Part shown: positions 1 through 64,000 of the stretch, piece by piece | Position numbering within the stretch: the stretch's first letter is position 1 | How the letters are laid out: each line of letters opens with the position of its first letter | Virus record (IMG/VR): IMGVR_UViG_3300037418_003024 | Location: 1-64,000 of that record | DNA from: a virus | Reading direction: 5' to 3' (one strand) | Length of the DNA stretch: 64,000 nucleotides | Program-made: the position numbers and the translations under genes | The notes under the pieces: model-generated | Told to the model about the DNA's origin: nothing | Databases searched by the model: none | The model's input: only the letters and a program-made list of their open reading frames with translations

Positions 1-79
1 CTATCATTCGCAAGGAAGCCGCAGGGCGAGGTATGGATCTAAAAGCAGTTCAGGCAGAAATTGATAAGAGGATGCCGTA

Positions 80-535
80 ATGTCGGACAAATGGCGTGGC
101 CAATTAATCGATGGGCTATTCGGCTACGACTACGATTATGTTTGGTGCCCGCGCAAGCTATTAGAGGCTCACCCAACAGTAGTGCGCAGTGTAATGAGGT
201 CGGTCACGCATTTCAATGGCCGAGAATATCTTCGACGAATTGGATGGCGAAACCGATTGATTTTTGACGTTTTGAAAATGTCCTACGTCAGCCATGATGG
301 AAGCCAAGCGGTTACACTACGCCAACTCGTAGCGTATAGGACTAGTCAGAGCGGACCACGTGACAGATGTCGTGAATTTGCGAAAGTGCGCGGCAAATCA
401 GCACTTGTTTCGATGTCTGCCCGTGATGCTTGGTACACGTGGTACTCAGGCATTCGCAAGGTGGAATCGTTTTACTGCCACGCCGGGCCGAAACAGCGTG
501 AAGAAAGCGGAGGACAGGTCGGATGGTACGTCTGA
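80..535 (+). CDS. Hypothetical protein
   Basis: 151-aa ORF with GAGGA upstream; no recognised motif. Confidence 0.5.
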   Translation: MSDKWRGQLIDGLFGYDYDYVWCPRKLLEAHPTVVRSVMRSVTHFNGREYLRRIGWRNRLIFDVLKMSYVSHDGSQAVTLRQLVAYRTSQSGPRDRCREFAKVRGKSALVSMSARDAWYTWYSGIRKVESFYCHAGPKQREESGGQVGWYV

Positions 536-879
536 ACAATAGAACGGTTACGTGTCGTCTTGTTGGCCTTAGCGTCGACCTTGATGACGCCATGCAGTTG
601 TCAAAATCATTCTCCTGCGAAGTGGTGGTGCATCTCGGGAGTTCGGCGGTCGACAGCCCGTCCTCGCCTCTTCAGCGATTCGTGCTACTGGAGGTTACTG
701 GCGACTTCAGTGTAGAAGAGATTCAATCGATCTACCGGTATGCCTTCGACTGGATTGGGCGGTATTTCGTACCTGACGTTGATGGTGAACGAAATCGCTT
801 CTTGGCTGTCGAAACCGTTTACATCGAAAACGGCAAGTCTGGACGTTATCCGTATGACAGACGACAATCGCACACCTGA
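523..879 (+). CDS. Hypothetical protein
   Basis: Overlaps the previous ORF; GGAGG upstream. Confidence 0.5.
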   Translation: MVRLNNRTVTCRLVGLSVDLDDAMQLSKSFSCEVVVHLGSSAVDSPSSPLQRFVLLEVTGDFSVEEIQSIYRYAFDWIGRYFVPDVDGERNRFLAVETVYIENGKSGRYPYDRRQSHT

Positions 880-1111
880 CGGTCGCCCGTATTATCTATT
901 CGCCGACGGATGGCTCAGCGTCAAGAACTTCGACAACGACACAGAAGAGAAAGCCGTAGTCGCGCACATCGGGCATCCCGTCGGGCCGAATATGTACCTG
1001 GCGGCAACGTTGCGGCTAGATGAAGCTATTGCGTTCCGAGACGCGCTGAACGATGCCATTGAGTACGTTCAGGAGTGGAACCGAACGAAGGATGAGGGCA
1101 AAAATGAGTGA
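854..1111 (+). CDS. Hypothetical protein
   Basis: ATG 854 (MTDDNRTP...), part of a coupled small-ORF chain. Confidence 0.55.
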   Translation: MTDDNRTPDGRPYYLFADGWLSVKNFDNDTEEKAVVAHIGHPVGPNMYLAATLRLDEAIAFRDALNDAIEYVQEWNRTKDEGKNE

Positions 1112-1358
1112 TCAGCAAGCACCATCGAAACCTGCGCTGATTGGAATGGCTGGACTGGCTATCCTGGTCGAGGTCTTACTCGCAACGCCGTCTGCGGCCT
1201 TGTTCATGTTGGCCCTCTGGGGAATCCACGCCCTTTCACACGGGCCGTGGATAGTATGCACAATGTCGGTGGTGGTGCTGATGTTTCTCAGCCGGATACG
1301 AACCGGCGTCACTGTCGAATGGGGCAAGCTTCGCGATATGTGGAGTGCGTCAAAGTGA
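1104..1358 (+). CDS. Small membrane protein
   Basis: Two or three hydrophobic segments; GAGG RBS. Confidence 0.6.
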   Translation: MSDQQAPSKPALIGMAGLAILVEVLLATPSAALFMLALWGIHALSHGPWIVCTMSVVVLMFLSRIRTGVTVEWGKLRDMWSASK

Positions 1359-1618
1359 AGTCGTTCACGAAAACCGAACACACGCTGCAGATACACGGGC
1401 CGCGCGAACAGGCATGGCGGCCGGCAACCGATTACGTCTCGGCGGAGGCACGTCGACTGGTAGCCACCGAACGATTCGTTGAGGCCATCGACGCCGCGGA
1501 AGTCAGCTACATCCAGCAGTACGGGAACATGCACGGCGTACGGTTCCGCATCCTGACCGTCACGAAGGCGGTTACGTTCAATGGGGCGGCCGATGAGGAG
1601 GCAATGAACGATGTTTGA
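1355..1618 (+). CDS. Hypothetical protein
   Basis: GTGA start/stop overlap, GGAG RBS. Confidence 0.55.
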   Translation: MKSFTKTEHTLQIHGPREQAWRPATDYVSAEARRLVATERFVEAIDAAEVSYIQQYGNMHGVRFRILTVTKAVTFNGAADEEAMNDV

Positions 1619-1820
1619 ACCGATTCCCCTGACAGCGAGTGAAGTTGAGTACAACGCGTTCATGGAAGCGTTGCGACGACGTATAAATGATCCGCGCTGG
1701 AAATTGCCGCCGTCTGCGCTCGGATTAAACTCTGCGTCCTCCATGTTGTTCCTAGATCCCGTGACTGGCCGCGAGGTTGGGCGTATCGTTAATATCGGCA
1801 ATGAAAGGCGGGATCGTTAA
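1611..1820 (+). CDS. Hypothetical protein
   Basis: GAGGAGG RBS, coupled to the previous ORF. Confidence 0.55.
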   Translation: MFEPIPLTASEVEYNAFMEALRRRINDPRWKLPPSALGLNSASSMLFLDPVTGREVGRIVNIGNERRDR

Positions 1821-1821
1821 T

Positions 1822-2025
1822 ATGCCGTGGACGATGCAAGGACGATATGTCCGTATGGCACGCTGGAATCCGACTTATGAGCAATGGCGAACCGAGTGGC
1901 ACATGGTCGGCTCCGAGGCATTCGATAAGCTCGGTCGGAGCCTGCATTGGTTCTACGTTTTCTCTGGGTTGGGTAGGTCGCTGTACAATGAATCTGGACG
2001 ATTTTCGTTTGGATATCGAACCTAA
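1822..2025 (+). CDS. Small Trp-rich protein (MPWTM- start)
   Basis: ATG 1 nt after the previous stop; same first five residues as 9945..10106. Confidence 0.45.
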   Translation: MPWTMQGRYVRMARWNPTYEQWRTEWHMVGSEAFDKLGRSLHWFYVFSGLGRSLYNESGRFSFGYRT

Positions 2026-2190
2026 TTGCGGTCGTTGGACGCCGAAGCGACCGGTAGCCGGGCAGAAGAGTCAGGCATTCAAAGTCCTGTCCCCGAGACA
2101 AAAACAAATCAGGCGTGAGTTCGCAGACGCGGAAATCTAGGCCGAGTCCTCAGACTTCATCGCCCGGACGGGCGCACGGCCTAGTACAGA

Positions 2191-2430
2191 TTGAGAGGGT
2201 TATTCGTTTTGGGTCTAAATAAGAACCAGATGCAACGAAAGCTTGTCGATGCAAGTAAGCGGATGATCGATGTGTCGATAGAAGAACTGCAATTCGACAA
2301 ACACAAGATTAGCGCGCTGATGATATTTTATCATCACGACACCCGAACCGTAGCCGTGGTCGACAATGGAAATGGTGAAGCCCTTGCGGCTGATTACTTG
2401 AGCAGTATTGCTAAACGAAAGGCCAATTAG
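2191..2430 (+). CDS. Hypothetical protein
   Basis: 79-aa ORF filling the gap; start uncertain. Confidence 0.45.
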   Translation: MRGLFVLGLNKNQMQRKLVDASKRMIDVSIEELQFDKHKISALMIFYHHDTRTVAVVDNGNGEALAADYLSSIAKRKAN

Positions 2431-2435
2431 GAGAC

Positions 2436-2912
2436 TTGATGAAAAAGCTATTCTGGCAGGTTCCCGAAGAAAGCTCCGCAACGCACACAGCGTTCATGGG
2501 ACCGGTACATGATCCGGTAGGCGAGCCGGACGAACACGGCGACATTATCTGTGCGAGCGTTCTCGATAGTGGTCTCCAGCACTTCAATGCGCTGGGAAGC
2601 GTTGTCGACTATAATCACATGTACGAAAAGACGAGAGACCCGCGATGGATACTCTCGAAGGCCGAGCCGTTCTTGATAGACGAGGTACCGCATCTGCTGA
2701 TCCGCGTGCCTAACGATCACGAGTTCATCGAGAAGGTTAGAGCCCTTGGAACCGATTCGTTTCGTTTCGGGATTGCCGGCCATGCTCGGCACAATCCGAT
2801 TGAGCCCGGCGTAATCACTGAGATGTGGATTCACATGGTTTCGGTTTGCCCTGTGGCTGCTGTTGCGGAGGGATCGGAGATTGAGGAACGAAATGCGCGA
2901 AAGAATGCTTAG
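2436..2912 (+). CDS. Prohead-protease-like paralog, probably catalytically inactive
   Basis: Aligns by eye with 11517..12578 (VDYNHMYEKTRDPRWI vs IDYEHQYPKTKDPKWL) but has RFGIAG where the protease has GFSIWG. Confidence 0.65.
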   Translation: MMKKLFWQVPEESSATHTAFMGPVHDPVGEPDEHGDIICASVLDSGLQHFNALGSVVDYNHMYEKTRDPRWILSKAEPFLIDEVPHLLIRVPNDHEFIEKVRALGTDSFRFGIAGHARHNPIEPGVITEMWIHMVSVCPVAAVAEGSEIEERNARKNA

Positions 2913-3240
2913 GGTGTCTTCAAAGCAAGCGTCGGAGATCGGCGTCTTGGCGAATGACTGCCGGAGTGTTGTGGCTGTTAACTTTCACTGTGCTATGCGA
3001 GGTCAGACGGAAATCACTTTCGACGAAGCGCGATGGCTGGCCGGACTGCGCAATATCCTAGGCGTTGAGATTGTAGACGCTCTCATTGCTGACGGGCAAA
3101 CGACATCGGTCAATATAGTCGTCGACCGTTATCTTGATATGACGGAAGAAGAGAGGCAGCAGTGCGCGTCCGATAGAGCCGAACAGGTTGCAGCATACCT
3201 AAAGACATGCGCACTCTACTCGACAAGCATGCCTCCATAG
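2893..3240 (+). CDS. Hypothetical protein
   Basis: Coupled ORF, GAGGA RBS. Confidence 0.5.
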   Translation: MRERMLRVSSKQASEIGVLANDCRSVVAVNFHCAMRGQTEITFDEARWLAGLRNILGVEIVDALIADGQTTSVNIVVDRYLDMTEEERQQCASDRAEQVAAYLKTCALYSTSMPP

Positions 3241-6200
3241 CTCGCGAACTGACCGAATCCCTCGACCCGCATCGTGGCTACCGCCGCGAAATGTGGGGCG
3301 TTCGCCATGGCCGCCTCCGCGAACCCGGCATCCCCGCCTACCATGTAACCGCCCATCTGCCTCCTGACTTCTCCAAAGACGAAATCGGCCTCTTCCGCAA
3401 TCCGCTTGCCAAAGACCCAAAGACGGTCGCGCTCGTCAAGGCGGTCGACGCCAATCCCGACGGTTCCCGCTGGATAACGATCCATCCACACGGCGAAGAC
3501 GAGAAGGGGCAGCCGGTCCTCATCCACCCGAATCCTGACGGCTCCCACACAATCGTACGCGGGGCCGGCGGTGCCCTAAATGGCCTGCGCCTCACCGGCG
3601 TCAAGAGCGAGGAGGAGTACAAGCACCTGGCCCGGCAGCGGCGCGAGGAGAAAAAGGAGGCTATGCGGCAGAAAGAGGTTGCCGACCGGCAGCGGCTCGG
3701 GGCCGAAGCCTACGCGCAGCGCGTGGCCGATAAGCAGCAGAAGACGAAAGAGATCGCTGAGGCGAAGAGAGCGGCGGAACGGCAGTTCGTGGAGAAGGTC
3801 TTCGAAGCGCAGGGCATCGATAAAGCGCACCTCGACATTCCCAAAGAGAAGTTGGCCGGTGTTGCCGATGATAAGACCGCGCAACGGCTCCTGGACAAGC
3901 ACCATCAGAAGCTCGTGACGTACGCGAAGGCCGTGGCCGGATCGGTCAAGGAGATCGTGCGCGACGGGCTCGACCAGCTTTCGACCGACTCCGCCGGGGA
4001 ACTGGGCGTCTCCGACCTGGTGAACCAGACATTCGGCGGCGGGAACGGCTACGCCTCGCCCGCGAAGGTGCTCGCCGCCGACCTCGGCCTCGACGCCGCG
4101 GCGAAACAGGAGGCGGTAGCCGGGTTTCGCTTCCGTGATCTGCTCGAGCGCAATGACATGAACGTCGGCGCGGCGGCCGAGAAGCGTGAGCAGATCCAGG
4201 GCCGGACGGATGCGCGAAAGAAGGCGGAGTCGAAACTCAAGCAGGCCGCTCAGGAACTCGCCAAAGAAGGGGCCGGGCCGGAAGTCGTCAAGCAGTTCTC
4301 GGAGGTACCGAAGGTCGAGTCGATGGCGCAAGCCGTCGACATCCTGAAGGCCGCGCGCATGGCTGACCAGGCCGGGCAAGCGGCACAATCGCTTAAGCAT
4401 GAACTCGACATGGCCGACGACCTCGACAAGCTTCCGAGGGCGTCGGTCGTCGTCGCGAAACCGATGAGCGATGCGGAGGCCAAGGATGCGATTGCGGCTA
4501 CTCTTGGCGAAGAGTCCATGCAGCACGCGATGACGCGCCTGGTCAAGACGTCCAACGATCTTGAGCGCGAGTATGGCACGCTGAGGCAGCATTACTCCGT
4601 CGGGGCCGCTCTCGCGTTCAATACCATCGCGCAGGCCGTCGACGGGCAGACGGTCGACCCGATGCTGCACGATATCCTGGGCACGTCCGGCGCGGCGGCG
4701 GCCATCGTCGCCGGCTGGCGTCAGTCCCTCGGCGAGGACGGTTTTGCGAAGCTGAAGGACGTGCTCGCGAAGCAGCATATCAAGACCCAAGAGGATCTTG
4801 CGAACACGGCGACCGACGAAGCCAACGAGTACCTCGACCAGCACGAGGAGCTAATCAAGAACGCGATCGACCCCGACTCGCCGGAAGGGCTGGCGGCGGC
4901 CGTGCAACAGCACGCCGAACGAACGGAACTTCTCGCCCGCGCTCGTGAGTCGGTGGGGGTTGCCCGCGGGCGTCTCGAAGCGGCGGCGGCGCTCAATGAA
5001 GCGATGATGAAGGCCGGCGACAAGCCGGTACAGATTTCGCTAGGCAACATGCCGCTCGGCGACGCGCTCGCCAACTGCTACGCACTCGGCCTCACCGACC
5101 CCGTCAAGTTCGACAAGAACACTGGCGAGGTGCAGCAGGAAGGCGACTACGAGCTTTCGCGCGATGCGGAGAATACGATACTGACGATTCACCCGTCCGG
5201 ATTGTCGAAGCTGACCAGGGCGCCTGACCCGGAGCTCATCGAGCGCGCCGACAGATCGGCCGCAATCAAGGCCGGAAAGTTCGACGAACCCGACTGGCTG
5301 CCCAAAGGCATCAGCGATCGGCCACGCACCTCCTACAATGCCGACCCGCTCGAACGCAACTCCATCGACCATCAACTCGAACTGACCGCGAACATGACCG
5401 GCCCGCGCATGGCGGATGCCATCAAGGGACACATCGGCGCCTTACTGAACGCCGGCCGCGATCCTGACGATATCGCTTCGAAACTCCGGTCGGAGGAATT
5501 CGTTGGCGGATTGAACCTCTCGCCCGAAGCAGAGGCACGGTACTTGAAGGCGGTCAACGAAGTCGCGCCTGTCTTCTCGTCGAAGCCGGGACTGTCGGAA
5601 TCGGAGCGCGTCGAGGAGTTCAAGCAGTTCCAAGAAAAGCGCAAGGCCGTGTTTTCTCATTGTCTGGCGCAACATCTGGCGGCGGAAGCGAAAGCAGGTC
5701 GCCTCAATGCGATCGCGGCCGGGCTCGACAAACAGACGGTACCGACGGATGCACGTACTCATGATGCGTTGTACGTGGCGGCCCTCGCCGACCCTCGCAC
5801 CCGATTCGCGTTCCATAAGTTCGGCGATCTCGGCGACGATGGCCGGGCGGCTGTTCGCGCCTACGCCTATGAACACCTCTTCGGCATGGACCCCAAAACC
5901 GACGGCGACCAGATCATAACCCCGCTCACGGATCAACAACGGAAAGCCTTCGAGCAGTGGCGCGAATTCGACCACGGCAAAGGCGACCCGTACAGCGTCA
6001 TTCAGGAGCACTGGCGCAAGCAGGATGAGGACAACGCCGGGCTCTTCGGCGAGCCGGAAATACACCCGATTGCGGCCGTCGACATGACGAACGATGCGGC
6101 CGTCGTCGAGGCCGCCCACAAGTCGCCTCAGATGCTCGGGTACAAGCCGATGCGCACCGAGGGTAAGGACATCTACCCGGAACTGGAAGTAGGAAGCCGG

Positions 6201-8441
6201 TGGGTGTCCGATGACGGCGCAACCTGGCGGCAGTCGGACGTGTCGGATAGAACAGAAGAGAGCGTTGCGCAGGATGCTCGAACGAAGATTAAAGGTGCGT
6301 TGCGGCAGCATTGGCTGAAGAACATGCTCGGTATGTCCGACCTGGCCGAGTCAGGCTGGTCGCCGACGTCGGTGAAGACCGCCGGCGACCGATGGGGCGA
6401 GTACGCCTCACACATGGGCGAGGAGGCGGCGTACAAGACCGTGCAGGAGTTCATGGCCGGCGATCTGGTCCAGCGCTTCGCGTCGGAGCATGCGGCCCGC
6501 GGCGGACAGCCGTTCTCGATGGCCTCGCGGCCGGTCGACCGATCGGAACAGCACGCCGTCGCCATGCTGCCGCCGGCCGCTCGTGAGCGGCTGAACTCGA
6601 TGGACCAGACGGAGCGTGCGAACCTGCTGAAGCGTGTTCGTGGACGATGGGTGAAGACGGGATCGCTGAAGGACAAGCAGGCTATCGCGAAGGTGATGGA
6701 GCGTGAAGCCGGCGCCCTCTTCGCCGTCGGCAAGGACGAGGTGAACGTCAAGGTCAACCGTCCGACGATTGGGCGATCGGCGGAAGCTGCTCTCGCTGGC
6801 ATGCTCCCGTCGATGGACACGGCTCGCAAGATGCAGGCGGCCTCGGGCATCAAGATGTCCGGGCAGTTCATCAACCAGCAGAGGGCGATTAAGCTCTTGC
6901 TCGAAAACAAGCGGATGGGTGTCGCTCTTGGGGTCGGATCAGGCAAGAGCGTGGTTTCTATTGGCGCATTTACGCAGGCGCGACACGATGGCAATGCGAA
7001 GCGCGCCATCTTCACCGTTCCGTCCAATATCGTCGGGCAGTTCTCCGATGAGATCTACAAATATCATGATCCGTCGACCGGTCTTCGATGGGCGCATACG
7101 GAGGGCAAGTCGAGTGCCGACCGTTTGAAGATGCTCAAAGACTCCGACACGCACATCGTCATCACCACGCCGGAAGCGATGCGCGAGGACATCACACAGG
7201 TCGTTGCCAACCACTTGGGCGTATCGAAGACCGAAGCCCGCGACAGGATCATGGCGGAAGACGATGAAAATAAGCGGAACAAGCTCATACATGCCGCGAT
7301 GGACGCTGCCGGTATCCATTTCGATTTCTGCGCGCAAGATGAGAGCCATCGCATGCTCGATCGGGCAGGGAAACCGGACGCTCACATGGCGCGCGTGGGC
7401 GACGCCGTCGCCGCGAAGTCGAAGTACTTCGCCGACCTGACGGCTGACCCTGTCAAGAACGATGCGTCGGAGATCCATTCGAAGCTGAACCGCATTGACC
7501 CGAAGCGGTATCCGGAGTCCAGCCGTGGCGCGTTCCTTCGCCGCTACGGTCGTCAAACGATAGCCTCCGGACTTGCGCTGCAGCAGGAGATGCAGCCGTA
7601 CATCTTTGCGGACAAGATTGACCTCGGCATCGACAATGACCATAGCGTGACGTCGCTTGATTTGACACGGGACCAGCAGAAGGCGCACGATGGGATACTC
7701 GACGCCTACAAACGGGCACGATCGGCAAAGCGGACCGGCGGCGTCGACATCGACGCGCTCAAACAACTTTCGCCGAACTCGTTTAAGAAGGGCGACGATG
7801 AGGAAACGGTCGCGAAGAATCTGAACCGTGGACTCGCCACGCTCCGCGATATGGCGCTTTCACGCGTCGTGAACTCGCATCCCGGCGGGGCGAAGGAGAA
7901 CGCGGTCAGCGATTATGCGGCGAAGCACAAGGGTGAGGGAATCGTTGTCTTCGCCCATAATCTCGACGCGGTGAAATCGATCGCAAAGCGGCTGAAGGCC
8001 GAGGGGCATCGCGTCGGGATACTGACCGGCGAGATGAGCGGGAAGGCCAAGAACGCGGCCCGGCTCGCCTTCAATCCCGACCAGGGAGAACCGTCCGTTG
8101 ATGTCCTTGTCTCGTCGGACGCCGGCGCACAGGGCGCCAATCTACAGCGGGGTGCCCATCTGATTAACGTCGACGTGCCGCTCACGTCCATGATCCATCA
8201 GCAGCGAATCGGACGCATCCTCAGACCCGGCCAGAAGGCCTCTACAGTGCGTGTTCGCGACCTGGTGACCAAGACGGATCACGACACGCGCGCCCGGCGC
8301 CGGCTGGAGGCGAAAGCGCAGCTTCGGGAGCTCACGACCTCGCCGGCGTCCGCCATCGACGATAGCGGGCTCGGACATGCGATCGAACAGGCCCAGATCC
8401 GGGATGTGCTGAAGAAGGCGCAAAAGAAGAAGGCGGCGTGA
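3207..8441 (+). CDS. Large (1744 aa) protein with C-terminal SF2/SNF2-like helicase, possibly virion-internal
   Basis: Walker A LGVGSGKS, Walker B QDESH, motif V GAQGANLQ, motif VI QQRIGRILRPGQ. Confidence 0.85.
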   Translation: MRTLLDKHASIARELTESLDPHRGYRREMWGVRHGRLREPGIPAYHVTAHLPPDFSKDEIGLFRNPLAKDPKTVALVKAVDANPDGSRWITIHPHGEDEKGQPVLIHPNPDGSHTIVRGAGGALNGLRLTGVKSEEEYKHLARQRREEKKEAMRQKEVADRQRLGAEAYAQRVADKQQKTKEIAEAKRAAERQFVEKVFEAQGIDKAHLDIPKEKLAGVADDKTAQRLLDKHHQKLVTYAKAVAGSVKEIVRDGLDQLSTDSAGELGVSDLVNQTFGGGNGYASPAKVLAADLGLDAAAKQEAVAGFRFRDLLERNDMNVGAAAEKREQIQGRTDARKKAESKLKQAAQELAKEGAGPEVVKQFSEVPKVESMAQAVDILKAARMADQAGQAAQSLKHELDMADDLDKLPRASVVVAKPMSDAEAKDAIAATLGEESMQHAMTRLVKTSNDLEREYGTLRQHYSVGAALAFNTIAQAVDGQTVDPMLHDILGTSGAAAAIVAGWRQSLGEDGFAKLKDVLAKQHIKTQEDLANTATDEANEYLDQHEELIKNAIDPDSPEGLAAAVQQHAERTELLARARESVGVARGRLEAAAALNEAMMKAGDKPVQISLGNMPLGDALANCYALGLTDPVKFDKNTGEVQQEGDYELSRDAENTILTIHPSGLSKLTRAPDPELIERADRSAAIKAGKFDEPDWLPKGISDRPRTSYNADPLERNSIDHQLELTANMTGPRMADAIKGHIGALLNAGRDPDDIASKLRSEEFVGGLNLSPEAEARYLKAVNEVAPVFSSKPGLSESERVEEFKQFQEKRKAVFSHCLAQHLAAEAKAGRLNAIAAGLDKQTVPTDARTHDALYVAALADPRTRFAFHKFGDLGDDGRAAVRAYAYEHLFGMDPKTDGDQIITPLTDQQRKAFEQWREFDHGKGDPYSVIQEHWRKQDEDNAGLFGEPEIHPIAAVDMTNDAAVVEAAHKSPQMLGYKPMRTEGKDIYPELEVGSRWVSDDGATWRQSDVSDRTEESVAQDARTKIKGALRQHWLKNMLGMSDLAESGWSPTSVKTAGDRWGEYASHMGEEAAYKTVQEFMAGDLVQRFASEHAARGGQPFSMASRPVDRSEQHAVAMLPPAARERLNSMDQTERANLLKRVRGRWVKTGSLKDKQAIAKVMEREAGALFAVGKDEVNVKVNRPTIGRSAEAALAGMLPSMDTARKMQAASGIKMSGQFINQQRAIKLLLENKRMGVALGVGSGKSVVSIGAFTQARHDGNAKRAIFTVPSNIVGQFSDEIYKYHDPSTGLRWAHTEGKSSADRLKMLKDSDTHIVITTPEAMREDITQVVANHLGVSKTEARDRIMAEDDENKRNKLIHAAMDAAGIHFDFCAQDESHRMLDRAGKPDAHMARVGDAVAAKSKYFADLTADPVKNDASEIHSKLNRIDPKRYPESSRGAFLRRYGRQTIASGLALQQEMQPYIFADKIDLGIDNDHSVTSLDLTRDQQKAHDGILDAYKRARSAKRTGGVDIDALKQLSPNSFKKGDDEETVAKNLNRGLATLRDMALSRVVNSHPGGAKENAVSDYAAKHKGEGIVVFAHNLDAVKSIAKRLKAEGHRVGILTGEMSGKAKNAARLAFNPDQGEPSVDVLVSSDAGAQGANLQRGAHLINVDVPLTSMIHQQRIGRILRPGQKASTVRVRDLVTKTDHDTRARRRLEAKAQLRELTTSPASAIDDSGLGHAIEQAQIRDVLKKAQKKKAA

Positions 8442-8466
8442 TAGCAGGCGCGGGCGGCTCGGATAC
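8438..8466 (+). promoter_or_regulatory. Putative phage-sigma promoter (GTGATA-N16-CGGATAC)
   Basis: Motif recurs at 10627, 32159, 44747 and 47265. Confidence 0.55.
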
Positions 8467-8483
8467 TGTCAGTAGGGCGCTGA

Positions 8484-9257
8484 ATGACTACTGAACGAGC
8501 TATAAAACTGTGGCGTACGCGTCGAGACCGTCGCGCGGCTGAGTGGTTAGTATCCAACTGGACACCGCTCGCGATGCTGCTGGCACGCAAGGCAACGATA
8601 CCGCAAGCGGCTCGGCTCGAAGTCGGCGATATTGAGGCGATCGCACTCCACGTTCTTTGGAAGACGATCGAAGCATACACCCCGTCGAAGGGCGCTTTCA
8701 CAACGTACGCCTACAACCGCATGCCCCGGCTCATCACGAACCTCGCCCAAACCCATGTCGACGCGCCGCGTTGGGTCACGGACACTGGCGGAGGTGAATA
8801 CCAAGTCCAGCGTGCCTATCAACGCATGATGGTGCGCGACGGTTGGCCGCCGTCACTCGCCGAGATCGCCGCCGAGACCGGCATCCGTTCGGAATATGTG
8901 GCCGCCATCTTATCCCGTTCGTGGATGGCTTCCACGTTCACGGAAGTGCACGATGGGGACGGCGACATAGTCGACCTGGACGATTTACTCGATGACGCGC
9001 ATTCCATAACGGCATCCACGAGCGCCTATTCGTCCGACCCGGCCCGCGTCGTTGAGAAGCACGCCGAAATCGCGTTCCTACTGCGATGCCTCAGCGACCG
9101 GGAGCGCCGGATTGTCAGCGCGTTGTACATGGACGATCTTACGCTTCGCGAGATCGGGGTTGAGATGAATCTGACCGGCGAAGGCGTGCGCCGGATTGCG
9201 AAGATCGCGGTCAACAAGCTCAGAAGCTCCCAAACGGGAGCGGTAGCAGAAATATAA
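8484..9257 (+). CDS. Sigma-70 family (group 3, FliA/SigF-like) sigma factor
   Basis: Region 2 LWKTIEAYTPSKGAFTTYAY; region 3 PSLAEIAAETG; region 4 LSDRERRIV...TLREIGVEMNLTGEGVRRI. Confidence 0.85.
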   Translation: MTTERAIKLWRTRRDRRAAEWLVSNWTPLAMLLARKATIPQAARLEVGDIEAIALHVLWKTIEAYTPSKGAFTTYAYNRMPRLITNLAQTHVDAPRWVTDTGGGEYQVQRAYQRMMVRDGWPPSLAEIAAETGIRSEYVAAILSRSWMASTFTEVHDGDGDIVDLDDLLDDAHSITASTSAYSSDPARVVEKHAEIAFLLRCLSDRERRIVSALYMDDLTLREIGVEMNLTGEGVRRIAKIAVNKLRSSQTGAVAEI

Positions 9258-9272
9258 ACCTGGGGGTAACGC

Positions 9273-9638
9273 ATGTCCGATTCGGAAGCAACGGAAAAGG
9301 CGGCACAGCCGGCCGATGATAAGGCGGTAGAGCAACACGGTGAGATCCCGGAACTCGACCCGAATAATCCCGATGTTCGCACTATGAACTACAAGTTCAA
9401 CATGCGCACCGGGCATTGTTCGTTGTCGACGAATTGTATCGGCGCGGGAGAGACGGTAACACTCCTGTCGCAGATAATGATGATGCTGGGGCAGCGTGTG
9501 GCCGCCGATGAAGCTGAGTTGTCGATGCATCGCATCAAAGAATCCGGGGGCGGTATCGTCAAGCCTGGCGACGCCGGATTCGGGGTTGTGCCGGGCGTCG
9601 GACTGCCGAGCGTTTTCAAGGGAGGAAAGGCGAATTGA
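9273..9638 (+). CDS. Hypothetical protein
   Basis: GGGGG RBS, coupled to GroES. Confidence 0.6.
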   Translation: MSDSEATEKAAQPADDKAVEQHGEIPELDPNNPDVRTMNYKFNMRTGHCSLSTNCIGAGETVTLLSQIMMMLGQRVAADEAELSMHRIKESGGGIVKPGDAGFGVVPGVGLPSVFKGGKAN

Positions 9639-9934
9639 AAGAGTTGAGACTAAAACCGCTCGGCGATCGCGTCATTGTTCGCGAGGCAACCGTGACGGAA
9701 GCGTCTACGGAGATCGGGATTGCACTGGTCAATACTACTCCGACCGACGATCAACTGATGAGGGCTGAAGTCCTCGCTGTCGGTCCCGGCAAAGGGAACG
9801 CGGCACCGGTCAAGACTGGTGATATCGTACTCGTCCCGCGCTATCAGGGATGGGAGGTCAAGAGATTCCATCTCGACGGCGCTGAGCCCGTCCGCATGTA
9901 TTCGTTCGACGAAGTGCTCGCCGTTCGCGAGTGA
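9635..9934 (+). CDS. groES: GroES-like co-chaperonin
   Basis: LKPLGDRVIV...AEVLAVGPGK...VKTGDIVLVPRYQG...DEVLAV. Confidence 0.9.
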   Translation: MKELRLKPLGDRVIVREATVTEASTEIGIALVNTTPTDDQLMRAEVLAVGPGKGNAAPVKTGDIVLVPRYQGWEVKRFHLDGAEPVRMYSFDEVLAVRE

Positions 9935-9944
9935 GGACCACGTT

Positions 9945-10106
9945 ATGCCGTGGACAATGTGGCCGGATGGTATCGGCGGTTCAGTCTGGGTCTCTGTCAC
10001 ATTCCTGAGGCCGGACGGTCAATGGTTTCGCAGCAACGAACGCATGCGTTTCATCGTTCGGTGGTCCGAAGGAATTCGCTGGCATCACATATACGGGTAT
10101 GACTAA
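9945..10106 (+). CDS. Small Trp-rich protein (MPWTM- start)
   Basis: GAGGA RBS; shares its N-terminus with 1822..2025. Confidence 0.5.
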   Translation: MPWTMWPDGIGGSVWVSVTFLRPDGQWFRSNERMRFIVRWSEGIRWHHIYGYD

Positions 10107-10386
10107 ACCTCACGCTAAGAACGACGGTGCTACTAAACGGCTCCTGCAGGCGGAGTCGGCCGAACTCGCCCATCATGCCGCCTTGGTCGAGCACTGCGAC
10201 GGCCTCGCTGAGTCGTCGTCGCGTGTGATGCGCAAGGTCGAAAAGGACCTCGACGGGATTGACAATCCTGAACTGCGCGAGCGGATGGGGAAAATGTACC
10301 TGCGCGCCGGAAACCTGCGCACGATGTCGAACACTCTGCGCGGCGTGCTCACGTCGACGGGTGGGAGGCTCGGTGCAGGCGATTAA
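10099..10386 (+). CDS. Hypothetical helical protein
   Basis: Coupled ORF. Confidence 0.6.
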   Translation: MTKPHAKNDGATKRLLQAESAELAHHAALVEHCDGLAESSSRVMRKVEKDLDGIDNPELRERMGKMYLRAGNLRTMSNTLRGVLTSTGGRLGAGD

Positions 10387-10567
10387 GGTGAAGATGGCGC
10401 CGACCATCGTCAAGCGTTGCGAGAAGTGTAGCTGCCCGGTCGTCAAGAAGACGTCGACCGGGCGCTTTCTCATCAACGGCAGCAATGTTGCCCTAGACAC
10501 TTCCACGATGACGGCTTCGGGAAAGTGCCCGCGGTGCAACGAGGATTATTCTGTCGTGCTTAGTTAA
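10373..10567 (+). CDS. Small zinc-ribbon protein, Mu Com-like
   Basis: RCEKC...KCPRC in 64 aa; GGGAGG RBS before GTG. Confidence 0.6.
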   Translation: MQAIKVKMAPTIVKRCEKCSCPVVKKTSTGRFLINGSNVALDTSTMTASGKCPRCNEDYSVVLS

Positions 10568-10626
10568 AGTTCAGGGCTCGTTTCTTAACTAAGCGATCTC
10601 ACGATAAAGATTTGCGCCTTTTCATC

Positions 10627-10654
10627 ATGATAACCCCCTCAAAATGCCGTATAC
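10627..10654 (+). promoter_or_regulatory. Putative phage-sigma promoter (ATGATA-N15-CGTATAC) upstream of the RNA cluster
   Basis: Matches the recurring motif; intergenic. Confidence 0.5.
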
Positions 10655-10669
10655 CTACATCTGAACGAT

Positions 10670-10840
10670 GGCTGCGACGGTGTGGCGGGTGACACCGGAA
10701 CGCTTATGGCCGGGTGATGTTCCGCTTGCCGCCTTATCAACGGCTTGCGATGTGATCATCCTTAAACCAGGGGTTCGTCAGGGTGGTGAGGGCTGATAAC
10801 CCCGATCCCTAATAGCCGGTTCGAGTCCGGCTCGTAGTCA
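10670..10840 (+). ncRNA. tRNA-like structured RNA, 171 nt
   Basis: 8-bp terminal stem GGCTGCGA/TCGTAGTC, D-like arm CGGTGT/ACACCG, canonical T arm GCCGG-TTCGAGT-CCGGC, three extra internal hairpins. Confidence 0.7.
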
Positions 10841-10846
10841 GTCTAT

Positions 10847-10921
10847 CGCGTTGTAGAGCAGCCTGGTAGCTCGTCGGGCTCATAACCCCGAAGGTCGTTG
10901 GTTCAAATCCAACCGGCGCGC
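10847..10921 (+). tRNA. tRNA-Met(CAT), initiator-like body, atypical
   Basis: Near-identical to the bacterial tRNA-fMet core (GAGCAGCCTGGTAGCTCGTCGGGCTCATAA), T arm GTTGG-TTCAAAT-CCAAC; extra C in the anticodon arm, C1-G72 pair, no encoded CCA. Confidence 0.85.
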
Positions 10922-10922
10922 T

Positions 10923-10997
10923 TTCTGTGGGGCCTAGGGGCCTCATGCGCATTGGAGACAGTGCGTTGCCTAACCAGCAGGGCTAAGTCCCACAGAA
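10923..10997 (+). ncRNA. Structured RNA element after the tRNA
   Basis: Closing stem TTCTGTGGG/CCCACAGAA and internal GNRA hairpin GCGCATTG-GAGA-CAGTGCGT. Confidence 0.45.
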
Positions 10998-11100
10998 TAA
11001 TCTTATAGCCGTAATTTTGGGCTGGCTGCCCCTGGAGCTTTTGGCTCATCGCTCTGCCGCATGCGGGAGGGTGGTGGGCCTTTCGTCATTTGGAGGGCGT

Positions 11101-11517
11101 GTGAGCGACGACAAAACAATCGATCCGGTGGCCGGGCTGACCGAGGGACGCATCGTACACTACGTCCTCGACGACGGCGAGCATCGCCCGGCTATGGTCG
11201 TGAAGCACTGGAATCCTGGGCACCACGACTTGCACACCCGCGATTGCGTGAACTTGCTCGTGTTCGCCGACGGCTCGAACGATAACCGCCCTGGCCGATT
11301 CGGCGGCGAGCTCCTGCCACTCCACGCGCCGATCGTCCACAGAACGTCGGTTCACTTCTCGGATGAGAAGACGCGCGGAACGTGGCATTGGCCGGAAAGA
11401 GCGGCGGTCTATATCCCTTCGCCGGTCGCGGAAGCGCTCTCCGATCAAGCCGAATTCGCTGGCGTATCGGCTGGGTACTTCGGTGCGACATCGCAGGATG
11501 AAAAGGACGCAGGCTAA
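11101..11517 (+). CDS. Conserved phage hypothetical protein
   Basis: GRIVHYV...HRPAMV...VNLLVF...TWHWPER pattern typical of small phage proteins; GGAGG RBS. Confidence 0.7.
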   Translation: MSDDKTIDPVAGLTEGRIVHYVLDDGEHRPAMVVKHWNPGHHDLHTRDCVNLLVFADGSNDNRPGRFGGELLPLHAPIVHRTSVHFSDEKTRGTWHWPERAAVYIPSPVAEALSDQAEFAGVSAGYFGATSQDEKDAG

Positions 11518-12578
11518 TGGCGGCAGAGATGGTGGAGCGTCAATTCAACACATGGGTGCCGCTCACAAAGGCGGCGGAAACCGACGACGAGTGGATCGTC
11601 AGCGGGCCGGTCGCCGATGTCGACGTGCCGGATTACGACGGCGAGACGTTGGTCAAAGCGGGCGTCATGCGTGGGCTTGAGCTTCATGCGAAACTCGGCG
11701 GCCACATCGACTACGAGCACCAGTACCCGAAGACGAAAGATCCGAAGTGGTTGATCGGCAAAGGCGTCGAGGTGACTGAGGTTGACGGTAAGCCGTGGCT
11801 CACCGTGCGGCTTCACAAGGCCGGTCCTGGTTCGGATCTCGCTCGCAAGATTTGGGAATCGGTCAAGGCGGGCGTGCGCATGGGATTCTCCATCTGGGGA
11901 GCCGGCACGAGGGACCGCCTCGACCCGAAGCGCATCGTCGACACGAAAATCATGATGGTGACGATTGCGCCATCGCCGAAGGGATTTGGGCAATTCCTGC
12001 AGACCGGAACCGCTCCCGCAGGACTCTACGCCATCGCGAAGGCGCTGACCGAGGACGGGGCTGTACCGGGCCTCGAAGATGACTGGTGCGAGATGGAGAA
12101 GGCGGAAGACTGGCCGGAATCGCGACGGAAGAGAACGCCATCCAAGGATTTCGGCAAACCGGATACCGATTCGTTTCTGATCGAGACGCAAGAGGATGTT
12201 GAGCACGCGGCCGAGCTTTTGCATCACACCGCAGACCCGGCCGCCGTCAAGAAGCGGATTATTGAAATCTGTCACGCGAAGGGGCTTTCACTGCCGAAGT
12301 CCTGGCAGGACGCCGAACGCTTGGAAAAGGCGCTCACGACCGGCAACAGCATCGTCCAGCCAGGAGATAGCGGCGGCGCCGCGCTCCGCGTCCAGAACTT
12401 GAAGGGTGGCACGACGCCGTCAACATACGGCGAAGGCGAGCCCCGTCCTAAAAAGCGGCGAAAGAAGAAGCGGACTGCCGCGCGCCTCGAGAAAGCCTTG
12501 AGCGATCGGGGCATCCGCAACCCGCGCGCTGTTATCGCGCGGGTGAAAGCAACCATTGATTCCGGGAGGAACAGATAA
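11517..12578 (+). CDS. Prohead (maturation) protease with C-terminal extension
   Basis: DYDGE, IDYEH and GFSIWG motifs of HK97/Twort-type prohead proteases; lies before scaffold and capsid. Confidence 0.8.
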   Translation: MAAEMVERQFNTWVPLTKAAETDDEWIVSGPVADVDVPDYDGETLVKAGVMRGLELHAKLGGHIDYEHQYPKTKDPKWLIGKGVEVTEVDGKPWLTVRLHKAGPGSDLARKIWESVKAGVRMGFSIWGAGTRDRLDPKRIVDTKIMMVTIAPSPKGFGQFLQTGTAPAGLYAIAKALTEDGAVPGLEDDWCEMEKAEDWPESRRKRTPSKDFGKPDTDSFLIETQEDVEHAAELLHHTADPAAVKKRIIEICHAKGLSLPKSWQDAERLEKALTTGNSIVQPGDSGGAALRVQNLKGGTTPSTYGEGEPRPKKRRKKKRTAARLEKALSDRGIRNPRAVIARVKATIDSGRNR

Positions 12579-13259
12579 ATGGCTCGAAAAGACGCTGAGG
12601 ACACCCGCCGCAAGGATGGGAAGCCCGAAGACGACGAGGAAGACGACGACGACATGGGCGGCGACGATGGCGGCGATGAAGATGACTATAACGATGACGA
12701 ACTCGAAAAGGCTGCCGTGACGGACGCCTCCGAGCTCGAGTCGTTCATCGACGCCGCAGTGGCGAAAGCCCTGCCGGGCGCGCTCGCCAAAGCGCTAGCC
12801 GATCCTAATGTCGGCGTTGCGATCGCGAAAGCGGTTGCGCCGGAGCTTGGCGTTGGCAGGCTTCGCAAGTCGCTGTCGGACTTCCGCGAGCATATCGACG
12901 GACGGTTCGACGGCATCGAAGAATCGCACGAGACACTAAGCAAGGCTCTGTCGGAGATCCCGGCTGCGACCGCGACCGCATCGACCGACGACGATGCCGC
13001 GAAGAAGACGCCCGCGACGAAGGAAACTCCGCTGTCGAAGGCGGCCGGCGACGACGGCGGCACGGAAGTGCTCGACAAGTCCGGCGAGAAGCCGGACCCG
13101 AAGGCCGTTCGCGGCTCACTTCTTGTCGCGGCCAAGCGGAGCGGTAAGGTCGACGCGAATCTCCTGTCGAAGGCGTCGGTCGAAGTCCGAAACGGCGGCA
13201 TGTCCGACGAAACGTGGGCCGAACTCGAAAAAGCCTGCACCACCGCCGGCGTGATCTAG
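12579..13259 (+). CDS. Putative scaffold protein
   Basis: Acidic N-terminus, many (L/I/V)xK(A/S) motifs, between protease and MCP. Confidence 0.65.
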   Translation: MARKDAEDTRRKDGKPEDDEEDDDDMGGDDGGDEDDYNDDELEKAAVTDASELESFIDAAVAKALPGALAKALADPNVGVAIAKAVAPELGVGRLRKSLSDFREHIDGRFDGIEESHETLSKALSEIPAATATASTDDDAAKKTPATKETPLSKAAGDDGGTEVLDKSGEKPDPKAVRGSLLVAAKRSGKVDANLLSKASVEVRNGGMSDETWAELEKACTTAGVI

Positions 13260-13284
13260 TTCACGCCGCCCGACTCGTTACGTA

Positions 13285-13313
13285 GCTCAATGGCCGTGGG
13301 GGCGCATTGGAGC
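13285..13313 (+). promoter_or_regulatory. RBS-sequestering hairpin, copy 1 (before major capsid)
   Basis: GCTCAATGGCCGTGGGGGCGCATTGGAGC; near-identical copies at 21690 and 36767. Confidence 0.7.
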
Positions 13314-13319
13314 TTATAG

Positions 13320-14996
13320 ATGCTTACTATGTTCGACCGGGTCTCTGTACCCGATCGTATCGGAGTGGTCGGCGAGGGTTGGGTGCCGGGGATCACCGGT
13401 ATCGGCCATCCCGAGCTTTCCTTGTGGATCAACAAGTCGATCGAGGATGAAGCGAACCTCGAAAAGGCTTTGACGACCGGCGCCAACATCGTCCAGGTCG
13501 GCGACACGGGCGGTACCGCGCTTCGTATGCAGTTCCTGCATGACGAGCTCGAATACGTATCGTTCAACCAGGACGACGCGAAGCTGATGAAGCTTCTGCC
13601 GAAGAAGACGGTTGGCTCGACCACTTTCGAGTGGACCATCTTCAACCAGTACGGCGGCCCCGGCGACGGCTTCGTCTCGGAGACCGGCTCCGATGGCGCG
13701 TTCGGCGTGTCGGGTGCGGACGACAACTTCGTACGTCAGTTCCAGCGTGTCCACTATATGGCCACGCAGCGCACCGTCGGCCTCGTCGCTCAGATGGTGA
13801 ATAACATCACCAACCCGATGAAGGCCGCTGAGCAGGGCGCGAACTTCGAACTGCTCGCCAAGCAGAACCTGGCGTCGTATTGGGGGGCGGAGACTCTCTC
13901 TACCAACCAGTTCAACGGTATGGCGGAGCAGATTCTCGCATGGGTTCGCACGTACTCCAGCGACTCGGCAATCATCTACGACGCCGGCGGACTCCCGGTC
14001 GACAAGGACATGCTGACCGACATTACGAAGACGAGCCGCAAGAAGTTCGGCCGCCCGTCACTCTGGCTGACGTCGGTCGACTCCCTTGCCGATACCCAGA
14101 AGCTTCTCTTCCCCGAGCAGCGCGCGGGTGAAGGCGATACGGGGTCGATGGGCATCAATAAGCGCGAGTTCGTCACGTCGAACGCGGGTAACGGTGGAAA
14201 GCTCAAGCTCGACGATGATGTGATGCTTCGCCCGAACCGCCCCCTGGTCGCGGATGGCAACGGCATCGACGGCAAGCCGCGCTCTGCCACCACGGCGGAC
14301 AGCGGCGCTCTCGCGTTCGCGGCGACCCCGTTCGCTGCCTGCGCCGCTCAGGCGGCTGGAACCGGCAACTACTGGTCGAACGTCAACCTGAACACCGATT
14401 CGGCCATTCTGGGCACCGCGCCGAACGTGCCGACCACCGGGGCGGGCGGCAACGCCGGCAACCGGCTTTCGGCCGGAACTTACTACTACGCGCTTGCTCC
14501 GGTCTACCAGGGCAAGGAAGGCGTCGCGTGGGTGTACGGTGCGGCCACGGCCGGAACCGTGACCGGTGCGACCGGCGTGTCGCCGACGGCTGGGCAGATC
14601 GTCAAGATCGATGTCGACCTGACCACCCCGTGCATTACGGGCCTCGGCTCGACCTATGCCCGCAACCTGGTCAAGTGGCGCGTTTATCGCGCGCTCTCGA
14701 CGGCGACGGGTCTGAGCGACTTTGATTACCTCTGCGATATCGGCAACCCATCCGCTGGCAACGCCCGCGGTTACGACAACGGAATGTACATTCCGGGGTC
14801 GGACAATGGGTTCTCGATCACCGAGAGCAAGAACGGCGCGTCGGGCTGGGGCCTGTACTCGCTGATGCCGCTCATCAAGCGCCCGCTCCCGCATCTCGCG
14901 ATGGCCGACTTGTTCGCCCTGCTGTGGTTCGGTACGTTCCTCTTCCTCGCGCCACGGCACCAGATCTGGGTGCGCAACATCGGCCAGAAGCAGTAA
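13320..14996 (+). CDS. Major capsid protein, Twort/SPO1 (Herelleviridae)-like
   Basis: KALTTG...ALRMQFL, VNNITNP, NQFNGM and C-terminal LMPLIKRPL...FALLWFGT..LAP....VRNI resemble Twort-like MCPs. Confidence 0.85.
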   Translation: MLTMFDRVSVPDRIGVVGEGWVPGITGIGHPELSLWINKSIEDEANLEKALTTGANIVQVGDTGGTALRMQFLHDELEYVSFNQDDAKLMKLLPKKTVGSTTFEWTIFNQYGGPGDGFVSETGSDGAFGVSGADDNFVRQFQRVHYMATQRTVGLVAQMVNNITNPMKAAEQGANFELLAKQNLASYWGAETLSTNQFNGMAEQILAWVRTYSSDSAIIYDAGGLPVDKDMLTDITKTSRKKFGRPSLWLTSVDSLADTQKLLFPEQRAGEGDTGSMGINKREFVTSNAGNGGKLKLDDDVMLRPNRPLVADGNGIDGKPRSATTADSGALAFAATPFAACAAQAAGTGNYWSNVNLNTDSAILGTAPNVPTTGAGGNAGNRLSAGTYYYALAPVYQGKEGVAWVYGAATAGTVTGATGVSPTAGQIVKIDVDLTTPCITGLGSTYARNLVKWRVYRALSTATGLSDFDYLCDIGNPSAGNARGYDNGMYIPGSDNGFSITESKNGASGWGLYSLMPLIKRPLPHLAMADLFALLWFGTFLFLAPRHQIWVRNIGQKQ

Positions 14997-15021
14997 GCAC
15001 TGCGTTTACCTAATACCTCTT

Positions 15022-15046
15022 AGCCTCCCGGTTCGCCGGGAGGCTT
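15022..15046 (+). terminator. Hairpin after MCP (weak terminator or mRNA-stabilising stem)
   Basis: AGCCTCCCGG-TTCG-CCGGGAGGCT; short U tract. Confidence 0.6.
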
Positions 15047-15068
15047 GACCTCAAAGGGGGCTAACCCA

Positions 15069-15533
15069 ATGTCTCGCAAATCGATTCAGGATGCCTTTCC
15101 TGCGTTCCGCGCCGGACTGGGCACTCCGATGCAGCTTAACATCGGCTATAAGGGTGCGGCGATTACGGCGGCGACAAACGCTCTGAAGCAGTGGAGTGTT
15201 CCGGCCGCGCTGATGCCGGACCGTGCAGGGAAAGTGCTTCGCCTCGCACATCTCAATCTCTTCGTCGACGGACCAGGGACCGGCGCGACCGGTGGCAACT
15301 GGACGTTTACCGTGACCAACGGCGCAGGAACCGTCCTCGGCACGGCAGTGATTGCGTACAACGCGTCGGTGCTGTCGGCGTCCGTCGACCTGCGCACGAA
15401 TGCGATTGGGCAGGCGATCGCGGCCGGCGATACGTTGTCGCTTAATCTGACCGGAGTACCCACCGGTACCCTGACCGGTTTGACCTCGGTGTCGGCGGAA
15501 ATCCTGGCCGAGACGTACGGAATCGAGGCGTAA
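15069..15533 (+). CDS. Putative capsid decoration/structural protein
   Basis: G/A/T-rich beta-type sequence directly after MCP. Confidence 0.55.
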   Translation: MSRKSIQDAFPAFRAGLGTPMQLNIGYKGAAITAATNALKQWSVPAALMPDRAGKVLRLAHLNLFVDGPGTGATGGNWTFTVTNGAGTVLGTAVIAYNASVLSASVDLRTNAIGQAIAAGDTLSLNLTGVPTGTLTGLTSVSAEILAETYGIEA

Positions 15534-15537
15534 CAAC

Positions 15538-16305
15538 ATGGCAAAGCGCCTACGAACCTCTGTTTCGCACATGAACTGCGACCGGGTCGCGCTCGGCGAT
15601 TCGGTCGTTAAGTTCACGCGTGTCGGCCGCGAGTGGATCAGTGAGCCGATCTCCGACGACGTCGCCGACGCTGCCGAATCGCATCCGCATTTTGGCGTCT
15701 ACGAGACGGACGAAGAGATCACGCCAACCGAGATCAACCCGAGTATCGTCAACTTGTCCGATACGGTCGAAGTCGAGCGAATGCTTCGTGCAATGCCGGC
15801 CGAAGAGTTGCCGACTTTCGTGCGCTTCATCGAGAATACGCCCAATTTGGTCGCTGTGCTCATCAACACGCTCGACGAAGACACGCTCCGGGAATTCGTA
15901 CGCCGTGAGGTGTTCGCGGAAGACCTGATCGGATACGTCAAGGACCCGGTTCCGGTTCTGTGTAGCATCGTCGTGTCAAATGCGGATTTCATCAGCGAGC
16001 TTCGCGACAAGGCGATGGCGTTTAAGCCCGATCAGGACGCCGTCTTGGCTGGCGGAGTGACTACCGCCGGCGACCTCGACCAGGGCACGCTCACGGACGA
16101 GGAGAAAAGCCTTTTCGACAAGCTGAACCTCGGCGGCCCGGAGGGAGATGCAACCGAATCCGGCGATGCTCCGGAGGCAACCGAACCGGCGCGCGGTAAA
16201 GATGGCACGGACGTGCCGGATGGCGAGTCGAAAACCACGAACGAGACTGAAGATCCGCTCGAGGCCGCGATCGAGACGGCCAAGCGGAACAAGAAGGCCA
16301 AGTAA
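15538..16305 (+). CDS. Hypothetical protein with acidic C-terminus
   Basis: Coupled ORF in the structural operon. Confidence 0.7.
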   Translation: MAKRLRTSVSHMNCDRVALGDSVVKFTRVGREWISEPISDDVADAAESHPHFGVYETDEEITPTEINPSIVNLSDTVEVERMLRAMPAEELPTFVRFIENTPNLVAVLINTLDEDTLREFVRREVFAEDLIGYVKDPVPVLCSIVVSNADFISELRDKAMAFKPDQDAVLAGGVTTAGDLDQGTLTDEEKSLFDKLNLGGPEGDATESGDAPEATEPARGKDGTDVPDGESKTTNETEDPLEAAIETAKRNKKAK

Positions 16306-17099
16306 TGATCGAGGTTACCGACGTCAAATCGCATCTGGTCGGACTGGGGCCGTGGCTCGACGCCGCGGCCCAGTGCAAGTTTCGGTATGACGACAAGGTC
16401 ATTGCAACCAAAAAGATTCCGCAGGTCGTGCGGACGCTTGAGCGCGAGACGTTGTTCCGGATCAACCCGATTCAGGTCGTTTCGTCGCCGGATGGAACGT
16501 ACGACAGTGGACAGTCCAATTACTCGACGCTCCCAAGCGGACGCATGCTGCTGATTGAGGATGGATACACGTATCGCCGCGAAATGGCGCAAGAGTACTT
16601 CACCATCCAGCTCAGGCAGTGGCCAGCGACCACGGTCCAGCGGGTGCGTGTAGTAATTGGGACGTCGACCGTATTCACGATGCCGGCGATTTGGTATTCA
16701 CTGGAATCGAAGACCGCGACATTCAGTATCCAACCGGTCTATGGACCGCTCCTGATTTCGTCATTGAATGCGTTCTCGGCACTCGAATTCACCTTCGGCG
16801 CGAAAGACTACTTGCGCAACGCCATCAAAGTCGACTACCAGGCCGGATTGCCTGTGGGATGGGAAAGTCTGTCGGAATTCGCGGATATCTACAAGTGGGT
16901 CTGTCAGGCGATCGCACTCCAGATATTGGAAGACGTCTCGGAGCTTGCCGACGCCGGGCTCATTTCCGTATCCGCCGGCGGCGACACGCGAACTTACTCG
17001 CGATTCAAGGACCGCAAGGAAGAATTGAAGGCCGCGGTCGACAACTTCCGGACCACACTGCAGGAGCAGGAAACGCCGGTGATGCTGGGATTCGTCTAA
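16305..17099 (+). CDS. Putative head-tail adaptor
   Basis: Position; IKVDYQAGL motif typical of adaptor proteins. Confidence 0.55.
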   Translation: MIEVTDVKSHLVGLGPWLDAAAQCKFRYDDKVIATKKIPQVVRTLERETLFRINPIQVVSSPDGTYDSGQSNYSTLPSGRMLLIEDGYTYRREMAQEYFTIQLRQWPATTVQRVRVVIGTSTVFTMPAIWYSLESKTATFSIQPVYGPLLISSLNAFSALEFTFGAKDYLRNAIKVDYQAGLPVGWESLSEFADIYKWVCQAIALQILEDVSELADAGLISVSAGGDTRTYSRFKDRKEELKAAVDNFRTTLQEQETPVMLGFV

Positions 17100-18020
17100 A
17101 TGCTGATCGACCGATCAACCGAACAGGGCTATCCAGGCGCGGAGTGGCGCCCGGGCGTTCTGCCGTCGCCGCAATCTCAGTCCGCGGCTATAAGCACGCA
17201 TCCTAAGTCGGTTATGGTACAATGGTACCAGGCATACGCAAACCCGCAGTATGTCAAGACGGCACGGCCGGCTCCGCAACAGGACGCGTACGTACGCGAA
17301 TTGCAGACAGGCCCATTTTGGGCAATAGTCAGTAGTTCGGAGCGGGCTATGAAACGCTGGTTTCCAGAGGGTTCCTGGACGGCTGGCGACATCGCCTTGA
17401 CATACGACGAGTCGCAAATGGATCTCTCCATTTACGACAGGATCATACCAACGGGAGCCGGTACTTCAAACCCCGGCCAGCCGGATGCCCCCACGTTCCA
17501 GTATAAGGAGCTCGTCACACGTGCTGCAACCACGTCGACTCTGCCTGGAACGATCACGAATGTTGGCTCGTCCGTAATAGGTACCGGCACTCGATTCACG
17601 TCCGATCTTCGGGTTGGCGACGTCGTATCGATTGGCGGCAGTATGTACGTCGTCGCAACGATCGCCGACGACATGCATCTCACCTTCGCTTCTCCCCCTT
17701 CCCACAACTGGCAGAACGTCGCCTGCCTGCGCGCCTACGATAGCGTCATTATGTCGCCGATCGCTTCGGTTGCTCAGGTTCGCGACGCATCGACCGTCTA
17801 CACGGCGTCCGACTACGCCATTGCCAGCGACTCGGGGGGAATCGATTGGCTCAGTCCGTCCAGACAGCCAGCACCAGGCGCTACATACAGCTTGTCTTAC
17901 CGCTACTACCCGACCTATCAGGTGACGGAGTATGGTACGAAGGGCCGCGTCGTCGCCGGTCGCCCCGAATTGTCCGTGGTCCTGTGCACGCTCTTGCGGC
18001 CGGATACTCAGACGCGGTAA
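17100..18020 (+). CDS. Putative head-closure/neck protein with inserted beta domain
   Basis: Position; GTITNVGSSVIGTGTRFTSDLRVGD insert of a type seen in tail proteins. Confidence 0.5.
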   Translation: MLIDRSTEQGYPGAEWRPGVLPSPQSQSAAISTHPKSVMVQWYQAYANPQYVKTARPAPQQDAYVRELQTGPFWAIVSSSERAMKRWFPEGSWTAGDIALTYDESQMDLSIYDRIIPTGAGTSNPGQPDAPTFQYKELVTRAATTSTLPGTITNVGSSVIGTGTRFTSDLRVGDVVSIGGSMYVVATIADDMHLTFASPPSHNWQNVACLRAYDSVIMSPIASVAQVRDASTVYTASDYAIASDSGGIDWLSPSRQPAPGATYSLSYRYYPTYQVTEYGTKGRVVAGRPELSVVLCTLLRPDTQTR

Positions 18021-18082
18021 CTCAGCTTGCTCTTGAGTTTAGTGCGCGCCGCGAGGGCGCATGTCGCCGGAAACCGGAAGAT

Positions 18083-18610
18083 GTGGTCCGCAAGCGCATC
18101 GATGAAATCATGCGTACGCCCTCGAAGCGCGAATACTGGCTGAGGCGGGCCGGGCATATCGTCGGGCGCTATGCGGAACCGGAGGATGTCTTGGGGCGGT
18201 GCTGCGCTCGAGCGTTGATCTCCGGCCATACGTACGATATCCGACGCGACTTCGACGCCTGGTTTGCGACAATCGTACGGACCGTCTCCTGGCGGATGTG
18301 CGGCAAGCATTCGACAATCATCAAGCACGAGGTGCAGATCATTCCGGAGGAGCGCATCAACATCGAGCCGGAGGATCTTCCGGACGAGGAGTTCGACCCT
18401 GACAATTCAGTTCGGTGGCAGCAGATCCAGACGGCGCTCGGCGAGATTCCTGAAGAGCAACGGGCGCTCTTGATCGATCACTACTTGAACGGCAAAGGGC
18501 TAGGCGACATGGCCGCCCTGCACGGTCGAACGAAGACGGCAATGACGATCAGGCTGCAACGCGCGAGGGCCGCATTGAGGAACGCTCTTGGTCATCATCG
18601 AGACAATTGA
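18083..18610 (+). CDS. ECF-type sigma factor
   Basis: AEPEDVL...FDAWFATIVR (region 2) and ALGEIPEEQRALL...TIRLQRARAALR (region 4); start GTG 18083 or ATG 18110. Confidence 0.75.
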   Translation: MVRKRIDEIMRTPSKREYWLRRAGHIVGRYAEPEDVLGRCCARALISGHTYDIRRDFDAWFATIVRTVSWRMCGKHSTIIKHEVQIIPEERINIEPEDLPDEEFDPDNSVRWQQIQTALGEIPEEQRALLIDHYLNGKGLGDMAALHGRTKTAMTIRLQRARAALRNALGHHRDN

Positions 18611-19334
18611 AAATGCGCTGGATGGCGTCCATGCGAATGTGACGACATCAGGCACGCCGAACGGCGCGTTGTCGTTCAAGATTTGCCGCCTTCCCGACTA
18701 CACCCAGTCCGGCGCTGCGGCATCATCGCTCATCAGCGGGTCGACGTACGCGGTCACGGTTCCTTTCCCGGCGCTCTGGTATGTCTGGGCGGTCGACAGT
18801 GACGGTGCAGTCGACCCTGGCGCGTGCTGGGTGTGCAACACGAACGATCCAGATCTCCGTTCCTGCGGTGAGAAGATCGCGGCGATTCTACTGGAGCACA
18901 AGGCCGGTTTGGACGCTGCGCTCCTCGAATTGTCGGATACGTCGACGGTCAAGCAAATCGTCTTCGGACGATCGCTCAACGTCGACGATTTTCCGGCCAT
19001 TATCGTGACGAAGGCTCATAAACAAGAGTCTTACGTCGGATTGGGATATATCCGCGAAGTGCTGTTCTCGTTCCAGATCTCCTTCGCGTTTTTCCATCAG
19101 GATGAAGCGACACAGCTTCCGATCGCGACCAGTATGTCAGACCGCATCATCTCGATTTTGAACTTACCGGCGTATTCGTCGCTGGTTCTCGATACCGGAA
19201 CTCCGCTGACCGGGTGTCTGGCGACCGAGGGCGACTCGGACGAAGAGGAAGTCCAGGAGAAAACATGGGCGGCAGCGGCCACGGTCGTGTGGTCGGCTCA
19301 AGGACTCATTCAGGATACGGGGGCACTCTATTGA
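18588..19334 (+). CDS. Putative tail terminator/completion protein
   Basis: Position; FPAIIV motif. Confidence 0.45.
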   Translation: MVIIETIENALDGVHANVTTSGTPNGALSFKICRLPDYTQSGAAASSLISGSTYAVTVPFPALWYVWAVDSDGAVDPGACWVCNTNDPDLRSCGEKIAAILLEHKAGLDAALLELSDTSTVKQIVFGRSLNVDDFPAIIVTKAHKQESYVGLGYIREVLFSFQISFAFFHQDEATQLPIATSMSDRIISILNLPAYSSLVLDTGTPLTGCLATEGDSDEEEVQEKTWAAAATVVWSAQGLIQDTGALY

Positions 19335-19840
19335 TGGATTACAACCTGATAACGGAGAAGCCGATCCGCGATGGTTTCGGCTTGATCTACCAGGGCGGTT
19401 GGTTTGGCCGTGGCCTTTGGTCTCTGGAAATGCCAATCTTTGTCGTGCAGATGGATGAGTATCATGATGAGCATCGATTCATTCATCATCGTCGTGGGTT
19501 TATTGGCGTGCTAAGCCTGCGGATTCTCGACTGCCCCGAACCTCTCCCCGAACAACCGGAACATGGCGGTAACGCGATCGGGCCTTTACCCGACTACGAA
19601 TATCTGGCTGCCGTTGATTGCATTATCGGCTACCTAAGCCGAGGTGTAAATGTCTACATTCATTGCGCGGCTGGCGTGAGCCGTTCATCGTACATGACGT
19701 TGGGCGTTCTGATGCGAACGATGGATTTAAGTTTTGACGAAGCTTTGGCCTATTTACGGTCGCGTAGACCGAAGGCCGACCCAAATCGGGGCTTCGTGGC
19801 GCATCTTCGCCGGTTGGAAGGAGCGTTGAGATCATCATGA
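19334..19840 (+). CDS. Dual-specificity protein phosphatase
   Basis: Active-site VYIHCAAGVSRS (CX5R) and C-terminal RP..DPNRGF..HL. Confidence 0.9.
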   Translation: MDYNLITEKPIRDGFGLIYQGGWFGRGLWSLEMPIFVVQMDEYHDEHRFIHHRRGFIGVLSLRILDCPEPLPEQPEHGGNAIGPLPDYEYLAAVDCIIGYLSRGVNVYIHCAAGVSRSSYMTLGVLMRTMDLSFDEALAYLRSRRPKADPNRGFVAHLRRLEGALRSS

Positions 19841-20655
19841 TAAGCCATACTTTTCCTCCCGATCTTACCCTTGACGATTTCTGCGCGATTTCGGATGCGC
19901 TCACCCACGTCATCCGCGAGCTTCTGGCCGTCGCTGGCGGCGGCGTGTCTGTGCCGATCGAGCAAGACTTCGGCTATTCGCGTGCAGTCCGTCAGTACGA
20001 AGCCAGACTGCTCGCCATCCCGCATTACCCGACGACGTCGCGTCTCCTGCAGAAGGCGCATGGAAAGACGATGCGCCTAGGTCTGCAATGGGTACTCGAC
20101 CACACATACGACCTCATTCAAGACCTCTCCAATGTCTGTGCCGCGACGGAACTCCCAGTTTCGACTCGCCACTCCAATATCGTCGGATACGCCACGCACT
20201 TCAACACGGGGGCCGGAGGTCCGTACCGGGCGCTTCTTTCCCGCGAGCTGGCCGATGTCTTTGAACTTCTCTACCGCGGGACCAATATCGACCCGTCGAA
20301 CATCTACGCGCCGGCGATCGAGAATATGGCGAGCCGTACGGTCGGCTCAGCAGCCGTGATCGGCGAATTCATCGACTCCACTCGCTACGCCGGCGCGCCG
20401 ATTATTGCCCGTGTTCAAGGCTACACCGGTGGTCCTGGGATGCTGACAGTGATCGGCAGCGGCCGAATGGCGCATGGCGGTGTCGCTTCCGACGCTCGTG
20501 TGTGGTCGGTGCAGGTCGGCAGCAGTGGCGAATTCGAGTTGTTGCCGGACGTCGACGGCGACCTATGCCTCGCCGTACGCGATATCGGTTTGCCGGCACC
20601 TATGACCGCTGGTACGGTCACGATTGAGGGCCTGTTACCGGAAAGGCTTCGCTGA
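19837..20655 (+). CDS. Hypothetical structural-region protein
   Basis: ATGA coupling. Confidence 0.65.
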   Translation: MISHTFPPDLTLDDFCAISDALTHVIRELLAVAGGGVSVPIEQDFGYSRAVRQYEARLLAIPHYPTTSRLLQKAHGKTMRLGLQWVLDHTYDLIQDLSNVCAATELPVSTRHSNIVGYATHFNTGAGGPYRALLSRELADVFELLYRGTNIDPSNIYAPAIENMASRTVGSAAVIGEFIDSTRYAGAPIIARVQGYTGGPGMLTVIGSGRMAHGGVASDARVWSVQVGSSGEFELLPDVDGDLCLAVRDIGLPAPMTAGTVTIEGLLPERLR

Positions 20656-21257
20656 TGGCGCTTACAAGTCGGGTCATTTGGCTGCCGCTCGGAATGCGGC
20701 TAATACAATATCAGGACGTCGAAGCGGCTCAAGCGATGCTGAAGATCCAGCGTGAGCGACTTTCCAACACGACGCCATATTTGAAGGCTGTCGCCAACAT
20801 CATGCGCGCCGATTTCCGACGACAGTTCGCGGAAGGTGGCGATCCGAAATGGAAGGCGCTCGCGCCGTCTACTATCAGGCAGAAGCAGCAGATGGGATAC
20901 CCGCGGTTAACGGCGAAGGGGAATATCCCTCGCCGGTTGGTCCAGTCCGGAAACTTCGGCGCTTCGAACATTCTGATCCGCACGGGGCGATTGAGGGATG
21001 CGTGGGGTAGGCTCGGCAGCCCTGACCATTATGAGAAGATCGACCCGAAGGAAGGCACCGTTCGCATGGGGCCGAAGCTCGATCGGTTGCCGTATGCGCG
21101 GATGATGCAAAAAGGTGGCACCGTTCAATTGAACGGGCGACGCGTCGTTATCCCGGCTCGACCGGTGCGCGTGACGGATTCGGCAATCCGGAGTATTGTC
21201 CGGTTCTCGCAAGACTATTTTACGAAGGGTGAGGGTTCGCCTAATGGAAGCGAGTGA
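20655..21257 (+). CDS. Phage virion morphogenesis protein (Mu gpG/P2 gpS family)
   Basis: F..GGDPKWKALAPST...ILIRTGRLRD...YARMMQKGG...IPARP. Confidence 0.8.
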   Translation: MALTSRVIWLPLGMRLIQYQDVEAAQAMLKIQRERLSNTTPYLKAVANIMRADFRRQFAEGGDPKWKALAPSTIRQKQQMGYPRLTAKGNIPRRLVQSGNFGASNILIRTGRLRDAWGRLGSPDHYEKIDPKEGTVRMGPKLDRLPYARMMQKGGTVQLNGRRVVIPARPVRVTDSAIRSIVRFSQDYFTKGEGSPNGSE

Positions 21258-21678
21258 AATACGGCGCCAGATCGTCGTCGTCGAGCAGAATGCGTTTCGC
21301 GCATGCCAGGCGTGCGCCGGCAGTGTCGGACACGATCCTAACGTCGGCATCATATGCGCGCGGGATCCGAAGGTCGAAGACTGCGGACTACTCGCGGTGA
21401 ACGGGCTGCGGTCCGCCGAGAACCCCGAAGCGCTGCTCGAGCAGATGACGGAAGACTGGGCGATGAGCTTCGTGCGACCGAAAAACCAGGAGGCTCCAGC
21501 GGTACCGTCGACCGACGTTGCGACGGGAATACCGCGCGTTGGAACCGATGTCTCGGCGGACGGCGTGACACGCGTGGCAGCCATTGCACAGGCAAAGTCG
21601 CCGGATACGATTCCGGCACCATCCGTTCCAGGGCAGGCCGAACCAACCGCCGGACAATCCGAGGACCCAACGCACTAA
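21244..21678 (+). CDS. Hypothetical protein with Cys cluster
   Basis: ACQAC...IIC...DC; P/A-rich tail. Confidence 0.6.
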   Translation: MEASEIRRQIVVVEQNAFRACQACAGSVGHDPNVGIICARDPKVEDCGLLAVNGLRSAENPEALLEQMTEDWAMSFVRPKNQEAPAVPSTDVATGIPRVGTDVSADGVTRVAAIAQAKSPDTIPAPSVPGQAEPTAGQSEDPTH

Positions 21679-21689
21679 GATATCAGGCA

Positions 21690-21719
21690 GCTTCAATGGC
21701 CGTGGGGGCGCACTGGAGC
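21690..21719 (+). promoter_or_regulatory. RBS-sequestering hairpin, copy 2 (before tail tube)
   Basis: GCTTCAATGGCCGTGGGGGCGCACTGGAGC. Confidence 0.7.
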
Positions 21720-21723
21720 ATGC

Positions 21724-22590
21724 ATGTCGGCTGTAACACAATTTTATAAGGCTATATGCAACATCGGCGGAAATCAGTATCCGGTACTGCCGACCGCGCA
21801 ATTCACGATGCCGAAGAACTTCATCATCCCGCCGGTCATCGGAAACTACTGGCAGTGGAACTTCGCCGAAGGTTTCCAGCAGCCATCGGTGGATCTCGTT
21901 TTTCTGTGCCGGGACAAGGGGTCTCTCGGCTCTCTGTCCGAAGTTCTCTCGACCACGTTCCTCAATTATTGGCTCACGCGAACCAGCGATGCCGCGCACG
22001 ATACGACGGCGATCGGTAGCGGTGTCGCGTTCTGGGACGGTCGCAGTGGATTTACGCTCGGCGGCGCGAAAGCGGAATCGTTCACCCTCTCCGGGGCGAA
22101 AGGTCAACTCCTGCAGTTCACCGGACGGTTCCTGTTCAACAGCATCACGCCTCTTGGCGCCGCCCCGTCGTTCACCGCGTGGGACAATTCGGCTCCGCTG
22201 ATCGGCAAGAACGTCACGTTCGACGGCAATTTTGCGAATGAGGCGTGGAACTTCGGGCTGTCATTTGCGAACAACCACACTCCCGACATGTCGATGGATG
22301 GCACGAACCTGCCGACCGACAACAACGCCGGGCTGATGACGGCCGGCCTCAACGTGACGGCTCAAGCGGCGCTTTTGACGTTCCCGGACAACAACCCGGT
22401 ACCTGGTTCGCTGACCGCCATCAATATCACCATCACCGGCGCCAACGGTACCCGGGTGTTCACGATCAATAATCCGATCAACCAAACGCCGAACAATCGA
22501 GCCGTGCCGCTGGGTCGCGTGATGCGACAGCATTCGTACGTGGCCATCGGCGGGAACGGACAGACGACCCCGCCGCTCAGCATCTCGTAA
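21724..22590 (+). CDS. Putative major tail tube protein
   Basis: 288 aa, beta-rich, immediately before chaperone and tape measure. Confidence 0.65.
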   Translation: MSAVTQFYKAICNIGGNQYPVLPTAQFTMPKNFIIPPVIGNYWQWNFAEGFQQPSVDLVFLCRDKGSLGSLSEVLSTTFLNYWLTRTSDAAHDTTAIGSGVAFWDGRSGFTLGGAKAESFTLSGAKGQLLQFTGRFLFNSITPLGAAPSFTAWDNSAPLIGKNVTFDGNFANEAWNFGLSFANNHTPDMSMDGTNLPTDNNAGLMTAGLNVTAQAALLTFPDNNPVPGSLTAINITITGANGTRVFTINNPINQTPNNRAVPLGRVMRQHSYVAIGGNGQTTPPLSIS

Positions 22591-22629
22591 CTTAACATTT
22601 CGACAATAAAAACTGGGGGCTAGAAGACT

Positions 22630-23163
22630 ATGACGAAGGTCAAGATCACCTTGCGCGTCGTGGAACGCAAGGACACGGGCGAGACGTTCATCGTCCCGTC
22701 GGACGCAGAAATCGCTGAATCGAAGCGGCTTGAGATTGCCGGGCTGGATCAGCAGATCGCCGCGCGCAAGGCCGCGACGGAGTCGCCGGCTCAAAAGCGC
22801 GCTATCGAGATGCTGGACGAGGCGAAGCACGAGATCGATGCACGGTACGCGCGCTGGGAGGCGGATGTCCAGGCCGCTTTGCCGGAAGCGCGCGAATTGA
22901 CGTTCGACCTGACGCGGCCGCAATTCGGCGAGCAGCGCCGAGCCTATGGCGCTGCGCAGAAGCTCGACTACGACAATGCGCAGGCGATTCTGGACAGTTC
23001 CGAGTACCAGTATCAGCTCCTCGTGTCAGCAGTCGGGAATGAGGACGAGGTTTCGAAACTGGATCCGGTCGTTGCGCAGGAGCTCAGCCGGCGCGTGTAC
23101 CGCATGGTTCACCCGGACGGCAAGCGGCTCCCTTTTGTTGCTGGGCCGCCCTCCAACTCGTAA
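22630..23163 (+). CDS. Tail assembly chaperone (gpG-like)
   Basis: Position; in-frame slippery heptamer C CCT TTT at 23130-23136. Confidence 0.65.
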   Translation: MTKVKITLRVVERKDTGETFIVPSDAEIAESKRLEIAGLDQQIAARKAATESPAQKRAIEMLDEAKHEIDARYARWEADVQAALPEARELTFDLTRPQFGEQRRAYGAAQKLDYDNAQAILDSSEYQYQLLVSAVGNEDEVSKLDPVVAQELSRRVYRMVHPDGKRLPFVAGPPSNS

Positions 23164-23324
23164 AGGGTGAGCCGATAGACGATCGGTTGATACCGCTTGA
23201 GGTCGCATGGTACATCGGATGGCGTGATCGTGGGGAGTTGCCGCGGCCTCTCTACGAAATGCCGTCCGATGAGGCGATGATGATCCTCGCGATCGATGCC
23301 GAGGTTCGTTCGCACGGGCTGTAG
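22630..23324 (+). CDS. Tail assembly chaperone -1 frameshift product (gpGT-like)
   Basis: The -1 frame is open from 23136 to TAG 23322-23324 (CCWAALQLVKGEP...AEVRSHGL). Confidence 0.65.
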
Positions 23325-23355
23325 CCTCCGGGAAAGTCCGGAGGCTTTTCGTTTT
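23323..23355 (+). terminator. Intrinsic terminator before tape measure
   Basis: AGCCTCCGGG-AAAG-TCCGGAGGCT followed by TTTCGTTTT. Confidence 0.7.
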
Positions 23356-23366
23356 AGAGAGGCGTT

Positions 23367-26300
23367 ATGGCAGACGACGTCATTATCGGGATCAAGACAC
23401 AGGGGTTCCCTGAAGCTCAGGCCCAGGTCGAAGCGATGGAACGCCTGATGGAACGGCTCAACTCCGGTTCACCATCGGCGACTGGCGGTCCGGTGTCCAC
23501 GCTGCCGACAGGTGCGCCATCGAACGCCCCGCGGCTCGGCAATGGGCTCGATCCGTATAATAGTAGCCCTGGCGTCTCCGCTCCGCCGCCGGTAGCGGCT
23601 ACGCCGTCTCTCACTCCGTATTCCTCACCAACCGCCCCGCCGGCGCCGGGAGCTTTCGCGCCAAATCCATACGCTGGCGGCGCGCCGTCCGGTGGCGCTG
23701 GCACGGTGGTGCATGCTCAGAATGTGACCGTGGTGGCCTCTCCCGGTGGTGGCGGCGGCTTCAACGGTGGAGGGGGCGCTATTCCGCCTTCGCCGGGCGG
23801 CTTCGGGCCGGTCGGCGGAGGTCCATTCGGTGGATGGAACCCGTTCCCAGGTGGCGGCGGACCGGGCGGCGGTCAGCCTGGGAACCTCTGGCAATTATGG
23901 CAGCAATGGCACGGCCAATACGCAGGCTTTAACCCTGTACAGTCCATCATGCAGAGGATACCGCTGCCCGCCAATTTCGGCGTCCCTGCCACAGCGCTCG
24001 GCAATTTGCCTCTTATGCCGACGGTGGCGGCCGTCGGTGCGGGCTTCGGGATAGCCGACTACGCGCAATCGATCTACTATGCCGCGCAACAGGCCCCGTT
24101 TCAGGCTGAGACCGATATCATGGCGGCGTCCGCTCGTGGCCAATATCTGAGTCCGGTTCAGCAACGGTATGCTCGTGGGATTGCGGAACTTCGATCCGTG
24201 CACGATGCGACGAACGCCGCATATGCACCGATTTTTGACATTACAGATAAGATTCCGTTTGTTGGGTCGATCATTCGCCGAAACTGGCAGATGGACTTCG
24301 AGCAAACCTATCAGCGTGATTTGGCGCTGACGGAAGCTCGCGGTCAGGCCGACCAAATGCGGATGCGCCTAGGTGCACTCGGCGGCGGGGCCATATTGCA
24401 ACCCGATGATCCGTTGCTCGGTCTGCGGTACGGTCTCTCCGGTCGCGCCGGCATGTTTGGCCGTCGGGCTGTGCGATCGCTTGGCGCGGCAGGGCTTGGT
24501 CGATACTTGGGGCCATCAGGCTTTATGGATGAAGACCTCCAATCGGCGATCGGATCCATTTATGATGTGTCGGGCGCGATGGGGAACGATGCGCTCTATG
24601 ACGCGCTCGCCTCCGGGCGGCCACCGGATACGCTCGCCCAAAGCGCCGCCGCCTACTTTATCGCGACTGGCAACCGTCAAGGGGTCCAGAGCTTGCAGTC
24701 ACTGCTCGGCCGCAGGTACGACGCGAGTCTGGCGTCGGCCGAGAATGTGTTCCGTGCTGGCGAGCAAATATCGATAGCGCAGTCGGGTATTTCCTCGATC
24801 GGCTCCAATATCTCGTACATGGGGGCGACGGGGGTCGGCTTTCGAACGATCGCAAGCACGCAGCGGGCGCAATCGGCCGCCTACAACGCAGCCATCGCCG
24901 GTAAGCGTCAGGAACTGAGTGCCGCGCAAGCGACTGGGAATTCCGTACTTATCGCTCAGAAGCAGTCTGAACTCGACGCGCTGACGGCGCAACAGGCCCA
25001 GACGGGTGCCGGCGCCGTCCAGACATACTACGGTGGCCGCGGCACCGAAATACAAGCGGCTCAGACCGAAGCCGAAAACCTGTTCCAATACTCGATGTAC
25101 GGCGGCCGCCCGTCGGACGTCAACTTCGCGTTCGACCAGCGTCGTCAGACGACACTACTGGAAGCGCGTCGCCTTGAAGCGCTGTCGCGCGAATCGATCA
25201 CATCGCCGGAACAGGCGATGCTCCTTCGTGCTCAGGCAGCGTCGCTTCGTCAGCAAGCGCAAATCGGTATCGGTCGGGAGCAGCAGGACTTCAACTACTC
25301 GGTAACAACGGGGCGCATAGGCGTCGCGGGCGCCCTGGCCGGAGAGGCTTCGACACGGGCCGCACTTTTCGGCAGTCCCGAGGACATTTACGAAGCCGGT
25401 ATCGGTCAAGCTAACGTCATCCAACAGAGCCTTACGGCGGTTCGCGGTCGGCTTCAGAGTAATCCATATTTGACGACGACAGAGCGATTGGACCTGCAAC
25501 GGCAGGAAATCGACCTCCGTCGACAGCTTAACCAGACGCTCACGGAAAATCTGCGAAGCTTCGATCAACTCAATATCGCCGTCGCAAGCACTGGCCTCGG
25601 GATCGCCCAAACACGCGGTGCTGGCGCAATGCAATACCTGGGCGTCGGAGGTAGTGGGGCGGCCCCGTATGTGATGGCTTCCGCTTCGGCCGCGACGCGC
25701 GTTTTCCAGCAGTCTCAGCAGTATCTGCGGGATCTCGACGCGCAGGGCGTGGATCACGGAAGCAAAACCTACCAGGACGCGATTGCTCAGGTCGAATCGG
25801 CGCGAAATCAGGTGCGCGCAACCAACGATTCGCTGGCCTCGGTACCGTTCAGCGCAGAGTCAAGAGATGTCGATGTCCTCGGTCGGACGCGGCTGAACGT
25901 CCTTTCAAACACCTACGCAGGGTGGGGCGATATCCGCGGTACCGTCTCTGGGCTACTCGCGAACACCGGCCAACAACTGCGCGAGACGAATATAAACCGT
26001 AGCCGTATCCCGCAGATGGTCGACGAAGAAATCCGACAGGGGGTCACGTCGCCGGCCGATCGTCAACGCCGAATCAGTGAGCTCAACCTACAGTTCGACC
26101 AGACGACATCGGGATTGGTCAATCAGGCGGTGGGGTTGCAGTCACAGTTAGAGAACGGGTGGATGGATCGCCTGATCAGTCAGTCGATTAATATGCCGGG
26201 GCGGGGCTCCATGGTCGCTCATGCGTTTACCAACTTTGAGGCGGCGCCGTTTCTGCAGACGATGAGTAGCGCGTTCGGCTTCGCCGGTCCGTCGGGGCTG

Positions 26301-26654
26301 GCTGCCCGTGATTACTACCTCCATCGTGGCGACCGGCTCGCCAATACTCTCGTCGGAAACGTGACCAGGCCGGAAGGTTTCCTCGAGACCGCGATGAGTG
26401 GAAGCACGATGCCGGACGGTACGCACATGAACGTCCATCCGAATTCCATTCCGGGCTTAACGACCCTCGGACGTGGCGGCGGTGCTGGAACTTCGCTGGG
26501 CACAATCCAGATAGCTCCGATCGAGGTCGTCATCAAGGACTCTAACGGCAACGTTATCGGCCGAGGTTCCAGCCGCGGCACGCTCCATGACTTGTTCAAC
26601 GGCTCGTTGACCGTCGTGCAGTCGCCGCATTCAACGGGCGTCAGTCGGCAGTAG
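23367..26654 (+). CDS. Tape measure-like protein
   Basis: 1095 aa, A/Q/G-rich and helical, after the frameshifted chaperone; Pro/Gly-rich N-terminal segment. Confidence 0.7.
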   Translation: MADDVIIGIKTQGFPEAQAQVEAMERLMERLNSGSPSATGGPVSTLPTGAPSNAPRLGNGLDPYNSSPGVSAPPPVAATPSLTPYSSPTAPPAPGAFAPNPYAGGAPSGGAGTVVHAQNVTVVASPGGGGGFNGGGGAIPPSPGGFGPVGGGPFGGWNPFPGGGGPGGGQPGNLWQLWQQWHGQYAGFNPVQSIMQRIPLPANFGVPATALGNLPLMPTVAAVGAGFGIADYAQSIYYAAQQAPFQAETDIMAASARGQYLSPVQQRYARGIAELRSVHDATNAAYAPIFDITDKIPFVGSIIRRNWQMDFEQTYQRDLALTEARGQADQMRMRLGALGGGAILQPDDPLLGLRYGLSGRAGMFGRRAVRSLGAAGLGRYLGPSGFMDEDLQSAIGSIYDVSGAMGNDALYDALASGRPPDTLAQSAAAYFIATGNRQGVQSLQSLLGRRYDASLASAENVFRAGEQISIAQSGISSIGSNISYMGATGVGFRTIASTQRAQSAAYNAAIAGKRQELSAAQATGNSVLIAQKQSELDALTAQQAQTGAGAVQTYYGGRGTEIQAAQTEAENLFQYSMYGGRPSDVNFAFDQRRQTTLLEARRLEALSRESITSPEQAMLLRAQAASLRQQAQIGIGREQQDFNYSVTTGRIGVAGALAGEASTRAALFGSPEDIYEAGIGQANVIQQSLTAVRGRLQSNPYLTTTERLDLQRQEIDLRRQLNQTLTENLRSFDQLNIAVASTGLGIAQTRGAGAMQYLGVGGSGAAPYVMASASAATRVFQQSQQYLRDLDAQGVDHGSKTYQDAIAQVESARNQVRATNDSLASVPFSAESRDVDVLGRTRLNVLSNTYAGWGDIRGTVSGLLANTGQQLRETNINRSRIPQMVDEEIRQGVTSPADRQRRISELNLQFDQTTSGLVNQAVGLQSQLENGWMDRLISQSINMPGRGSMVAHAFTNFEAAPFLQTMSSAFGFAGPSGLAARDYYLHRGDRLANTLVGNVTRPEGFLETAMSGSTMPDGTHMNVHPNSIPGLTTLGRGGGAGTSLGTIQIAPIEVVIKDSNGNVIGRGSSRGTLHDLFNGSLTVVQSPHSTGVSRQ

Positions 26655-27771
26655 CAACTGACGCCGAATGATATACGGTAACATCGCCAAGACCCCATGT
26701 TTGCGAGGCTGCGTTCAAGCTTTGTTGCGCAGCATTTAAATCGGCACCTGCAAGATCATTATATTGTTCTGATTCTCGTAGGTACTTTCCTAGGATTGCA
26801 AACGTTTCGCTGTCAATCGGCACATTTGCAATGCTTCCATAGGGCTCAAGTGCGAGTTTATAGTCGCGAAGATACTTAGCAGATTCGAGGTCATCGTTGA
26901 AATGTTTGATCACATACTTTATGGCATGATCAAAAAAAATGCGATCATCATTTGGCAGCTTCTCGCTTATGTTGAGACTAGATATTGTATCGATCGCCCT
27001 CTCTGTAGCATTTTCCGCGTCCTGCTGAACCTTCGAGTCATCAGGTAATTCGGCCAAGAATGAATTTGCCCGTTCACAATCTGGTGCGCTCTTAGCCAAT
27101 GTTGAATTGAAGTCGTCGATAAAGTCCTGGACCGCCTGCCGATCCTTCGTGATGCTTTCCACGTGCATCCCGCTTGTAATTGAAACTCTCGCCACCTCCA
27201 TATCTGACCAGTCTAAACCTTGTGCGGACGAAGTAGTACCGAACTGTATTCCAATCGGTTGCGCAGTAATCGTGCAAGCCCCAATCTTTTCTTGGTCAAG
27301 ATAGGCTGTCATAGTTGAACCGGAGCGGCATACCGAAAAGGCGTGCCATTTGGTGTCACTTTTCGTTTGGCGCCCGACGACGTTATTACCGAGAGTGTAA
27401 ACGATACCGTTACGATCGCAGTGAACTCGGATGACCATATTCCCGTCCTTGTCGGGACAGAGAATAGAATCGCCGTAGTTACCCCATCGAATGTATCTAA
27501 AAACGAAAGATGCCGACCATTCCGTTGACGGAAATGGATTGGTGTTTAGTTGAACTAAGGGGAAAGAACCGGGATCAGGATGTGGACCGATTCGGCCTAA
27601 CGCTTGGAGGATAAGCTCGTGCGGCTCGAATGATGCTCGTCCGCCTCCTGATACAGTCCAGTGTAAAGCCGAAACGTTAGGAGAACTGAAGTCGTCTGAG
27701 AACTCGGCATGAGCCGAACCGACCGCGAGCAGACATAGCGCTGCCGCGAGAGACGTGCGAAGTAATGACAT
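26641..27771 (-). CDS. Secreted/periplasmic moron protein (beta-sandwich plus helical domain)
   Basis: Signal peptide MSLLRTSLAAALCLLAVGSAHA; AT-richer than flanks; opposite strand; own promoter. Confidence 0.75.
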   Translation of the reverse strand: MSLLRTSLAAALCLLAVGSAHAEFSDDFSSPNVSALHWTVSGGGRASFEPHELILQALGRIGPHPDPGSFPLVQLNTNPFPSTEWSASFVFRYIRWGNYGDSILCPDKDGNMVIRVHCDRNGIVYTLGNNVVGRQTKSDTKWHAFSVCRSGSTMTAYLDQEKIGACTITAQPIGIQFGTTSSAQGLDWSDMEVARVSITSGMHVESITKDRQAVQDFIDDFNSTLAKSAPDCERANSFLAELPDDSKVQQDAENATERAIDTISSLNISEKLPNDDRIFFDHAIKYVIKHFNDDLESAKYLRDYKLALEPYGSIANVPIDSETFAILGKYLRESEQYNDLAGADLNAAQQSLNAASQTWGLGDVTVYHSASVATAD

Positions 27772-27803
27772 GCGAATGACCCCCAGCCAGAGTGTCTGAG
27801 GTC

Positions 27804-27831
27804 ATTATAGCATTACGGATGAGATTGTCAA
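27804..27831 (-). promoter_or_regulatory. Housekeeping-sigma promoter for the moron
   Basis: TTGACA-N16-TATAAT with extended -10 TG on the minus strand. Confidence 0.7.
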
Positions 27832-27883
27832 TTATCCGTGACCCCAGTTACTCACTGGGACACGGCGGTGACATTATAAGTTG

Positions 27884-27918
27884 CAATATCGAACATGTAT
27901 TCGATATTGTGGTATAAC
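27884..27918 (+). promoter_or_regulatory. Palindromic LexA(SOS)-like box over an extended -10 promoter
   Basis: CAATATCGAACATGTATTCGATATTG (CGAAC-N4-ATTCG), then TGG-TATAAC 6 nt before ATG 27925. Confidence 0.55.
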
Positions 27919-27924
27919 TAACTT

Positions 27925-28260
27925 ATGCCACCGTTGCCTAGAAAACGTCAAGCCATGATTGAAGAGTTGCGTCGAAGAATCGCCCGTGACCGCCTTCTAC
28001 GTGGTGATTACGGCGACGCACAGATCTCCTTCGGAGATCCCGGCCGGAATAACCCCATGGCTCAAGGACGAAGACATCAGACCGGCGAAGACGTAGACGC
28101 CCGTGCGTATATCCTGCACAGTGACGAGATCGGGGTTATGGTTGAGGTAGCGTGCCCATTCTGCTTCGAATTGCACACCCACACAGTCGGGCCAGGCTGG
28201 GCCGGGGAATTGCTATTTGCTCCGTGCAGACTTGGGAGTTACCGCGCGAAGTTAGGTTAG
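27925..28260 (+). CDS. Small Zn-binding protein, probably leaderless
   Basis: CPFC...HTH...PC motif; no RBS, ATG at the predicted TSS. Confidence 0.6.
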   Translation: MPPLPRKRQAMIEELRRRIARDRLLRGDYGDAQISFGDPGRNNPMAQGRRHQTGEDVDARAYILHSDEIGVMVEVACPFCFELHTHTVGPGWAGELLFAPCRLGSYRAKLG

Positions 28261-28521
28261 GCCTTCGGGGTTACCGTTCTGGCGTTTAGGTTTCTGAGCC
28301 CGGTACCACCGCATGTAAAGAGCTCTACCGACACCGCAATCCTTCGCGTGCGTCTTGTAATCCTCGGTAGCGTCGGGGCACGAACAAGTTAACTCTTCTC
28401 GCGGACGTCCACCTTTCGCCCCATTTTCCCGTGAAGTAATGGCCTTCCGTGGCGTTTTAGCCTTTCCCATGAGCCGAGCGGCCGCTTTTCTTGCCATTGC
28501 TTCTTCTTCCTCGGTTGACAC
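28252..28521 (-). CDS. Small basic DNA-binding protein
   Basis: SRENGAKGGRPR (AT-hook-like) plus CSC...H..DC. Confidence 0.65.
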   Translation of the reverse strand: MSTEEEEAMARKAAARLMGKAKTPRKAITSRENGAKGGRPREELTCSCPDATEDYKTHAKDCGVGRALYMRWYRAQKPKRQNGNPEGLT

Positions 28522-28547
28522 GAGAGTCAGTATACCGACTCTTCTGA

Positions 28548-28657
28548 ATAGGTTCGTAAAAATTTACGAACCTAACTATTGACAAGGCGGATTCGGCCCT
28601 GTATAATCTCTATTATACGAACCTAACGTTGAGAATGTCAATAACAACGAACCTAAC
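28548..28657. promoter_or_regulatory. Overlapping opposed promoters with four ACGAACCTA operator repeats
   Basis: + TTGACA(28579)-N17-TATAAT(28602); - TTGACA(28641)-N18-TATAAT(28617); repeats at 28549 (inverted), 28566, 28617 and 28647. Confidence 0.8.
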
Positions 28658-28674
28658 GTCAGGAAAGGTGTATT

Positions 28675-28929
28675 ATGCTTAATCTGCTGGATAAAGAGGT
28701 AGCTTATCAGTCACACGTTCGAAACAACGATCGCTCTGGTTTCAATGTGGACGGTTGTTTTTATTGTGGTGGTAATCATCCGTCGGACTGTTGCATGAGT
28801 GATGCAAAAAGCGAGTATTGGCAACAGCCTTGTGAGCACGGAGTGCCCGATGGCGAACTGTGTTCTATCTGTGATGTTGAGCCAGAAGACGCTATTGAAT
28901 TTGTGGAGTGGTCGGACGACACCCCGTAG
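28675..28929 (+). CDS. Small Cys-rich protein
   Basis: CFYC, CEH, CSIC; AAGGTG RBS. Confidence 0.6.
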   Translation: MLNLLDKEVAYQSHVRNNDRSGFNVDGCFYCGGNHPSDCCMSDAKSEYWQQPCEHGVPDGELCSICDVEPEDAIEFVEWSDDTP

Positions 28930-28974
28930 TGCGTGAACCGGGGCCGCGCATCGTACACGCGGAAGGAAACTCAC

Positions 28975-30408
28975 ATGACGAACACGACCATTGAACGACC
29001 GACCTTCGTGGTAAACGCCATTGCGGCCAAAGAGTCGGCCGAGCAGAATGAGAAGCGCCGACAGGAGGAAGAGACTAAAGCGATTTTACAGCGCTGCCAC
29101 GCACTTGCGACCGATGCTTGCCAGCGGCGTAGCCCCGATCTCCTGCAGTACTTCGAACCGAAGTTGCCTTGGGGTTTTTCTTGCGGACAATACAACACCC
29201 TGAATGTGAGGCGATTTTTACAGCCTATACCGGGTGTCGGTCCTATTCTCGTTACAGTGTCGGGGCGTAAAGAAAACTTAATCGGCAAGCTGGACGGTAA
29301 GGATGACGACCCGTTCGCTGAATCTGGACACCGCGACAATCTTGCGGTCACCCTCACGTACTACGGTCCGAATGTCGATGTATCCAATCTCTCGAAGCTC
29401 GACAATTATTTCCGGTCGGACGTGACGGTAAATATCGTTTCGGCACCTGATGAGCGGTGGAATGAGTTCTGGGTCAAGGCTGCCGCGATGTTCGACGAGG
29501 CCGAACAGAGTCGATTGCGAGACGAAGCGAACAAGGCTGCAAACGAGCGACGCCAACGGGCCGGAGAGATCGGTAATCGGCTCCGCTATCGTGACGACGC
29601 GTTCGATTCCGTCGAGTCTGCAAAAGAAGCGATGAATCAGGCAATCAGTCTGGACCCTGCCAACACTGATCACTATCGCGCTTCATTTTCCGACTGGAAG
29701 TCTCGTTTCGAGAGTTGGGCTCGAATGAAGGCGGCGTGGGAGGAGCATGGCCCCGCGTTCATTGCAGCTTGGCAGGCGTGGGCTGTCGATTACGCTAAAG
29801 CCAAGTTCACAACCATCAGCAACCTCGAAAAGTGGGCCGAAGGGCTGGGCGAGGATGCGACTCATGAGTTCCGGTTGACGTATGCAGCGGTTGCTACGGA
29901 TGATGGCGAATCGTACCTGGAGCAAGGCGACGTGACCGTCCTCAGCTATAAGCCGGATGCCAACGGCTTCTACTCCGTCGTGAAATACGGCAATATCCAG
30001 AAAGTCAAGTACACCAATATCGTTTCGATCGAGGACTGCGGCATAAAGAGCTGGCGTCGAGATTTGACCGGGCTGTGCCGCAAACCCTACGTAGGTACGT
30101 ACCAGATTGTCCTGCCGCCCACAATCGATATGCCCATTGATCAGATTGAAGCGGCAGTGAAGCGATCCATGCTGATAATCGACCTTCCAGAAGAGCCGGT
30201 TGCACCGCCGGAGTTGTCCCGTCGCCAATGTGCCGCGTGTGCCCGAGAGGCTATCCGTAACATCGTCGAAGGCGCGGCCCCGGCGGTGGAAGCTTGGTTC
30301 AAGTACCTGCCGATCAGTACGCAATTTGACAGCCAGCAATCGCCGTCTAACCACTACGTAGTCGAGACCGATCGGCCTATAAAACTGGGGGCGAGCAGTG
30401 AAGAATAG
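28975..30408 (+). CDS. Hypothetical protein
   Basis: 477 aa, AAGGA RBS. Confidence 0.75.
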   Translation: MTNTTIERPTFVVNAIAAKESAEQNEKRRQEEETKAILQRCHALATDACQRRSPDLLQYFEPKLPWGFSCGQYNTLNVRRFLQPIPGVGPILVTVSGRKENLIGKLDGKDDDPFAESGHRDNLAVTLTYYGPNVDVSNLSKLDNYFRSDVTVNIVSAPDERWNEFWVKAAAMFDEAEQSRLRDEANKAANERRQRAGEIGNRLRYRDDAFDSVESAKEAMNQAISLDPANTDHYRASFSDWKSRFESWARMKAAWEEHGPAFIAAWQAWAVDYAKAKFTTISNLEKWAEGLGEDATHEFRLTYAAVATDDGESYLEQGDVTVLSYKPDANGFYSVVKYGNIQKVKYTNIVSIEDCGIKSWRRDLTGLCRKPYVGTYQIVLPPTIDMPIDQIEAAVKRSMLIIDLPEEPVAPPELSRRQCAACAREAIRNIVEGAAPAVEAWFKYLPISTQFDSQQSPSNHYVVETDRPIKLGASSEE

Positions 30409-30730
30409 ACATCATGTCAAGCGCCCAACGTCCCCGCTCTCCTCCGCCGTCGCCGACATGCTCGCCGCCGGCCCGACGCGCATGCAGGATGCGCTGATCT
30501 TCGTCGAGGAGTACGAGGGCAAACCCTGCGTCGTGCTGCGCGACGATAACACGATGACGGGAAGGCCGCTAGGGTACCGCCCCATCCATGATGGCGAGAC
30601 GCCGTCGGAGGCGCGCATGGCGTTCATACAGACGATCGCCAAAGAGCGCGAGATCCACATCGTCGACTCGGAGACTGACGACCTTCCGCTGACGTTGGAG
30701 GATGTGCCGGAGTTGGAGGGAGTCGAATGA
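30398..30730 (+). CDS. Hypothetical protein
   Basis: Coupled ORF, GGGGG RBS. Confidence 0.6.
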   Translation: MKNRHHVKRPTSPLSSAVADMLAAGPTRMQDALIFVEEYEGKPCVVLRDDNTMTGRPLGYRPIHDGETPSEARMAFIQTIAKEREIHIVDSETDDLPLTLEDVPELEGVE

Positions 30731-31104
30731 GCAACGACAACGACACGCGCCCGGTGCGCGAGATACTCGGCGAAATACGCTACCAAGCTATGGTGATGGG
30801 CGAGGCTGGCGACGATATTGCGCAGTTGGCACTTGACGCGGCTGATGCCCTCGCCGCCGCGTCAGCTTCGCCGTGGCGTCGGCGTCCGTCGTCGGGCTGG
30901 ACGGCGGAAACGCTGCCGGAATCGACGGAAATAATCATTTTCATTTACGACGGCATGGTGCAGATTGGCAACTTTAGCACAGAGTTCCAAACGTTCGTTG
31001 GTGAGTATGCGCCATTCGATCCAGCGAGTATCGAAGCCTGGATGTACGTGCCCGAATACGTCGACGCACCCGCCGACCTCGACGCGAGCGCGGAACCGGC
31101 CTAA
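30727..31104 (+). CDS. Hypothetical protein, DUF551-like C-terminus
   Basis: TLPE...IEAWMYVPE pattern. Confidence 0.55.
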   Translation: MSNDNDTRPVREILGEIRYQAMVMGEAGDDIAQLALDAADALAAASASPWRRRPSSGWTAETLPESTEIIIFIYDGMVQIGNFSTEFQTFVGEYAPFDPASIEAWMYVPEYVDAPADLDASAEPA

Positions 31105-31366
31105 CCGCGCGCACCGAAGGAGATATGCCCTGTGAAAGATGGCGTGGTTCAAACAGCGTCGGGACGTTGGAGCATTCCCTGCATGAACTGCGGAAAACGC
31201 ACGGTTCGCAAGTACAGCGACGATTTCGTTTGGTGCCGCGATTGCATGGAAACATGCGCGGAGATTGGACACGAGCCCGATGAGGACGCGCCGAACGAAT
31301 GCTATCGATGCGGATGGAATATCCGCGCAGGTCGCAACAGAAAAAAGCTGGAACCGGCCTAACCGC
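31092..31366 (+). repeat. 17-bp direct repeat GGAACCGGCCTAACCGC at gene ends
   Basis: Copies at 31092-31108 and 31350-31366, each containing a stop codon. Confidence 0.8.
31132..31362 (+). CDS. Small Cys-rich (Zn finger) protein
   Basis: CMNC, CRDC, C..GH, CYRC. Confidence 0.6.
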   Translation: MKDGVVQTASGRWSIPCMNCGKRTVRKYSDDFVWCRDCMETCAEIGHEPDEDAPNECYRCGWNIRAGRNRKKLEPA

Positions 31367-31408
31367 CCACGCCGGGGCGCGGCGGACACGCGCGAAGGAG
31401 AGACGACA

Positions 31409-31696
31409 TTGATCAACATAACTAAATCAGACTTCACTAAGCTCATGACAGTCTTCCGCGAGCACGGGGAGGCGAGCGCTGATCTACGCGAAGCATTAAT
31501 TACCATGGGATTCAAGAAGAAGCCCGACGGCGAGTTCGATTACTCAGGTATCACCGACGATCAATATCAGGTGTTGTCGCCGCTGCTGGGTCGTGTAGGC
31601 ATGTCCGCTGCTGAGTTCAGGGATTTACTTGGCGCGCAAGTGACATTGAATGGGAAAGTGTATGGTCGAGGATTTATTGACGACGGTGAGGAGTAG
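31409..31696 (+). CDS. Hypothetical protein
   Basis: AAGGAG RBS, TTG start. Confidence 0.55.
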   Translation: MINITKSDFTKLMTVFREHGEASADLREALITMGFKKKPDGEFDYSGITDDQYQVLSPLLGRVGMSAAEFRDLLGAQVTLNGKVYGRGFIDDGEE

Positions 31697-31700
31697 GCTA

Positions 31701-32162
31701 ATGACCGATAACACGCAACCGCCCTTGACGGCGGCGGAACTGGACAAGATGGAGAGTCATCCTGGTTGTGACGATATACGGAGGCGTCTCATTCGTGAAC
31801 TCCGTGACGCGCGCGCCCGTCTCGCCGCCATCGACGCGGCGGCGAAGGGCGACGTAGTTGAGGCGATAATGGACGCGCATCTGAAATATGAGGCGTTCTC
31901 AGATGTTTGCGGCACGAGTAACCAGAAAGCGATTGAGGCTCTGGATGTTGTCCGCAGTATGATCGCCGCCGAGGTTGCGCGCGCGGACGTCGCTGAGGCG
32001 CGGGCCGAACGCGCGGAGGCGGAACGGGATGCGATGCGGCCCGTCGTGGAGGCGGCGAAGACGTGGAACCGCGCGAAACACGACAGTGCCGACGCATGGC
32101 ATAAGCTGCAGGCGGTAAGGCATGCGGTCGATAATATCGCCGCGCTCGAGGAGGGGAAGTGA
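31701..32162 (+). CDS. Hypothetical coiled-coil protein
   Basis: GAGGAG RBS. Confidence 0.6.
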   Translation: MTDNTQPPLTAAELDKMESHPGCDDIRRRLIRELRDARARLAAIDAAAKGDVVEAIMDAHLKYEAFSDVCGTSNQKAIEALDVVRSMIAAEVARADVAEARAERAEAERDAMRPVVEAAKTWNRAKHDSADAWHKLQAVRHAVDNIAALEEGK

Positions 32163-32187
32163 TAACCTCCATCTCCTCGACGGCTAC
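32159..32187 (+). promoter_or_regulatory. Putative phage-sigma promoter (GTGATA-N16-CGGCTAC)
   Basis: Recurring motif; heads the modification cluster. Confidence 0.55.
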
Positions 32188-32210
32188 TTCCTTGCAGGGG
32201 GTAGCCTTTC

Positions 32211-33032
32211 ATGTTTGTCCCGCTCGATAATGGCCCGGTCGTCGACGTCTCGCTCAAAACCACACAGATCGTCGACTTTGGCGTACATGCCATTCATAGC
32301 GAAGTCGCATGGAAAGAGACGCAGGGCGACGGCATCAAGGTCGCCGTTCTCGACACCGGTTCTTCTCCCGCACACCCCGATCTCGCACTGAACGTCGTTT
32401 ACTGCTCTGGCAACGACACGCCTCAACAAGCCCACGGGACTCACGTCTCAGGGATCATCGCCGCCTGCAACAATTCGTACGGCGTCGTTGGGGTTGCGCC
32501 GGCGTCGAAGCTGTATTGCTACCAGGTGCTCCCTGGCGGCGGGGACGCGATTGCGCAAGCGATCGACGCGGCTGTCCTGCAGGGCTGCGACATCATCCAT
32601 ATGAGCCTCGGAGCGTACGGCGACTATCCGCCGCTCCACGACGCCATTAAGCGCGCCTACGCCGACGGCGTGGTGATCGTGGCCGCCGCCGGCAATGACC
32701 CGAACCAGGTCGCTTATCCGGCGGCATATCAGGAAGTGATAGCAGTCTCGGCACTCGATCAGAACATGCAGAAGGCCGTCTTCGCTCCGCTCGTTCCCAA
32801 TCACATTGCGATGCCCGGTGTGAACATCCTCTCGACGTGGGCGCCAGACCAGTATGCGCGGATGTCGGGCACGTCCCAGGCGGCTCCGCTGCTCTCCGGC
32901 ACGATCGCGCTGATGCTGGCGAAGTTCCGACCGAAGCGATCGGACGTGCATGACCTGGTGCAGCAAGAATTAACGAAGATCGACAAGCAGTCCGATTCGT
33001 TCTTCTACACCCCGGATTTGGCTCTCCTATGA
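32211..33032 (+). CDS. Subtilisin-like S8 serine protease (no signal peptide)
   Basis: VAVLDTG, HGTHVSG, AAAGND, SGTSQAAP catalytic motifs. Confidence 0.93.
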   Translation: MFVPLDNGPVVDVSLKTTQIVDFGVHAIHSEVAWKETQGDGIKVAVLDTGSSPAHPDLALNVVYCSGNDTPQQAHGTHVSGIIAACNNSYGVVGVAPASKLYCYQVLPGGGDAIAQAIDAAVLQGCDIIHMSLGAYGDYPPLHDAIKRAYADGVVIVAAAGNDPNQVAYPAAYQEVIAVSALDQNMQKAVFAPLVPNHIAMPGVNILSTWAPDQYARMSGTSQAAPLLSGTIALMLAKFRPKRSDVHDLVQQELTKIDKQSDSFFYTPDLALL

Positions 33033-33787
33033 ACACCTACGTCTACCTGGGAAACAACCGCGGACTCGCCGTGCTCCACAACGGGCTGCGCATCTACTTC
33101 GACACTCGCGACCGCGGGCTCGCGCCACACCTCGCGCTCTACGGCGAGTGGGAGAGGGCGATTGAAGACGTCGTTCACCGCAGTATCCCGGCCGGCACGA
33201 CGGTGGTCGAGGTCGGGGCGAACTTCGGATACCACACGCTGCACATGGCCGCCGCGGTGGGGCCGAGCGGCAAGGTGATCACGTGCGAGGCCAACGAGCA
33301 TCTTTGCGAACTGCTGACCGATTCGATCGAGTTGAACGGATTTCGCGACCGGGTCAGTCTGCGCAACTGTGCGGGGTGGAGCGAATCCGGCACGAAGTAT
33401 CTGGTAGCCGATCCGCAGCGGGTGGGCGGCGGCCATCTCGTAGATGAACCGCCGACGGATATCTTCGGGCTCGATTCGTTCGCGGTGAAGACCGTTCGCA
33501 TCGACGACCTTGTCGACCGAGCCGATTTCATCCGCATTGACGCGGAGGGAAGTGAGCTACGGATACTGAAGGGGGCCGAACGCGTTCTCCACAGTAATCC
33601 CAATATCCAGATTTGCATGGAGTGGTCCGTGTCGATGATGGGGCAGTACGCCGACGTCGGCGAGGGCGTGCAATGGCTGGCGGGAATGGGGTTCCGCTTC
33701 TTCCGTATTGGCGGTGACCGTTCGATATCGGAGGTTGACGACCCAGGCAGCCTTGGCCACTGTGAACTTTTCGTATGCCGGCATTAA
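33029..33787 (+). CDS. FkbM family methyltransferase
   Basis: VEVGANFG...IRIDAEGSELRILKG. Confidence 0.9.
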   Translation: MNTYVYLGNNRGLAVLHNGLRIYFDTRDRGLAPHLALYGEWERAIEDVVHRSIPAGTTVVEVGANFGYHTLHMAAAVGPSGKVITCEANEHLCELLTDSIELNGFRDRVSLRNCAGWSESGTKYLVADPQRVGGGHLVDEPPTDIFGLDSFAVKTVRIDDLVDRADFIRIDAEGSELRILKGAERVLHSNPNIQICMEWSVSMMGQYADVGEGVQWLAGMGFRFFRIGGDRSISEVDDPGSLGHCELFVCRH

Positions 33788-34647
33788 AGATCAGTTTCGA
33801 GCATGGGCTCGGGGACTGCGTCCATATCGCCCATCTGCTCAAGGTCTATCAGCGGTTCGGATATGAGTTTGAGCTTGGCGTGGAGCGCAACAAGCGGTGG
33901 TTGTTCGAAACGGCGGGGTTCCGGTGCGTCGACCGTGGCGGCTTCGGCTATCCGGATCTAGCGTACTCTGATCCCGTCCTGTTGCTGGAGGCTGACTACG
34001 GGCACTACTGGCGATGCAATAAGACGGTGATAGCGAGCCAGATGGCTCCGCTGCCGGTTGTGGCATCGATGGAGGACATGTGGTCACTCCTCTGTTGCTG
34101 GCCGAAGATCGACTATCGAACTGGGATACACGCCTCTGTGGACACTGTACGGTCGGCCCTCTGCGGGATGTCGTCTCCGATAGTGCTCATAAACGTGTCT
34201 GGTGCGACGAACAACGACCGCAAGCGTATTCCTTACGAGGTCACACGTCGCATATGTGAAGTCTTGATGTATGAGGGATGCTCTGTCGCCGTGGTGGACG
34301 GTCCGGCGCCGGTCACGCATCCGAAGTGTCGAGCCTTGCCTTATACGCTGTTTCGCGGCAATACACCGAATTGGGTGGCTTTGTTGTCGCTAGTGGACGT
34401 GCTGGTCGGGATCGATTCTGGCCCGTTCCATCTCGCAAGATACACAGGGACGAAGGCGATTGCCTACTGTCCGACGGCGTTTCACTTTCCGTCGCGGTTC
34501 TGCCTGCCGGATGATAACCATCGGTATGCCGTCCCTGTGCGGTTTTCGGCGATGGCGGCGGCCGTGCGACGGGACTACCGAATTGCGTGCTGGGACGAAG
34601 ACCCGGCGGAGACAATTATCAAGCAAGTCTGGGGGTTGCTGGGTTAA
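33775..34647 (+). CDS. Glycosyltransferase family 9-like
   Basis: HGLGDCV...LVGIDSGPFHLA. Confidence 0.8.
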   Translation: MPALKISFEHGLGDCVHIAHLLKVYQRFGYEFELGVERNKRWLFETAGFRCVDRGGFGYPDLAYSDPVLLLEADYGHYWRCNKTVIASQMAPLPVVASMEDMWSLLCCWPKIDYRTGIHASVDTVRSALCGMSSPIVLINVSGATNNDRKRIPYEVTRRICEVLMYEGCSVAVVDGPAPVTHPKCRALPYTLFRGNTPNWVALLSLVDVLVGIDSGPFHLARYTGTKAIAYCPTAFHFPSRFCLPDDNHRYAVPVRFSAMAAAVRRDYRIACWDEDPAETIIKQVWGLLG

Positions 34648-34648
34648 T

Positions 34649-36766
34649 ATGGGATGCGGATGCAACGATAAGAAAAAGGCGTCGGCGCCGGTGACGTTCA
34701 CGGCTGAGGCCGTCGAGGAAAAGCCCCGGCCGACCGGTGCGATATGGACGGTCGTGGTTGGCACTCGCGGCGGCCGGGGGATGTCCCCAGGGCTGATTGA
34801 GTCGCTCTCGGCTATCAAGAACGCCATGATCGAGTCGCACAATCAGGAGATCCGAGTCGTCATCGTCGACACGACCGTCATCGACTTCCCGGATTACGAT
34901 GTCCCCGTTGGCTTCAATATTGTTTTCATGCCGGCGAAGGAGTACTCGTGGGCGCGCGCCATGAACCTGGGCGCAACGTATTACCGGTCGTCTCACTTCC
35001 TGCTGTTCCTCCATGACGACGTGACGCTGCCGGAAGGTCCAGGCTGGCTGCGCGCCCTGCAGGAGGCGTTGGTCGACCGCGCCTGCATCGCCGTCCCGCG
35101 TGTGACCGGGCATTGCTCGTGCCCGCCGCAAGCCGGGGAGGACGACACGCCCCTGTTGTCGTTCGAAATCACAGAGTACATTTCTCCGGCCGTCGTCGCG
35201 ATCAGGCGCGATGTCTTTGTGAAGGCAGGAATGTTCCCGGACGAAATGGACGGTTACGATTGGGCACAGATCGCGCTACAGGATACCGTGGCGCGAATGG
35301 GTGGCTCGACGGTCGTCGTCCCGTCCGTGGTCGTCCACCACGCAGGGGAAAGCTCCTACACCGCCGATGAGCGCATGCAGGGCTGGGAGCGGAACATGAT
35401 TCGCTATGCCGAGATCACCGGGCAACGCGCTGAGTACAAACGCCGTCCGACGCGTGTGCGGCTCCCTTCGGCGGTCGATCGCAAGGGGCCGGCCCTGCTC
35501 TTCGTGGTCGAGGCCAATGAATCGATTGAGCGAGTGCGCAAGATCATTGACGAGAAGATGTCGACGGCGGCCGAGGTCGTGATCGTCGACCTCGCGGCGA
35601 CGGCCGAGCGGTCGGAGTCGTTTCACGCTGTTGAACAGGGGGTGAAGCTGCCGGTTCGGTATGCGCCGGCGTGGGATTCCGATCCGCTGCGGCAGGTGGT
35701 AAACCTCGCGGCTTCGCGTGACGCCGAATTGTACGACATGCGCGTCGGTGCGCCCGTGCCGGCGGTGCCGATCGTCGGGCCTCGGCTCCGCACGGGCTGG
35801 ACATATGCGCTGCCGCAACTGCTCGAGGAGATCCATCTCGGCTACCTGCAGCACGCCGGCATCGGCGACACGGTCATGACGACGCCCGCCCTCCACGCGT
35901 TCCGGCAACGGTGGCCGCATATTCGGATCGTCGCGCATCATGCATGGGCGGCCGGAGAAATCCTGCAGTTCAACCCCGATATCGACGAACTCGTCATTTA
36001 CAATTCCGGTGACCCGAACGTGCTGCCCGAAACCTTCGATATGATGGCCGGTTACGGAATGGAGGGGGCTGTTCGGCAGGCGTATCAAACCCTGTGCGTT
36101 GAGGATCTGACCGATGAACCGCGTCGCGTCCGTTACTTCTTGCAACGAGAGGAGCATGATGCGGCGGTTAAACTGCTGGCCGAACTCGGCCTTCCGCCGA
36201 CGGCGAAGCGCCTGGTCGGGATCCAGTTGCACGGAAACTGGCAGGCCAAGAACTGGTCGTCCGTCGGCGATCTGGTGCGGGCGGTTGCCGGACGCATCGG
36301 CGAGGGGTGGTATCCGATCGTGTTCGGGACCGACCAGGAGCGCATGGCGGATATCTCCGGCGTGCCGCACGTGGCGATCACGCAACAGCCACTCAGGATC
36401 GCGGCGGCGGTTATCGGGCTCCTGGATTGCCTCGTCGGGTTCGACAGCGGGCTCGGATGGCTCGCGGTGGCGCTGCGCACCCCGTGTATTAGCCTTTGGG
36501 GTCCGACCAACCCGCGTGGGTATCTGCTCGACGTCGAGACGACCAACCTCGTGACCATTCGCAAGCGCGTGCCCGACCAGTGCAAAGAGGCGACTGGTGT
36601 AAGCTGCCGCGATTTCACGTCCGGCGCCCGGTGCCCACTGCGTAAAGGGTGGGGGGCAGATTGTATCGACGAAATAACCGTCGACGAAGTCATGGGACAT
36701 TTGGAGGCGATGCCGACGTGGGATCGCCCGATTGAAGACCGCTGGTACGAGAGGCTGGCGGGATAG
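34649..36766 (+). CDS. GT2 + GT9 glycosyltransferase fusion
   Basis: ARAMNLG...LFLHDD (GT2); AGIGDTVMTTPAL...VGFDSGLGWLAVAL...LWGPT (GT9). Confidence 0.85.
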   Translation: MGCGCNDKKKASAPVTFTAEAVEEKPRPTGAIWTVVVGTRGGRGMSPGLIESLSAIKNAMIESHNQEIRVVIVDTTVIDFPDYDVPVGFNIVFMPAKEYSWARAMNLGATYYRSSHFLLFLHDDVTLPEGPGWLRALQEALVDRACIAVPRVTGHCSCPPQAGEDDTPLLSFEITEYISPAVVAIRRDVFVKAGMFPDEMDGYDWAQIALQDTVARMGGSTVVVPSVVVHHAGESSYTADERMQGWERNMIRYAEITGQRAEYKRRPTRVRLPSAVDRKGPALLFVVEANESIERVRKIIDEKMSTAAEVVIVDLAATAERSESFHAVEQGVKLPVRYAPAWDSDPLRQVVNLAASRDAELYDMRVGAPVPAVPIVGPRLRTGWTYALPQLLEEIHLGYLQHAGIGDTVMTTPALHAFRQRWPHIRIVAHHAWAAGEILQFNPDIDELVIYNSGDPNVLPETFDMMAGYGMEGAVRQAYQTLCVEDLTDEPRRVRYFLQREEHDAAVKLLAELGLPPTAKRLVGIQLHGNWQAKNWSSVGDLVRAVAGRIGEGWYPIVFGTDQERMADISGVPHVAITQQPLRIAAAVIGLLDCLVGFDSGLGWLAVALRTPCISLWGPTNPRGYLLDVETTNLVTIRKRVPDQCKEATGVSCRDFTSGARCPLRKGWGADCIDEITVDEVMGHLEAMPTWDRPIEDRWYERLAG

Positions 36767-36794
36767 GCTTCATGGCGTGGGGGCGCATTGGAGC
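36767..36794 (+). promoter_or_regulatory. RBS-sequestering hairpin, copy 3 (before radical SAM gene)
   Basis: GCTTCATGGCGTGGGGGCGCATTGGAGC; GTG start at 36800. Confidence 0.65.
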
Positions 36795-36799
36795 ATGAG

Positions 36800-38419
36800 G
36801 TGCTTGTTAGCAATTGCGGAGTCACGGAACCTATCCGGGCTCCGGGCGTCAAAGACCTTCCGATTCTTCAGCCGGACCCGGCCGTAGAGACTTATGCGGC
36901 CTTGCTTGGGCCGCGAGCGATGCATCTGCGGATCTCGGCTCACTGCGATTCCGAGTGCGTCTTTTGTGAGCGGGAATCGTGGAAGCGTGGCGACAAAGAA
37001 CCCGAAGTCGACATGCCGATTGAGGTGTGGGAGCAGGTCAAGGCGAAGTTCCTGGGCCGGGTCGAGGGTATTGAGGTCGCTGGTCTCGGCGAACCGATGC
37101 TGGCCAAGACGTTCCCGACGATCGCTCGCGACGTGCTTGGCGCCGGCAAGATCTTCTACTTCCCGACCAACGGCCATTTCCTGACAACGAAGATTGCCGA
37201 CTGCCTGGGCGACGGCACAAACGTGCGCGTGTCGGTGTCGATGGACGCCGCCACGCCGGAAACGTATGTTGCGATCGGCCGCGGCAAGAAACCTGCCGAC
37301 TTCCGTAAGGTCGTCGATGGTGTCAAGGCGTTCCGTAAATCTCGTCCGAACGCGTTCGTCCACTCGCAGTTCACTGCCGGGACGTACAACATCGACGAAT
37401 TCCCCGCGTTTATCGACCTGTGCGCCGAGATGGGGGTGCACGAAGTTCAGTTCCGGTTCGTGCATGCCCACACGGTCGCCCGCGAGGATGTTTCCCTGCG
37501 GTTCGCGCGGGATCGGACCGAATCGGCACTCGTCGCGGCACAGCGGAAGGCGGCGGACTACGGCATTACGCTCAACATCGAGCGACGTCCTTATTCGAAG
37601 GAGCAGCCGAATTCCGGGAAGCAAGACCCGATCAGTCGCCTGAAGCGATACCTGGACTTTGCTCCGTTCACCGTACCGACGTGCGGCGGATCGAGCGTTA
37701 GCTCACCGTGCAGTTGTTCGCAGATAGGAGGGCAGATACTTGCGACCAATACAACGGTTACTAGCACGATTGCTACTGCTACATCCGGAGTAGGAAACAA
37801 CCAAACGGTAACTTACTTTTGTCCTGCTAACGGCTCGCAAGTAGTCGATACTAATGCTTCGTATGTCAATGTTTGGACCACGTACGTAGTGTACATCGGG
37901 AATGATGCCCAATTCTGGGCATGTCCCGACAGTGCAACCCACACATGCTATATCGGCAATGGGCAGACCTATCTTCATAGGATCCAAACTGACTTTGTCC
38001 ACTCTTCGGCAGCTTGCCCGAATACAACGTTCACGATTCAGCTTGGATTTTCAACGTTAAGTGCTAGCACGTCTCAGTCTTTTGGTGATTGTCCTCCGTA
38101 CTTTTGCGCGGCCTCGGAGGGCGGTCCCGAGATCGTGACCACAGTGCAGGTACCGCTGGCTGATCTGGCATCGGGCGGCTTCTCCGCTCAGTCGGTAGAG
38201 CAACCGTTCCGTTACGCGGATGCGGCGGCAATCGTGTGGTGCGACGGACGAATTACGTCGTGTTTCGCAGAGCACGTGGTCGGCGATGTGGCGAAAGACG
38301 ACTACGACAGCCTGATTCGCAACCGCCGGTACCAGGCGTTCATGCAACGCCGGCAGAGCGGCACGAATGCGGCGATCTTGGGTGAGCCTTGGTGCGCCCA
38401 CTGCCCGCGGGTGTATTGA
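36800..38419 (+). CDS. Radical SAM/SPASM(twitch) protein with a Cys/Ser/Thr-rich insert of about 140 aa
   Basis: CDSECVFC, GLGEPML, TNG, VSMDA; C-terminal DGRITSC...CAHC. Confidence 0.88.
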   Translation: MLVSNCGVTEPIRAPGVKDLPILQPDPAVETYAALLGPRAMHLRISAHCDSECVFCERESWKRGDKEPEVDMPIEVWEQVKAKFLGRVEGIEVAGLGEPMLAKTFPTIARDVLGAGKIFYFPTNGHFLTTKIADCLGDGTNVRVSVSMDAATPETYVAIGRGKKPADFRKVVDGVKAFRKSRPNAFVHSQFTAGTYNIDEFPAFIDLCAEMGVHEVQFRFVHAHTVAREDVSLRFARDRTESALVAAQRKAADYGITLNIERRPYSKEQPNSGKQDPISRLKRYLDFAPFTVPTCGGSSVSSPCSCSQIGGQILATNTTVTSTIATATSGVGNNQTVTYFCPANGSQVVDTNASYVNVWTTYVVYIGNDAQFWACPDSATHTCYIGNGQTYLHRIQTDFVHSSAACPNTTFTIQLGFSTLSASTSQSFGDCPPYFCAASEGGPEIVTTVQVPLADLASGGFSAQSVEQPFRYADAAAIVWCDGRITSCFAEHVVGDVAKDDYDSLIRNRRYQAFMQRRQSGTNAAILGEPWCAHCPRVY

Positions 38420-39264
38420 TGCGTGTCTACGACTGCGTGGTCTTCAACGACGAACTGGATTTGCTCGAGATCCGCTTGCACGAACTCGCCGACGTCGTCG
38501 ATGTGTTCGTGATCTGTGAGGGGAACTTCGACTTCAAGGGCCGCCGTAAGCCACTGCACTTTCTGAATAACGCCAGTCGGTTCGAACCGTTCCTCGACAA
38601 GATACGGCACGTCGGCTGCGTGCGCGGTATGCCTCAGCAGCATCCGTTCATCCAGCGCGGTGAGTGGGATCCTCGCGCTTGGGCGAACGAACATTATCAG
38701 CGCGATAGGTGTTGGAGTGCGATAGGTGACGCGACCCCTGACGATATCATCCTGCTAAGCGATGGTGACGAGATCCCGGCGGCCTCGGCGGTTCGGCGGC
38801 TGCGCGACGGATTCACGTCGCCGGTTCGGATTTGCGGACGGCAGCATTACTACAACTTCAACCGGTCGTTTCGATCGAATGATTACCACGGCTGGGCGGC
38901 GATGACGTTGGCGTCGACCCGCGCGGCCATCGGCTCGGCTCCCGCGTCGGAATTCCGAAAGACCTACTGCGCCCCGCTCTCGACCGAGCCGATGGGCTGG
39001 CACTGCACCTGGTTCGGCGGACACTGGCGGGTGAAGCTCAAGGAGTACATATACAATCACCCGATGGCGGCCTCGCTTGACGATCGCATCGCTGAAGGGG
39101 ACGCGAACGGGCGGGAGGCGCATCACGGCTGGAAGCTCGCCTACTCCGATGATCTCTCGACCATCCCCGTATACGTACAGCAGAACCTGCCGAAGTTCGC
39201 GCACCTCTTCGACGAGATGTGCATTACGACGCACGGCACTCTGTTCGATTATCCCGAGGTCTGA
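38419..39264 (+). CDS. GT17-like (beta-1,4-GlcNAc transferase) glycosyltransferase
   Basis: RVYDCVVFNDELDLLEIRLHELADVVDVFVICE...LSDGDEIP...GWHCTW. Confidence 0.85.
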   Translation: MRVYDCVVFNDELDLLEIRLHELADVVDVFVICEGNFDFKGRRKPLHFLNNASRFEPFLDKIRHVGCVRGMPQQHPFIQRGEWDPRAWANEHYQRDRCWSAIGDATPDDIILLSDGDEIPAASAVRRLRDGFTSPVRICGRQHYYNFNRSFRSNDYHGWAAMTLASTRAAIGSAPASEFRKTYCAPLSTEPMGWHCTWFGGHWRVKLKEYIYNHPMAASLDDRIAEGDANGREAHHGWKLAYSDDLSTIPVYVQQNLPKFAHLFDEMCITTHGTLFDYPEV

Positions 39265-39266
39265 CG

Positions 39267-42050
39267 GTGCCCACCCTCTACCAAGACATTCCCGGTTGGA
39301 TGGATTTCGAGACATTGTACGACCAGATTGTGCCCTCACTGCAACCGGGCGCCATCATCGTCGAAGTCGGGAGCTACTTTGGGCGGTCTGCGGTCTACAT
39401 GGCCGAACTCTTGGCCGATCGCGAGATGGAAGTCGAGTTCTACGCAGTCGATGTGTGGAACGTCTCGACCTACGAGCGCGAGGACCATACCGCATACCAT
39501 GCCAGATTTGGCAGTCAATGGGATGCTTTCCAGTACAGCATTCAAAGCGCCGGCCTGGAAGATCGCATCAAGCCGATGCGCATGCCGTCGACGGAAGCCG
39601 CGGCGAAGTTCGCCGATGAATCTATCGACTTTCTCTTTCTCGACGCCGACCACGAGTACCCGGGCGTCAGCGCGGATATGGCGGCATGGTGGCCGAAGGT
39701 GAAGGTCGGTGGCATCATGGCCGGGCACGACTACCACGGGTTCCCGGGTGTTGAGCGCGCCGTGCGAGAACGCTTCGGGCATCTGAAGGCGGTTCACGGA
39801 AACTGCTGGATGGTGACGAAGACGCCGGCGGCTCCGAATGTGAGCGTCCGAGAAGGTGTCATCAATGCCCTCGACCTCTCCATCGTTATCCCCACCTACA
39901 ACAAAGTCGAGCTCACCGCCCAGTGCTTCGCGTCGATCGCGCGCAATGTCGGTCGCCTCAAGTACGAAATCATCGTCGTCGATAATGGCTCGACGGACGC
40001 GACCAATAGCTTCGTCGGGTCGCACGTCGCCGGGCAGATCCGCGGGGCGGCACAGGGCACACCGCCGAAGAAAGTCACGCTCCTGCACAACGAGGTTCCC
40101 CGGCTGCTCGCGCGGTCGTGGAACATGGGAGTGGATGCGGCTCGTGGCCGGCAGATACTGATCACGAACAACGACGTTCTGTTCTCTCCCGGCAGCCTGG
40201 AATCGATGGTGTGGCTCGCGGATATAAACGATTCTGCCGGCGTCGTACTCCCACTCGGCCCGCGCGACGTCGCCGCCGCCCCACGCATTGAGCGCCCGGA
40301 CACGTCCGATACCCCGGTAGACACTTCTATCCGCAACATGGAGGCGGTCGAGAAATATTGGGTCGGCCATAAGGCGACCGGCGGCGTGCAGTACCTCAGC
40401 GATCCCTACGTACCCCAGGGCGGCTACTGTTTCGTCCTCACGCGCCGGGCGTGGGAGGCGACTGGTCGATTCGACGAAGAGTATGACTTGACCGCCGAGG
40501 ACTGGGACTACTTCGCGCGGATGCGACGACATTACAAACTCACCCGGTCGACGGACGCGTATGTCGAGCACTTCGAGCATTCGAGCTGCATGGATCTCGG
40601 CCTGGAATTCCACGAACGGTTATGCCGAAACCGTTTCCGCCTGACTGAGAAGAACGAGCACTGTTACGAGATGTTCTCGATCGTGATGCCGACCTACAAC
40701 CGCGTCGACGCGCTGCGCCCGGCCATCGACAGTGTGCTCGCCCAAACGTTCCCCCATTGGCGGCTCTACATTATCGATGACGGTTCGACCAACTGGGACG
40801 AGATCCAGGCGCTTTCGAAAGAGTACGCACTGGCCGCTAACCGCATATGGTGGTTCCATCGGCCGAAGAACGAAGGGCCGGGTTCGGCGCGCAACTGGGG
40901 ACTGTCGTACACGCGCGGCAAGTATGTCGCGTTTCTGGACAGTGACGATCTGTGGTATCGCGACCACCTGCAGGCGCATTGGGACGCCCACGAAAACGGA
41001 CAATGGGCGATGGTCTACAGTGATCCCGATTTCGCCTGGCGGTGGTGGGACAAGAGCGTCGGGCGGTTCCTCTACCAGAGCGACAAGCACCCGTTCATTG
41101 ATTACCTCGGAGGGGGCGCGCCATGGTCGCCTGAACTGCTGCGGCAGCGTTGCTACATCCAGACGTCGGCCGTGAGCGTGTGGGGCAACCTGGCGCGCTC
41201 GCTGCGGTTCCCTGAACACATGCGCGTTGAGGAAGATTGGGAGTACTTCAAGGCCACTGCGGACGTTTTTGGCCCGGGCCGCCCTGTGCTGCACCTTCCT
41301 CGGAAAACCTGCCGGTACCACATCGCCCGTAACCCGCACGAGGAAGATCACCTGACTCGCGGGTTCGTGCCTCAATCGGTCGATTCTCCGAAGCCGCGAC
41401 TCATGCTGGACCGTCCGGTAACGGGCGAGATCGGCGTCGTCACGCCGACGAAAGAGCGCCCGTGTTGCCTACCTCGCGCGATCTCAAGCGCCGGCGCGGT
41501 GCCGGTGGTCGTGGTCGATGATGGCTCCATGGTCGCGACCGAAGCCTTCGACATTTGCGAGCGGTCGCCAAACGTCTCTCTCCTGCGGTTCGATCGATCG
41601 CAGGGTGCGAGCGCGGCCCGCAATATCGGCGTTGACCGGCTGCAGACGGAGTGGGTGCAGTTCCTCGACGACGATGATGTGTTGACGGCGGACTGGCTCG
41701 CACGGCTCCGCCCGCATATGGTGGCCGGTGTCGACGTAATCATTGGCGCGGCGTACGTTCCTGGTGAGCGCGGTTTGGCCGTGAATAACGACGTGTTCAC
41801 GTCGCAAATCTGCGTCCGTCGGTCCTGGCTCATTGACGCCGGGGGATTCCGGTCGGGTGTCGCGTGGATGGAAGAGCGCGAGCTCATCGAGCGACTGCAA
41901 GCGATGGGGGCGAACGTCGTGCGCGAGCCCGTGCCGACCGTCACGCGCCCTGCTCGCGGTGGATCTGGCGACCCGGCGACGGTGTCCAAACCTGCTCCGG
42001 TGCCAGCCTCCGGTCGCCGCGTGGTGGGCAGGTTCGGAGGTAAGTTCTGA
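39267..42050 (+). CDS. Class I SAM methyltransferase fused to three GT2 domains
   Basis: VEVGSYFGRS/FLDADHEY/GHDY; SIVIPTYN, SIVMPTYN and GVVTPTK with DXD motifs. Confidence 0.88.
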   Translation: MPTLYQDIPGWMDFETLYDQIVPSLQPGAIIVEVGSYFGRSAVYMAELLADREMEVEFYAVDVWNVSTYEREDHTAYHARFGSQWDAFQYSIQSAGLEDRIKPMRMPSTEAAAKFADESIDFLFLDADHEYPGVSADMAAWWPKVKVGGIMAGHDYHGFPGVERAVRERFGHLKAVHGNCWMVTKTPAAPNVSVREGVINALDLSIVIPTYNKVELTAQCFASIARNVGRLKYEIIVVDNGSTDATNSFVGSHVAGQIRGAAQGTPPKKVTLLHNEVPRLLARSWNMGVDAARGRQILITNNDVLFSPGSLESMVWLADINDSAGVVLPLGPRDVAAAPRIERPDTSDTPVDTSIRNMEAVEKYWVGHKATGGVQYLSDPYVPQGGYCFVLTRRAWEATGRFDEEYDLTAEDWDYFARMRRHYKLTRSTDAYVEHFEHSSCMDLGLEFHERLCRNRFRLTEKNEHCYEMFSIVMPTYNRVDALRPAIDSVLAQTFPHWRLYIIDDGSTNWDEIQALSKEYALAANRIWWFHRPKNEGPGSARNWGLSYTRGKYVAFLDSDDLWYRDHLQAHWDAHENGQWAMVYSDPDFAWRWWDKSVGRFLYQSDKHPFIDYLGGGAPWSPELLRQRCYIQTSAVSVWGNLARSLRFPEHMRVEEDWEYFKATADVFGPGRPVLHLPRKTCRYHIARNPHEEDHLTRGFVPQSVDSPKPRLMLDRPVTGEIGVVTPTKERPCCLPRAISSAGAVPVVVVDDGSMVATEAFDICERSPNVSLLRFDRSQGASAARNIGVDRLQTEWVQFLDDDDVLTADWLARLRPHMVAGVDVIIGAAYVPGERGLAVNNDVFTSQICVRRSWLIDAGGFRSGVAWMEERELIERLQAMGANVVREPVPTVTRPARGGSGDPATVSKPAPVPASGRRVVGRFGGKF

Positions 42051-42409
42051 TGCCGTCCGCGTTCACACGGTGGGGAGCGATGAAGCCGGGCCCGATCTCG
42101 TCACCCAATAGTTGGCGTCGAGGAGTGGGGTATGTCGACAACGTCACGCCTGTCGGCGCCATCGACGGGGTGAACAAGATATACACGCTCGTCGATTCGA
42201 CTGGAGCGGTGAAAGCGCCAAATCCGGCGGCGTCGCTGCTTCTACTCGCCGACGGTAATGCCTGCGTGCAGAACGGCCCCGCGGCCGATCCTTCCGGCAA
42301 TCCGATGTTTACGTACACGTTGAGCGGCGACACGGTCACTTTCAATAATGCGCTGCCGTCGACCGTTGTCACGCTCAAGGCCTGGTTCCGATACAAGCTG
42401 GGGAGTTGA
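42050..42409 (+). CDS. Putative tail/fibre-associated protein
   Basis: GAIDGVNKIYTL and YTLSGDTVTF..A motifs seen in phage tail proteins. Confidence 0.5.
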   Translation: MPSAFTRWGAMKPGPISSPNSWRRGVGYVDNVTPVGAIDGVNKIYTLVDSTGAVKAPNPAASLLLLADGNACVQNGPAADPSGNPMFTYTLSGDTVTFNNALPSTVVTLKAWFRYKLGS

Positions 42410-42411
42410 AA

Positions 42412-44490
42412 ATGCGTTTCGTTCGATACTGGCTCTTGCTGATTGTCTGTTTAATGCTGCCAGCGTACGGGCAGATGTCCCAGGACCTGGTGCGATTCCG
42501 TCCGCCCGTGGCGCCGGATTCCGTGACCGTCGGCGCTCCGTCCTATTCGGGCACGACGGAGTATCTGCGCTTCTCGCCGCTCTTTTCCGCGACATCGCCG
42601 GCGATGTCCGTGCAGCAATACCAATGGCAGTATTCGACCGACAGTGGGACGACATGGAAAGGACCGGACGGAACTTCGTCGACCTACTACTTCGCGCCGA
42701 GTTATATTAATAGCTTCACGTCCGGCACGATGGAGGTGAGGTGTAGGTCCATCACGCCGCAATATCCGTCGGGCGTGGCGTCGGCGTGGGTGACGAGCGC
42801 GAACACGACCTACACGTCGCCATCCAGCGGCGGTGGCACGGTGGTTCCGTTTACGACATGGTCGAGCACAACAACATACACGACGGGGCAGGTCGTCTAT
42901 GGTTCGGACAATAACCTCTATGTCTCGCAGGGCAATTCCAACCTGAACAATAATCCGACGCTCGACACCGGTACGAACTGGAAGCTCTGGGGACTTGAGG
43001 CCAACCTGACGATGAATTGCGGTGTGGGGCAACAGTTTGCCGATACGTTCGCGGCGAGTTCATCGCCTGGGGGAGCAATGTCCCCTGGCATGAACACTGC
43101 GATCACCTTCTCTGCCACGGCGGGGGTCGCTGTCTCGCCTACGGTTGCCACTGCTACCTACCAGCAGGCGAACAATCCATCGACAACTTGCAGTGCCACG
43201 GGGTCGACCACAACGCTAGTAACGACGCTCAACATACCCCTCTACGCACATATCCTGTTCAAGGGTGACGTGACTGTGGGACTGAAAGGATATACCGGCA
43301 CAGTAACCGCGAGCACCTATTCGGCTGGAAATTACACGCTCACACTCGGCAATATGTTCAGCGGTAGTACGGTTGGATCAGGCAATCCAGGAGTGGTTGC
43401 GCTCCCGTCCGCGCCAGTCGGTGGGGATACCTTTTGGTACACACCGTTCTATGGGAGTAACCGAATACTATTTAACTCCCTGGCGATCGGGCAGAACGCG
43501 AAGGTGCTCGGTAGCACTTCCAATCCGGTTTGCCCGACAGCTCTCCCGTCCGTGACGTTTTCCGGAACCGGCGGGACTGGTTGGGCGATCGGGCCGCCAA
43601 ACTATTTTGCTGTCTCCTACACCTACGTGGACAATTCCGGGACGACCCGAGAAACCCTTCCTGGCTCGGTTGTCTCACAAACCGCATCGAGCGGTCAACA
43701 GCCCACCGTCGCCTCCTTCACGCTGCCGACCGGGATCGCCGGCGCCAAGCTGTACGCGTCGGAGACATTAAACGGGACACTCTACTACCAGGCAACTTTT
43801 ACAATCTCAGGAGGTGTCGCCCAGGCGCTCTCAGTCCCCGCCTACACGACATCAAGCTACGCCGCCGCGACAACGATGCCTGACGTGGCTACCTACCCGT
43901 GCGCGATCGGTGGAAATCCCCTCTCAAACCAAGGGCTAATCAATATCCAACCATACGGGCAAAGCTACGCCGCCAATACGGTGAGCTATATAAGCGGACT
44001 CACTCTCTATGGGCTAGGTTCGGCAGGGAACTCTTCAGCCTGTGGTGTGGTGATGGCCTTCAACTGCGCGAGCAAGATTCTAAACTGCGTGCTCGCGGGA
44101 TGGGGTACAGCCAGTGGCTCTGTCGGTGGAAACGCCATAATCACCGAGTACGGCAAATCGGCTGTTTACCTGCAGAACGACGAGATCAGTAACTCCTATA
44201 CCGGGTTTTGCATGTTCTCTGGTTCCGGGCTCACGCGAAACATTCGCATTTATAACTGCGATTACGGAATACTCTGTGATTCCTCCGGCAGTTCAGGCGA
44301 CGTTGAGGGCGCGAACGTCTGGGCGACGTATGGATTCTACTCTCGATATAGCAGCACTCTCTACACGACGCCGTACCAGCCGACGAACGGGACTGCCGTT
44401 CCAACGTATGGTTGCTCGACTGCCTCTTCCCCCGGTTTTAATGCCCTTGGAACTGGGCAGCAGGCCGGATCAATCAACTATAACGACTAG
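42412..44490 (+). CDS. Tail-fibre/spike-like protein with signal peptide, FN3-like, CBM5/12-like and beta-helix segments
   Basis: MRFVRYWLLLIVCLMLPAYG; WSSTTTYTTGQVVY...NNNP....NW; S/T/G-rich. Confidence 0.65.
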   Translation: MRFVRYWLLLIVCLMLPAYGQMSQDLVRFRPPVAPDSVTVGAPSYSGTTEYLRFSPLFSATSPAMSVQQYQWQYSTDSGTTWKGPDGTSSTYYFAPSYINSFTSGTMEVRCRSITPQYPSGVASAWVTSANTTYTSPSSGGGTVVPFTTWSSTTTYTTGQVVYGSDNNLYVSQGNSNLNNNPTLDTGTNWKLWGLEANLTMNCGVGQQFADTFAASSSPGGAMSPGMNTAITFSATAGVAVSPTVATATYQQANNPSTTCSATGSTTTLVTTLNIPLYAHILFKGDVTVGLKGYTGTVTASTYSAGNYTLTLGNMFSGSTVGSGNPGVVALPSAPVGGDTFWYTPFYGSNRILFNSLAIGQNAKVLGSTSNPVCPTALPSVTFSGTGGTGWAIGPPNYFAVSYTYVDNSGTTRETLPGSVVSQTASSGQQPTVASFTLPTGIAGAKLYASETLNGTLYYQATFTISGGVAQALSVPAYTTSSYAAATTMPDVATYPCAIGGNPLSNQGLINIQPYGQSYAANTVSYISGLTLYGLGSAGNSSACGVVMAFNCASKILNCVLAGWGTASGSVGGNAIITEYGKSAVYLQNDEISNSYTGFCMFSGSGLTRNIRIYNCDYGILCDSSGSSGDVEGANVWATYGFYSRYSSTLYTTPYQPTNGTAVPTYGCSTASSPGFNALGTGQQAGSINYND

Positions 44491-44498
44491 GAGGCGCA

Positions 44499-44750
44499 AT
44501 GTCACTACCGGATTGGGCGATCGGACTGAATCAGACGGACGGTTGCGGTACGACGTGGAAACTCGACAGCGACCTGACCGTAGCAACAATGGACGGCGAG
44601 ATCGAGGTGACGCGAACATCAAGCGCTACGGTGACGGTGAACCCCGATCAGTCGGTGACATTCCCGTGCCCTGGATGCGGGAAGTCGATCACGAGGTCGG
44701 AAAGTGATGGCCCGGTCAACATCTCGCAAGGACTTGATCTGTCCACGTGA
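44499..44750 (+). CDS. Small hypothetical protein (CPGC)
   Basis: AGGAGG RBS. Confidence 0.6.
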   Translation: MSLPDWAIGLNQTDGCGTTWKLDSDLTVATMDGEIEVTRTSSATVTVNPDQSVTFPCPGCGKSITRSESDGPVNISQGLDLST

Positions 44751-44774
44751 TATCCCACTAACCCGCGTGTCTAC
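44747..44774 (+). promoter_or_regulatory. Putative phage-sigma promoter (GTGATA-N15-TGTCTAC)
   Basis: Recurring motif; GTG 44783 follows with no RBS. Confidence 0.6.
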
Positions 44775-44782
44775 TTCTCATC

Positions 44783-47251
44783 GTGAGAGTAGACACGCTC
44801 CTCGAAGTAGACATTAACGCCCTGCGCGCCGTTTTCCCGATGGAGGTCAAGCCGTTCTTCAGCACGACCGACTTCGTGGGGGAGTACGCGAGCAGCGGGT
44901 TCCCGCGGTACGATGCCTCCGGCCTCGTCCAGAGTGCACAAGATGGCACGCAGGCCGGGATGGAATTCGATCCTATCGCGAAGGTGGTTCACCCGCGAGC
45001 GGTCTTTCTCCCCCACGATCAGAAGTTCGCCGCATTCAACCCCGGCGGCTATGACTACACTGATCGCGACTGCTTCAGCTCCGACTCAGGCAATCCTTAC
45101 TTCTTCTGGGCGATGCCTCCACGCGAATCGGTCGGCACGGCGGACTACTCGTTGCCGGACCCCGCCGAACCCGGCTTTCAGGCACTCAGGTTCGATACCG
45201 CTGACGGCAACCCATTCGCCGTTCTGCTCGACGGCGCCCCATGTATCGCCTCCCAAGCGTACACCGGTTTCATGAAGTTCGGGCCGCCTGGTAATCTTGG
45301 CGGCTACATCAGCGCTGCCGGATATCGATGGCGAGTTGTGGGATCGAGCCGCGGAACGTATCGGTGGTTCGAGGTCACATGGCAATCGGGCGATGGCGTA
45401 TGGTTCCGGTACAACGACGTGAACGACGCTGACGGGTCGCCGGACGATAATTACTGGGTCGACGTCGACCAGATTGGGCAGGGGTCACAGGTTTCAGACA
45501 CCCTGAGCACCCAGTACGCCCCGAACACTGGCGACGATCCGAACGCCGGAGATCCCCCAGTCCATACCATCTACGTCAAGGTGATGGGTGGATTGATGCA
45601 GGTCACCATCGACAGCGATGTGACGCCGTATGTTTGGACGCTTGATCTTGCGGACAGCGTCGGTGAACCGGACTGGGTGATCGACTGGTGGCAAATGATC
45701 GCCTTCGACATCCTCATGGTCGAGTGGTCCGTCCATGCGACGAAGTGGCGGGCCTCGGCCGCGATCGCGTCCAATGAAATCAACCTGGGCTTTGTCCCGT
45801 CCAGTGGACAACTCAGCACGATGCTGCTTCGGGCTCATTACTTGCCCACCTACCGCCAGTCGGACGGCTCCGCTGCGCCGTACACAAACTACGTGCATGT
45901 CGGATTTAGGCCGGACGGTACCGGCGCGGATCTCGAAACATGGTCCGTCAACGGCGTTCTTTACCAATATCTTCTGACGATCAATAACATAGAAACAGGT
46001 ACGTGGAAGGGATTCGCCTATGCCGACTTCACGGCTGCCGTTCATGCGGTGACGATCGACTTCGCTGCCAGCACCTATTCTAAGGTCCAGGCTCCTACCG
46101 TGCTCGGCACGCTCGGCGCGCCTCCTAACCCCCAATCGATCGAAATCACCAAAACGTTCGACCTGGACCGCCTCACGATTACGTCAACGTGCGCGATGAC
46201 GTTCCGGAACTTCACGGGCCTCTGGACGAACTGGAACAACAACGGCATCGTGGATATGCACGGCCATATGGCCGCACAGGTGAACTTGGGTATTGGCGCC
46301 TACGGCACGACGCGATCGGAATTCCTCGGGATCTGGAATACGCGGTTCACGAACGATTGGAAAGGCGGGGGGAACGACGACGTTACGATCTTTGGTGACG
46401 ACATCTCACTGATGCTCCGCGTCCCGGCGTTCAACCTGCCGTGGATGGATGGCTGGAACGTGTACTACGCTCTGGCGTTCCTCGCGGCCATGGGCGGCAT
46501 CACGCTTAACCAGCTTGCATTCGCGACCTATGTTCCCGCCAACCCCTACGACCCATCGCCTGGACTGGTGCAGCAATATTATCTCCCGACCGGGCCGGCA
46601 GGGACGGCGCTGACGCGGTTTACGGGTGGTCAACTGATCTGGGATATCATGCTCAAGATCGCCCAGAGCATTGGCTTTATGCTCTTCTTCGGGGTCGACG
46701 GTTATCTCTACTTCTTCAAGTTCGGGCTGGTAGGCATACCGTCAATCGTCAAGACGTTCAACTACGTCGCTGGAGCGTATGGCGGCGGTGCCGGCCTCGA
46801 CGAGATCTTCATGGGAACGTACGAGTCTGGCCTCTACGAAACACGAAACAGTGTCACGGTAATCGGCGTGTCCGCGCTCGGTCCACTTTGGAATCCGATT
46901 GTCGCGTGGGACACAGACACGGACAGTGTCTATAACGACTACGTCTGGAATTACAAAGGGTATTTCGATCCCACGGTATGGGTCGATAACATCTTCGCCG
47001 ACCAGGCGTTTGCTGGCGTCGCGGCGGAATCGCTTCTCAACTTCCTGCGACTGCCGGATAAGAGCTTGAAGTTCTCGACCTGGTACCCGGGCGATATCGG
47101 CGTCTACCCGAACATGTTCATCAACATCGTCAATCCGCGGTCGAGCGCGTCCAACTTCACCTTCTTTGTAGTCGGCACGCACGTCACCGTCGGCAAGGGC
47201 AAGATCCCGCAAATGGACATCACGGCCCGCATCGTGCCACAACTCTATTGA
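44783..47251 (+). CDS. Putative tail tip/hub protein
   Basis: 822 aa; IAQSIGFMLFFGVDGYLYF...TRNSVTVIG resembles hub proteins. Confidence 0.6.
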   Translation: MRVDTLLEVDINALRAVFPMEVKPFFSTTDFVGEYASSGFPRYDASGLVQSAQDGTQAGMEFDPIAKVVHPRAVFLPHDQKFAAFNPGGYDYTDRDCFSSDSGNPYFFWAMPPRESVGTADYSLPDPAEPGFQALRFDTADGNPFAVLLDGAPCIASQAYTGFMKFGPPGNLGGYISAAGYRWRVVGSSRGTYRWFEVTWQSGDGVWFRYNDVNDADGSPDDNYWVDVDQIGQGSQVSDTLSTQYAPNTGDDPNAGDPPVHTIYVKVMGGLMQVTIDSDVTPYVWTLDLADSVGEPDWVIDWWQMIAFDILMVEWSVHATKWRASAAIASNEINLGFVPSSGQLSTMLLRAHYLPTYRQSDGSAAPYTNYVHVGFRPDGTGADLETWSVNGVLYQYLLTINNIETGTWKGFAYADFTAAVHAVTIDFAASTYSKVQAPTVLGTLGAPPNPQSIEITKTFDLDRLTITSTCAMTFRNFTGLWTNWNNNGIVDMHGHMAAQVNLGIGAYGTTRSEFLGIWNTRFTNDWKGGGNDDVTIFGDDISLMLRVPAFNLPWMDGWNVYYALAFLAAMGGITLNQLAFATYVPANPYDPSPGLVQQYYLPTGPAGTALTRFTGGQLIWDIMLKIAQSIGFMLFFGVDGYLYFFKFGLVGIPSIVKTFNYVAGAYGGGAGLDEIFMGTYESGLYETRNSVTVIGVSALGPLWNPIVAWDTDTDSVYNDYVWNYKGYFDPTVWVDNIFADQAFAGVAAESLLNFLRLPDKSLKFSTWYPGDIGVYPNMFINIVNPRSSASNFTFFVVGTHVTVGKGKIPQMDITARIVPQLY

Positions 47252-47264
47252 TGCCCGAGCACGC

Positions 47265-47293
47265 GTGATAGTCCCCTCAATTCCCCTGTCTAC
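47265..47293 (+). promoter_or_regulatory. Putative phage-sigma promoter (GTGATA-N16-TGTCTAC) for the lysis cassette
   Basis: Recurring motif, fully intergenic. Confidence 0.6.
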
Positions 47294-47326
47294 TTACTGT
47301 CAGACCAATCGAGGGAGTTACGCCAC

Positions 47327-47551
47327 ATGTCCGACCGCGAAGAGGCTGTGTTCTTGAATGCAGTTCGATCGCTCGAAAAGACCGTCGAGAGACTTGCGAC
47401 GACCGTGGAAAAGCACGGGGAGCAACTAGCGGCCATGGAGGCGAGGCATCAACAGGCTACGCACAACCAGCTGCTTATTGCCACGATCGCCAGTGGATTA
47501 TTCTGCGGTATCGGCGTTTTCATCCTCGATCATCTTCATCTGTTCCATTGA
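47327..47551 (+). CDS. XhlA/holin-like protein
   Basis: Coiled coil plus one C-terminal TM helix; before the endolysin. Confidence 0.6.
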   Translation: MSDREEAVFLNAVRSLEKTVERLATTVEKHGEQLAAMEARHQQATHNQLLIATIASGLFCGIGVFILDHLHLFH

Positions 47552-47556
47552 TCTGA

Positions 47557-47588
47557 GTCGACGCCTCGGCGTCTATGAGGATTGAAAC
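47557..47588 (+). repeat. Solitary CRISPR-repeat-like unit A
   Basis: GTC-GACGC-CTCG-GCGTC-TATGAGGATTGAAAC, 32 nt. Confidence 0.6.
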
Positions 47589-47606
47589 CACCAAGGGGGC
47601 AAAACC

Positions 47607-47990
47607 ATGTCCGAACCTACTACTCCGTCGCCCACAGCGGCGGCGCCATCGTTTGAGCCGCAAAGCTGGCTTTCGGCTCACCTGGGCCTCGACAAGCATC
47701 CCGACCTCGAATCGACCGTCAACAAAGTGCTCGGCACTGCGGCGGCCGCCGCCGGCGCGGATGTGAACGCCGCGGTTTCGCAGGCAGTATCGTCCGGCAC
47801 GATCACGCAGCCGGAGGTCGTGAATACGGCCGTCACCGCGCTCAAGGACGCCGGCGCGACGATCAGTGCGTCCGACGTCACACTCGTCATCGACGCCATC
47901 ATCGACCATGTGCCGGTCATGAACTCGATGGAGCGCATCGTTGCCAAGACGCTCGCGAACGGGCTCATCGGGCTGATCTTTCACAAGTAG
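47607..47990 (+). CDS. Hypothetical lysis-cassette protein
   Basis: GGGGG RBS; amphipathic; lies between the two repeat units. Confidence 0.65.
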   Translation: MSEPTTPSPTAAAPSFEPQSWLSAHLGLDKHPDLESTVNKVLGTAAAAAGADVNAAVSQAVSSGTITQPEVVNTAVTALKDAGATISASDVTLVIDAIIDHVPVMNSMERIVAKTLANGLIGLIFHK

Positions 47991-48029
47991 TCGCGCCGGC
48001 GCTTTTAGCGCGTCGGTGAGGATTGAAAC
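47990..48029 (+). repeat. Solitary CRISPR-repeat-like unit B
   Basis: GTCGCGCCGGCGCTTTTAGCGCGTCGGTGAGGATTGAAAC, 40 nt; hairpin plus ATTGAAAC end. Confidence 0.7.
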
Positions 48030-48030
48030 C

Positions 48031-48645
48031 ATGGGAAAAGGCCTCGATTCCGCATCGTCGCTCATGGGGCTCGGCCCGCAATTGCGGCAGCTTGGCTTCT
48101 CCTGGGTCGAGCGCTATCTGTACAAGCCGGGCACGTCGCGTTTCAAGCAACTTCTGACAAAGTCGGAGGCGATTGACCTCTCTAAAGCCGGGCTGTACAT
48201 CGTCACGGTATGGGAGAGCGGGTATCCGACCACGCCGGACTACTTCACCTCGGCGCGCGGGCATGACGACGCGGCGATGGCCTACGACCTGGCGTTCGCT
48301 TGCGGGCAACCGACCGCGACGCCGATACGGATGGCCTGCGACGGCGACATGGATCCTGCCGCCGTCATCGACTATTTCGAAACCGCCACCCTGCTGTTTA
48401 AAAAACTGGGTGGCCGTTATCGCCCTGGCGTGTACGGAAGCGGCGCAGTCATTGAGGCACTCGTATCCCGCGGGATCGTGCTTCCGGGCGACGTGCAGCT
48501 CGCCCAGTCTAAGGGTTGGCAGCACTACTCCGACGAAGAGGCGCGGGCGGCGATTGTGCAGGGCGTTGAGGCAACGATTCTCGGCCGAGACATCGATCTC
48601 GACTTCTCGAATGGTGCGGCGGGGGGCTGGAGAATCGCCGTGTGA
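48031..48645 (+). CDS. Endolysin, DUF1906/GH25-like glycoside hydrolase
   Basis: GLDSAS...WVERYL...LTKSEA...GLYIVTVWE...ACDGD...YRPGVYGSG...DIDLD. Confidence 0.8.
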   Translation: MGKGLDSASSLMGLGPQLRQLGFSWVERYLYKPGTSRFKQLLTKSEAIDLSKAGLYIVTVWESGYPTTPDYFTSARGHDDAAMAYDLAFACGQPTATPIRMACDGDMDPAAVIDYFETATLLFKKLGGRYRPGVYGSGAVIEALVSRGIVLPGDVQLAQSKGWQHYSDEEARAAIVQGVEATILGRDIDLDFSNGAAGGWRIAV

Positions 48646-48738
48646 GTTTGGCGTGCTGATGCGCGCCTCTAGGTGCTGCGGCCGGCGCTGATCGCGCCCC
48701 CTGGCCACGTCGGTCGCGGCATTTTTGGAAACGGACCA

Positions 48739-49305
48739 ATGGAATTGCTGACTGCTGTTGTTGGCGGGATGATCGGATTCCTAGGCCACCACATTCTTTT
48801 CGGGAGAAAAATTATGTCACAGCTTGATGATCTGGCCGCCGCGCAAGCGCGGGAGGCCGCCAATATACAGGCCCTCGCGTCGGGGTTGCAGGCCCTTTCC
48901 GACAACCTCACGAAGACGCTCGGCGATATGAAGACGGCCGTCGATGCGTCGAAGGTTTCCGGTAACACGCCGGATCTCACCGGGTTCATCGAAGTGGCTC
49001 AGAAGAACGCCTCGGCGATCGGTCAGGCGATCACGGACCTCAACGCCATTCAGGCGACGGTGGTCGCTGCCGACCCGTCCGCATCCGTCGCCGTGCCCGA
49101 ACCCGTTGCGGAAGCGCCGGCAGCACCGGCAGCCGATACGGCGGCGGATCCCGCGCCGGTGTCCGATGCTCCGGTGAGTGGTGATACGACCGCGGAGGCG
49201 CCGTCGACCGAGTCGACCGACGCGACGACGCCCGAAGTCGCGACCGAGACCGCCACCACGGGCGCGACCACGTCCGAGGCGCAGGGCGAACAGCCGGGCA
49301 ACTAA
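48739..49305 (+). CDS. Membrane-anchored coiled-coil protein with acidic P/A/T tail
   Basis: Possible N-terminal TM (alternative ATG at 48814); end of the lysis cassette. Confidence 0.6.
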   Translation: MELLTAVVGGMIGFLGHHILFGRKIMSQLDDLAAAQAREAANIQALASGLQALSDNLTKTLGDMKTAVDASKVSGNTPDLTGFIEVAQKNASAIGQAITDLNAIQATVVAADPSASVAVPEPVAEAPAAPAADTAADPAPVSDAPVSGDTTAEAPSTESTDATTPEVATETATTGATTSEAQGEQPGN

Positions 49306-49334
49306 GTCTCGCAATCGATTGTGGTTAAAATAGA

Positions 49335-49362
49335 ACAGCCTCCGGCCGAAACCGGAGGCTGT
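49335..49362. terminator. Terminator between convergent late operon and integrase
   Basis: ACAGCCTCCGG-CCGAAA-CCGGAGGCTGT; T tract on the minus strand. Confidence 0.7.
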
Positions 49363-49367
49363 GCGTG

Positions 49368-50711
49368 TCACTTGTTGAGCACACTTCGTACAGCTTCGGC
49401 AATTCGTATCAGATCCTCGTCATCGCAAATCCTCGAGAGTAAAGCCATCCTCAGGGACTCGGGTTCGTCTTCTGGCAGCGATGGTAGCTTCCTTTCAACT
49501 TTCTCCGCGACCTCTCCGACCACGCGTCCCTTCTTCGCCCGCTTCACTGAGGTGCCAAGCGCTGCGTAGCCGAACGTCGGTCGATTGTCCATTGGGCTGT
49601 ACATAGCACCCTGGCGGTCGATGTCGGCCTGCACGAACCGGACATACTTCTGCGTTTGCGTTAGGTCCGTGTGCCCCATGATCTCCATGAGCGCGAACGG
49701 CTGTCCACCGGCGCGCAGGAAGTTCACCGCGAATGTATGCCGGCAGGTATGCGGACTGCACCGCACGCCGGTGATACTCGCGTATCGCTCGATCTCTTTG
49801 AAGATTTGCCACAATCCGGAGCGCTTCAATGCTTGCCCCGCCCCCTTTCCGCGCAGGGCGATAAAGAACGGTTCTTTGGGCTCAGGCTGGGACCGATAGG
49901 CAAGAAGCTGGTTCGGCCGCGGCCGTTGGCTGTCCGATCGCATGTACGCGGCGATCGCATGGGCGGTCTGTCGTCCAAACCTGATCGTTCGCAATTTGCC
50001 GCCTTTGCCTTTGACCACCGTGACCCTCCGCTCTTTGTAGTTGATGTCCCCGAATGTGAGCGCGCATAGCTCCTCGGCCCGCAGTCCAGTGTCTAGGAGG
50101 AGGTGAACGATCGCGACATCGCGCCGGGACTGGCGGCGCTCGAAGTTATTGCCGGTTTCGACCCGGTTACGCAGGGCTAAGAGCATGGCCGTGACCTGGT
50201 CGTTACTGAACGGCTGGATCTGGTCGTCACGGTCATATTTGCCGGGTTTGCGGATTCGCCTTGTGAACGGGGATTCGTCGAGATGGTCTTCCGCGATGAG
50301 ATATTCGAAAAACGCGTGAAGATTTCGATAGTAGGTGTCGGCCGTCGCCTTCTTGATCGGCTTGACGGCCGTCGCGCGGGTTGACGCCGACCCCGAATCC
50401 GCGACGTCGAATCGTCCGCCCGGGTCCATGTGTCCGCGCTGAAGGTAGAGGAGGAACTGCTTAATCTCGCTGGTGCCGACGCGCTCGATGCCGTACGTCG
50501 TCAGGAACCAGTGGAAGCGAGTGATAATACCTCGTCGGTTCTCAATGGTGCGCTGTGAGCGCTGGTCGATCTCGTGATCGACGAACCAATTTTCGGCAAG
50601 CGGAATAATTTCGGTCGTCAGAACAGACGATCGAACAGGAGGAGTTTCCGGCGGCGGCGCGACTGATCGGCGCGTTCCCGAAAACGACGAAGGAAGTACT
50701 CTTTTTTTCAT
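49368..50711 (-). CDS. int: Tyrosine integrase
   Basis: DTGLRAEE, KGKGGK, PHTCRHTFA, MGH, KY catalytic set. Confidence 0.93.
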   Translation of the reverse strand: MKKRVLPSSFSGTRRSVAPPPETPPVRSSVLTTEIIPLAENWFVDHEIDQRSQRTIENRRGIITRFHWFLTTYGIERVGTSEIKQFLLYLQRGHMDPGGRFDVADSGSASTRATAVKPIKKATADTYYRNLHAFFEYLIAEDHLDESPFTRRIRKPGKYDRDDQIQPFSNDQVTAMLLALRNRVETGNNFERRQSRRDVAIVHLLLDTGLRAEELCALTFGDINYKERRVTVVKGKGGKLRTIRFGRQTAHAIAAYMRSDSQRPRPNQLLAYRSQPEPKEPFFIALRGKGAGQALKRSGLWQIFKEIERYASITGVRCSPHTCRHTFAVNFLRAGGQPFALMEIMGHTDLTQTQKYVRFVQADIDRQGAMYSPMDNRPTFGYAALGTSVKRAKKGRVVGEVAEKVERKLPSLPEDEPESLRMALLSRICDDEDLIRIAEAVRSVLNK

Positions 50712-50802
50712 TTTTGCCCCCGATTTGGATAAAACCAGGGGGCAACCACACTAGGCGATAGTCGTCTAATTCAGATGTAGATCGGCAAATCCACACCTAA
50801 AA

Positions 50803-50852
50803 TGGCGGCCTCGGCGCGATTCGAACGCGCGACCCCTTCCTTCGGAGGGAAG
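50803..50852 (-). other. attP core: 3' half of tRNA-Arg(CCG)
   Basis: Minus strand CTTCC-CTCCGAA-GGAAG GGGTC GCGCG-TTCGAAT-CGCGC CGAGGCC GCCA; no D arm or 5' acceptor strand; next to the integrase. Confidence 0.85.
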
Positions 50853-50972
50853 TCGTGTAACTCCATCGCGGGATCGACGGTTCCCATCTGAACGAAGCTG
50901 TGTGCGGTTACCCCAGAATTGAAAAAGGAAGTTCTCTATCTTGCATATTTCTGGTCGATGGCGGCGGTAGAC

Positions 50973-51398
50973 TTATGAGTGCCTTCTGAGCCATAGCCGA
51001 TACAATTCTTCTGCCCACTTGGCGGCCATGTGCCGAAAATCATTGGGCGCCATTCGCCCATCGTAGAAATATTCGACCGGGTACATGTAGTCCGTGAGGA
51101 GTGGGTGCTTCTTTCGGAGGACGTGCTCGGCGAGCTCGTGGAAGATCCCGGCGGCTTGCTCCCACGGCGACAGCGTCCGGTTGTAGATGATCCTTGGCTC
51201 TTCGTCACGGTCATAGCGCAGAAGAGCTCCTCGACCCTGGGTGTCCGGCTCAAGGGCAACCCCCATGTCGATAGCGAGCCATTTGCATGCTTCAAGGCCG
51301 TCGGGCGGATGGCCGCCGTTCCACTTCGACAATTCCATGAACGCCATTTCGCCGGCGTCCTGCACGTTTTGAGGCGGCTCTCGTCTGGGCTTGGACAT
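50973..51398 (-). CDS. ImmA/IrrE-like metallopeptidase (anti-repressor)
   Basis: IIYNRTLS.WEQAAGIFHELAEH; directly downstream of the repressor. Confidence 0.7.
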   Translation of the reverse strand: MSKPRREPPQNVQDAGEMAFMELSKWNGGHPPDGLEACKWLAIDMGVALEPDTQGRGALLRYDRDEEPRIIYNRTLSPWEQAAGIFHELAEHVLRKKHPLLTDYMYPVEYFYDGRMAPNDFRHMAAKWAEELYRLWLRRHS

Positions 51399-51489
51399 GG
51401 TAGAAAGTTACCATGTCCGTCCGCTTCATATGCAGTAAACGGGCAAGCTCCTTGTCGCAACTTTTGAAGATTCTCAACTCGTGAGAATT

Positions 51490-51987
51490 CTAGAAGTCGT
51501 CTGGTAATTCGAGTTCAATGCCCCGTTCAGCCGCGTCTTCTTCCATCTCTGCTCGGATGCTTCGCTTTATACGTCGGATAGCCGACTCGTCGAGGTGGCC
51601 GTATTGAGCCGCAATATCGCGTAGCATCTGTTCGACATTCGGGCGATACCGAAGTTGCGGATTCACGACGACGTATCCGTCAGGTACAAACCCTGCAGCC
51701 TCAAAGATATGCGCCTCAAATATCTTGTAGGCTTCATCAGCATCAGCATCGGCATCAGCATCGCCAACGAAAAGAGCTCGACAGATTCGTCGAAGCGTTT
51801 CAGGCTTCGTATCATCCCCGGCGAGAATCTGAGTGATGCGAGGCTGACTTACATCCGCGAGTTCTGCTAGGCGCCGAATCGAAATGCCGCGCTTCTGAAT
51901 CGCTTCGTCGAGCGCAACTGCTAATGGGGTAGATCGCCTACTCGACTCCTGCTCAGCCATAACTTCTGGCATCAGGAGAGTTAGCAT
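51490..51987 (-). CDS. XRE-family HTH phage repressor
   Basis: ISIRRLAELADVSQPRITQILAG; AGGAGG RBS. Confidence 0.85.
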   Translation of the reverse strand: MLTLLMPEVMAEQESSRRSTPLAVALDEAIQKRGISIRRLAELADVSQPRITQILAGDDTKPETLRRICRALFVGDADADADADEAYKIFEAHIFEAAGFVPDGYVVVNPQLRYRPNVEQMLRDIAAQYGHLDESAIRRIKRSIRAEMEEDAAERGIELELPDDF

Positions 51988-52015
51988 TAAAGATCCTCCT
52001 GATTCCTTCTGACAA

Positions 52016-52098
52016 ATTCTATAAGGAAAAGTTATCATTATTCAAGCATAATTTTATTTATCAATTGGCTTGACATGGTGATAAAAATAGTTTATTAT
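52016..52098. promoter_or_regulatory. Divergent immunity promoters and operators
   Basis: + TTGACA(52070)-N17-TATTAT; - TTGAAT-N18-TAGAAT; TTTATCA/TGATAAA inverted half-sites, repeated at the second promoter 52379-52407. Confidence 0.7.
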
Positions 52099-52105
52099 TC
52101 CTGGT

Positions 52106-52360
52106 ATGAGTGCTTCCTCTATGACCAAAAAAGGCCCCGATCTGCGCGACCTCCGTCTCGCCGCAACTGATGAGCGCGGCACACCGTTGAAGCTGTCTCA
52201 ATACGCGGTCGCCGAACTTCTCGGGTGCGAACAACCACGCATCTCGCAAATAGAGAGTGATGGTACGAAGGACATCGATACACTCGAAAAGCTTGCGGCC
52301 ATTTACGGGGTTTCCCGAGATGTCGTTATAGAAGCGAATCGCCGTACGAGAGGTATATAA
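52106..52360 (+). CDS. Cro-like XRE HTH protein
   Basis: LSQYAVAELLGCEQPRISQIES; divergent from the repressor. Confidence 0.8.
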   Translation: MSASSMTKKGPDLRDLRLAATDERGTPLKLSQYAVAELLGCEQPRISQIESDGTKDIDTLEKLAAIYGVSRDVVIEANRRTRGI

Positions 52361-52416
52361 ATATTTTTTATCAACAGCTTGACATTTGGTTAAGAGTGTG
52401 ATAAACTTTTCTTATC

Positions 52417-52671
52417 ATGAAGCGCAAAGACAAAAGTTGTCCGAAAAAAGCCACCAAAGACGAGATCTATCTTGCGCGGGATTGCGGCATCGGGGTGCGA
52501 TACCTCCGCCAGATCCTGAAATACGGCAATGCGCCGGTCGCAACGGCGGATCGCCTCTCCCGGCTTACTGGACAACCCATCGAGCGCTTCCTGTATAGAC
52601 CAGTAACGGGCAACCACACTGCCAAACCCGGCGCGACTGCGGCAACGGTCGCGCCACACACTTCGAGGTAA
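52417..52671 (+). CDS. Small HTH protein
   Basis: LARDCGIGVRYLRQIL. Confidence 0.55.
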   Translation: MKRKDKSCPKKATKDEIYLARDCGIGVRYLRQILKYGNAPVATADRLSRLTGQPIERFLYRPVTGNHTAKPGATAATVAPHTSR

Positions 52672-52674
52672 CGC

Positions 52675-52839
52675 ATGGAAACGAAGGGCTACTTGAACCT
52701 GCAGATTTTCGACGTGACGCGCTCTCAGTGGCGCAGCATGGCGCGCGTGATCTATTCCGATCGCGCCTCCCGCGACTTGAATAATCGAGCCTGCGAGTTG
52801 AAGTCGAAGGGGCATAACGCCCGAGTGGTCCAGGAGTAG
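52675..52839 (+). CDS. Hypothetical 54-aa protein
   Basis: GAGGT RBS; open frame read by hand. Confidence 0.45.
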   Translation: METKGYLNLQIFDVTRSQWRSMARVIYSDRASRDLNNRACELKSKGHNARVVQE

Positions 52840-52868
52840 CTTGCTCCATGCGAAAAGGAGACGTAAAT

Positions 52869-53207
52869 ATGCCGGGACCGGCAAAAGGTTCGGAAGGCGC
52901 GCAGCGGATCGCGGATGCGCATCGCGGCAGCCATGAGCACGATAAACACGGAGGTTTTGCCTCCAACACGTCGCTCGCCCAAGAGGCGGGACGCAAAGGC
53001 GGCGAGGTCGTCAAGGCGCGATACGGCACGGAGTTCTACCGCAGTATCGGCAAGGCCGGCGGTGCCAGGGTTTTCCAGGAACGCGGGTCGGCTTATTACG
53101 CCGAGATCGGGCGTAAAGGCGTCGAAAGGCGCGCCGGCAGCCGTCCGCCGAAAGCTGAGGCCGGACCAAAACGGCCGGTGGGGCGTCCTCGGAAGTCGAC
53201 CTCTTAG
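52869..53207 (+). CDS. KGG-repeat / GsiB-Em-like general stress hydrophilin
   Basis: EAGRKGGE, EFYRSIGKAGG, YYAEIGRKG repeats. Confidence 0.8.
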   Translation: MPGPAKGSEGAQRIADAHRGSHEHDKHGGFASNTSLAQEAGRKGGEVVKARYGTEFYRSIGKAGGARVFQERGSAYYAEIGRKGVERRAGSRPPKAEAGPKRPVGRPRKSTS

Positions 53208-53352
53208 CCATAGCGATTTGACTGCGCACATAGAACCTCAGCGTGGTCGATGGCGGGGCCGGTCGATCGGTAGCGAGTGATCCCCAGCCTGATGGATGCT
53301 TGCCGAGATCCGATCGACCGGAATTCCGTCGCCTTTATATTTGAAAGGTCGA

Positions 53353-53544
53353 ATGCGAATGGGAGATACATCAAAGCGTGGATTTGCGTCGATGTCGGAA
53401 GCCAAACAGCGCGAGATCGCGAGCAAGGGCGGCAAGGCGGCGCACAAGAGCGGAAACGCTCACCAGTTCACTCCGGAGGAGGCGCGCGAGGCCGGGCGGC
53501 GCGGCGGGGAAGCTCGCAAGGCGAAGGCTACTGCCGGTTCGTAA
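53353..53544 (+). CDS. KGG-domain stress protein (YciG/con-10-like)
   Basis: RGFASMSEAKQREIASKGGKAAHKSGNAHQFTPEEAREAGRRGG. Confidence 0.85.
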   Translation: MRMGDTSKRGFASMSEAKQREIASKGGKAAHKSGNAHQFTPEEAREAGRRGGEARKAKATAGS

Positions 53545-53694
53545 GCTTGCTTTGGATGCGGCGGATCGTACAAACGACCCCGCAACTCAGATATCGAGGA
53601 GGGCGGCGAGCACTGGAACCTCCTCGGTAATCCCGGCAATCGGGCCGGATTGATGATCACAGTACCACCACAACTAAGAAGGAGCGCATAGCGC

Positions 53695-53799
53695 ATGTTC
53701 AAGCACGATGATGATCCGGTCGAAGAGACCAAGTCGGAGCAGGCCGCCGAGAACGAGTCGGAGGCCAAGGGTGAGAGCGCGGAGGAATCCGCGGAGTAG
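53695..53799 (+). CDS. 34-aa acidic peptide
   Basis: AAGGAG RBS; MFKHDDDPVEETKSEQAAENESE... Confidence 0.45.
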   Translation: MFKHDDDPVEETKSEQAAENESEAKGESAEESAE

Positions 53800-54088
53800 C
53801 CTAGCTCTGTAGTGTACTGGCCGGCGGCAACCGAACTAAGCCGCCGGCTATGGAGATCACAGCCATGGATGGAACGCAGTACAAGTGGCAAGAGGCCGTG
53901 ATCAAGGCGGCGAAGGTGACACGCGATCTGCTTTTTATTCTCGCCGCCGTGTCCACGATCTTACATCACTAAAAACAAGGAGGGGCGGGAAGACCGGGCG
54001 AGCCGTTTCAAGCGTTCACTGTCGTTGCAGGGCGGTGGGAGCAAAGAAAACGGCCCAGATCAGAGATCCGGACCGCCACATTCGAAAA

Positions 54089-54691
54089 ATGATTGGTAAC
54101 AACAACAGTTTAACGCTGACGAACGGATCTGTCAAGCCCTGTCCGTGCGATTTCGAGTATCTGTCGGTCGATGAGGCTGAAAAGGCACTCGATATCGCGA
54201 TCGACAAGTACCAGCAGGCACGGTCGCTTGTCCGCTCCGGTCGGCGCGACCTCGCTTCGCCGACCATGATGGAAACCTATCGTCTCGACGCTCAGCGTTG
54301 CCTAAACGCACTGCGCGAGTCGATGGCCAACCTCGATATGGCGCGCCACGGATTCCCGACGGTGCATTCTCAGCTTCTCGCGCAGTTGTCTGATCGTGAG
54401 CCGGCCACGGCCATGACGTTTGAGGTTGGCGTGCCTATCTCAGATCTGGACACTGTGGTCGCCGAGGTTCACGAGCAATTCGTGAGCGGCGAATGGGAAT
54501 GCGATGGCGTCGAGATCCAGACTGTTCCCTCGGCACGTGCCTTCACCGTTGCGGCTCTCAACCACATTCTCCGCGACATCGCCAAGTTCCCGCTTCGCCG
54601 ATTGAACGGCGCGTACCGTGAACCGGGTGCCTTCGAAGCTGGGGTGGCGGCCGTTCGCCGGCAGAACTCGCAGTCAAGGAAGGCGGCATAG
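54089..54691 (+). CDS. Hypothetical protein
   Basis: ORF before the recombination operon; start uncertain. Confidence 0.55.
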   Translation: MIGNNNSLTLTNGSVKPCPCDFEYLSVDEAEKALDIAIDKYQQARSLVRSGRRDLASPTMMETYRLDAQRCLNALRESMANLDMARHGFPTVHSQLLAQLSDREPATAMTFEVGVPISDLDTVVAEVHEQFVSGEWECDGVEIQTVPSARAFTVAALNHILRDIAKFPLRRLNGAYREPGAFEAGVAAVRRQNSQSRKAA

Positions 54692-54693
54692 CC

Positions 54694-56649
54694 ATGTTAC
54701 TCAAGCGGCTCAGCCTCTCCAATTTCAAAGGCATCCGATCGTTCGACCTGAACGCAGGTGGCGGATCGGTTTCTATTTTTGCCGACAACGGTGTCGGTAA
54801 GTCCTCGCTCATGGACGCTTATCTGTGGTGTCTGTTCGGCAAGGATGGCCGAGGGCAGGCGAAGTTCGATATCAAGACAATCGTGGGCGGCGAGCCGCTG
54901 CACAACGTTAACCACACGGTCGAAGCTGTCCTTGTTGGGCCGAAGGGCGAATATACGTTCACTCGCACGTATCGCGAGGTCTACACACAGAAGCGCGGTT
55001 CGGTGACCGATGAATTCTCCGGCCATACGACAGATTACCGCGTGAACGGCGTGCCGGTCGACGAGCGCGCTTATCAGGCTGAGGTTGCCTCAATCTGCCC
55101 CGAAGCGACGTTCCGGCTGCTGAGCGACCCCTTCTATTTCGCCTCGATCCCCTGGCGCGACCGCAGGGCGATGCTGATGAAGGCATTCGCTCCCGACGTT
55201 ACGGATGACGTCGTAATCGAATCTACCCCCTCGCTGATCGGACTGCGTGCGGTCCTCGGTCGATACACGGTCGAGCAGTACAAGGAAGTCGCCGCCGCGC
55301 AACGCAAGAAGATCAATGATCAGCTTAAAGGCATCCCGGCGCGCATCGACGAGTTGAACCGCACTCTTCGTGCATCGGCTCCTGCGCCGTCCGACGTCGA
55401 CATCGACAGCCTTCGCACGGAACTGGATACGGAACAACGGAAGAGGGCCGAGATCGTCGCCGGCGCCGGCGGAGCGGACATCTCCGTGAAGCTGTCGGAG
55501 ATCGATGCCGAAATGGTGCGATATGAGTCGAACGCGCGCCGGGCCTACGATGAGGCGAACGAAGCTGTTCTCCGTGATCAGCGCGCATTGCGTGTACGTG
55601 TCGAGGAGTTACGGGGCAATGTCGCCGTGCTCGATCGACGAATTGCCAGCGAAAAGGCGGAGAGCGAACGAACGTACGAGCTGCTTCAAAACGTTCGCGA
55701 TGAGTGGTCGGCACTTGCCAAAGAAGCCTACCCGGCAGGTAACGACCTGTGCCCGACGTGCGGCCAAAACCTGCCGGCGGATCGCATTGAGGCCGCGCGG
55801 GCTCTATTCAACGAAAACCTCGCCGGCCGCAAGGCCGACTGCGAAGCCCGTGGCAAGGCGCTGCGGAAGCAGTGCGTCGATTTCGACGCGCGCATTCAGG
55901 AGTTGTACTCCGAGTGGACGGCGGTTCAGGAAGAATTCGCCAAATTACAGGCGGAGATCTCTGCGTTTCCGGCAGTCGCTCTGTTTAGCCTCGACAAAAC
56001 TGATCCGGGATGGATTGAGCTGGTCGACCGCAAGAACGCACTCATGGAGGAGCGCACCGCCCTGAAGTCATCCGTTACCGGCAAGGTCGCGGACATCGAC
56101 GCTCGCATTCGCGACCTGCAACAGCAGATCTCGGCGGCGGAACGCGCGGCCGAGGCCGGGCGGCAGCGTGCCGAGACCGAGCAGCGCATCAAGCAGTTGC
56201 AGGAGGACGAGAAAAATCTCCAGGGTGAGTTCGAGCTGATCATGTACAACCTCGGGCTCGCGGAACAATTCGATCGCGCCCGGGCATCACTTCTGACCGA
56301 TCGCGTCAACCAGCATTTTGCCATTGCACGCTTCCGCCTCTTCACGATGCAGGTCAACGGCGGTTTGGCCGAATGCTGCGACATCGTCGATGATCAGGGC
56401 GTTTCTTGGGATGGCGGAATCAATACCGCCAAGCAGATTAACATCGGTCTTGATATCATCAACACGTTCACGAAGGCGCTGGGCGTCGAACCGATGCCTA
56501 TCTTCGTGGATCGCGCCGAATCCGTCACGCAGATAATCGAGACGGATGGTCAACAAATCAGGCTGATTGTGAGTGCCGCCGACAAGGAGTTGCGTGTCGA
56601 GGGCGGCACCGGTTCAACAACGACTACGACGCAAAAGGAACTCTTCTAA
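54694..56649 (+). CDS. Rad50/SMC-like AAA ATPase (phage recombination)
   Basis: NFKGI, ADNGVGKSS, zinc hook CPTCG, coiled coils, PIFVDRAES. Confidence 0.9.
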   Translation: MLLKRLSLSNFKGIRSFDLNAGGGSVSIFADNGVGKSSLMDAYLWCLFGKDGRGQAKFDIKTIVGGEPLHNVNHTVEAVLVGPKGEYTFTRTYREVYTQKRGSVTDEFSGHTTDYRVNGVPVDERAYQAEVASICPEATFRLLSDPFYFASIPWRDRRAMLMKAFAPDVTDDVVIESTPSLIGLRAVLGRYTVEQYKEVAAAQRKKINDQLKGIPARIDELNRTLRASAPAPSDVDIDSLRTELDTEQRKRAEIVAGAGGADISVKLSEIDAEMVRYESNARRAYDEANEAVLRDQRALRVRVEELRGNVAVLDRRIASEKAESERTYELLQNVRDEWSALAKEAYPAGNDLCPTCGQNLPADRIEAARALFNENLAGRKADCEARGKALRKQCVDFDARIQELYSEWTAVQEEFAKLQAEISAFPAVALFSLDKTDPGWIELVDRKNALMEERTALKSSVTGKVADIDARIRDLQQQISAAERAAEAGRQRAETEQRIKQLQEDEKNLQGEFELIMYNLGLAEQFDRARASLLTDRVNQHFAIARFRLFTMQVNGGLAECCDIVDDQGVSWDGGINTAKQINIGLDIINTFTKALGVEPMPIFVDRAESVTQIIETDGQQIRLIVSAADKELRVEGGTGSTTTTTQKELF

Positions 56650-57648
56650 ATGGCAGCAAGCACTGCGGCTCCGGCCGCTTCCAACGAAATAGCGAAACGC
56701 AACAACAATGGCGGCAACCAGGTCGTGACCACACCGCCGGCGGGGCCGGTGGCTCAGGTGATCAAGGAAGCCAAGATCACGAACCAGGTCCTGACGCAAA
56801 TCGAGGACCTTTCCCGCAACGGCCAGCTGTGCCTGCCGGACAATTACAGCCCTGCGAACGCTCTGGCGGCGGCCTACTTGATGTTCCAGGACATCCAGAA
56901 CAAAGAGAAGAAGCTGATCATGCACAATGGTCAGCCGACCGGAGTCGTGACCGTACGATCGATGGTCAACGCGCTCATGCACATGGTCAGCCAGGGCATG
57001 AACCCGTCGAAGAAACAGTGCTACTTCATCGTCTACGGCGACCAGCTTACCTATCAGCGCTCCTATTTCGGCGATATGGCGCTTGCCGAACGCGCTATGC
57101 CGGGGATTTCGTTCTCCTACGACACGATCAATGACGGCGATGAGATCGAGATCGAGAGCGTCCGGAACGCTCGCGGGCTACTCGTCACGACGATCGTTCG
57201 GCATAAAAAACCGTTCCCGCGGTCGGAGAAGGTTATTGGCGCATATTGCGGCGTGGTCGACCGTGACGGTGTCGAACTCGGATACGACGTCTTCGACATG
57301 GCACGCATTCAGAAGTCCTGGTCGATGTCGAAGACGGCGCATTACGACAATTCCACGCATAAGACGTTCACCGGCGAAATGGCGATGCGCACGGTCATCC
57401 GGCATCGCTGCAAGGCCATCATCAACGCGAGCGGCGACGAAATGTTGAAGAAAGCCATCGACCGGGCGGAAAGTGCAGCCATCGAGTCGTCGGTCGCTGC
57501 CGAGGCTTCGGAGCGTGCGAACATGGACATCATCGACGTCACGCCGCCATCGATGATTGAGGCGCCGACCTACCAGGATGACGACGAAACGCCGGCGGAA
57601 GCTGCCGCGACAGCGTCGACTTTGGGTCAGGTGCAGGCGCCATTCTAA
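56650..57648 (+). CDS. recT: RecT family recombinase
   Basis: QGMNPSKKQCYFIVYG..LTYQRSYFG...EMAMRTVIR. Confidence 0.9.
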   Translation: MAASTAAPAASNEIAKRNNNGGNQVVTTPPAGPVAQVIKEAKITNQVLTQIEDLSRNGQLCLPDNYSPANALAAAYLMFQDIQNKEKKLIMHNGQPTGVVTVRSMVNALMHMVSQGMNPSKKQCYFIVYGDQLTYQRSYFGDMALAERAMPGISFSYDTINDGDEIEIESVRNARGLLVTTIVRHKKPFPRSEKVIGAYCGVVDRDGVELGYDVFDMARIQKSWSMSKTAHYDNSTHKTFTGEMAMRTVIRHRCKAIINASGDEMLKKAIDRAESAAIESSVAAEASERANMDIIDVTPPSMIEAPTYQDDDETPAEAAATASTLGQVQAPF

Positions 57649-57656
57649 CGGCATCA

Positions 57657-58394
57657 GTGAGGACTGAACCTAACGTGATCGAGTTTCGCACAATCGCATC
57701 GAGTTCCGCCGGATGCTGCTACGTGGTGTCCGGCGGCGGGATTGAGAAGCCGCTGATGGTCGAATGCGGATTGCCAATCGCTCAGATCCGTGTGGCCCTC
57801 GGCTTCCCTTTGTCGTGGCTCGCCGGGTGCCTTGTCTCCCATTCTCATCAGGACCACTGCAAGGCGGCGAAAGCGCTCACGTCGGCCGGCATCAACATTT
57901 TCGCGAGCCGGCCGACAATCGACGCAATCGCGACCGATCGGCCCTACCGGACGTGCGAGCTCATTCCCGGTGACGAGTGGCAGCAAGTTGGCGAGTGGCA
58001 GGTGCTGCCGTTCGAGGTGAACCATGATTGCCCGGGCACTCTCGGCTTCGTGATTGCCTCAAAGCAGGGAGATAGGCTCCTGTTCATGACGGACACCTGC
58101 TACAGCCGGTTCCGGTTCGAGGGCCTGACGATGGTCGCGGTGGAGTGTAACCACTCGGAAGAATTGCTACGGTCGAATGTCGATCGTGACGTGATTTCCG
58201 GCGATCGATTTCGACGAACGTACAGCACCCACTTTTCTATCGAGCGACTCGAGCGGTTTCTGGATGCCTGCGACCTATCGAAGGTGACGAAGATGCATCT
58301 TTTGCACCTGTCCGATTCGAACTCGGATGAGGTCGCCTTCAAGTCGCGCATCGAGCGACGCTACGGCATACCGGTGGAGATCGCAAAACGATGA
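57657..58394 (+). CDS. MBL-fold metallo-hydrolase (exonuclease partner)
   Basis: SSSAGCCY, SHSHQDH, VNHD, TDT, ECNH, LLHLS. Confidence 0.9.
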   Translation: MRTEPNVIEFRTIASSSAGCCYVVSGGGIEKPLMVECGLPIAQIRVALGFPLSWLAGCLVSHSHQDHCKAAKALTSAGINIFASRPTIDAIATDRPYRTCELIPGDEWQQVGEWQVLPFEVNHDCPGTLGFVIASKQGDRLLFMTDTCYSRFRFEGLTMVAVECNHSEELLRSNVDRDVISGDRFRRTYSTHFSIERLERFLDACDLSKVTKMHLLHLSDSNSDEVAFKSRIERRYGIPVEIAKR

Positions 58395-58684
58395 GACACG
58401 TACATTTCAAGTTCTCGAAAAACGTACGGTCCGCCGGCTACGACCCAGTCAAGCAGGTGCTCGAGGTTCAATTCCGGCATGGCGGCACGTATCGGTACAG
58501 TGATGTGCCTAACGAGATCGGCAACGGGCTTCTCGCGTCGACCAAGCCGGGCGTCTACCTCGATGAGCACGTCAAGGGCAAGTTCGAATACGCGAAGGCG
58601 AATCCGCGGCTGGAGTATGCCGCCGCCGCATCGAAAGCCGCGCCGGTTCCCATGGACGGTATCAGGGATGTCTTCGAGGACTAA
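58391..58684 (+). CDS. KTSC domain protein
   Basis: SKNVRSAGYDP..QVLEVQFRHGGTYRYSDVP. Confidence 0.9.
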   Translation: MRHVHFKFSKNVRSAGYDPVKQVLEVQFRHGGTYRYSDVPNEIGNGLLASTKPGVYLDEHVKGKFEYAKANPRLEYAAAASKAAPVPMDGIRDVFED

Positions 58685-58718
58685 CCGGTCCTTCTTATCA
58701 TACGGACAGGAGGTGGCC

Positions 58719-59105
58719 ATGCAGGCTAACTACGCTCTCGCACAGTACGAAACACGCAAGAACCATATGCATCGCTGGTTGGTCGAGAACGCCACGACGG
58801 CGGACGGTACCCCGGTCACGTACGACCTACTGGCACGCATGGAAGTGTCTATAAACCGCCGGCAGCAGCCGACGGAAGCGGACTTCGATCTGCACGCGGA
58901 GTACACGCGCCTCCGCCTCTTATACTATCGTCAGTTCACGTTCAGCTACAAAGAGCCTGCGGCGCCGGAACCGTTCAACATCTTCGCCGCGGCTTGGGCC
59001 ACCGTCACGCGGCGACCGCTTCGTGTTTTCCTCGTGCTCTTCTGGCTCGTCGTCGGCATCGCGGTTTACGATGCACTGGGTTTCCTTCTTGGGGCTAATT
59101 CTTAG
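58719..59105 (+). CDS. Hypothetical protein with C-terminal TM helix
   Basis: AGGAGG RBS. Confidence 0.6.
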   Translation: MQANYALAQYETRKNHMHRWLVENATTADGTPVTYDLLARMEVSINRRQQPTEADFDLHAEYTRLRLLYYRQFTFSYKEPAAPEPFNIFAAAWATVTRRPLRVFLVLFWLVVGIAVYDALGFLLGANS

Positions 59106-59173
59106 AATGTCATCGCAATAGTCGCTTTACTACACTTCATGTTCCAACGCCAAACAGAGAGGGGGTGAGAGGA

Positions 59174-59518
59174 ATGGCTAGAGTTGCATCGCTGGTTGGT
59201 AAGGAGCTAATCGCCGCCGTTACGGAGTACGTCGAGGACGGCTTTACTAAGATCGCAAAGCACCATCAGGACCGGAACGTCGAGGACGGCAAGGTCTCTG
59301 AAATTACGATCAAGATATCGGTATCCCCGAACAACATCCGTCGTACACGCTTCGCGACCGCCGTCGACCACAAGGTCAAGCTTGCCGAGCCGAAGACTGA
59401 GAAGTACGCGGGGCGGATCTTCGTCAAGTTCGATGACAATGGCGAGGTTGAGGATACTTCCGACATGGACCCGGACCAGCTTCGCATGGACCTGGACAGT
59501 CGGACGCCGTCGCGGTAG
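59174..59518 (+). CDS. Conserved phage hypothetical protein
   Basis: EITIKISVSP...KVKLA pattern; pairs with the next gene. Confidence 0.6.
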   Translation: MARVASLVGKELIAAVTEYVEDGFTKIAKHHQDRNVEDGKVSEITIKISVSPNNIRRTRFATAVDHKVKLAEPKTEKYAGRIFVKFDDNGEVEDTSDMDPDQLRMDLDSRTPSR

Positions 59519-59584
59519 ATCCGCCGGCTTGCCGCTCATTTCATCTTTTCGCGCACGTTCCTGTTGATTTAAGGAGACCTACCG

Positions 59585-60373
59585 TTGGCCCTACAAACCC
59601 TGGACGAGACCGCCGGTCTCGTGAACTCAATTACGAAAATCCACCAAACGCCGCCGGCGTCTGTCGACATCTTCGGCAACCGCAAGGCGATCGCCTATAA
59701 CGGCAACATCGAGATCTACGACGATGATCATCTGACGCCACCGACCTCGCTGACCGTTTCGACGCTGACCGGCGTCGTCGATTTTATCAAGACGGAACTT
59801 GCGTCCCGTGACACCGACTCCCAGATCGTCGTTCAGGTTGTGAGCCCGAACGAGGTCCGAGTCGTCGCGCCGATCGTCGGCGACTTCCGGCAGCAGTTCA
59901 CGTACCTGATATCGAAGGCCGTGCTTCCGACAATCACCACTCGCCAATATATGGACGTCGAAGAGTTCATCATCCAGACTCAGTCGATGTTCGCGAAAAC
60001 CGATGACCAGGAAGGCTTGCTCATGTTCCTGGGGTCGGTCAAGGTCGAGAAGTCGGTTAACATGGCCGACGACGGCATCGGACAGACCGTCTCGACTAAG
60101 GCAGGCGTTGTCCGAGTCGATGTCAATGTGCCCGTCAAGAACCCTTGGTCGCTCGCGCCGTTCCGCACTTTCCCGGAGGTCGCGCAGCCTGTGTCCCCGT
60201 TCATCATCCGAATGGACAAGGACGCGAACGTTGCACTCTTCGATGCCGACGGTGGCGCGTGGCGAATTGCCGCGATCAAGTCGATCGGCGATTGGCTGCG
60301 TGCGGCCCTGGCCGATCAGGAAACGGCGGAGGGCAGCACTTCTCAACCGCTGGCCGTCAAGGTCATTTCGTAA
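59585..60373 (+). CDS. Conserved phage hypothetical protein
   Basis: TLTGVVDF...DDGIGQTV...LAPFRTFPEVAQP.SPF..R...LFDADGGAW. Confidence 0.75.
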   Translation: MALQTLDETAGLVNSITKIHQTPPASVDIFGNRKAIAYNGNIEIYDDDHLTPPTSLTVSTLTGVVDFIKTELASRDTDSQIVVQVVSPNEVRVVAPIVGDFRQQFTYLISKAVLPTITTRQYMDVEEFIIQTQSMFAKTDDQEGLLMFLGSVKVEKSVNMADDGIGQTVSTKAGVVRVDVNVPVKNPWSLAPFRTFPEVAQPVSPFIIRMDKDANVALFDADGGAWRIAAIKSIGDWLRAALADQETAEGSTSQPLAVKVIS

Positions 60374-60409
60374 GTCCCCTCGGTATGATTCCCCGGCGCG
60401 CTTAGTTGG

Positions 60410-60730
60410 GTGCCGGGGACTTCTGGAGGCCGCAAAGTGCGCGTCGAAGTGACATGGGAGGACATCCAGAACGGCACGCGCCGCGGCACCTACGACAACC
60501 CGCTCGCGCTGGCGTTTTCGCGTGCGGTCGGCGTCCCGGTCTGCGTCTACAACGACCGCTCGAACGGGTGGGTCGCCGAGTACAGACTGCCCGGCGCGGA
60601 ACTCGCGACGACCTTCGGCGTCAAAGGCGCCTACGCCGGCAACAATCCGTACCAGCACGAGATGTCCGATGATGATCACGTAGCTCTGGCGGAATGCCTG
60701 GGGGGGGGTAAGTGGCATGGTCATTATTAG
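60410..60730 (+). CDS. Hypothetical protein ending in a Dam C-terminal-like segment
   Basis: Ends YQHEMSDDDHVALAECL, then a G9 run. Confidence 0.5.
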   Translation: MPGTSGGRKVRVEVTWEDIQNGTRRGTYDNPLALAFSRAVGVPVCVYNDRSNGWVAEYRLPGAELATTFGVKGAYAGNNPYQHEMSDDDHVALAECLGGGKWHGHY

Positions 60731-60908
60731 TGGCTACCGGTCAGACTTGTACGACAATTTGTACCGATGCGATAGGTGGTTGAGGCTTGATCGTTCCTCA
60801 CATGCATCTGGGGCGAGTGGTGCCGTTCCGCGCACAGAGTCCATATGGCTGAATGCCTCAGTTCGTGCAAAGATGCCACAAACAGCGTTATTGGAGGTGG
60901 CGGCGTGA
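60717..60908 (+). pseudogene. C-terminal remnant of a Dam-type DNA adenine methylase
   Basis: VIISGYRSDLYDNLY..W...RTESIWLN; no DPPY or SAM motif upstream. Confidence 0.7.
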
Positions 60909-61501
60909 GCCAAACAGCCACCATCACCCACCGGCGCATTGTCGACAAAAACGGCGGCGATTTCTACCCTACGCCGACGTGGGCGACACGAGCTCTGCTG
61001 GACGTGGAGACGTTTACCGGCACGATATGGGAGCCGGCGTGCGGCGACGGATCAATGTCGCGCGTGCTTGAGGAAACCGGCTGCTGGGTGACAAGCTCGG
61101 ACCTGTACGACCGCGGCTACGGAAACATTGGGGTCGATTTCTTGACCCACCGTCCGCTGTATCCGGACAACATCGTCACGAATCCGCCATTCGAATTCGC
61201 CGAGAAGTTCGTTGAGCGCGCCTTGATGCAGGCGAAACACAAGGTCGCCCTTCTACTCAGGCTGCAGTTTGTCTCGGGCGCCGGGCGACAGCGACGTATC
61301 TACGCGCGAATTCCGCCGAGCCGGATATGGGTCTTCTCCGAGCGCATTACGATGTACCCGAATGGAGTCCAGACCGGCGGCAGCGGAACGACCGATTACG
61401 CTTGGTACATCTGGGACGCGAGCAGTAAACCTGAACCGCTGACCTCGGCCTTCCACTGGATACCGGCAGGCACGCGCGCCAAATACACACAGGAGGGTTG
61501 A
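60905..61501 (+). CDS. Phage N6-adenine DNA methyltransferase
   Basis: DFYPTP, WEPACGDG, IVTNPPF, YAWYIW. Confidence 0.85.
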   Translation: MSQTATITHRRIVDKNGGDFYPTPTWATRALLDVETFTGTIWEPACGDGSMSRVLEETGCWVTSSDLYDRGYGNIGVDFLTHRPLYPDNIVTNPPFEFAEKFVERALMQAKHKVALLLRLQFVSGAGRQRRIYARIPPSRIWVFSERITMYPNGVQTGGSGTTDYAWYIWDASSKPEPLTSAFHWIPAGTRAKYTQEG

Positions 61502-61992
61502 TTTTGACGACACCTACCATAGTCTTTCGATGCAAAGTGATCGGGAAGCCGGAGCCACAGGGCAGTTCGAAAGGCTTCAACCGAGGGGGCCGGGTGATTA
61601 TCACCAGTGCCAACAAGAACCTTAAAGGCTGGCGCAACACTATGGCCGCGACCTTCTTCGAACATGTCGGCGACAACGGCCCTATCTTTGATGGACCCGT
61701 CGAAGTGTCCGCCATTTTTCTTATGCCGCGCATCGCATCGCTGCCAAAGAGCAAGGAGAAGCCTCACACGGTCAAACCTGACCTAGATAAGTTATTGCGC
61801 GGATTGTGTGATTCGCTGACACAGGGCCGTGTACTGAGAGACGATAGCTTGATCGTGGCGTACGGTCGATTGGAGAAGCGGTATGCGCTCGCGAACGAAG
61901 CGCCGGGCGTCGAAGTAGAGGTGAGGGTGGCGGCGTCGCAAAGCATGCCCTCGACGAACTGCTCGAAGCTGGCGTCGACGTCAAGATCGTGA
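61498..61992 (+). CDS. rusA: RusA family Holliday junction resolvase
   Basis: GKPEPQGS...KPDLDKLLRGLCDSLT..VLRDDSLIV. Confidence 0.9.
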   Translation: MILTTPTIVFRCKVIGKPEPQGSSKGFNRGGRVIITSANKNLKGWRNTMAATFFEHVGDNGPIFDGPVEVSAIFLMPRIASLPKSKEKPHTVKPDLDKLLRGLCDSLTQGRVLRDDSLIVAYGRLEKRYALANEAPGVEVEVRVAASQSMPSTNCSKLASTSRS

Positions 61993-62023
61993 CGGGCGAA
62001 ACGGAGAAGGTTGGTGACGAGGA

Positions 62024-62590
62024 ATGAGCATCTACACCTTCGGTTATCGCGGTCAGCGCGTTCGCGATATCGACTGGCTCACCGGTCGGTACGACGCCAA
62101 GCTCATCGACATTCGCATGTCGGCGACGTCCAGCCGTCCTGAGTGGAACGGGGCGTCCCTGCACGCTACCCTCGGCGATCGATACATCCACATCCCAGAG
62201 TTCGGCAATCGGAACTACGCCAACGGCGGCCCGATCGAAATTGCCGACGTCGACGCCGGCATGGAGGCGATCAACCGCTGGAAACTCTTCGCGGCGTCTG
62301 GATCAGCCTCAATCATCCTTATGTGTGGATGTCGCGAACTGGAAGGCTGCCACCGTCGCGTAGTAGCCGATGAGATCATGGAACGTTGGTCGATACCATC
62401 GTCGGAACTACGGTTCACCTGGACGAAGAACGCACCGAGTCAATGCCCAGTTTGCCGCGGCACGTATTGGAAAGGCACCACGCAGGCGACCGCTGTTCCG
62501 GATACTCCGCTACAGGTCGGGATCTGCGGTCACGTCTTCATATGGCGGCCGTCGACGGTCACTAAGGAGGTCGAACATGGGCAAGGATAG
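62024..62590 (+). CDS. DUF488 family protein
   Basis: IYTFGY...LIDIR...FGN...LMC.CRE...CHRRVVA. Confidence 0.8.
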   Translation: MSIYTFGYRGQRVRDIDWLTGRYDAKLIDIRMSATSSRPEWNGASLHATLGDRYIHIPEFGNRNYANGGPIEIADVDAGMEAINRWKLFAASGSASIILMCGCRELEGCHRRVVADEIMERWSIPSSELRFTWTKNAPSQCPVCRGTYWKGTTQATAVPDTPLQVGICGHVFIWRPSTVTKEVEHGQG

Positions 62591-63698
62591 CCAAATCGAA
62601 TGGTGTCACCACACCTTCAATCCATGGTGGGGCTGTACTAAGGTTTCCGACGGCTGTAAGTTCTGCTACGCCGATTTGCTGGCTAATCGTTGGGGGCACG
62701 ATGTGTGGGGCCCGAAGGCGATGCGCCGCAAGATGGCCGATGCGTATTGGAAGCAACCGTTCGCGTGGGACCGCGCGGCGGCAGCTGCCGGCGAACGCCA
62801 TCGCGTCTTCTGCGCGTCGATGGCCGACGTTTTCGAGGGGCCGGAAACCTGCCAGGATGCCGACGCATACGCGATGATCGAGCGGGAACGGTTGCGACTA
62901 TTCGATATGATCCGCCAGACGCCTAACCTCGACTGGTTACTGCTGACCAAGCGGCCCGAGAATGTCAATGGTCAAGTCTGTGATTGCCGCGACATTGCCG
63001 AACGACGTAATCCTCTAGACGAAAGTCAACAGTCCGCAGACCTGAGAAGCCTTGCGCACATGTTAAACCAGTGGGCAAACGGGAAGCCACCCGCCAACGT
63101 CTGGCTAGGCACATCTGTCGAGAACCAGAAAGCGGCCGACGAACGCATTCCCGAACTCTTGAAAATCCCGGCCGTCGTACGGTTCCTATCGTGTGAGCCG
63201 TTGCTTGGGGCCGTCGATCTTACGGTCTTGCGCAAATACAACAAAGCTCGGCTTCCATGGATTGATGCATTGCGGGGCCACACGACTAAGGGCCGTTTAC
63301 CGATATCGCCCGACCACTGCGGAATTAGCATCACAGTGGCTCGCACTCTACCGAAGATCGATTGGGTGATCATCGGTGGAGAGTCCGGCCATAGTGCACG
63401 TCCGATGCATGTTGATTGGGTGCGTTCCCTTCGAGATCAGTGCGTCGAGGCGGACGTACCCGTGTTCTTCAAGCAATGGGGCTGCTGGATACCGCAGTCT
63501 CAACTTGACCCGTCTATCCTCGTCGGTAAAAGCCAAATACTCGATTATGATGGCACACTTCGACCGACATCGACGGCTAACGACCCGGTCGACGATCCGT
63601 CGCACGTCGCATGCGTCGTCTACCCAGTAAGCAAGAAGACTGCAGGGCGCGTGCTTGACGGCCGCACATGGGACCAGTTTCCGGAGGTGGCGGCGTGA
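62577..63698 (+). CDS. Phage Gp37/Gp68 family (DUF5131) protein
   Basis: IEWCHHTFNPWWGCTKVSDGCKFCYA, FCASMADVF, LLTKRP, FLSCEPLLG, IIGGESG, FFKQWG. Confidence 0.92.
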   Translation: MGKDSQIEWCHHTFNPWWGCTKVSDGCKFCYADLLANRWGHDVWGPKAMRRKMADAYWKQPFAWDRAAAAAGERHRVFCASMADVFEGPETCQDADAYAMIERERLRLFDMIRQTPNLDWLLLTKRPENVNGQVCDCRDIAERRNPLDESQQSADLRSLAHMLNQWANGKPPANVWLGTSVENQKAADERIPELLKIPAVVRFLSCEPLLGAVDLTVLRKYNKARLPWIDALRGHTTKGRLPISPDHCGISITVARTLPKIDWVIIGGESGHSARPMHVDWVRSLRDQCVEADVPVFFKQWGCWIPQSQLDPSILVGKSQILDYDGTLRPTSTANDPVDDPSHVACVVYPVSKKTAGRVLDGRTWDQFPEVAA

Positions 63699-64000
63699 CC
63701 AAGATCCTCACCATGAACCCCGCTATCAAGCCAGGGCACGTACCCGCGCTGGGCCTGTGGCAGCCGTGGGCGTCTCTGGCCACGTGGCGCGACTTGGATA
63801 ACGAACACGAGGCAGTCGGCGTGAAGGCTCATGAGACGCGCCATTGGCGCACTGATTACCGTGGCCCCGTCATTATCCAAGCAACGATCAAGTGGAACAC
63901 CGATCTCGCCCAGATGTGTGTTGAGGATCCGTTTCGATCGGTGATTGAGCGCTATCTGTCCTTGGATCCAGGCACCCTCACGCGTTCGAACATCTATCAC
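63695..64000 (+). CDS. ASCH-domain protein (truncated by window end)
   Basis: ALGLWQPWASL...GVKAHETRHWRTDYRGPVIIQA. Confidence 0.75.
   Translation, partial: MTKILTMNPAIKPGHVPALGLWQPWASLATWRDLDNEHEAVGVKAHETRHWRTDYRGPVIIQATIKWNTDLAQMCVEDPFRSVIERYLSLDPGTLTRSNIYH

Follow-up and report, generated by a model that had tools for sequence, protein, structure and literature searches.

A tRNA-framed phage element with complementary isoleucine-type loops as a possible non-decoding tRNA mimic

The locus and the tRNA frame of element A

The phage record in IMG/VR comprises 94.7 kb, and the stretch analysed here (the window) is its first 64 kb. The first 266 nt recur near the opposite end of the genome with 99% identity, and the genome is therefore probably near-complete and circularly permuted. 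Its gene content is that of a temperate tailed phage, with an integrase, RecT, a primase-helicase, at least two sigma factors, a terminase-like gene and a portal gene; the head protease, scaffold and capsid genes are located at 11.5-15 kb. The isoleucine codons AUA, AUC and AUU are all used, AUA making up 10% of the total. The phage record contains no gene for TROVE/Ro60, RtcB (PF01139) or splicing endonuclease (PF01974).

Upstream of the head genes, as originally predicted, a 450-nt gap without ORFs (10568-11016) contains three elements: a 171-nt tRNA-framed sequence (element A, 10670-10840, plus strand), a tRNA (10847-10921, plus strand) and a 75-nt hairpin element (folding z = -3.5). The tRNA starts 6 nt 3' of A and resembles an initiator tRNA(CAU) (Rfam tRNA, 53.6 bits; ARAGORN anticodon 'cata'), with a GGG/CCC stem and CAU placed in an 8-nt anticodon loop. 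It is probably co-transcribed with A. The only terminator-like site found between A, the tRNA and the head genes is the T arm of the downstream tRNA itself. The original prediction that A is the first product after a late promoter is not borne out, as no sigma-70-type promoter was found upstream of A. A role as attP was rejected, the integrase gene being 38 kb distant.

Element A opens with the 5' strand of an acceptor stem, GGCUGCGA (10670-10677, plus strand), and closes with the 3' strand and discriminator A, UCGUAGUC (10832-10840, plus strand; CCA not encoded). The strands form 8 bp (10670-10677 with 10832-10839, two of them G-U) followed by A10840, with G10670 pairing to C10839 in the manner of a -1:73 pair. 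The T arm is perfect (GCCGG-UUCGAGU-CCGGC, 10815-10831, plus strand). A D arm of GUGU, loop GGCGGGUG and ACAC (10680-10695, plus strand) can be extended to the 6 bp that had been predicted (10678-10697); RNAfold draws these 6 bp (CGGUGU/ACACCG), the alternative being 4 bp with a 2-nt linker, with GG in the loop. The D-arm region is non-canonical in having C for U8 and G for both A14 and A21, and these substitutions could equally mean decay. About 117 nt separate the D and T arms, in agreement with the roughly 115 nt said to replace the anticodon and variable region.

To assess the frame we applied a strict test that required a T arm of consensus sequence, an acceptor stem closed at 7/7 positions within 55-215 nt, and a D arm. 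A comparable frame was found in 1 of 200 dinucleotide-shuffled genomes; hence the tRNA frame of A, including the predicted 8-bp acceptor stem and perfect T arm, is beyond chance. ARAGORN recovers A only when introns are permitted at a lowered threshold, and such relaxed intron-type calls arise 0.45 times per shuffled genome, such that the call on A is not significant on its own. The overall folding energy is unremarkable (z = -1.1). A possesses the canonical acceptor stem, a D arm with GG and a T arm with the GTTCRANYC loop; it lacks a 5-bp anticodon stem with a 7-nt loop after position 26 and exceeds the 72-95 nt of a canonical tRNA. Neither RF00005, even at E<=10, nor ARAGORN with default settings returned anything over A, tmRNA mode was equally empty, and Rfam at gathering thresholds and then at E<=10 gave no family apart from one spurious YrlA alignment. 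The original description of a tRNA-framed, non-canonical RNA gene without a known family thus holds for the Rfam and default ARAGORN scans.

Comparison with known tRNA-related RNAs gave no match. The 8/5 geometry had been likened to tRNA-Sec, and an 8-bp acceptor stem with a 5-bp T stem is indeed present; the UCA anticodon, single long variable arm, length of about 95 nt and Rfam match expected of tRNA-Sec are missing, and the loops of A are instead of GAU and UAU type. That A is neither a tmRNA nor a tRNA with a group I intron was correctly stated. The hallmarks of tmRNA are tRNA-Ala-like ends with G3:U70, a tag reading frame with a resume codon, and pseudoknots. No tmRNA is called by ARAGORN -m or Rfam, and inspection reveals pair 3-70 as C-G or U-A and no plausible tag frame. 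Group I introns in tRNAs are 200 nt or more, possess a P1-P9 core and reside in the anticodon loop; the insert in A is about 60-90 nt and has no Rfam intron match. The YrlA alignment (21 bits against a threshold of 69) spans the T arm of A and the D arm of the next gene, and was rejected as spurious. YrlA and other Y RNAs (RF02553, Ro60-bound) are tRNA mimics, as is proposed for A; YrlA is circularly permuted relative to tRNA, has a Ro-binding stem and occurs in bacteria and phages, while the present phage differs from YrlA systems in having no TROVE/Ro60 gene. Phage T4 encodes the small stable RNAs 'species 1 and 2' (rnaC, rnaD), which are located in or next to tRNA clusters and processed with the tRNAs. 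In the Rfam model search (E<=10), no similarity of A to species 1/2 or to the Rfam tRNA-like RNAs (tLRNAs) was detected.

Inner arms and a family of five-arm phage tRNAs

The region between the D and T arms can form three hairpins, here named alpha, beta and gamma. Alpha (10698-10722, plus strand) is a local GAAC...GUUC hairpin around GCUUAUGGCC, which contains a UAU-type motif (10703-10709); it is an alternative within 3 kcal/mol of the minimum free energy (MFE) structure, in which the alpha GAAC instead pairs with GUUC at 10773-10776 to close a 79-nt long arm. This irregular arm is capped by C-CUUAUCA-A (10732-10740), the loop region of beta. The beta hairpin (10728-10744, plus strand; GCCG(C)-CUUAUCA-(A)CGGC, loop 10733-10739) is indicated by the fold, by the family alignment and by the homologue described below. 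Its loop displays a codon-like AUC and, read as an anticodon loop, is of UAU type with C at position 37. Such a C37 is abnormal for a decoder of codons starting with A; in A, it lengthens the pairing to the GAU loop of gamma.

The gamma arm (10781-10810, plus strand) has the core GGG-CUGAUAA-CCC(C) (10790-10803), with a loop at 10793-10799 and the anticodon GAU. Its segment GGGCTGATAACCCCGA (10790-10805) and the neighbouring tRNA's anticodon arm, GGGCTCATAACCCCGA, agree at 15 of 16 positions, the difference being CAU to GAU. The gamma hairpin is therefore an initiator-type anticodon arm reading GAU (isoleucine), with the neighbouring tRNA(CAU) its likely donor or sibling. As in bacterial initiator tRNA-fMet, three consecutive G-C pairs close the anticodon-type loop, whereas A differs from it by GAU in place of CAU, by complete pairing of its 8-bp acceptor stem and by an insertion of 90 nt. 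A role as initiator tRNA for AUC starts was rejected using a crude test, a Shine-Dalgarno sequence preceding AUC at a frequency of 0.075 compared to 0.081 overall and 0.124 for ATG. The claim that A has no clear anticodon is hence only half true, given an Ile-type CUGAUAA loop on a GGG/CCC stem and two UAU-type motifs.

The fold of the middle of A is ambiguous, with alternatives within 3 kcal/mol. It includes a 7-bp helix formed in the inner region (GGGUGAU/AUCAUCC) and a self-complementary UGAUCA (10753-10758). The 94.7-kb genome has just two exact copies of the 10-mer TGATAACCCC, one of them 33 nt upstream of A; this leader copy (10628-10637, plus strand) is counted as the third of the motif.

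A search of IMG/VR with the pattern TTATR-N-CTGATAA-N-GGTTCRANTCC returned 93 stretches; among these are 20 distinct genes, 89-97 nt long and identified by ARAGORN as tRNA-Ile(UAU) with default settings. In their alignment (A3), a CUUAUAN anticodon loop is followed by U-U-A-G, a 4-bp hairpin with a CUGAUAA loop, a normal variable spacer and the T arm. Compensatory changes occur at 21 of 25 base pairs, those of the extra hairpin included, and this family of five-arm tRNA-Ile(UAU) genes is real. No description of five-arm phage tRNA-Ile(UAU) genes with a GAU hairpin was found in the literature. Element A shares with the family its phage setting, a UAU-type loop (CUUAU..) followed by a CUGAUAA hairpin at the normal anticodon-to-T-arm distance, and the 'U(U/C)AG' that precedes this hairpin. 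The family members are, however, default ARAGORN tRNAs of 89-97 nt in which all five stems covary and A37 is kept. In contrast, A is 171 nt long, about 80 nt more, with C37 in the UAU-type loop and a GAU arm on a GGG/CCC stem; its CUUAU motifs are displaced (10703 and 10733) and have G or C at position 37, whereas the family motif directly follows the D arm.

A covariance model (R1) and a profile HMM were built from the 20-member alignment. R1 gives a partial match to the GAU and T arms of A (model positions 46-83, 15.1 bits, E 0.003) and no full-length match, while the profile HMM (nhmmer) aligns 10791-10835 with family positions 48-87 at 10.7 bits. The beta hairpin aligns weakly with the family UAU anticodon arm (8.8 bits, E 0.13). 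Furthermore, nhmmer identifies a degenerate partial copy of the five-arm tRNA-Ile inside A (10718-10777, plus strand), aligned over 60 nt without gaps to family positions 16-75. Here CUUAUCA corresponds to the anticodon loop, GUGAUCA to a decayed GAU loop and GGGGUUCG to the start of the T loop; the score was reached by 0 of 1000 dinucleotide shuffles of the inner region. Element A can thus be read as family positions of about 1-38, then 16-75, then 44-92, the first part by inspection and the others by profile. Such a pattern would follow from two partial internal duplications, or from a tRNA fragment having been inserted, and later divergence with arm exchange from the neighbouring tRNA would explain the rest.

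The mutually complementary hairpin loops of the original prediction are present, although not with the partner proposed. CCUUAUCA (10732-10739) is a hairpin loop and is complementary over 8 bp to UGGUGAGG (10784-10791; RNAduplex -8.9 kcal/mol), but UGGUGAGG is not a loop: in the MFE structure it forms the 5' strand of an extended GAU-arm stem, and the pairing is absent in the homologue. Instead, UUAUCA (10734-10739) is complementary to UGAUAA (10794-10799) in the next hairpin loop over 6 Watson-Crick bp (7 in the homologue), the predicted duplex of the beta and GAU loops being weak at -4.4 kcal/mol. Any RNA with both a UAU-type and a GAU-type Ile loop, as is the case for all 20 five-arm tRNAs, automatically has the UUAU/AUAA pairs (4 of the 6-7). 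All that distinguishes A is the additional C-G and A-U pairs due to CUUAUCA, where the five-arm family has CUUAUA-N.

A relative in a Gemmatimonadota genome

One clear relative of A was found, a 142-nt element on the minus strand of the Gemmatimonadota MAG contig JAKFCC010000159.1 (L291:13707-13848), the MAG being a soil-type bacterial genome. Its 5' part consists of a 7-bp acceptor stem with position 1-72 unpaired, a D arm and a 5-bp hairpin with CCUUGUGCC; this hairpin is the counterpart of alpha, where A has CUUAUGGCC at the equivalent place. A second hairpin, GUGGC-CUUAUCA-GUCGC, has a loop identical to the beta loop of A on a 5-bp stem that differs, including a swap of C-G to G-C. The 3' part comprises a 16-nt linker, GGGG-CUGAUAA-CCCC, a variable spacer of 5-6 nt, the T arm and the acceptor 3' strand. 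The unpaired position 1-72 and a 3' half resembling annotated tRNA-Met genes liken the homologue to tRNA-fMet. The Rfam tRNA model covers only its 3' two-thirds, at a sub-threshold 23.3 bits, while R1 matches its GAU and T arms with 29.4 bits. Since MAFFT aligned the parts inconsistently when given A and the homologue alone, the two were compared part by part.

In the homologue the loops are complementary over 7 bp (UUAUCAG with CUGAUAA). We estimate the chance of a 5-bp hairpin with exactly CUUAUCA in a 72-nt insert as ~3e-5, or ~1.5e-3 over the 46 candidates inspected. The shared order of parts and the identical complementary 7-nt loops in two very diverged sequences can be taken as evidence of constraint. 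Covariation had been proposed as a check on the loop pairing: the one homologue does keep the complementarity, yet both loops are identical in the two known members, and what the comparison yields is conserved complementarity as opposed to covariation.

The homologue is located alone after a strong terminator, with neighbours that are not phage-like (a matrixin-type peptidase, a PAS protein and a lectin/esterase) and no recognisable phage head module around it. The arm was present in a single MAG among the 401 Gemmatimonadota genomes sampled. A match to the homologue in an Arthrobacter phage has the appearance of an initiator-tRNA 3' fragment of attP type.

Other searches for relatives returned mainly ordinary tRNAs. 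Matches to GGGCTGATAACCC-N-GGTTCRANTCC, the pattern that yielded the homologue, were mostly ordinary tRNA-Ile genes or tRNA fragments at attachment sites, those to CTTATCAA...CTGATAA...GGTTCRA were only chance matches and ordinary tRNA-Ile genes, and a long-gap pattern gave only tandem tRNAs, with 7/7 closure seen for the window alone among the matches listed. Exact T-arm/acceptor and tRNA-Met-arm patterns had 0 matches in IMG/VR, and blastn against GenBank phages matched only the neighbouring tRNA-Met. No tRNA-like element or large gap was seen upstream of the head genes at 7 capsid-based relative loci (IMG/VR, metagenomes and GTDB), all of these being more distant than the closest capsid relatives (67% identity, ENA contig). 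A Ktedonobacteraceae element (L284) has a GGGCUGAUAACCC arm, an insert of 104-125 nt and AUCAG as a 5-nt complement; it was not counted as a member, since the complement is in a stem and the acceptor stem is weak.

Origin and possible role of element A

Could A be an interrupted tRNA? An intron-like insert of roughly 70-90 nt would then separate the D arm from the GAU arm and be excised by a protein endonuclease and ligase to leave an Ile/initiator-type tRNA(GAU). Eukaryotic pre-tRNAs provide a precedent, with pairing between anticodon and intron defining the splicing substrate, and the pairing of insert and anticodon in A would be interpreted in the same way. When introns are allowed, the homologue is interpreted by ARAGORN as a tRNA-Ile(GAU) interrupted by 72 nt, with a single mismatched stem pair (C-C), and deletions of A around index 27-120 lead to default calls of tRNA-Ile(GAU). 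The use of AUA, AUC and AUU codons by the phage also speaks for this reading. We removed from A every contiguous segment, the last retained 5' base being at index 26-69 and the sequence resuming at least 20 further on and up to index 145, and submitted the products to ARAGORN with default settings. All products called as tRNA-Ile(GAU) or (UAU) have 1-2 anticodon-stem mismatches (including A-A), and no contiguous deletion in the series gave a fully paired anticodon stem. The ARAGORN reading of A as a tRNA-Ile(UAU) with a 93-nt intron was rejected for its mismatched stem and the 0.45 false calls per shuffled genome.

Inspection of A did not reveal a canonical bulge-helix-bulge motif, in which a 4-bp helix separates two 3-nt bulges at the exon-intron junctions in archaeal-type introns; a 4-bp helix UUAU/AUAA with unpaired flanks is present, with the register off by one, a weak outer helix and an A-A mismatch in the ARAGORN model. 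The insert is furthermore far below the size of a group I intron, has no Rfam intron or ribozyme match, and is found in a phage record lacking both splicing endonuclease and RtcB. To our knowledge, protein-dependent tRNA splicing is not established in bacteria, and we know of no bacterial intron site at position 26/27. Non-group-I introns have been reported in phage tRNAs, namely the 'enigmatic' introns of Lak megaphage tRNAs, one of which is itself tRNA-like (Devoto et al. 2019, PMC6784885). This last case resembles A, which holds an inner partial tRNA copy. The Lak inserts were predicted, using tRNAscan with eukaryote settings, as anticodon-loop introns of otherwise normal tRNAs (PMC6784885); in A, by contrast, it is the D arm and the anticodon-type arm that flank the insert, and no clean tRNA is left once the insert is taken out. 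Taken together, we regard splicing of A as doubtful.

A similarly unlikely explanation is that A is the decaying, functionless product of a tRNA-gene rearrangement, formed by two partial duplications or a fragment insertion with gene conversion from the neighbour. The profile pattern of 1-38, 16-75 and 44-92 is that of two tandem partial duplications, TGATAACCCC fragments are scattered over the locus, the core positions C8, G14 and G21 are non-canonical, the fold is unremarkable (z = -1.1) and the element is missing from distant capsid relatives. Decay would not readily account for an outer frame that is perfectly paired (8-bp acceptor stem, 5-bp T stem and consensus T loop), nor for an inner copy that has much diverged and yet acquired new stable helices such as the 7-bp GGGUGAU/AUCAUCC. 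The independent, highly diverged homologue with the same parts and identical loops also argues against a relic. If A were a relic, it would still demonstrate internal tRNA gene duplication and arm exchange in phage tRNA clusters.

Highly unlikely, in our estimation, is that A acts solely in cis as a tRNA-like leader or punctuation of the late (head) transcript, recruiting RNase P to separate or stabilise the tRNA and head-gene mRNA with no role in trans. The arrangement of the locus fits such a role, with a 450-nt non-coding block followed by the tRNA, the third hairpin (z = -3.5) and the head genes, and no terminator separating A from the downstream genes. Punctuation does not, however, need conserved Ile-type loops, and the homologue stands alone behind a strong terminator in surroundings that do not look like phage. 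The originally suggested analogy with phi29 pRNA, GOLLD and ROOL, in which A would oligomerise via intermolecular kissing loops for folding or DNA packaging, is barely credible: the two complementary loops, the self-complementary UGAUCA (10753-10758) and the position upstream of the head genes speak for it, but pRNA, GOLLD and ROOL have no Rfam match at E<=10 and another architecture, the complementarity looks intramolecular, the partner segment UGGUGAGG is not conserved, the terminase/portal system is of the ordinary tailed-phage type and the homologue is found outside a recognisable phage head module.

Our preferred, tentative reading is that A mimics a tRNA without decoding, is processed, and has an Ile anticodon loop engaged in intramolecular pairing; it builds on the tRNA frame, the homologies of the arms, the conserved complementarity of the loops and the one homologue. 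Because one similar gene exists in a Gemmatimonadota MAG, A is probably a working tRNA look-alike as opposed to a decoder. It would have arisen from isoleucine-type and initiator-type tRNA genes: the middle of A appears to be a degenerate partial copy of the two-anticodon-arm tRNA-Ile, and the 3' third may be described as an initiator-type anticodon arm (CAU to GAU) that leads into a canonical T arm and the acceptor strand. The steps proposed here, from expression and processing of A to loop-loop pairing in the RNA and its target, are deduced from sequence. A would probably be transcribed together with the tRNA 6 nt downstream and released by RNase P, 3' trimming and CCA addition, processing by the usual tRNA enzymes being expected because the acceptor/T minihelix and D/T elbow are intact. 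With about 90 nt between the D and anticodon-type arms, the mature RNA would not fit a ribosomal tRNA site.

The CUUAUCA loop of such an RNA may pair with its own CUGAUAA loop to form a built-in duplex resembling that of codon and anticodon (AUC with GAU), which could either present or conceal the isoleucine-type anticodon loop that the initiator-type stem carries. The most likely role would be that of a bait, competitor or regulator for a reader of the tRNA-Ile anticodon loop, candidates being IleRS, an anticodon-loop modifying enzyme or a host anticodon nuclease. The decoy or mimic role put forward originally thus continues to be the most reasonable guess.

A more specific proposal, which we consider decidedly improbable, is that A and its Gemmatimonadota relative represent a class of 'self-masked' tRNA-shaped RNAs, in which an initiator-type GAU arm would be paired in cis with an AUC codon-mimic hairpin. 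If true, a self-masked RNA could imitate an initiator tRNA bound to mRNA in the P site; alternatively, the clamp might gate access to the anticodon, making the RNA a switchable bait, be it for IleRS or for an anticodon nuclease. Should the pairing form and matter, A would amount to a naturally occurring tRNA mimic that carries an 'anti-anticodon' clamp in cis, with implications for the ways in which phages can manipulate, or escape from, aminoacyl-tRNA synthetases, tRNA-modifying enzymes and anticodon-nuclease defences. Many tRNA-shaped genes overlooked by standard tRNA finders and Rfam are coming to light in phages.

Genes adjoining the 171-nt RNA

The 171-nt tRNA-framed RNA (window 10670-10840, plus strand) is adjoined by an initiator-like tRNA(CAU) at window 10847-10921. 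The anticodon loop of this tRNA has either 8 nt or an extra, bulged C (CUCAUAAC-CCCGA), and ARAGORN assigns it the 4-base anticodon 'cata'. The exact anticodon arm has no match in IMG/VR. Immediately 3' of the tRNA is a 75-nt hairpin element (window 10923-10997; fold z = -3.5), which is closed by a stem of 11 bp and contains a helix with a GAGA tetraloop. Its sequence includes CUCAU, and Rfam gives no match for it. On the other side, a small ORF (window 10397-10567) for a putative CxxC...CxxC zinc ribbon is located with its end 102 nt upstream of the 171-nt RNA.

A second tRNA-framed RNA and the genome ends

The same phage was found to carry a second tRNA-framed RNA, of 129 nt, located beyond the window in an intergenic position on the minus strand of the whole 94.7-kb record (G000 93417-93545, corresponding to 1418-1546 of locus L009). 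The 7-bp acceptor stem and the T arm are both perfect, and the D arm is of the Leu type. Approximately 45 extra nt contain hairpins, one of which is GCCGGG-CUGAUCC-CCCGGC. Neither Rfam nor ARAGORN with default settings makes a call for this RNA.

The record itself is labelled 'linear, 83% complete'. As window positions 1-266 are repeated near the contig end (G000 94375-94640, 99.2% identity), it is probably a near-complete genome that is circularly permuted or terminally redundant.

Other tRNA-like genes with additional sequence

Five-armed phage tRNA-Ile(UAU) genes were collected from 20 IMG/VR loci (L036-L114; alignment A3). These have a second hairpin, which displays GAU and is placed at the usual distance of an anticodon from the T arm, and covariation is seen in all stems of the alignment. 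The family looks like a tRNA with two anticodon arms in tandem.

An unannotated tRNA-like gene, missed by ARAGORN with default settings, is present on Streptococcus-associated contigs (IMG/VR loci L244-L263, and L280 from Streptococcus hepaticus). A Leu-like D arm is followed by approximately 25 extra nt (GGGGCGCAUGCGCAAAGCG), a perfectly paired CUGGG-CUGAUAA-CCCAG arm and the T arm. In a tRNA-Ile(GAU) gene on the minus strand of another IMG/VR locus (L240, about 324-480), the D loop holds an AT-rich insert of ~80 nt.

A 184-nt tRNA-framed element in a Ktedonobacteraceae MAG (L284, about 770-953) sits within a tRNA array. It combines a GGGCUGAUAACCC arm with an insert of 104-125 nt, and AUCAG, which is complementary to CUGAU, is located directly 3' of the D arm. 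This element is possibly a remote variant of the 171-nt RNA design, in which an insert hairpin loop is complementary to the CUGAUAA loop, but its acceptor stem is weak.

Follow-up and report, generated by a model that had tools for sequence, protein, structure and literature searches.

In cluster K mycobacteriophages, SAS, a start-associated repeat, is a 13-bp asymmetric sequence (consensus GGGATAGGAGCCC, up to 2 mismatches), present in 11-19 copies and only in the non-structural half of the genome; a role of SAS and ESAS in translation initiation has been proposed, which is still hypothetical (PMC3203893; PMC12699233, the latter a survey of 188 genomes). In bacteriophage T4, leader helices of e, soc, 49 and I-TevI sequester the ribosome site or the start codon (McPheeters et al. 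1986; reviewed in PMC3014915). They act on read-through transcripts of late genes as a temporal translation gate, each helix being unique in sequence and carrying a late promoter in its 5' strand, so that late transcripts are devoid of that arm (PMC3014915).

Here we describe a 28-31 nt element of an uncultured soil phage, known from a record of 94,731 nt (~95 kb), of which positions 1 to 64,000 constitute the window. Like SAS and ESAS, it is a short one-orientation repeat located a few bases before the starts of a gene subset, with a GGAG-type core and associated inverted repeats, and every copy has coding-strand orientation, GGAG preceding the start codon by 5-7 nt. It differs from them in number and location, as there are only three copies, on the capsid, tail tube and radical-SAM genes, two of them structural. 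There is also no sequence similarity to the 13-mer consensus, and the inverted repeat of ESAS lies upstream of SAS and does not include it, whereas here the ribosome site itself is the 3' arm. With the T4 helices it shares a paired Shine-Dalgarno sequence, in this case by predicted fold, but one sequence is reused three times, and its 5' arm showed neither of the two types of site looked for, sigma-70-like promoters and the promoter-like GATA motif family of this genome. The initial annotation regarded the motif as undescribed, which holds for the sequence family, not found in Rfam, and does not hold for the kind of signal (PMC3203893, PMC3014915). Our preferred explanation, adopted tentatively and with slightly less than even confidence, is that the element is a cis-acting stem-loop and ribosome-site cassette which would gate translation within long late operons. 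As far as the evidence goes, the signal has three copies, is confined to a single lineage and belongs to a kind already described, and the gain is modest.

Copies, targets and surroundings of the element

The element occurs exactly three times in the whole record (Table 1). The initial annotation had located the copies at 13285, 21690 and 36767, and all of them were found again, with the start of copy 1 now placed at 13284. The distance between GGAG and the start codon, previously given as 5-7 nt, is 7, 5 and 6 nt in copies 1, 2 and 3, respectively, and the start codons lie 6-8 nt past TGGAG. The 18-nt 3' half GTGGGGGCGCAYTGGAGC gives three matches with no mismatch and no more even when up to three mismatches are allowed, against 0.17 matches expected from shuffling; none of 100 shuffles gave three. 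The loop and the 3' arm are identical at the three sites, and the copies differ by three one-base indels in the 5' half, which shift the spacing by no more than 2 nt, and by one substitution. Conservation is contiguous across the block of ~29 nt, the GC-rich 12-nt centre being as conserved as the arms, which form an imperfect inverted repeat, GCT(T)CAATG...CATTGGAGC. Similarity among the copies ends at the element borders, with unrelated flanks and nothing conserved upstream, and at three independent sites the conserved block stops exactly at the helix base.

The target genes proposed in the initial annotation were confirmed: the capsid protein matches a major head protein family, the third gene encodes a radical SAM/SPASM enzyme, and the tail tube assignment comes from the homologues P0046, P0048 and P0050 (46-48% identity), which match PF18906 (Phage_tube_2) at or above cut-off. 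An AlphaFold prediction for this protein (four sequences, mean pLDDT 49.8) was set aside and the Pfam matches of the homologues were used. The start codons of the three genes, compared with homologue N-termini, are now fixed: the capsid N-terminus MLTMFDRVSVP agrees with MSSIFDRVSVP of the 67%-identical homologue P0002, that of the tube protein, MSAVTQFYK, with homologues P0043-P0045, and the radical-SAM N-terminus aligns with a 47%-identical homologue in the relative G002. The capsid protein is just 20-25% identical to Herelleviridae capsids among GenBank phages, which gave no DNA match and no match to the radical-SAM protein.

Cistrons upstream of the targets encode a protease and scaffold, tail-completion proteins and glycosyltransferases; the tube gene is followed by a 177-aa ORF, a terminator and a 1095-aa ORF. 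Copies 1 and 2 have terminators 1.6-1.7 kb further downstream. GGAG-type cores serve many other genes in this genome, and a run of four or five G is the sole SD-like element upstream of 10 of the 94 roughly called genes.

A covariance model of the three copies, a type of search that had been suggested for this motif, detected no weaker copy elsewhere in the genome and none in nine related loci. Its best extra match (12565-12599 of the related contig L004, E 0.064) was rejected as antisense within an ORF. A fourth-copy candidate at 10947-10957 (GCGCATTGGAG) was also discarded, being an 11-mer at chance level; it belongs to a different, two-hairpin fold 3' of a tRNA and has no ORF after it. The exact 18-mer is absent from IMG/VR and has 20 single matches in unrelated taxa among 185,579 species genomes (GTDB), none with the 5' arm, which is about the number expected by chance according to our own rough estimate. 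Rfam 15 returned no match at the motif in the three loci with E up to 1, and the window as a whole had no match at gathering score. Among the databases searched, the element is thus restricted to a single genome lineage.

Table 1. Coordinates of the element, its target genes and neighbouring features
Feature	Position	Strand	Details
Motif copy 1	13284..13314	+	AGCTCAATGGCCGTGGGGGCGCATTGGAGCT; covariance model 53 bits
Copy 1, 5' arm	13284-13295		
Copy 1, loop	13296-13300		GTGGG
Copy 1, 3' arm	13301-13314		bulged G13304 and G13309
Copy 1, ribosome site	13309-13312		GGAG
Motif copy 2	21690..21719	+	GCTTCAATGGCCGTGGGGGCGCACTGGAGC; covariance model 57 bits
Copy 2, 5' arm	21690-21701		
Copy 2, loop	21702-21706		
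Copy 2, 3' arm	21707-21719		
Copy 2, ribosome site	21715-21718		GGAG
Motif copy 3	36767..36794	+	GCTTCATGGCGTGGGGGCGCATTGGAGC; covariance model 49 bits; starts right 3' of the TAG stop (36764-36766) of a 768-aa GT9-domain gene
Copy 3, ribosome site	36790-36793		GGAG
Major capsid protein gene	13320..14996	+	558 aa; ATG 13320; phrog_752 major head protein, E 2.7e-38
Tail tube protein gene	21724..22590	+	288 aa; ATG 21724; PF18906 matches of homologues
Radical SAM/SPASM gene	36800..38419	+	probable start GTG 36800; PF04055 and sub-threshold SPASM match
Strong hairpin directly 3' of the capsid gene	15018..15041	+	AGCCTCCCGG-TTCG-CCGGGAGGCT; coordinates counted from the gap sequence; -21.5 kcal/mol in the fold of the region upstream of the next gene
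Canonical intrinsic terminator 3' of the tube and 177-aa genes	23323..23346	+	10-bp stem, then TTTCGTTTTA
GATA-N17/18-G[GT]CTACTT family	32161, 44749, 47267, 72515, 86012		
Sigma-70-family proteins	8484-9257, 17846-18610, genome 71208-72515		

Predicted fold and a possible translational gate

The isolated hairpins have predicted energies of -15.0, -15.0 and -15.6 kcal/mol in copies 1, 2 and 3 (z -3.2, -2.8 and -4.2), and 0, 1 and 0 of 200 shuffles, respectively, fold as well as the native sequence. In the predicted structure GCU(U)CA(A)UGGC(C), the 5' arm, and GGCGCAYUGGAGC form a 12-bp bulged helix with a G5 run in the loop. This agrees with the G-rich loop and buried GGAG reported in the initial annotation, as the probability of GGAG being unpaired is 0-0.22 in a 120-nt context, i.e. 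not more than ~0.2. Non-homologous flanking bases lengthen the stem in copies 1 and 2, and in a 56-nt context copy 2 reaches -20.9 kcal/mol with the help of flanking GCA/TGC. The three leaders rank among the most structured of ~93 gene starts. When the 5' arm is deleted, GGAG of the capsid and radical-SAM genes is predicted to pair still, weakly, with GCUU just past the start. There is no covariation among the three copies (9 of 12 pairs are invariant and the other three only lose pairing), so the argument for the helix is a thermodynamic one.

Sense strands fold better than antisense strands (-14.8 vs -13.5, -15.0 vs -13.3 and -15.6 vs -6.6 kcal/mol), because the stems hold G-U pairs. This has a bearing on the view that the element works at the DNA level, as an inverted-repeat operator bound by a DNA-binding dimer, or is a small ribosome-site cassette spread by recombination and having no regulatory role. 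Such a view, which we hold to be very improbable, could draw on the inverted repeat of the arms and on the confinement to one genome lineage, and three indels with one substitution are too few to prove purifying selection; yet G-U pairs worsen the antisense and duplex symmetry, as is evident from copy 3, the GC-rich centre is conserved like the arms, all copies have a single orientation and a fixed distance to the start codon, and their borders coincide with the helix ends.

According to the translational gate explanation, a sense-strand RNA cassette composed of the stem-loop and the Shine-Dalgarno sequence would lie in the interior of long late operons and be transcribed with them, with GGAG of the capsid, tail tube and radical-SAM cistrons buried in a helix of about -15 kcal/mol and the G5 run exposed in the loop. 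If the RNA adopts this fold in vivo, initiation at the three cistrons would require opening of the helix, because GGAG lies inside it, and the opening would provide a common initiation rule, uncoupled from upstream cistrons. With the ribosome site covered by so stable a helix, lower translation of the two most abundant virion proteins would be expected, for which reason an opener must be assumed. The helix might be opened by a ribosome terminating at a stop codon, which the geometry allows at the radical-SAM copy only, by a trans factor reading the invariant loop and 3' arm, or through a new 5' end formed within the element. No RNA-binding regulator was recognised among ~65 phage proteins scanned, and a search for an RNA that could pair in trans with the loop and 3' arm gave just scattered 8-9-mers inside coding regions. 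One candidate factor among the small phage ORFs would be an 83-aa zinc-finger-like protein at 44499-44750, with a sub-threshold Pfam match.

If the helix does gate initiation, the phage would possess a compact means of setting the output of a few cistrons in late operons independently of their neighbours. The radical-SAM and glycosyltransferase module would then be tied to the capsid and tail programme, which would fit a virion-modification role, and the invariant loop would become a handle for finding a new RNA-binding regulator. The initial annotation went further and implied that the radical-SAM protein is needed at the levels or timing of structural proteins; this was overstated, its ground being the common leader, and a shared leader implies a shared initiation rule, not shared abundance.

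Related phages and intercistronic hairpins

Protein and alignment searches of IMG/VR, JGI metagenomes and GTDB yielded only relatives with 42-49% capsid identity or ~47% tube and radical-SAM identity, and the element sequence is absent from those at 42-49% capsid identity. The closest homologous proteins, from ENA, JGI and Logan, are P0002-P0005 for the capsid (57-67% identity) and P0043-P0045 for the tube (59-73%). On the coding strand of the 36-kb contig L004 there are exactly two copies of TCCCCCCGT, each forming the loop of a 5-bp hairpin (ACGAC[UCCCCCC]GUCGU and CCAAU[UCCCCCC]GUUGG), of which one precedes the capsid gene and the other the tube gene; their stems covary, with two of five pairs altered on both sides. 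This pair supports shared leader hairpins of the capsid and tube genes as a functional lineage trait. In G002 the tube gene is preceded by a hairpin unrelated to the element, GGCCA-N8-TGGCC, and the radical-SAM gene by a perfect 10-bp hairpin directly 3' of the TAG stop, that is, at the position of copy 3. No shared hairpin was found in L005, L006 and L010. The hairpins of L004 and G002 sit upstream of the ribosome site and leave it free in both. The lineage trait is therefore an intercistronic hairpin at these junctions, and ribosome-site occlusion is specific to this genome. The cis-regulatory RNA postulated in the initial annotation, for which structural conservation in homologues had been named as a check, gains from the fold, the strand bias and the hairpins before the capsid and tube genes of L004, but not from covariation, which the three copies lack, nor from the occlusion, which is not kept in L004 and G002.

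Unrelated hairpins at the same junctions that avoid the ribosome site (tube and radical-SAM genes of G002) are also what one would expect if the element were a generic intercistronic stem-loop with a part in the stability of mRNA segments, in RNA processing or in partial termination. In that case it would mark a cleavage site or shield an RNA end, either the 5' end of the segment that follows or the 3' end of the one before, capsid and tube mRNA segments would accumulate, and the overlap with the ribosome site would result from short gaps and be of no regulatory meaning. The layout is compatible with this, as copy 1 and the strong 3' hairpin flank the capsid gene, and copy 2 and the canonical terminator flank the tube and 177-aa genes. 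However, the terminator scan reports no intrinsic terminator at the three sites, where the stems are followed by CUUAUAG, AUGCAUG and AUGAGGU and no U-tract, and a 5'-end stabiliser that buries the ribosome site would oppose high expression. RNase III sites fit poorly with a helix as short and bulged as this one, and it would be left unexplained why all three sites have identical loops and 3' arms. We thus regard a generic stem-loop as unlikely.

Lambda-type boxB/nut hairpins and coat-protein operators of RNA phages are small hairpins whose loop is sequence-specific and whose stems vary; a genome carries them repeatedly, and related phages have different ones. In the antitermination sites an N-type protein binds the boxB hairpin, which is accompanied by boxA and lies downstream of a promoter and upstream of terminators. 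The L004 pair, with its constant loop and variable stems, looks similar to both, but neither an N-like or coat-like binding protein nor a boxA element or a promoter-proximal position was noticed. The hairpin described here could be the RNA operator of a putative phage-encoded regulator by which the capsid, the tube and a radical-SAM enzyme that modifies the virion would be translationally co-activated, with different loops in sister phages (GUGGGGG here, UCCCCCC in L004). We give this only a small chance; if true, operators and regulators of late structural genes would form specificity classes that co-evolve, comparable to those of N-boxB in lambdoid phages.

Promoters and the second start-proximal motif

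No promoter of sigma-70-like type was detected on the coding strand across 10500-27000, and the 15.6-kb head-tail block is without any other recognisable promoter from ~10620 to 26654. Three sigma-70-family proteins are encoded by the phage, and the genome has only two repeated start-proximal motif families, of which the element is one, so an internal promoter for one of these sigma factors has to be weighed. In one variant transcription would start inside the hairpin, as in the case of T4 gene e, and only promoter-made transcripts would have a free ribosome site; in T4 the 5' strand of the inhibitory helices does contain late promoters (PMC3014915). In the other, TGGAGC would be a -10 element and leaderless mRNAs would begin at the ATG or GTG 6-8 nt downstream, a spacing seen in all copies, and the block is about as long as the span from -35 to -10.

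A sigma-70-family layout of two blocks and a free spacer was nevertheless rejected: conservation is contiguous, the would-be spacer is the most conserved part with an invariant centre, and the one-base indels alter the spacing, if by no more than 2 nt. In addition, GGAG at 5-7 nt is the canonical layout of a ribosome site with a core common in this genome, there is no conservation upstream of the block, the sequence is unlike the GATA-N18-GKCTACTT family, and a promoter does not need a hairpin. An internal promoter therefore appears decidedly unlikely to us. We place the hairpin copies inside operons, because there is no sigma-70-like promoter and the promoter-like GATA motif is absent from the sites.

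The GATA-N17/18-G[GT]CTACTT family is likewise start-proximal and late, but unrelated in sequence to the hairpin element, which can now be told apart from this probable late promoter of the genome. It never occurs at the three hairpin sites, and a promoter of this type was discarded there, as they have no GATA at a fixed distance and no CTACTT-like block. Its two blocks with a fixed spacer are promoter-like, and it usually begins at the upstream stop codon. In three copies of this family the CTACTT block pairs with the downstream G-rich ribosome site.

Copies, borders and target genes of the element

Sequence inspection placed the stem-loop and its GGAG ribosome site before the capsid, tail tube and radical SAM genes, at the three positions named in the initial annotation. 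In an alignment with 45-nt flanks the similarity among copies is confined to the element, beginning and ending at its edges. The 18-nt 3' half, GTGGGGGCGCAYTGGAGC, has three exact matches and none further at up to three mismatches, whereas 0.17 matches were expected from shuffles and three were reached in 0/100. The window covers the opening 64 kb of an IMG/VR virus record of 94,731 nt, and across that entire record the element is limited to these three copies, each on the + strand. They vary by three single-base indels in the 5' half (GCTC versus GCTTC; AATGGCC versus ATGGC) and a single T/C change in the 3' half, events too few to lend statistical meaning to the impression that the 5' half is soft and the 3' half hard.

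The identity of the targets was confirmed as well. The public capsid gene call begins three codons downstream of ATG 13320 (P0001, 555 aa); translation from that ATG gives MLTMFDRVSVP, against MSSIFDRVSVP in the 67%-identical homologue P0002, and the start is therefore set there. The tail tube ORF itself has no direct Pfam or PHROG match, and its assignment holds because homologues P0046, P0048 and P0050 (46-48% identity) reach 33.5, 27.0 and 38.0 bits on PF18906 Phage_tube_2 (cut-off 27 bits), its N-terminus agrees with three homologues, and a 177-aa ORF, a terminator and a 1095-aa ORF follow it. For the radical SAM gene, a properly spaced ribosome site is found only at GTG 36800, and the N-terminus read from that start aligns with the homologue in the related genome G002. 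GGAG lies 7, 5 and 6 nt before the capsid, tube and radical SAM starts, respectively.

Coordinates of the element, its target genes and transcription-related features (window positions unless marked genome, i.e. the full record)
Feature	Position	Strand	Remark
Element copy 1	13284-13314	+	before capsid gene
Element copy 2	21690-21719	+	before tail tube gene
Element copy 3	36767-36794	+	before radical SAM gene
Major head (capsid) protein gene	13320-14996		phrog_752, E 2.7e-38
Tail tube gene	21724-22590		PF18906 matches of homologues, N-terminus, gene order
Radical SAM gene	36800-38419		radical SAM match, weak SPASM match
Sigma-70-family gene 1	8484-9257		
Sigma-70-family gene 2	17846-18610		inside head-tail block
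Sigma-70-family gene 3	genome 71208-72515		
GATA-N17/18-G[GT]CTACTT copies	32161-32190, 44749-44776, 47267-47295; genome 72515-72543, 86012-86040		
GATA-N17/18-G[GT]CTACTT, looser copies	near 10620; near genome 64942		

Predicted fold and possible gating of initiation

In isolation copies 1 and 2 fold into a 12-bp bulged helix and copy 3 into 10 bp in two stems (-15.0, -15.0 and -15.6 kcal/mol; z-scores -3.2, -2.8 and -4.2). In 120-nt context the GGAG is predicted to be paired (P(unpaired) 0 to 0.22), and the three leaders are among the most structured of ~93 gene starts. The border of the conserved block coincides with the helix base at three independent sites, non-homologous flanking bases lengthen the stem of copies 1 and 2, and owing to G-U pairs the sense strand folds better than the antisense (-14.8/-13.5, -15.0/-13.3 and -15.6/-6.6 kcal/mol), all of which favour a structure of the sense-strand RNA. 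Against it counts the lack of covariation among the three copies, nine pairs being invariant and three only losing pairing. Of the occluding hairpin originally proposed, the predicted fold with its paired GGAG stands, while neither covariation among the copies nor burial of the site in relatives accompanies it. That the element is a DNA-level or neutral cassette seems very improbable.

We tentatively favour, at somewhat less than even confidence, a cis-acting RNA cassette that would gate initiation at the three cistrons, since this accounts for position, borders, strand bias and canonical GGAG spacing. A weakness of this reading is that a helix of -15 kcal/mol would be expected to lower the output of the most plentiful virion proteins; some opener would then be required. 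A terminating ribosome could act in this way only at copy 3, where the helix directly follows the stop codon; at copies 1 and 2 the gaps are 24 and 11 nt, respectively. The loop G5 could serve as a standby docking site, because it resembles the ribosome site used by genes of this phage (in a rough gene call, 10 of 94 genes offer nothing but GGGG upstream). A scan of ~65 proteins recognised no RNA-binding regulator, and the suggestion that the radical SAM protein is needed at structural-protein levels found no support.

Transcription context

On the coding strand of 10500-27000 there is no sigma-70-like promoter and one canonical terminator, at 23323; a strong hairpin lies 3' of the capsid gene. 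The only other repeated motif near gene starts, GATA-N17/18-G[GT]CTACTT, looks like a promoter, with two blocks and a fixed spacer, and is probably the late one. It never shares a site with the hairpin element. Given the motif positions and the promoterless stretch, the simplest transcript map puts all three elements inside long late operons, roughly 2.7, 11 and 4.6 kb (copies 1, 2 and 3) from the nearest upstream promoter-like site. The element might instead be an internal promoter for a phage sigma factor, T4-e-like or leaderless, a reading favoured by the presence of three phage sigma genes and by the absence of other promoters, but its contiguous conservation and internal indels make this quite unlikely.

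One sigma gene is ECF-like (regions r2 and r4_2); it lies within the head-tail operon, after the capsid gene and ahead of the tube gene. The GATA motif usually begins with the upstream stop codon, and at 32183, 44770 and 86034 its CTACTT block pairs with GTAG beside a G-rich ribosome site, a layout resembling that of T4 gene e; ribosome-site accessibility is 0.0 for gene 32211. Just before one promoter-like site, an 83-aa protein (44499-44750) with a sub-threshold zinc-finger match (HVO_2753-like, 22 bits versus a 33-bit cut-off) is the only small nucleic-acid-binding candidate seen.

Relatives, described leader signals and further features

A covariance model of the element found no weaker copies in the genome or related loci, and IMG/VR gave no match. 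The 18-mer GTGGGGGCGCAYTGGAGC has 20 matches in GTDB genomes, close to a rough estimate of chance, one each in unrelated taxa and without the 5' arm. Capsid homologues are known down to 37% identity; the motif sequence is absent from all relatives compared, at 42-49% capsid identity. In one of them (L004, 46%), the coding strand of a 36-kb contig has exactly two copies of TCCCCCCGT, each serving as the 7-nt loop of a 5-bp hairpin; one hairpin precedes the capsid ATG by 28 nt, the other the tube ATG by 20 nt. Each of the five pairs forms in both hairpins, two being changed on both sides. The L004 tube leader aligns weakly with the motif (12/14 positions; equalled in score by 5-9 of 500 shuffles). 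In G002, whose tube and radical SAM proteins share 47% identity with those of the studied phage, the tube leader carries GGCCA-N8-TGGCC followed by GGGGAG, and the radical SAM leader a perfect 10-bp hairpin immediately 3' of the TAG stop, followed by GGAGG and, after a further 5 nt, ATG; the two hairpins are unrelated to each other and not repeated elsewhere in the contig. Loci L005, L006 and L010 show nothing comparable to shared leader hairpins.

From the L004 and G002 leaders, hairpins between stop codon and ribosome site are recurrent at these junctions in the lineage, a hairpin common to capsid and tube leaders recurs once (L004), and burial of the ribosome site is peculiar to the studied genome among the relatives compared. 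A processing or stability element, favoured by relatives' hairpins leaving the ribosome site free and by a 3' hairpin or terminator after each segment, is an unlikely though plausible alternative to gating.

Among described signals, the element comes closest to the SAS/ESAS repeats found in cluster K mycobacteriophages, 13-mers of putative function that place a GGAG core a few bases ahead of start codons and are often accompanied by inverted repeats upstream (PMC3203893, PMC12699233); it falls outside that family, differing from it in sequence, copy number and gene set alike. A second close case is that of T4 e, soc, 49 and I-TevI, whose leaders form inhibitory helices (PMC3014915), a likeness that extends only to predicted ribosome-site sequestration, no promoter having been recognised in the 5' arm, where T4 places a late one. 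The element is a real, sharply bounded three-copy cassette of stem-loop and ribosome site, restricted within the data covered to a single uncultured phage lineage; its function we infer. Initially called undescribed, it is indeed a new sequence family, with no Rfam family, but of a kind of phage leader signal already known.

In L004 (8856-8905 versus 10055-10104) and L006 (2613-2685 versus 4025-4097) the gene before the capsid contains a further version of the capsid N-terminal segment (70-77% DNA identity), pointing to a paralogue related to the capsid or to a delta-like domain that the two share. G002 has three tandem 95-nt tRNA-like units (L043, 3234-3520) ~1 kb upstream of the tail tube gene.

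In the studied genome, a tRNA (10847-10921) is immediately followed by two adjoining hairpins (10924-10966); within the second, GCGCATTGGAG matches the motif 3' arm over 11 nt, probably by chance, as no ORF follows. Genes 22630 and 30398 have ATAAAACTGGGGGC in common in their leaders (22604-22625, with one additional A, and 30377-30395), which thus form a second but smaller set of shared leaders, here with G5 as ribosome site. A consensus host-type promoter TTGACA-N17-TATAAT at ~28.6 kb (~28560-28700), flanked by three operator-like copies of ACGAACCTAAC, and TTGACA-N17-GATAAA at ~52.4 kb (~52350-52416) probably mark early control regions. Directly after the primase-helicase gene, a dense TTTTCCAGTTT / AAACTGGAAA array in both orientations (genome 67523-67811; L014:3523-3811) is iteron-like and could mark an origin of replication. 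Window positions 1-82 recur at genome 94375-94456, and the last 357 nt of the record match its head at 80% identity with no gaps. Rather than a fragment, the record probably represents an almost complete genome that is circularly permuted.

Follow-up and report, generated by a model that had tools for sequence, protein, structure and literature searches.

A radical SAM enzyme encoded by this phage carries, inside its auxiliary-cluster motif, a Cys-, Thr-, and Ser-rich insert at a hypervariable site of a phage-only enzyme family. We have high confidence in the anatomy of the insert, in the site being a hot spot, and in the insert being both inherited and dispensable. Taken as a whole, the explanation we favor, a fast-evolving, Cys-framed expansion of the bridging region that may form a docking or specificity module, has in our judgment an even chance of being right; considered separately, the docking or specificity role is a tentative proposal. 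The window analyzed is a 64,000-nucleotide stretch of a 94.7-kb phage record that is ∼83% complete.

The enzyme (P0001, 543 amino acids [aa]), a radical SAM/Twitch protein, is encoded on the plus strand at positions 36788 to 38419, as delimited by translation, Pfam, and alignments; the position of its start codon is uncertain by ∼30 nucleotides (nt). The public gene call begins at ATG 36920 (M45) and cuts off conserved N-terminal residues. Pfam matched Radical_SAM (PF04055) to residues 49 to 211 (36.8 bits; cutoff, 29.5), and together with invariant columns, the AF2 model, and Foldseek this places the AdoMet radical core at residues ∼39 to 292 (36902 to 37663, plus strand). The CX3CX2C motif of the core (C53, C57, and C60; 36944 to 36967) is near-invariant in 14 homologues; the core also has a GLGEP motif and is closed by RYLDFxP (37646 to 37666). 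In the AF2 model, pLDDT exceeds 90 in the core and is below 50 in the insert. All top Foldseek matches to this model were radical SAM enzymes (E ∼1e-10), with matches to the core including BlsE, SkfB, DesII, and SuiB.

The first Cys after the core, Cys299 (37682 to 37684, plus strand), stands at the start of the insert. In the alignment it is kept in 22 of 27 homologues, while in the remaining five a Cys follows within a few residues or occurs at another point of the short linker; it is probably the first auxiliary-cluster ligand, that is, the leading Cys of CXnGX4C. Beyond the insert, two homologue alignments define a semiconserved segment (GxPEIV..V.P...; 38120 to 38221, plus strand), whose version in homologues is PEI[VI]R.V..PR and which runs into the hairpin of a Twitch-type auxiliary-cluster domain (residues 479 to 543; 38222 to 38416, plus strand). 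This domain was recognized by its invariant columns, by a weak profile match of the BtrN Twitch region, and by AF2 (pLDDT 83 to 96). Its G487-X4-C492 (Cys at 38261 to 38263), C536 (38393 to 38395), and C539 (38402 to 38404) are invariant in the alignment, and the polypeptide stops four residues beyond C539.

SPASM domains (PF13186/TIGR04085) have a seven-Cys motif, CX9-15GX4C-gap-CX2CX5CX3C-gap-C, and two auxiliary clusters (PMC6231123). We found just GX4C492 and C536X2C539 of this motif in P0001, and the Pfam SPASM match at residues 480 to 540 is below threshold (18.9 bits versus a cutoff of 21.5). The elements of a Twitch domain (a Cys before the hairpin, GX4C, and CX2C) are all present at the level of sequence. 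Read from these motifs, the C-terminal end is a one-cluster Twitch domain, or half-SPASM (GX4C...CX2C), not a full SPASM. The original prediction had the insert splitting core from SPASM domain: its position stands, but the domain is a Twitch half-SPASM, and the insert lies within the cluster motif, after C299. The loop from that Cys to GX4C measures ∼190 residues in P0001, compared to 9 to 15 in the SPASM/Twitch consensus (PMC6231123). Like P0001, the Twitch enzymes BtrN, SkfB, and MoaA combine a CX3CX2C core with one auxiliary cluster (predicted in P0001), but sequence similarity to them is marginal (E 3e-5 at best) and no curated cutoff is reached.

SkfB was the top PDB sequence match (E 3e-5); its core begins at about residue 107, versus ∼39 in P0001. 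No RRE was found at the P0001 N terminus: the ∼40 residues before the core contain no domain, and residues 1 to 19 are disordered in the AF2 model. The best models among curated maturase families scored 23 to 34 bits against cutoffs of 300 to 650, and every NCBIfam model fell far below its cutoff. Fold neighbors at similar scores include both sugar/nucleoside enzymes (BlsE and DesII) and peptide maturases (SkfB, SuiB, and CteB). Neither Foldseek neighbors nor NCBIfam models tell sugar from peptide chemistry.

The insert comprises residues 298 to 444 (147 aa; 37679 to 38119, plus strand), as judged from composition, GC3, alignments, and AF2; it begins just before C299 and ends short of the GX4C hairpin. 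The predicted insert (37670 to 38120), with its nine Cys and its richness in Ser and Thr, is thus real. Besides the nine Cys, it contains 22 Thr and 19 Ser (41 Ser/Thr), and just 7 of its 147 residues are charged (no Lys, one Arg, one Glu, and five Asp). Its codon usage is AT-richer, as had been claimed: GC3 is 0.49 (72/147), compared to 0.75 (296/396) in the remainder of the gene (Fisher P = 2.9e-8), so that the AT-richness is a synonymous-site effect. Five 50-codon windows with GC3 below 0.5 fall in the insert, versus one across the 24 other large genes of the window. Since only 0.08% of shuffles lacked an in-frame stop, the frame has been kept open beyond chance; the other two plus-strand frames have 6 and 9 stops. 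A 99-aa antisense ORF (37703 to 38002) overlaps the insert and has no counterpart of at least 120 aa in L005, a contig of another phage that encodes a long-insert homologue. Rfam gave no match in the low-GC stretch at E values up to 1.

AF2 yielded neither a confident fold for the insert nor contacts between it and the active site. ESM Atlas returned no usable match by features, and TM values of 0.29 to 0.39 by structure. PDB sequence searches gave subthreshold, compositional matches to antibody VH framework 3 (E 0.04 to 0.4) for the P0001 insert and nothing for the L005 insert; the phage database gave no protein or DNA match. We found no homologue of the insert alone among 5.8 billion protein clusters of near or shorter length (≤951 aa; E up to 1), and the 94.7-kb record contains no paralogue of it; the idea of an exchangeable adhesin domain displayed on the virion thus gained no support.

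The enzyme family is rare (1.84 billion proteins yielded 29 representatives) and has been seen only in phage or metagenome DNA; the 90% cluster of P0001 holds the protein itself and one 56-aa fragment. Conservation of the insert in ordinary cellular homologues would have refuted the original prediction; when 185,579 species genomes were scanned by pattern, no relative turned up. Alignment of the homologues did reveal the suspected hypervariability at this position, which is occupied by one of three things: a Ser/Gly/Thr linker of 45 to 85 aa, a Cys/Thr-rich domain of 113 to 291 aa, or, in eight relatives, a Hint/BIL domain. The Hint insert of P0024 has a confident AF2 fold (pLDDT 83 to 94) and matched BIL domains 6y75 (E 1e-10) and 2lwy (TM 0.84) and the gp41-1 mini-intein (TM 0.88) in Foldseek, with TM values for BIL domains and mini-inteins ranging from 0.78 to 0.88. 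In four of these relatives, Cys1, the block B His, and the terminal HN are present without a +1 nucleophile, as in A-type BIL domains. Hypervariable regions are a known location of BIL domains (PMC7765530).

Long inserts diverge very rapidly. Over 328 columns of flank, P0001 and P0002 share 60% identity, yet a comparison of their inserts gives 16 bits; E is below 0.01 for just 3 of 55 insert pairs. In a leave-one-out profile test, seven other inserts were clearly homologous to one another (0 or 1 of 200 shuffles scored as high) and an eighth, from P0019, ranked 1 of 200 by a narrow margin, while the P0001 insert scored no higher than its own shuffles. The long inserts nonetheless have a Cys framework: at 10 alignment columns, Cys occurs in 5 or more of 11 inserts, and aligned Cys-Cys pairs number 342, versus 96 ± 22 in realigned shuffles (z ∼11). 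It consists of three recurrent close pairs and four single Cys. P0001 retains 6 of the 10, with the partners of CX2-8C pairs partly gone, and between framework Cys its similarity to other inserts is at noise level. Such a conserved framework is compatible with a cross-linked or a metal-held scaffold.

On a tree built with the insert columns left out, the long inserts form a single clade, within which two losses to a short linker (P0004 and P0005) are nested; the Cys/Thr class requires 3 changes, compared to 8.7 when labels are shuffled (none of 500 shuffles was that low). Hint and Cys/Thr inserts occupy different parts of the tree. Because the long inserts form one clade, we consider the insert inherited, not foreign. 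The GC3 dip also recurs in the L005 insert (0.40 versus 0.56; P = 1e-4), in a phage whose base composition differs; both results speak against the foreign origin first proposed. Since enzymes with a short linker branch from within the long-insert group, the insert is not required for the basic chemistry of the family. Inserts of up to 291 aa have been maintained in 11 diverged lineages, and since the Cys framework exceeds that of shuffles, charges are few, and the frame is open, the insert appears to be under selection and not junk.

Gene context, read at four loci, shows that the enzyme is part of a conserved cluster beside tail genes that includes GT9-like, GT17, and triple GT2 glycosyltransferases and methyltransferases. 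Directly upstream, here and at L004 and L005, lies a gene for a protein (768 aa; 34460 to 36766, plus strand) with a C-terminal GT9 (heptosyltransferase-like) domain, identified by Pfam and locus comparison. A GT17-family glycosyltransferase gene (38389 to 39264, plus strand; Pfam) overlaps the enzyme gene at its 3′ end and is also found downstream of the enzyme in L005. A 943-aa protein with a methyltransferase and three GT2 domains follows (39219 to 42050, plus strand; Pfam and locus comparison), whose GT2 part is conserved beside the enzyme in L005 and L001. Two further downstream proteins (694 and 822 aa) have no Pfam, PHROG, NCBIfam, or PDB sequence match. In mycobacteriophages, virion glycosylation clusters likewise place several glycosyltransferases and methyltransferases beside structural genes of a temperate phage; glycosylation is putative here, and those clusters are not known to contain a radical SAM enzyme.

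An S8 (subtilisin-like) protease gene (32211 to 33032, plus strand), identified by Pfam and locus comparison, was a candidate for excising the insert. Its product scores 84 bits against the QhpE model, below the cutoff of 165. The protease accompanies a short-linker enzyme at L004 and is absent from the 19.5-kb L005 contig, which has a long insert, and from the 96%-complete L001 provirus, so its occurrence does not follow that of the insert. The short-linker enzyme at L004 keeps the same gene neighbors; because of this and of the nested short-linker enzymes, the enzyme and its cluster work without the insert. These observations give no support to the proposed self-contained system in which the insert is modified, glycosylated, and excised.

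In our preferred explanation, the insert would be a lineage-specific, very fast-evolving, Cys-framed domain that enlarges the bridge between the AdoMet radical core and the Twitch domain. The enzyme would have a trans substrate, either a sugar-nucleotide, a glycan, or a phage protein, on which the neighboring transferases also work. Judging from motif order, the insert may loop out by the auxiliary cluster at the entrance to the active site and could act there as a module that docks, or sets specificity for, a variable acceptor. A parallel exists in SuiB, whose bridging region supplies the first Aux I Cys ligand and touches the substrate peptide (PMC6231123). The SuiB/CteB bridging linker resembles the P0001 insert in its motif position, directly after the equivalent Cys; the P0001 bridge differs in being 185 aa in all (up to 291 in relatives), Cys/Thr/Ser-rich, near-uncharged, hypervariable, and dispensable in nested relatives, and in leading to a Twitch rather than a SPASM domain in an enzyme without an RRE. 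Selection would act on an uncharged, beta-prone composition and on Cys positions, leaving the loops between them free to vary; the Cys pairs may be metal-held, although this is weakened for P0001 by its having 6 of 10 framework Cys with pair partners partly lost. The low GC3 could result from fast turnover, or slow translation between the two cofactor-binding domains may have been selected.

Other readings of the insert must be weighed against this one. It might be tolerated filler, a functionless, decaying remnant of an old insertion in a permissive surface loop, kept in frame solely because the downstream Twitch domain needs translation. The site does accept unrelated content (short linkers and Hint domains), the long-insert clade includes two losses, and low GC3 is expected from relaxed codon selection with AT-biased mutation; the lack of a detectable fold or of any homologue outside the family also fits. 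Filler accounts poorly for the excess of aligned Cys-Cys pairs, for Lys, Arg, and Glu totaling just 2 of 147 residues, unlike drift at 50% GC, and for the retention of long inserts in 11 lineages, and we consider it unlikely. The paired Cys (CPxxC, CX2-8C, and CNGxC) could instead form an extra Fe-S or zinc domain that extends the electron path or stabilizes the auxiliary-cluster domain, and this idea is invited by the three close pairs and four single Cys of the long inserts, which lie within the auxiliary-cluster motif of what is already an Fe-S enzyme. We think it quite improbable: spacing varies and positions are missing (in P0001, four of the 10, with two pairs lacking partners), whereas cluster motifs are normally strictly conserved; short-linker members manage without those Cys; and the inserts of P0001, P0010, and P0017 contain no Pfam Fe-S or zinc domain. 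Two explanations concern origin and have next to no chance of being correct. A DGR or recent horizontal acquisition of foreign DNA would explain a 25-point GC3 drop limited to the insert, but the recurrent dip in L005 and the single clade oppose it, and we rejected it on finding no second copy of the insert as DNA or protein in the window or the 94.7-kb record, no reverse transcriptase (RVT_1), and no tandem repeats in that ∼83%-complete record. Equally remote is descent from an intein or BIL domain through degeneration and loss of the catalytic residues. Although eight relatives have Hint/BIL domains of similar size at the exact site, the P0001 insert is not itself a Hint domain: as the original prediction stated, it has no intein motifs, with no Cys1, block B His, or terminal HN in residues 298 to 444. 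Charged residues make up 6 to 12% of Cys/Thr inserts versus 14 to 27% of Hint inserts, the two classes lie in separate parts of the tree, and the profile-profile (hhalign) probability of 0.03% between them led us to reject this candidate.

A further alternative, which generalizes the original prediction, makes the insert a substrate in cis: the radical chemistry of the enzyme would link insert Cys to carbons of neighboring Thr, Ser, or Asn (sactionine or ranthionine type), producing a stapled, hypervariable scaffold, either retained on the enzyme or freed by proteolysis. Fixed Cys with hypervariable loops resemble Cys-framed RiPP cores, the insert emerges beside an auxiliary-cluster ligand, a fused substrate would make the missing RRE needless, and the top PDB sequence match is SkfB. 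QhpD/QhpC/QhpE is a system in which a radical SAM/SPASM enzyme forms thioether cross-links in a Cys-rich protein, and it includes a subtilisin-like protease. In borosin N-methyltransferases (OphMA), the core peptide is part of the same polypeptide as the modifying enzyme. In CrpC/CrpA as well, radical SAM/SPASM thioether cross-linking acts on a whole Cys-rich protein (PMC13692751), and in BURP-domain cyclases (PMC12186524) the core is encoded together with the modifying enzyme. CrpC/CrpA and the Qhp system are alike in using a Cys-rich protein, not a short peptide, as substrate; those substrates are separate proteins recognized via N-terminal domains or an RRE by enzymes with a full SPASM domain, whereas in P0001 the Cys-rich part is within the enzyme and a cross-link there is hypothetical. 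In borosins and BURP cyclases, the core lies at a terminus or is repeated within a region of its own, and having it defines the family, whereas the P0001 insert is internal, within a cofactor motif, and missing from nested relatives. Two features of a borosin-type fusion, a constant core and release by a partner protease, are lacking, as short-linker members are nested and the S8 protease does not co-occur. The self-cleaving Hint domains at the same site could also favor substrate status; if so, the BIL-bearing relatives would represent alternative self-processing, such as cleavage or transfer of enzyme halves. Weighing against it, the nested P0004 and P0005 have short linkers with one Cys and the gene neighbors persist at L004, and because of this the family appears to have another, trans substrate. 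The S8 protease does not track the insert, an internal core of 113 to 291 aa used once per enzyme molecule is without precedent, nothing resembling a conserved leader, apart from the enzyme itself, precedes the insert, and the AF2 model has no insert-active site contact. We regard a substrate in cis as very unlikely.

Radical SAM enzymes with SPASM or Twitch domains are usually read as a core, a cluster domain, and a short linker. In this phage-only family, the linker inside the auxiliary-cluster motif can carry 100 to 290 extra residues or a self-cleaving Hint domain. A fixed Cys framework whose remainder has changed beyond recognition, as in one lineage here, is a pattern known from receptor-binding or cross-linked peptide scaffolds, not from enzyme linkers, and the BIL domains of relatives are a natural test of how well backbone cleavage is tolerated at a cluster motif. 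If the insert were a self-substrate, it would offer a new route to stapled protein scaffolds, diversifiable and made inside the phage-infected cell. If it is a specificity module, as we tentatively propose, it would mark the site of target choice and point to a fast-changing acceptor for the phage glycosylation cluster.

The gene at 36788-38419 (+) encodes a 543-aa protein (P0001) with a Radical_SAM domain at residues 49-211 (above the Pfam cut-off) and a sub-threshold Pfam SPASM match at residues 480-540. The SPASM motif reads CX9-15GX4C-gap-CX2CX5CX3C-gap-C, and the Twitch domain is its one-cluster, truncated form (PMC6231123). The auxiliary domain of this enzyme is Twitch, not SPASM, by the form of its motif: G487 and C492 (GX4C), C536, and C539 are invariant in alignments of 14 and 27 homologues, and the C-terminal end lies four residues past C539. 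Of the 27 sequences, 22 share C299, the Cys that immediately follows the core and is equivalent to the first Cys of the SPASM motif. In the AF2 model, pLDDT exceeds 90 for the core (residues 20-292) and for the Twitch part (471-540) and stays below 50 for residues 293-470, giving no confident predicted structure for the insert. The public gene call starts at ATG 36920 (M45; 499 aa); since homologues conserve residues upstream of M45 (DPP..SY..LL.P motif), the true start lies upstream, at or near TTG 36788.

The insert itself (residues 298-444; window positions 37679-38119) spans 147 codons, among them 9 for Cys, 22 for Thr, 19 for Ser, and just 7 for charged residues. Because C299 matches the first Cys of the motif, the insert is an enlarged loop between C299 and GX4C, inside the auxiliary-cluster motif, and not a simple interdomain linker. 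G+C at synonymous sites is low: GC3 is 0.49 in the insert versus 0.75 in the remainder of the gene (Fisher p = 3e-8), and the lowest 50-codon GC3 windows among the window's 25 large genes are those of the insert. The dip is repeated in the insert of L005, an independent metagenomic homologue with other base composition (0.40 versus 0.56; p = 1e-4). The open frame of the insert is far beyond chance, with an in-frame stop absent in just 0.08% of shuffles and with 6 and 9 stops in the other two forward frames. A 99-aa ORF, probably a spurious one, runs antisense within the low-GC insert (37703-38002, −), and no counterpart of at least 120 aa exists in L005.

Alignment of homologues confirmed hypervariability at this position, which the original prediction had put forward as a test. 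The site is a three-state hot spot: the segment between the RYLDFxP motif and the start of Twitch is a short linker in eight homologues (45-85 aa, 1-2 Cys), a long Cys/Thr insert in eleven, including P0001 (113-291 aa, 6-13 Cys, 23-32% Ser+Thr), and a Hint domain of ordinary composition in eight (182-222 aa). Hint-type inserts align by Cys1, the GD strand, and block B S/TxxH; half of them (P0011, P0020, P0024, and P0025) end in HN, with K, P, or A standing where the nucleophile would follow, and P0026, P0033, P0034, and P0036 have no HN. The best PDB sequence match of P0024 is the gp41-1 intein, in an alignment that reaches the terminal HN. AF2 folds the P0024 insert at pLDDT 83-94, and Foldseek places BIL domains first (6y75, E 1e-10; 2lwy, TM 0.84), then mini-inteins (gp41-1, TM 0.88). 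In all eight relatives of this class, a domain of Hint fold (BIL or mini-intein-like) sits within the auxiliary-cluster motif of the enzyme. BIL domains are found in hypervariable regions of proteins and can cleave at either of their ends (PMC7765530). Canonical splicing of the HN type is doubtful, because there is no +1 nucleophile; cleavage of these enzymes into two pieces is possible. A decayed Hint domain was rejected as the source of the Cys/Thr insert (hhalign probability 0.03%).

On a tree built from conserved columns only, 10 of the 11 long inserts fall in one group of 12, with short-linker P0004 and P0005 nested within it, and the long-insert label requires 3 changes versus 8.7 with shuffled labels. 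The insert has therefore been inherited in this lineage and sometimes lost; this phage did not acquire it recently from a foreign source. Hint inserts of the HN type occur at separate places in the tree, each beside a short-linker sister. The sequence between the insert Cys has diverged beyond recognition: the flanks of P0001 and P0002 are 60% identical and their inserts align at 16 bits, and just 3 of the 55 pairs of inserts have E below 0.01 (none in shuffles). Leave-one-out profiles gave clear mutual homology for seven inserts and a narrow case for an eighth (P0019), with 0-1 of 200 shuffles scoring as high; the scores of P0001, P0003, and P0008 were no better than those of their own shuffles. 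The Cys themselves form a framework of ten columns in which 5 or more of the 11 inserts have Cys, and P0001 retains 6 of these positions; there are 342 aligned Cys-Cys pairs versus 96 ± 22 (maximum, 133) after shuffling and realigning each insert. The collections searched contained no close relatives for dN/dS.

The source record is a linear, ∼83% complete, 94.7-kb sequence of an uncultured virus with tailed-phage genes (major head protein, head protease-like gene, sigma factor, large helicase, integrase, RecT, and SbcC); with neither a template copy nor a reverse transcriptase, it has no DGR. On the same strand as the enzyme gene lie genes for an S8 protease (32211-33032), an FkbM methyltransferase, two GT9-like proteins, a GT17-family glycosyltransferase (38389-39264; 31-nt overlap with the 3′ end of the radical SAM gene), a 943-aa methyltransferase with three GT2 domains (39219-42050), and two proteins without a match, of 694 aa (42406-44490) and 822 aa (44783-47251; searched against Pfam, PHROG, NCBIfam, and PDB sequences). 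GT17 is the family of the eukaryotic bisecting-GlcNAc transferase; here the gene is phage encoded, with a counterpart in L005. The S8 protease best matches type VII secretion mycosins among curated families (140 bits; cut-off, 279) and scores 84 bits against the QhpE model (cut-off, 165), similarities compatible with an actinobacterial-type host that do not amount to a family assignment. Within the 694-aa ORF, just downstream of the transferase cluster, 42718-43230 encodes an uncharged, tail fibre-style Ser/Thr/Asn/Gly-rich stretch, the sole other real ORF segment in the window to pass a Ser/Thr-rich, charge-poor composition screen.

The proposal that the S8 protease excises the insert as a peptide product found no support, since presence of the protease is unlinked to the insert: L004 combines the protease and a GT9-like protein with a short-linker enzyme, and the 19.5-kb contig of L005, which has a long insert, encodes GT9-like, GT17, and triple-GT2 proteins but lacks an S8 protease. 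The 96%-complete L001 provirus, which has the enzyme, also lacks the protease. In three of four loci, the window, L005 (12410-14590 and 18586-19521), and L001 (12551-16962), the enzyme is found together with the triple-GT2 protein and with the 822-aa protein or its relative (the L004 contig ends before this position); these two are steadier companions than the S8 protease, GT9-like, or GT17 proteins. The 822-aa protein may be an acceptor or tail component. The alternative proposal, an exchangeable virion adhesin, is likewise unsupported, as the insert has no paralogue in the phage and no homologue elsewhere at near or shorter lengths; the inserts contain no Pfam domains.

A profile search of 1.84 billion representatives yielded only 29 proteins at E below 1e-30, all family matches come from metagenomes or viral contigs, and no relatives turned up when 185,579 species genomes were scanned with a pattern. 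Among solved structures, the closest by sequence are SkfB (core, E 3e-5) and BtrN (Twitch region, E 0.009), and the fold neighbours BlsE, SkfB, DesII, SuiB, MoaA, CteB, and viperin all score similarly; because, in addition, no NCBIfam model comes near its own cut-off, the reaction cannot be read from similarity. The nearest radical SAM/SPASM proteins outside the family (P0037, P0047, and P0038) are giant fusions of tandem radical SAM/SPASM units with class III aminotransferase domains, or with sulfotransferase and TPR domains, a hint that the family's wider neighbourhood deals in small-molecule or sugar chemistry.

We interpret the insert as an enlarged bridging region, the segment that in SuiB donates the first Aux I Cys ligand and touches the substrate peptide (PMC6231123). 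A domain looped out there would lie next to the auxiliary cluster, where the active site opens, a natural spot for a docking or specificity module, and rapid change between fixed Cys would suit a fast-changing acceptor, for example a component of the tail or surface on which the neighbouring transferases act. An extra metal domain is a rival reading, in which the insert would bind metal. Were the insert instead tolerated filler, its Cys framework, near-absence of charge, and long open frame would not be expected, and all three argue against unselected sequence. A further and unlikely rival, that the insert is the enzyme's own substrate in cis, stays in play through the framework pattern of Cys, through the AF2 model, which leaves no room for an RRE in the enzyme, and through the precedent of CrpC, which cross-links a Cys-rich protein (PMC13692751); judging from the four loci compared, however, cluster and enzyme function without the insert, so that the enzyme must have a substrate in trans. 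The insert is a real and unusual feature that makes this protein a new variant of the Twitch radical SAM enzyme, in a family that is rare and confined to phages.

Follow-up and report, generated by a model that had tools for sequence, protein, structure and literature searches.

A solitary type I-C-family CRISPR repeat abuts the endolysin gene of an uncultured phage and may be an RNA decoy against host immunity

Directly in front of the endolysin gene of an uncultured phage we find a 40-nt sequence (unit B) which sequence and predicted structure identify as a true lone copy of a CRISPR repeat, belonging to a 37-nt family of type I-C. It is embedded in an operon, and its 3′ end, the handle, supplies the endolysin gene with its only Shine–Dalgarno sequence. 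The reading that we tentatively favour, at somewhat short of an even chance, is that unit B is a Racr-like RNA decoy against host type I-C immunity which is carried on the late mRNA.

The phage record is linear, has a length of 94.7 kb and belongs to an uncultured IMG/VR virus of the rhizosphere, an origin consistent with the sequencing runs that contain it. The stretch that was analysed, called the window here, is its initial 64 kb (64,000 nt). The following features are referred to throughout:

47327..47551, plus strand: 74-aa protein, holin-like, with a C-terminal transmembrane segment (hydropathy peak 2.44 at residues 49–67)
47557–47588, plus strand: unit A, GTCGACGCCTCGGCGTCTATGAGGATTGAAAC, 32 nt, degenerate repeat-like unit
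47576–47590 and 48017–48031, plus strand: 15-nt identity TGAGGATTGAAACCA, extending 2 nt past the repeat end
47607..47990, plus strand: 127-aa acidic orphan between units A and B (pI 4.9, soluble)
47990–48029, plus strand: unit B, GTCGCGCCGGCGCTTTTAGCGCGTCGGTGAGGATTGAAAC, 40 nt, copy of a type I-C-family CRISPR repeat
48018..48019, plus strand: predicted Cas5c cleavage point, placed from the fold at the 3′ stem base, followed by the 11-nt handle
48031..48645, plus strand: endolysin with an Rv2525c-like glycoside hydrolase domain (PF08924, E 6e-19; phrog_13480)
48739..49305, plus strand: 188-aa protein with an N-terminal transmembrane segment and an acidic tail, terminal gene of the operon

These genes form a compact plus-strand operon (47327–49305) located 3′ of a gene for an 822-aa tail-type protein. 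The operon ends at a bidirectional terminator (49335–49362), behind which a minus-strand integrase gene follows. The preliminary description had called this region a lysis cassette. Homology supports a lysis assignment for the endolysin only, which distantly matches the lysin A of a Mycobacterium prophage and the endolysin of an Alicyclobacillus phage; its two neighbours each have one predicted transmembrane segment. The 74-aa protein has no match in Pfam or PHROG, and the 188-aa protein becomes 210 aa long if the GTG at 48673 is taken as its start. The window had been described as free of cas genes, and this holds for the entire 94.7-kb record, in which no Cas5, Cas7(Csd2) or Cas8c was found. 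No usable relative of the cassette came from blastn against phages, from homologous-protein searches or from searching viral contigs for loci that encode the endolysin or the 127-aa protein, and a metagenome scan with a two-sequence alignment gave only an unrelated low-GC locus (L153). Elsewhere the phage encodes several sigma factors, the third of which (435 aa, with regions 2, 3 and 4; genome 71208–72515, L154:7208–8515) is encoded directly 5′ of a terminase-like gene. At 10847–10921 of the window a tRNA-like gene is called by ARAGORN; its anticodon loop is read as four bases (cata), and no amino acid is assigned to it.

In order to place the units among bacterial repeats, species-representative genomes were scanned for two successive GTCG...TGAGGATTGAAAC units. 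The scan yielded at least 120 loci, and those listed come from Chloroflexota, Armatimonadota, Deinococcota (Thermus, Meiothermus), Bacillota, Actinomycetota, Acidobacteriota and other phyla. The family repeat has 37 nt and consists of GT(T/C/A)GCAC, a 9-bp stem, a 4-nt loop and GTG-AGGATTGAAAC. In 77 distinct array repeats the stem is 95.8% paired and seven of the nine pairs show compensatory changes, a degree of covariation that was reached by none of 500 shuffles. The arrays and the covariance model built from them were chosen by the handle motif, and the handle columns are thus invariant in the 77 repeats, so that the independent information comes from the GTCGC start, from the stem and the register that it keeps, and from a match to Rfam. 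The arrays adjoin genes for Cas8c(Csd1)-Cas7(Csd2)-Cas1, Cas7-Cas1 or Cas4-Cas1 (L076, L112, L050), and Cas8c/Csd1 is present in three of five further genomes, in one of them on the contig of the array itself. On account of the adjacent Cas8c/Csd1 and Cas7/Csd2 genes and the Csd1 genes in the further genomes we assign the array family to type I-C. Unit B had been likened to a Thermus-type repeat with the ending CCGGTGAGGATTGAAAC, and this ending does occur in arrays of Thermaceae.

Unit B is made up of a 4-nt GUCG, a 9-bp stem, a 7-nt loop and the 11-nt handle AGGAUUGAAAC. The covariance model of the 77 array repeats matches it over its full length with all nine stem pairs in register, at a score of 40.8 bits and with an E of 1.2e-9 when both strands of the entire phage are searched. 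The Rfam family CRISPR-DR9 also matches, with 24.3 bits and an E of 0.0097 in a search of 1.2 kb, which is below threshold but specific. Its predicted fold is that of genuine array repeats, namely 4 nt, nine pairs, a loop and a single-stranded 11-nt handle; the z-score of the hairpin is a modest -2.1. With the array repeats GT(T/C/A)GCAC..GTGAGGATTGAAAC it shares the 5′ GTCGC start, the 9-bp stem abutting the AGGAUUGAAAC handle and the predicted fold; unlike them it is solitary, has neither spacers nor a leader, and has a loop of 7 nt rather than 4. At the sequence level the best blastn match among the array repeats listed (314 variants) covers 18 contiguous nt and gives 36.2 bits, less than the published SRUFinder threshold for sequence matches of 41.1 bits, and the stem sequence of unit B was not seen in any array repeat examined.

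The position of unit B is that of a solitary repeat. It is intergenic in a mobile element with no second repeat within 100 bp and no cas genes, it wholly occupies the gap in front of the endolysin gene (47991–48030), and its first G is the last base of the TAG stop codon of the 127-aa gene. The two units do not make up a CRISPR array, as there are only two of them, and what separates them is 401 nt with a protein gene and not a spacer of about 33–40 nt. No further copy of the repeat was found by the model in the 94.7 kb beyond units A and B. An intrinsic terminator was not called at either unit; there is no U-tract, and the hairpins run into AGGATTGAAAC. Beyond the window, at genome 72532–72553 (L154:8532–8553), a perfectly palindromic hairpin, CACCGGCTACTTACAGCCGGTG, separates the gene of a full-length sigma factor from the terminase-like gene. 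It has no handle, matches the type I-C repeat model in the stem portion (15.7 bits, E 0.05), and could be an ordinary terminator or what is left of a repeat reduced to its stem.

Unit A is a different case. Recalculation from the sequence reproduced the coordinates, lengths and sequences reported for both units as well as their bracketing of an entire gene. The hallmarks of class 1 repeats that had been ascribed to the pair, however, hold for unit B, and there specifically as type I-C, and are weakened in unit A, which is a poor repeat. Unit A consists of GUCG, a 5-bp stem, a 4-nt loop, UAUG and then the same 11-nt handle as in unit B, its predicted fold has an energy of -9.3 kcal/mol (z -1.47), and its stem stops 4 nt ahead of the handle and is thus out of register. 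The model aligns it through the handle alone and gives 21.7 bits (E 8e-4), within the range of pattern-only chance matches (20–26 bits), and its best blastn match among the same 314 listed variants has 14 nt and 28.2 bits. Likewise, both gaps had been described as nearly filled by the units; this is true of the second gap, whereas unit A takes up 32 of the 55 nt (58%) of the first (47552–47606). From its sequence we regard unit A as most likely a degenerate second copy that has kept only the handle. A GTCGC motif with a 4-bp hairpin is present at 47627, 38 nt 3′ of unit A.

The two units do share their 3′ ends and differ in their stems, as described; the identity is 15 nt long, not 13. It comprises the handle, which is exact in both units, and the UG preceding it, and in its second occurrence (48017–48031) it includes the Shine–Dalgarno sequence GAGGA and the A of the endolysin ATG. 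The exact 13-mer occurs at two places in the window, where 1.1 would be expected even with two mismatches allowed, and the only two GGATTGAAAC sites of the 94.7-kb record are in these adjacent gaps.

Only 1 nt separates unit B from the endolysin ATG at 48031, and the GAGGA within the handle is the only Shine–Dalgarno sequence of this gene. This arrangement had been pointed out before and is borne out by our analysis; a homologue with 52% identity begins at the equivalent position. The 127-aa gene has a ribosome site of its own, AAGGGGG, and unit A lies 18 nt away from the gene.

Solitary copies of the repeat family are also present in other viruses. In three scans of viral contigs we found about 22 high-scoring copies in other uncultured phages and proviruses. 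The model scores on 55 viral loci are bimodal, with genuine copies at 37–61 bits and pattern-only matches at 20–26 bits; unit B belongs to the former group and unit A to the latter. The other copies sit in short gaps inside operons, often 0–8 nt past a stop codon, and several elements bear two of them (L011, L163, L170). At four loci (L173, L160, L008 and L165) an ATG follows 0–5 nt 3′ of the repeat, and the GAGGA of the handle is likely to act as a Shine–Dalgarno sequence there, too. Counting the ten copies with Pfam-supported neighbours on the same strand, as our own gene calls are crude, the neighbours encode an integrase, a sigma factor, Mu gp36, a small terminase-like protein (TerS), a major capsid protein, RecT, an S24 repressor, an IS200 transposase, a helicase, an HTH protein and an Amidase_3 endolysin. 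The last case (L023), in which the repeat is 79 nt upstream of the gene, is the sole other copy near an endolysin. A lysis-specific association was discarded, as an endolysin is near only 2 of about 23 independent loci, not above expectation. Embedding in operons and the occasional use of the handle as ribosome site are habits of the repeat family.

Three of these loci deserve a description of their own. In L173 the solitary repeat (3218–3254, minus strand) runs right up to the ATG of a gene for a tyrosine integrase (1967–3217, minus strand) situated close to where the locus ends, and this layout raises the question of an element integrating beside or into a CRISPR array. In L011 (151–798, plus strand) an ORF of 115 aa and unknown function is followed by a type I-C repeat (533–569) and an HTH_31/HTH_3 gene, an order that by analogy looks like an acr-racr-aca layout, and a second, identical repeat is found 4 kb downstream behind a helicase gene. 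In L170 (1801–2005, plus strand) two unlike repeats 133 nt apart are located 5′ of the small-terminase-like gene, which parallels the unlike units A and B in our window.

The gene enclosed by the two units encodes an orphan. No homologue of the 127-aa protein was found in viral contigs, in a homologous-protein search, in the ESM Atlas or in a PDB sequence search, no transmembrane segment is predicted, and the AlphaFold model is helical and of low confidence (pLDDT 59). A strain with roughly 1% divergence was found in four root RNA libraries of one study and in a DNA run from another sample. All five differences listed for the 127-aa gene are at third codon positions, which argues that the gene is real and under purifying selection; its GC3 of 0.81 is like that of its neighbours, and it is thus not compositionally foreign. 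Speculatively, the protein could be a new anti-CRISPR protein. Unit B and the handle of unit A are free of listed strain differences. In the operon's final gene, 24 listed differences, many of them non-synonymous, are crowded into about 130 nt (window 48813–48940), compared with about 1% divergence in the adjoining genes, and this segment is mosaic or fast-evolving.

Contigs from the RNA libraries bridge both units (47421–48222) or unit B alone and are uncut, a weak hint at co-transcription of the units, as DNA carry-over is possible. Breaks of contigs near 47553, 47568 and 47984 were dismissed as signs of cleavage because assembled contigs cannot reveal RNA ends. Racrs are usually expressed from a promoter within 250 bp; a sigma-70-like promoter was not found near the units, but such a scan may be unsuited to a phage that encodes its own sigma factors.

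With respect to the host, none of the 3391 spacers from the listed arrays of the repeat family matches the phage beyond 16 nt. The terminase-like protein is distantly related (about 26%) to the terminases of Streptomyces, Rhodococcus, Bacillus and Thermus phages, and a phage sigma factor resembles SigB/SigF-type factors, which we take as a lead only. Based on the relatives of the terminase and the endolysin a host from the Terrabacteria is likely, and this fits the phyla in which the repeat family occurs.

Solitary repeat units were first listed by Faure et al. 2019, and Camara-Wilpert et al. 2023 described Racrs, i.e., viral solitary repeat units that act as RNA anti-CRISPRs by pulling Cas subunits into aberrant complexes (PMC10651486). 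What the Cas5c nuclease recognises is the cut site together with the handle, whereas an altered loop or 5′ overhang is tolerated (PMC8524198). We favour the decoy reading because unit B supplies the very elements that Cas5c recognises, the stem base and the handle. Without a promoter of their own the units would be transcribed within the polycistronic late mRNA. If the host has a type I-C system, Cas5c would recognise the stem base and the AGGAUUGAAAC handle and cut between 48018 and 48019, Cas5c and Cas7 would assemble on an RNA that has neither a spacer nor a downstream repeat, and Cascade subunits would be locked in dead-end complexes as with RacrIF1 and RacrIC1. The handle, by happenstance a good Shine–Dalgarno sequence plus spacer, would have been co-opted as ribosome-binding site of the endolysin in a compact genome. 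A Racr-like role had already been suggested for the units; with unit B placed in the type I-C family and solitary copies present in other phages, it is the most economical reading.

The closest known counterpart is RacrIC1, which is located 11 nt behind acrIC5 on one bicistronic RNA (PMC10651486). Like RacrIC1, unit B is a lone type I-C repeat in an intergenic region of a phage without cas genes, has kept stem and handle, and follows right behind the gene of a small protein on what is probably a common transcript. In contrast to RacrIC1, however, no promoter of its own was found, it resides in a late lysis operon, whereas RacrIC1 belongs to an early locus of anti-defence genes, there are two units of unlike sequence with a gene between them, the endolysin uses the handle as ribosome-binding site, and the identity to known repeats is under the SRUFinder threshold; the anti-CRISPR role here is a prediction, as is a match to the system of the host. 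Several of our observations count against a decoy. Late expression is poor timing for an anti-CRISPR, none of the 3391 spacers of the listed arrays matches, no sigma-70-like promoter was seen, the sequence match stays below the SRUFinder threshold, unit A fails structurally, and the RNA-library contigs, with the possibility of DNA carry-over, are intact across both units.

The main rival, which we consider rather unlikely, is that the units are relics, i.e., that a solitary repeat, or part of a host array, was acquired on one occasion and has no CRISPR function now. The 15-nt identity would then be a duplication or recombination junction, the 127-aa gene would have been inserted as a moron, and only the hairpin and the ribosome-binding site would be under selection. 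Such a scar could explain why the identity runs 2 nt beyond the repeat end, why unit A retains the handle only, why the handle coincides with the Shine–Dalgarno sequence of the endolysin and a start codon likewise follows the repeat at four other loci, and why neither a promoter near the units nor, among the repeats listed, a close array match to unit B was found. Against a relic, unit B has a perfect 9-pair stem in the exact register for Cas5c, although the sequence of this stem is unlike that of every array repeat seen. Moreover, the GC3 of the supposedly inserted gene resembles that of its neighbours, and solitary copies of the family recur in many phages with intact stems.

Unit B might also act in cis on lysis. 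Host Cas5c would cut between the 127-aa gene and the endolysin gene, and loading of Cas5c and Cas7 on the handle would mask the Shine–Dalgarno sequence and the start of the endolysin, so that endolysin output and with it the timing of lysis would track host type I-C activity; we judge this to be improbable. The double role of the handle and the ATG only 1 nt behind it speak for such a control, as do the recurrence of this order ahead of an integrase gene and other genes and the solitary repeat upstream of the Amidase_3 endolysin. On the other hand, the neighbours of the other copies (sigma factor, TerS, capsid, RecT, repressor, helicase, HTH) are not lysis-specific, Cas-dependent repression of the endolysin brings no apparent benefit to the phage, unit A lies 18 nt from a gene with its own ribosome site, and, as weak evidence, the RNA-library contigs span unit B uncut. 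A CRISPR-sensing lysis control as put forward in the preliminary description therefore finds no backing in the varied neighbourhoods of the other copies, just one of which is near an endolysin. Nor do we agree with the cut site implied there, as Cas5c would cut before AGGAUUGAAAC and the Shine–Dalgarno sequence would stay on the endolysin fragment. The endolysin message would be predicted from this cut to have AGGAUUGAAAC-C-AUG as its 5′ end. In a wider form, which we rate a little lower still, the use of the handle as ribosome-binding site would make translation of the endolysin sensitive to loading of Cas5c and Cas7, and type I-C repeats abutting start codons would be Cas-dependent translational switches or mRNA-processing sites.

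Engineered Csy4/Cas6 cleavage sites reportedly insulate genes in synthetic operons, as is said to have been shown by Qi and colleagues in 2012. Like unit B these are repeat hairpins between cistrons that would split the mRNA given the nuclease; unlike the phage units they are an artificial design. We know of no natural phage example of intercistronic repeat cleavage with a demonstrated effect.

It is very doubtful that the units function as a crlRNA or Cracr, in which the handle and the next roughly 35 nt would guide host Cascade to repress cas or toxin promoters. Phage crlRNAs from repeat-like units have been described (bioRxiv 10.1101/2024.10.29.618823), unit B resembles these mini-arrays in that a phage would supply an RNA derived from a repeat for the Cas proteins of its host to engage with, and the GTCGC motif past unit A could be counted in favour. 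These systems, however, need a repeat, a short guide and a second, often degenerate repeat, whereas here a protein gene separates the units. With the covariance model, filters off and E values up to 10, no second repeat was found at spacer distance after either unit, and the would-be guides consist of a ribosome site and the first codons of protein genes. Finally, that GC-rich intercistronic hairpins came to lie beside a strong ribosome-binding site by chance would suit the score of unit A and the modest hairpin z-scores (-1.5 and -2.1) but is hardly credible for unit B, with an E of about 1e-9 for the full structure, an exact 13-mer occurring twice and both GGATTGAAAC sites of the record in adjacent gaps.

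Solitary repeats and Racrs, including those of type I-C within operons, are already published; no paper turned up when the literature was searched for solitary CRISPR repeats in connection with holin and endolysin. What is new here is modest, namely two unlike units that bracket an orphan gene and a handle that is the ribosome-binding site of an endolysin. The junctions of repeat and ATG in several unrelated phages hint that Cas RNA-binding proteins might affect phage expression in cis, and, if this were true, phages would read out or exploit host CRISPR activity by means of repeats that abut the starts of endolysin, integrase and other genes. If unit B is indeed a decoy, RNA anti-CRISPRs would extend to the widespread 37-nt type I-C family of soil Terrabacteria, they could be carried by late structural or lysis mRNAs and need no promoter themselves, and their handle could double as a ribosome-binding site. 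The bracketed 127-aa orphan would then become a cheap candidate for an anti-CRISPR protein.
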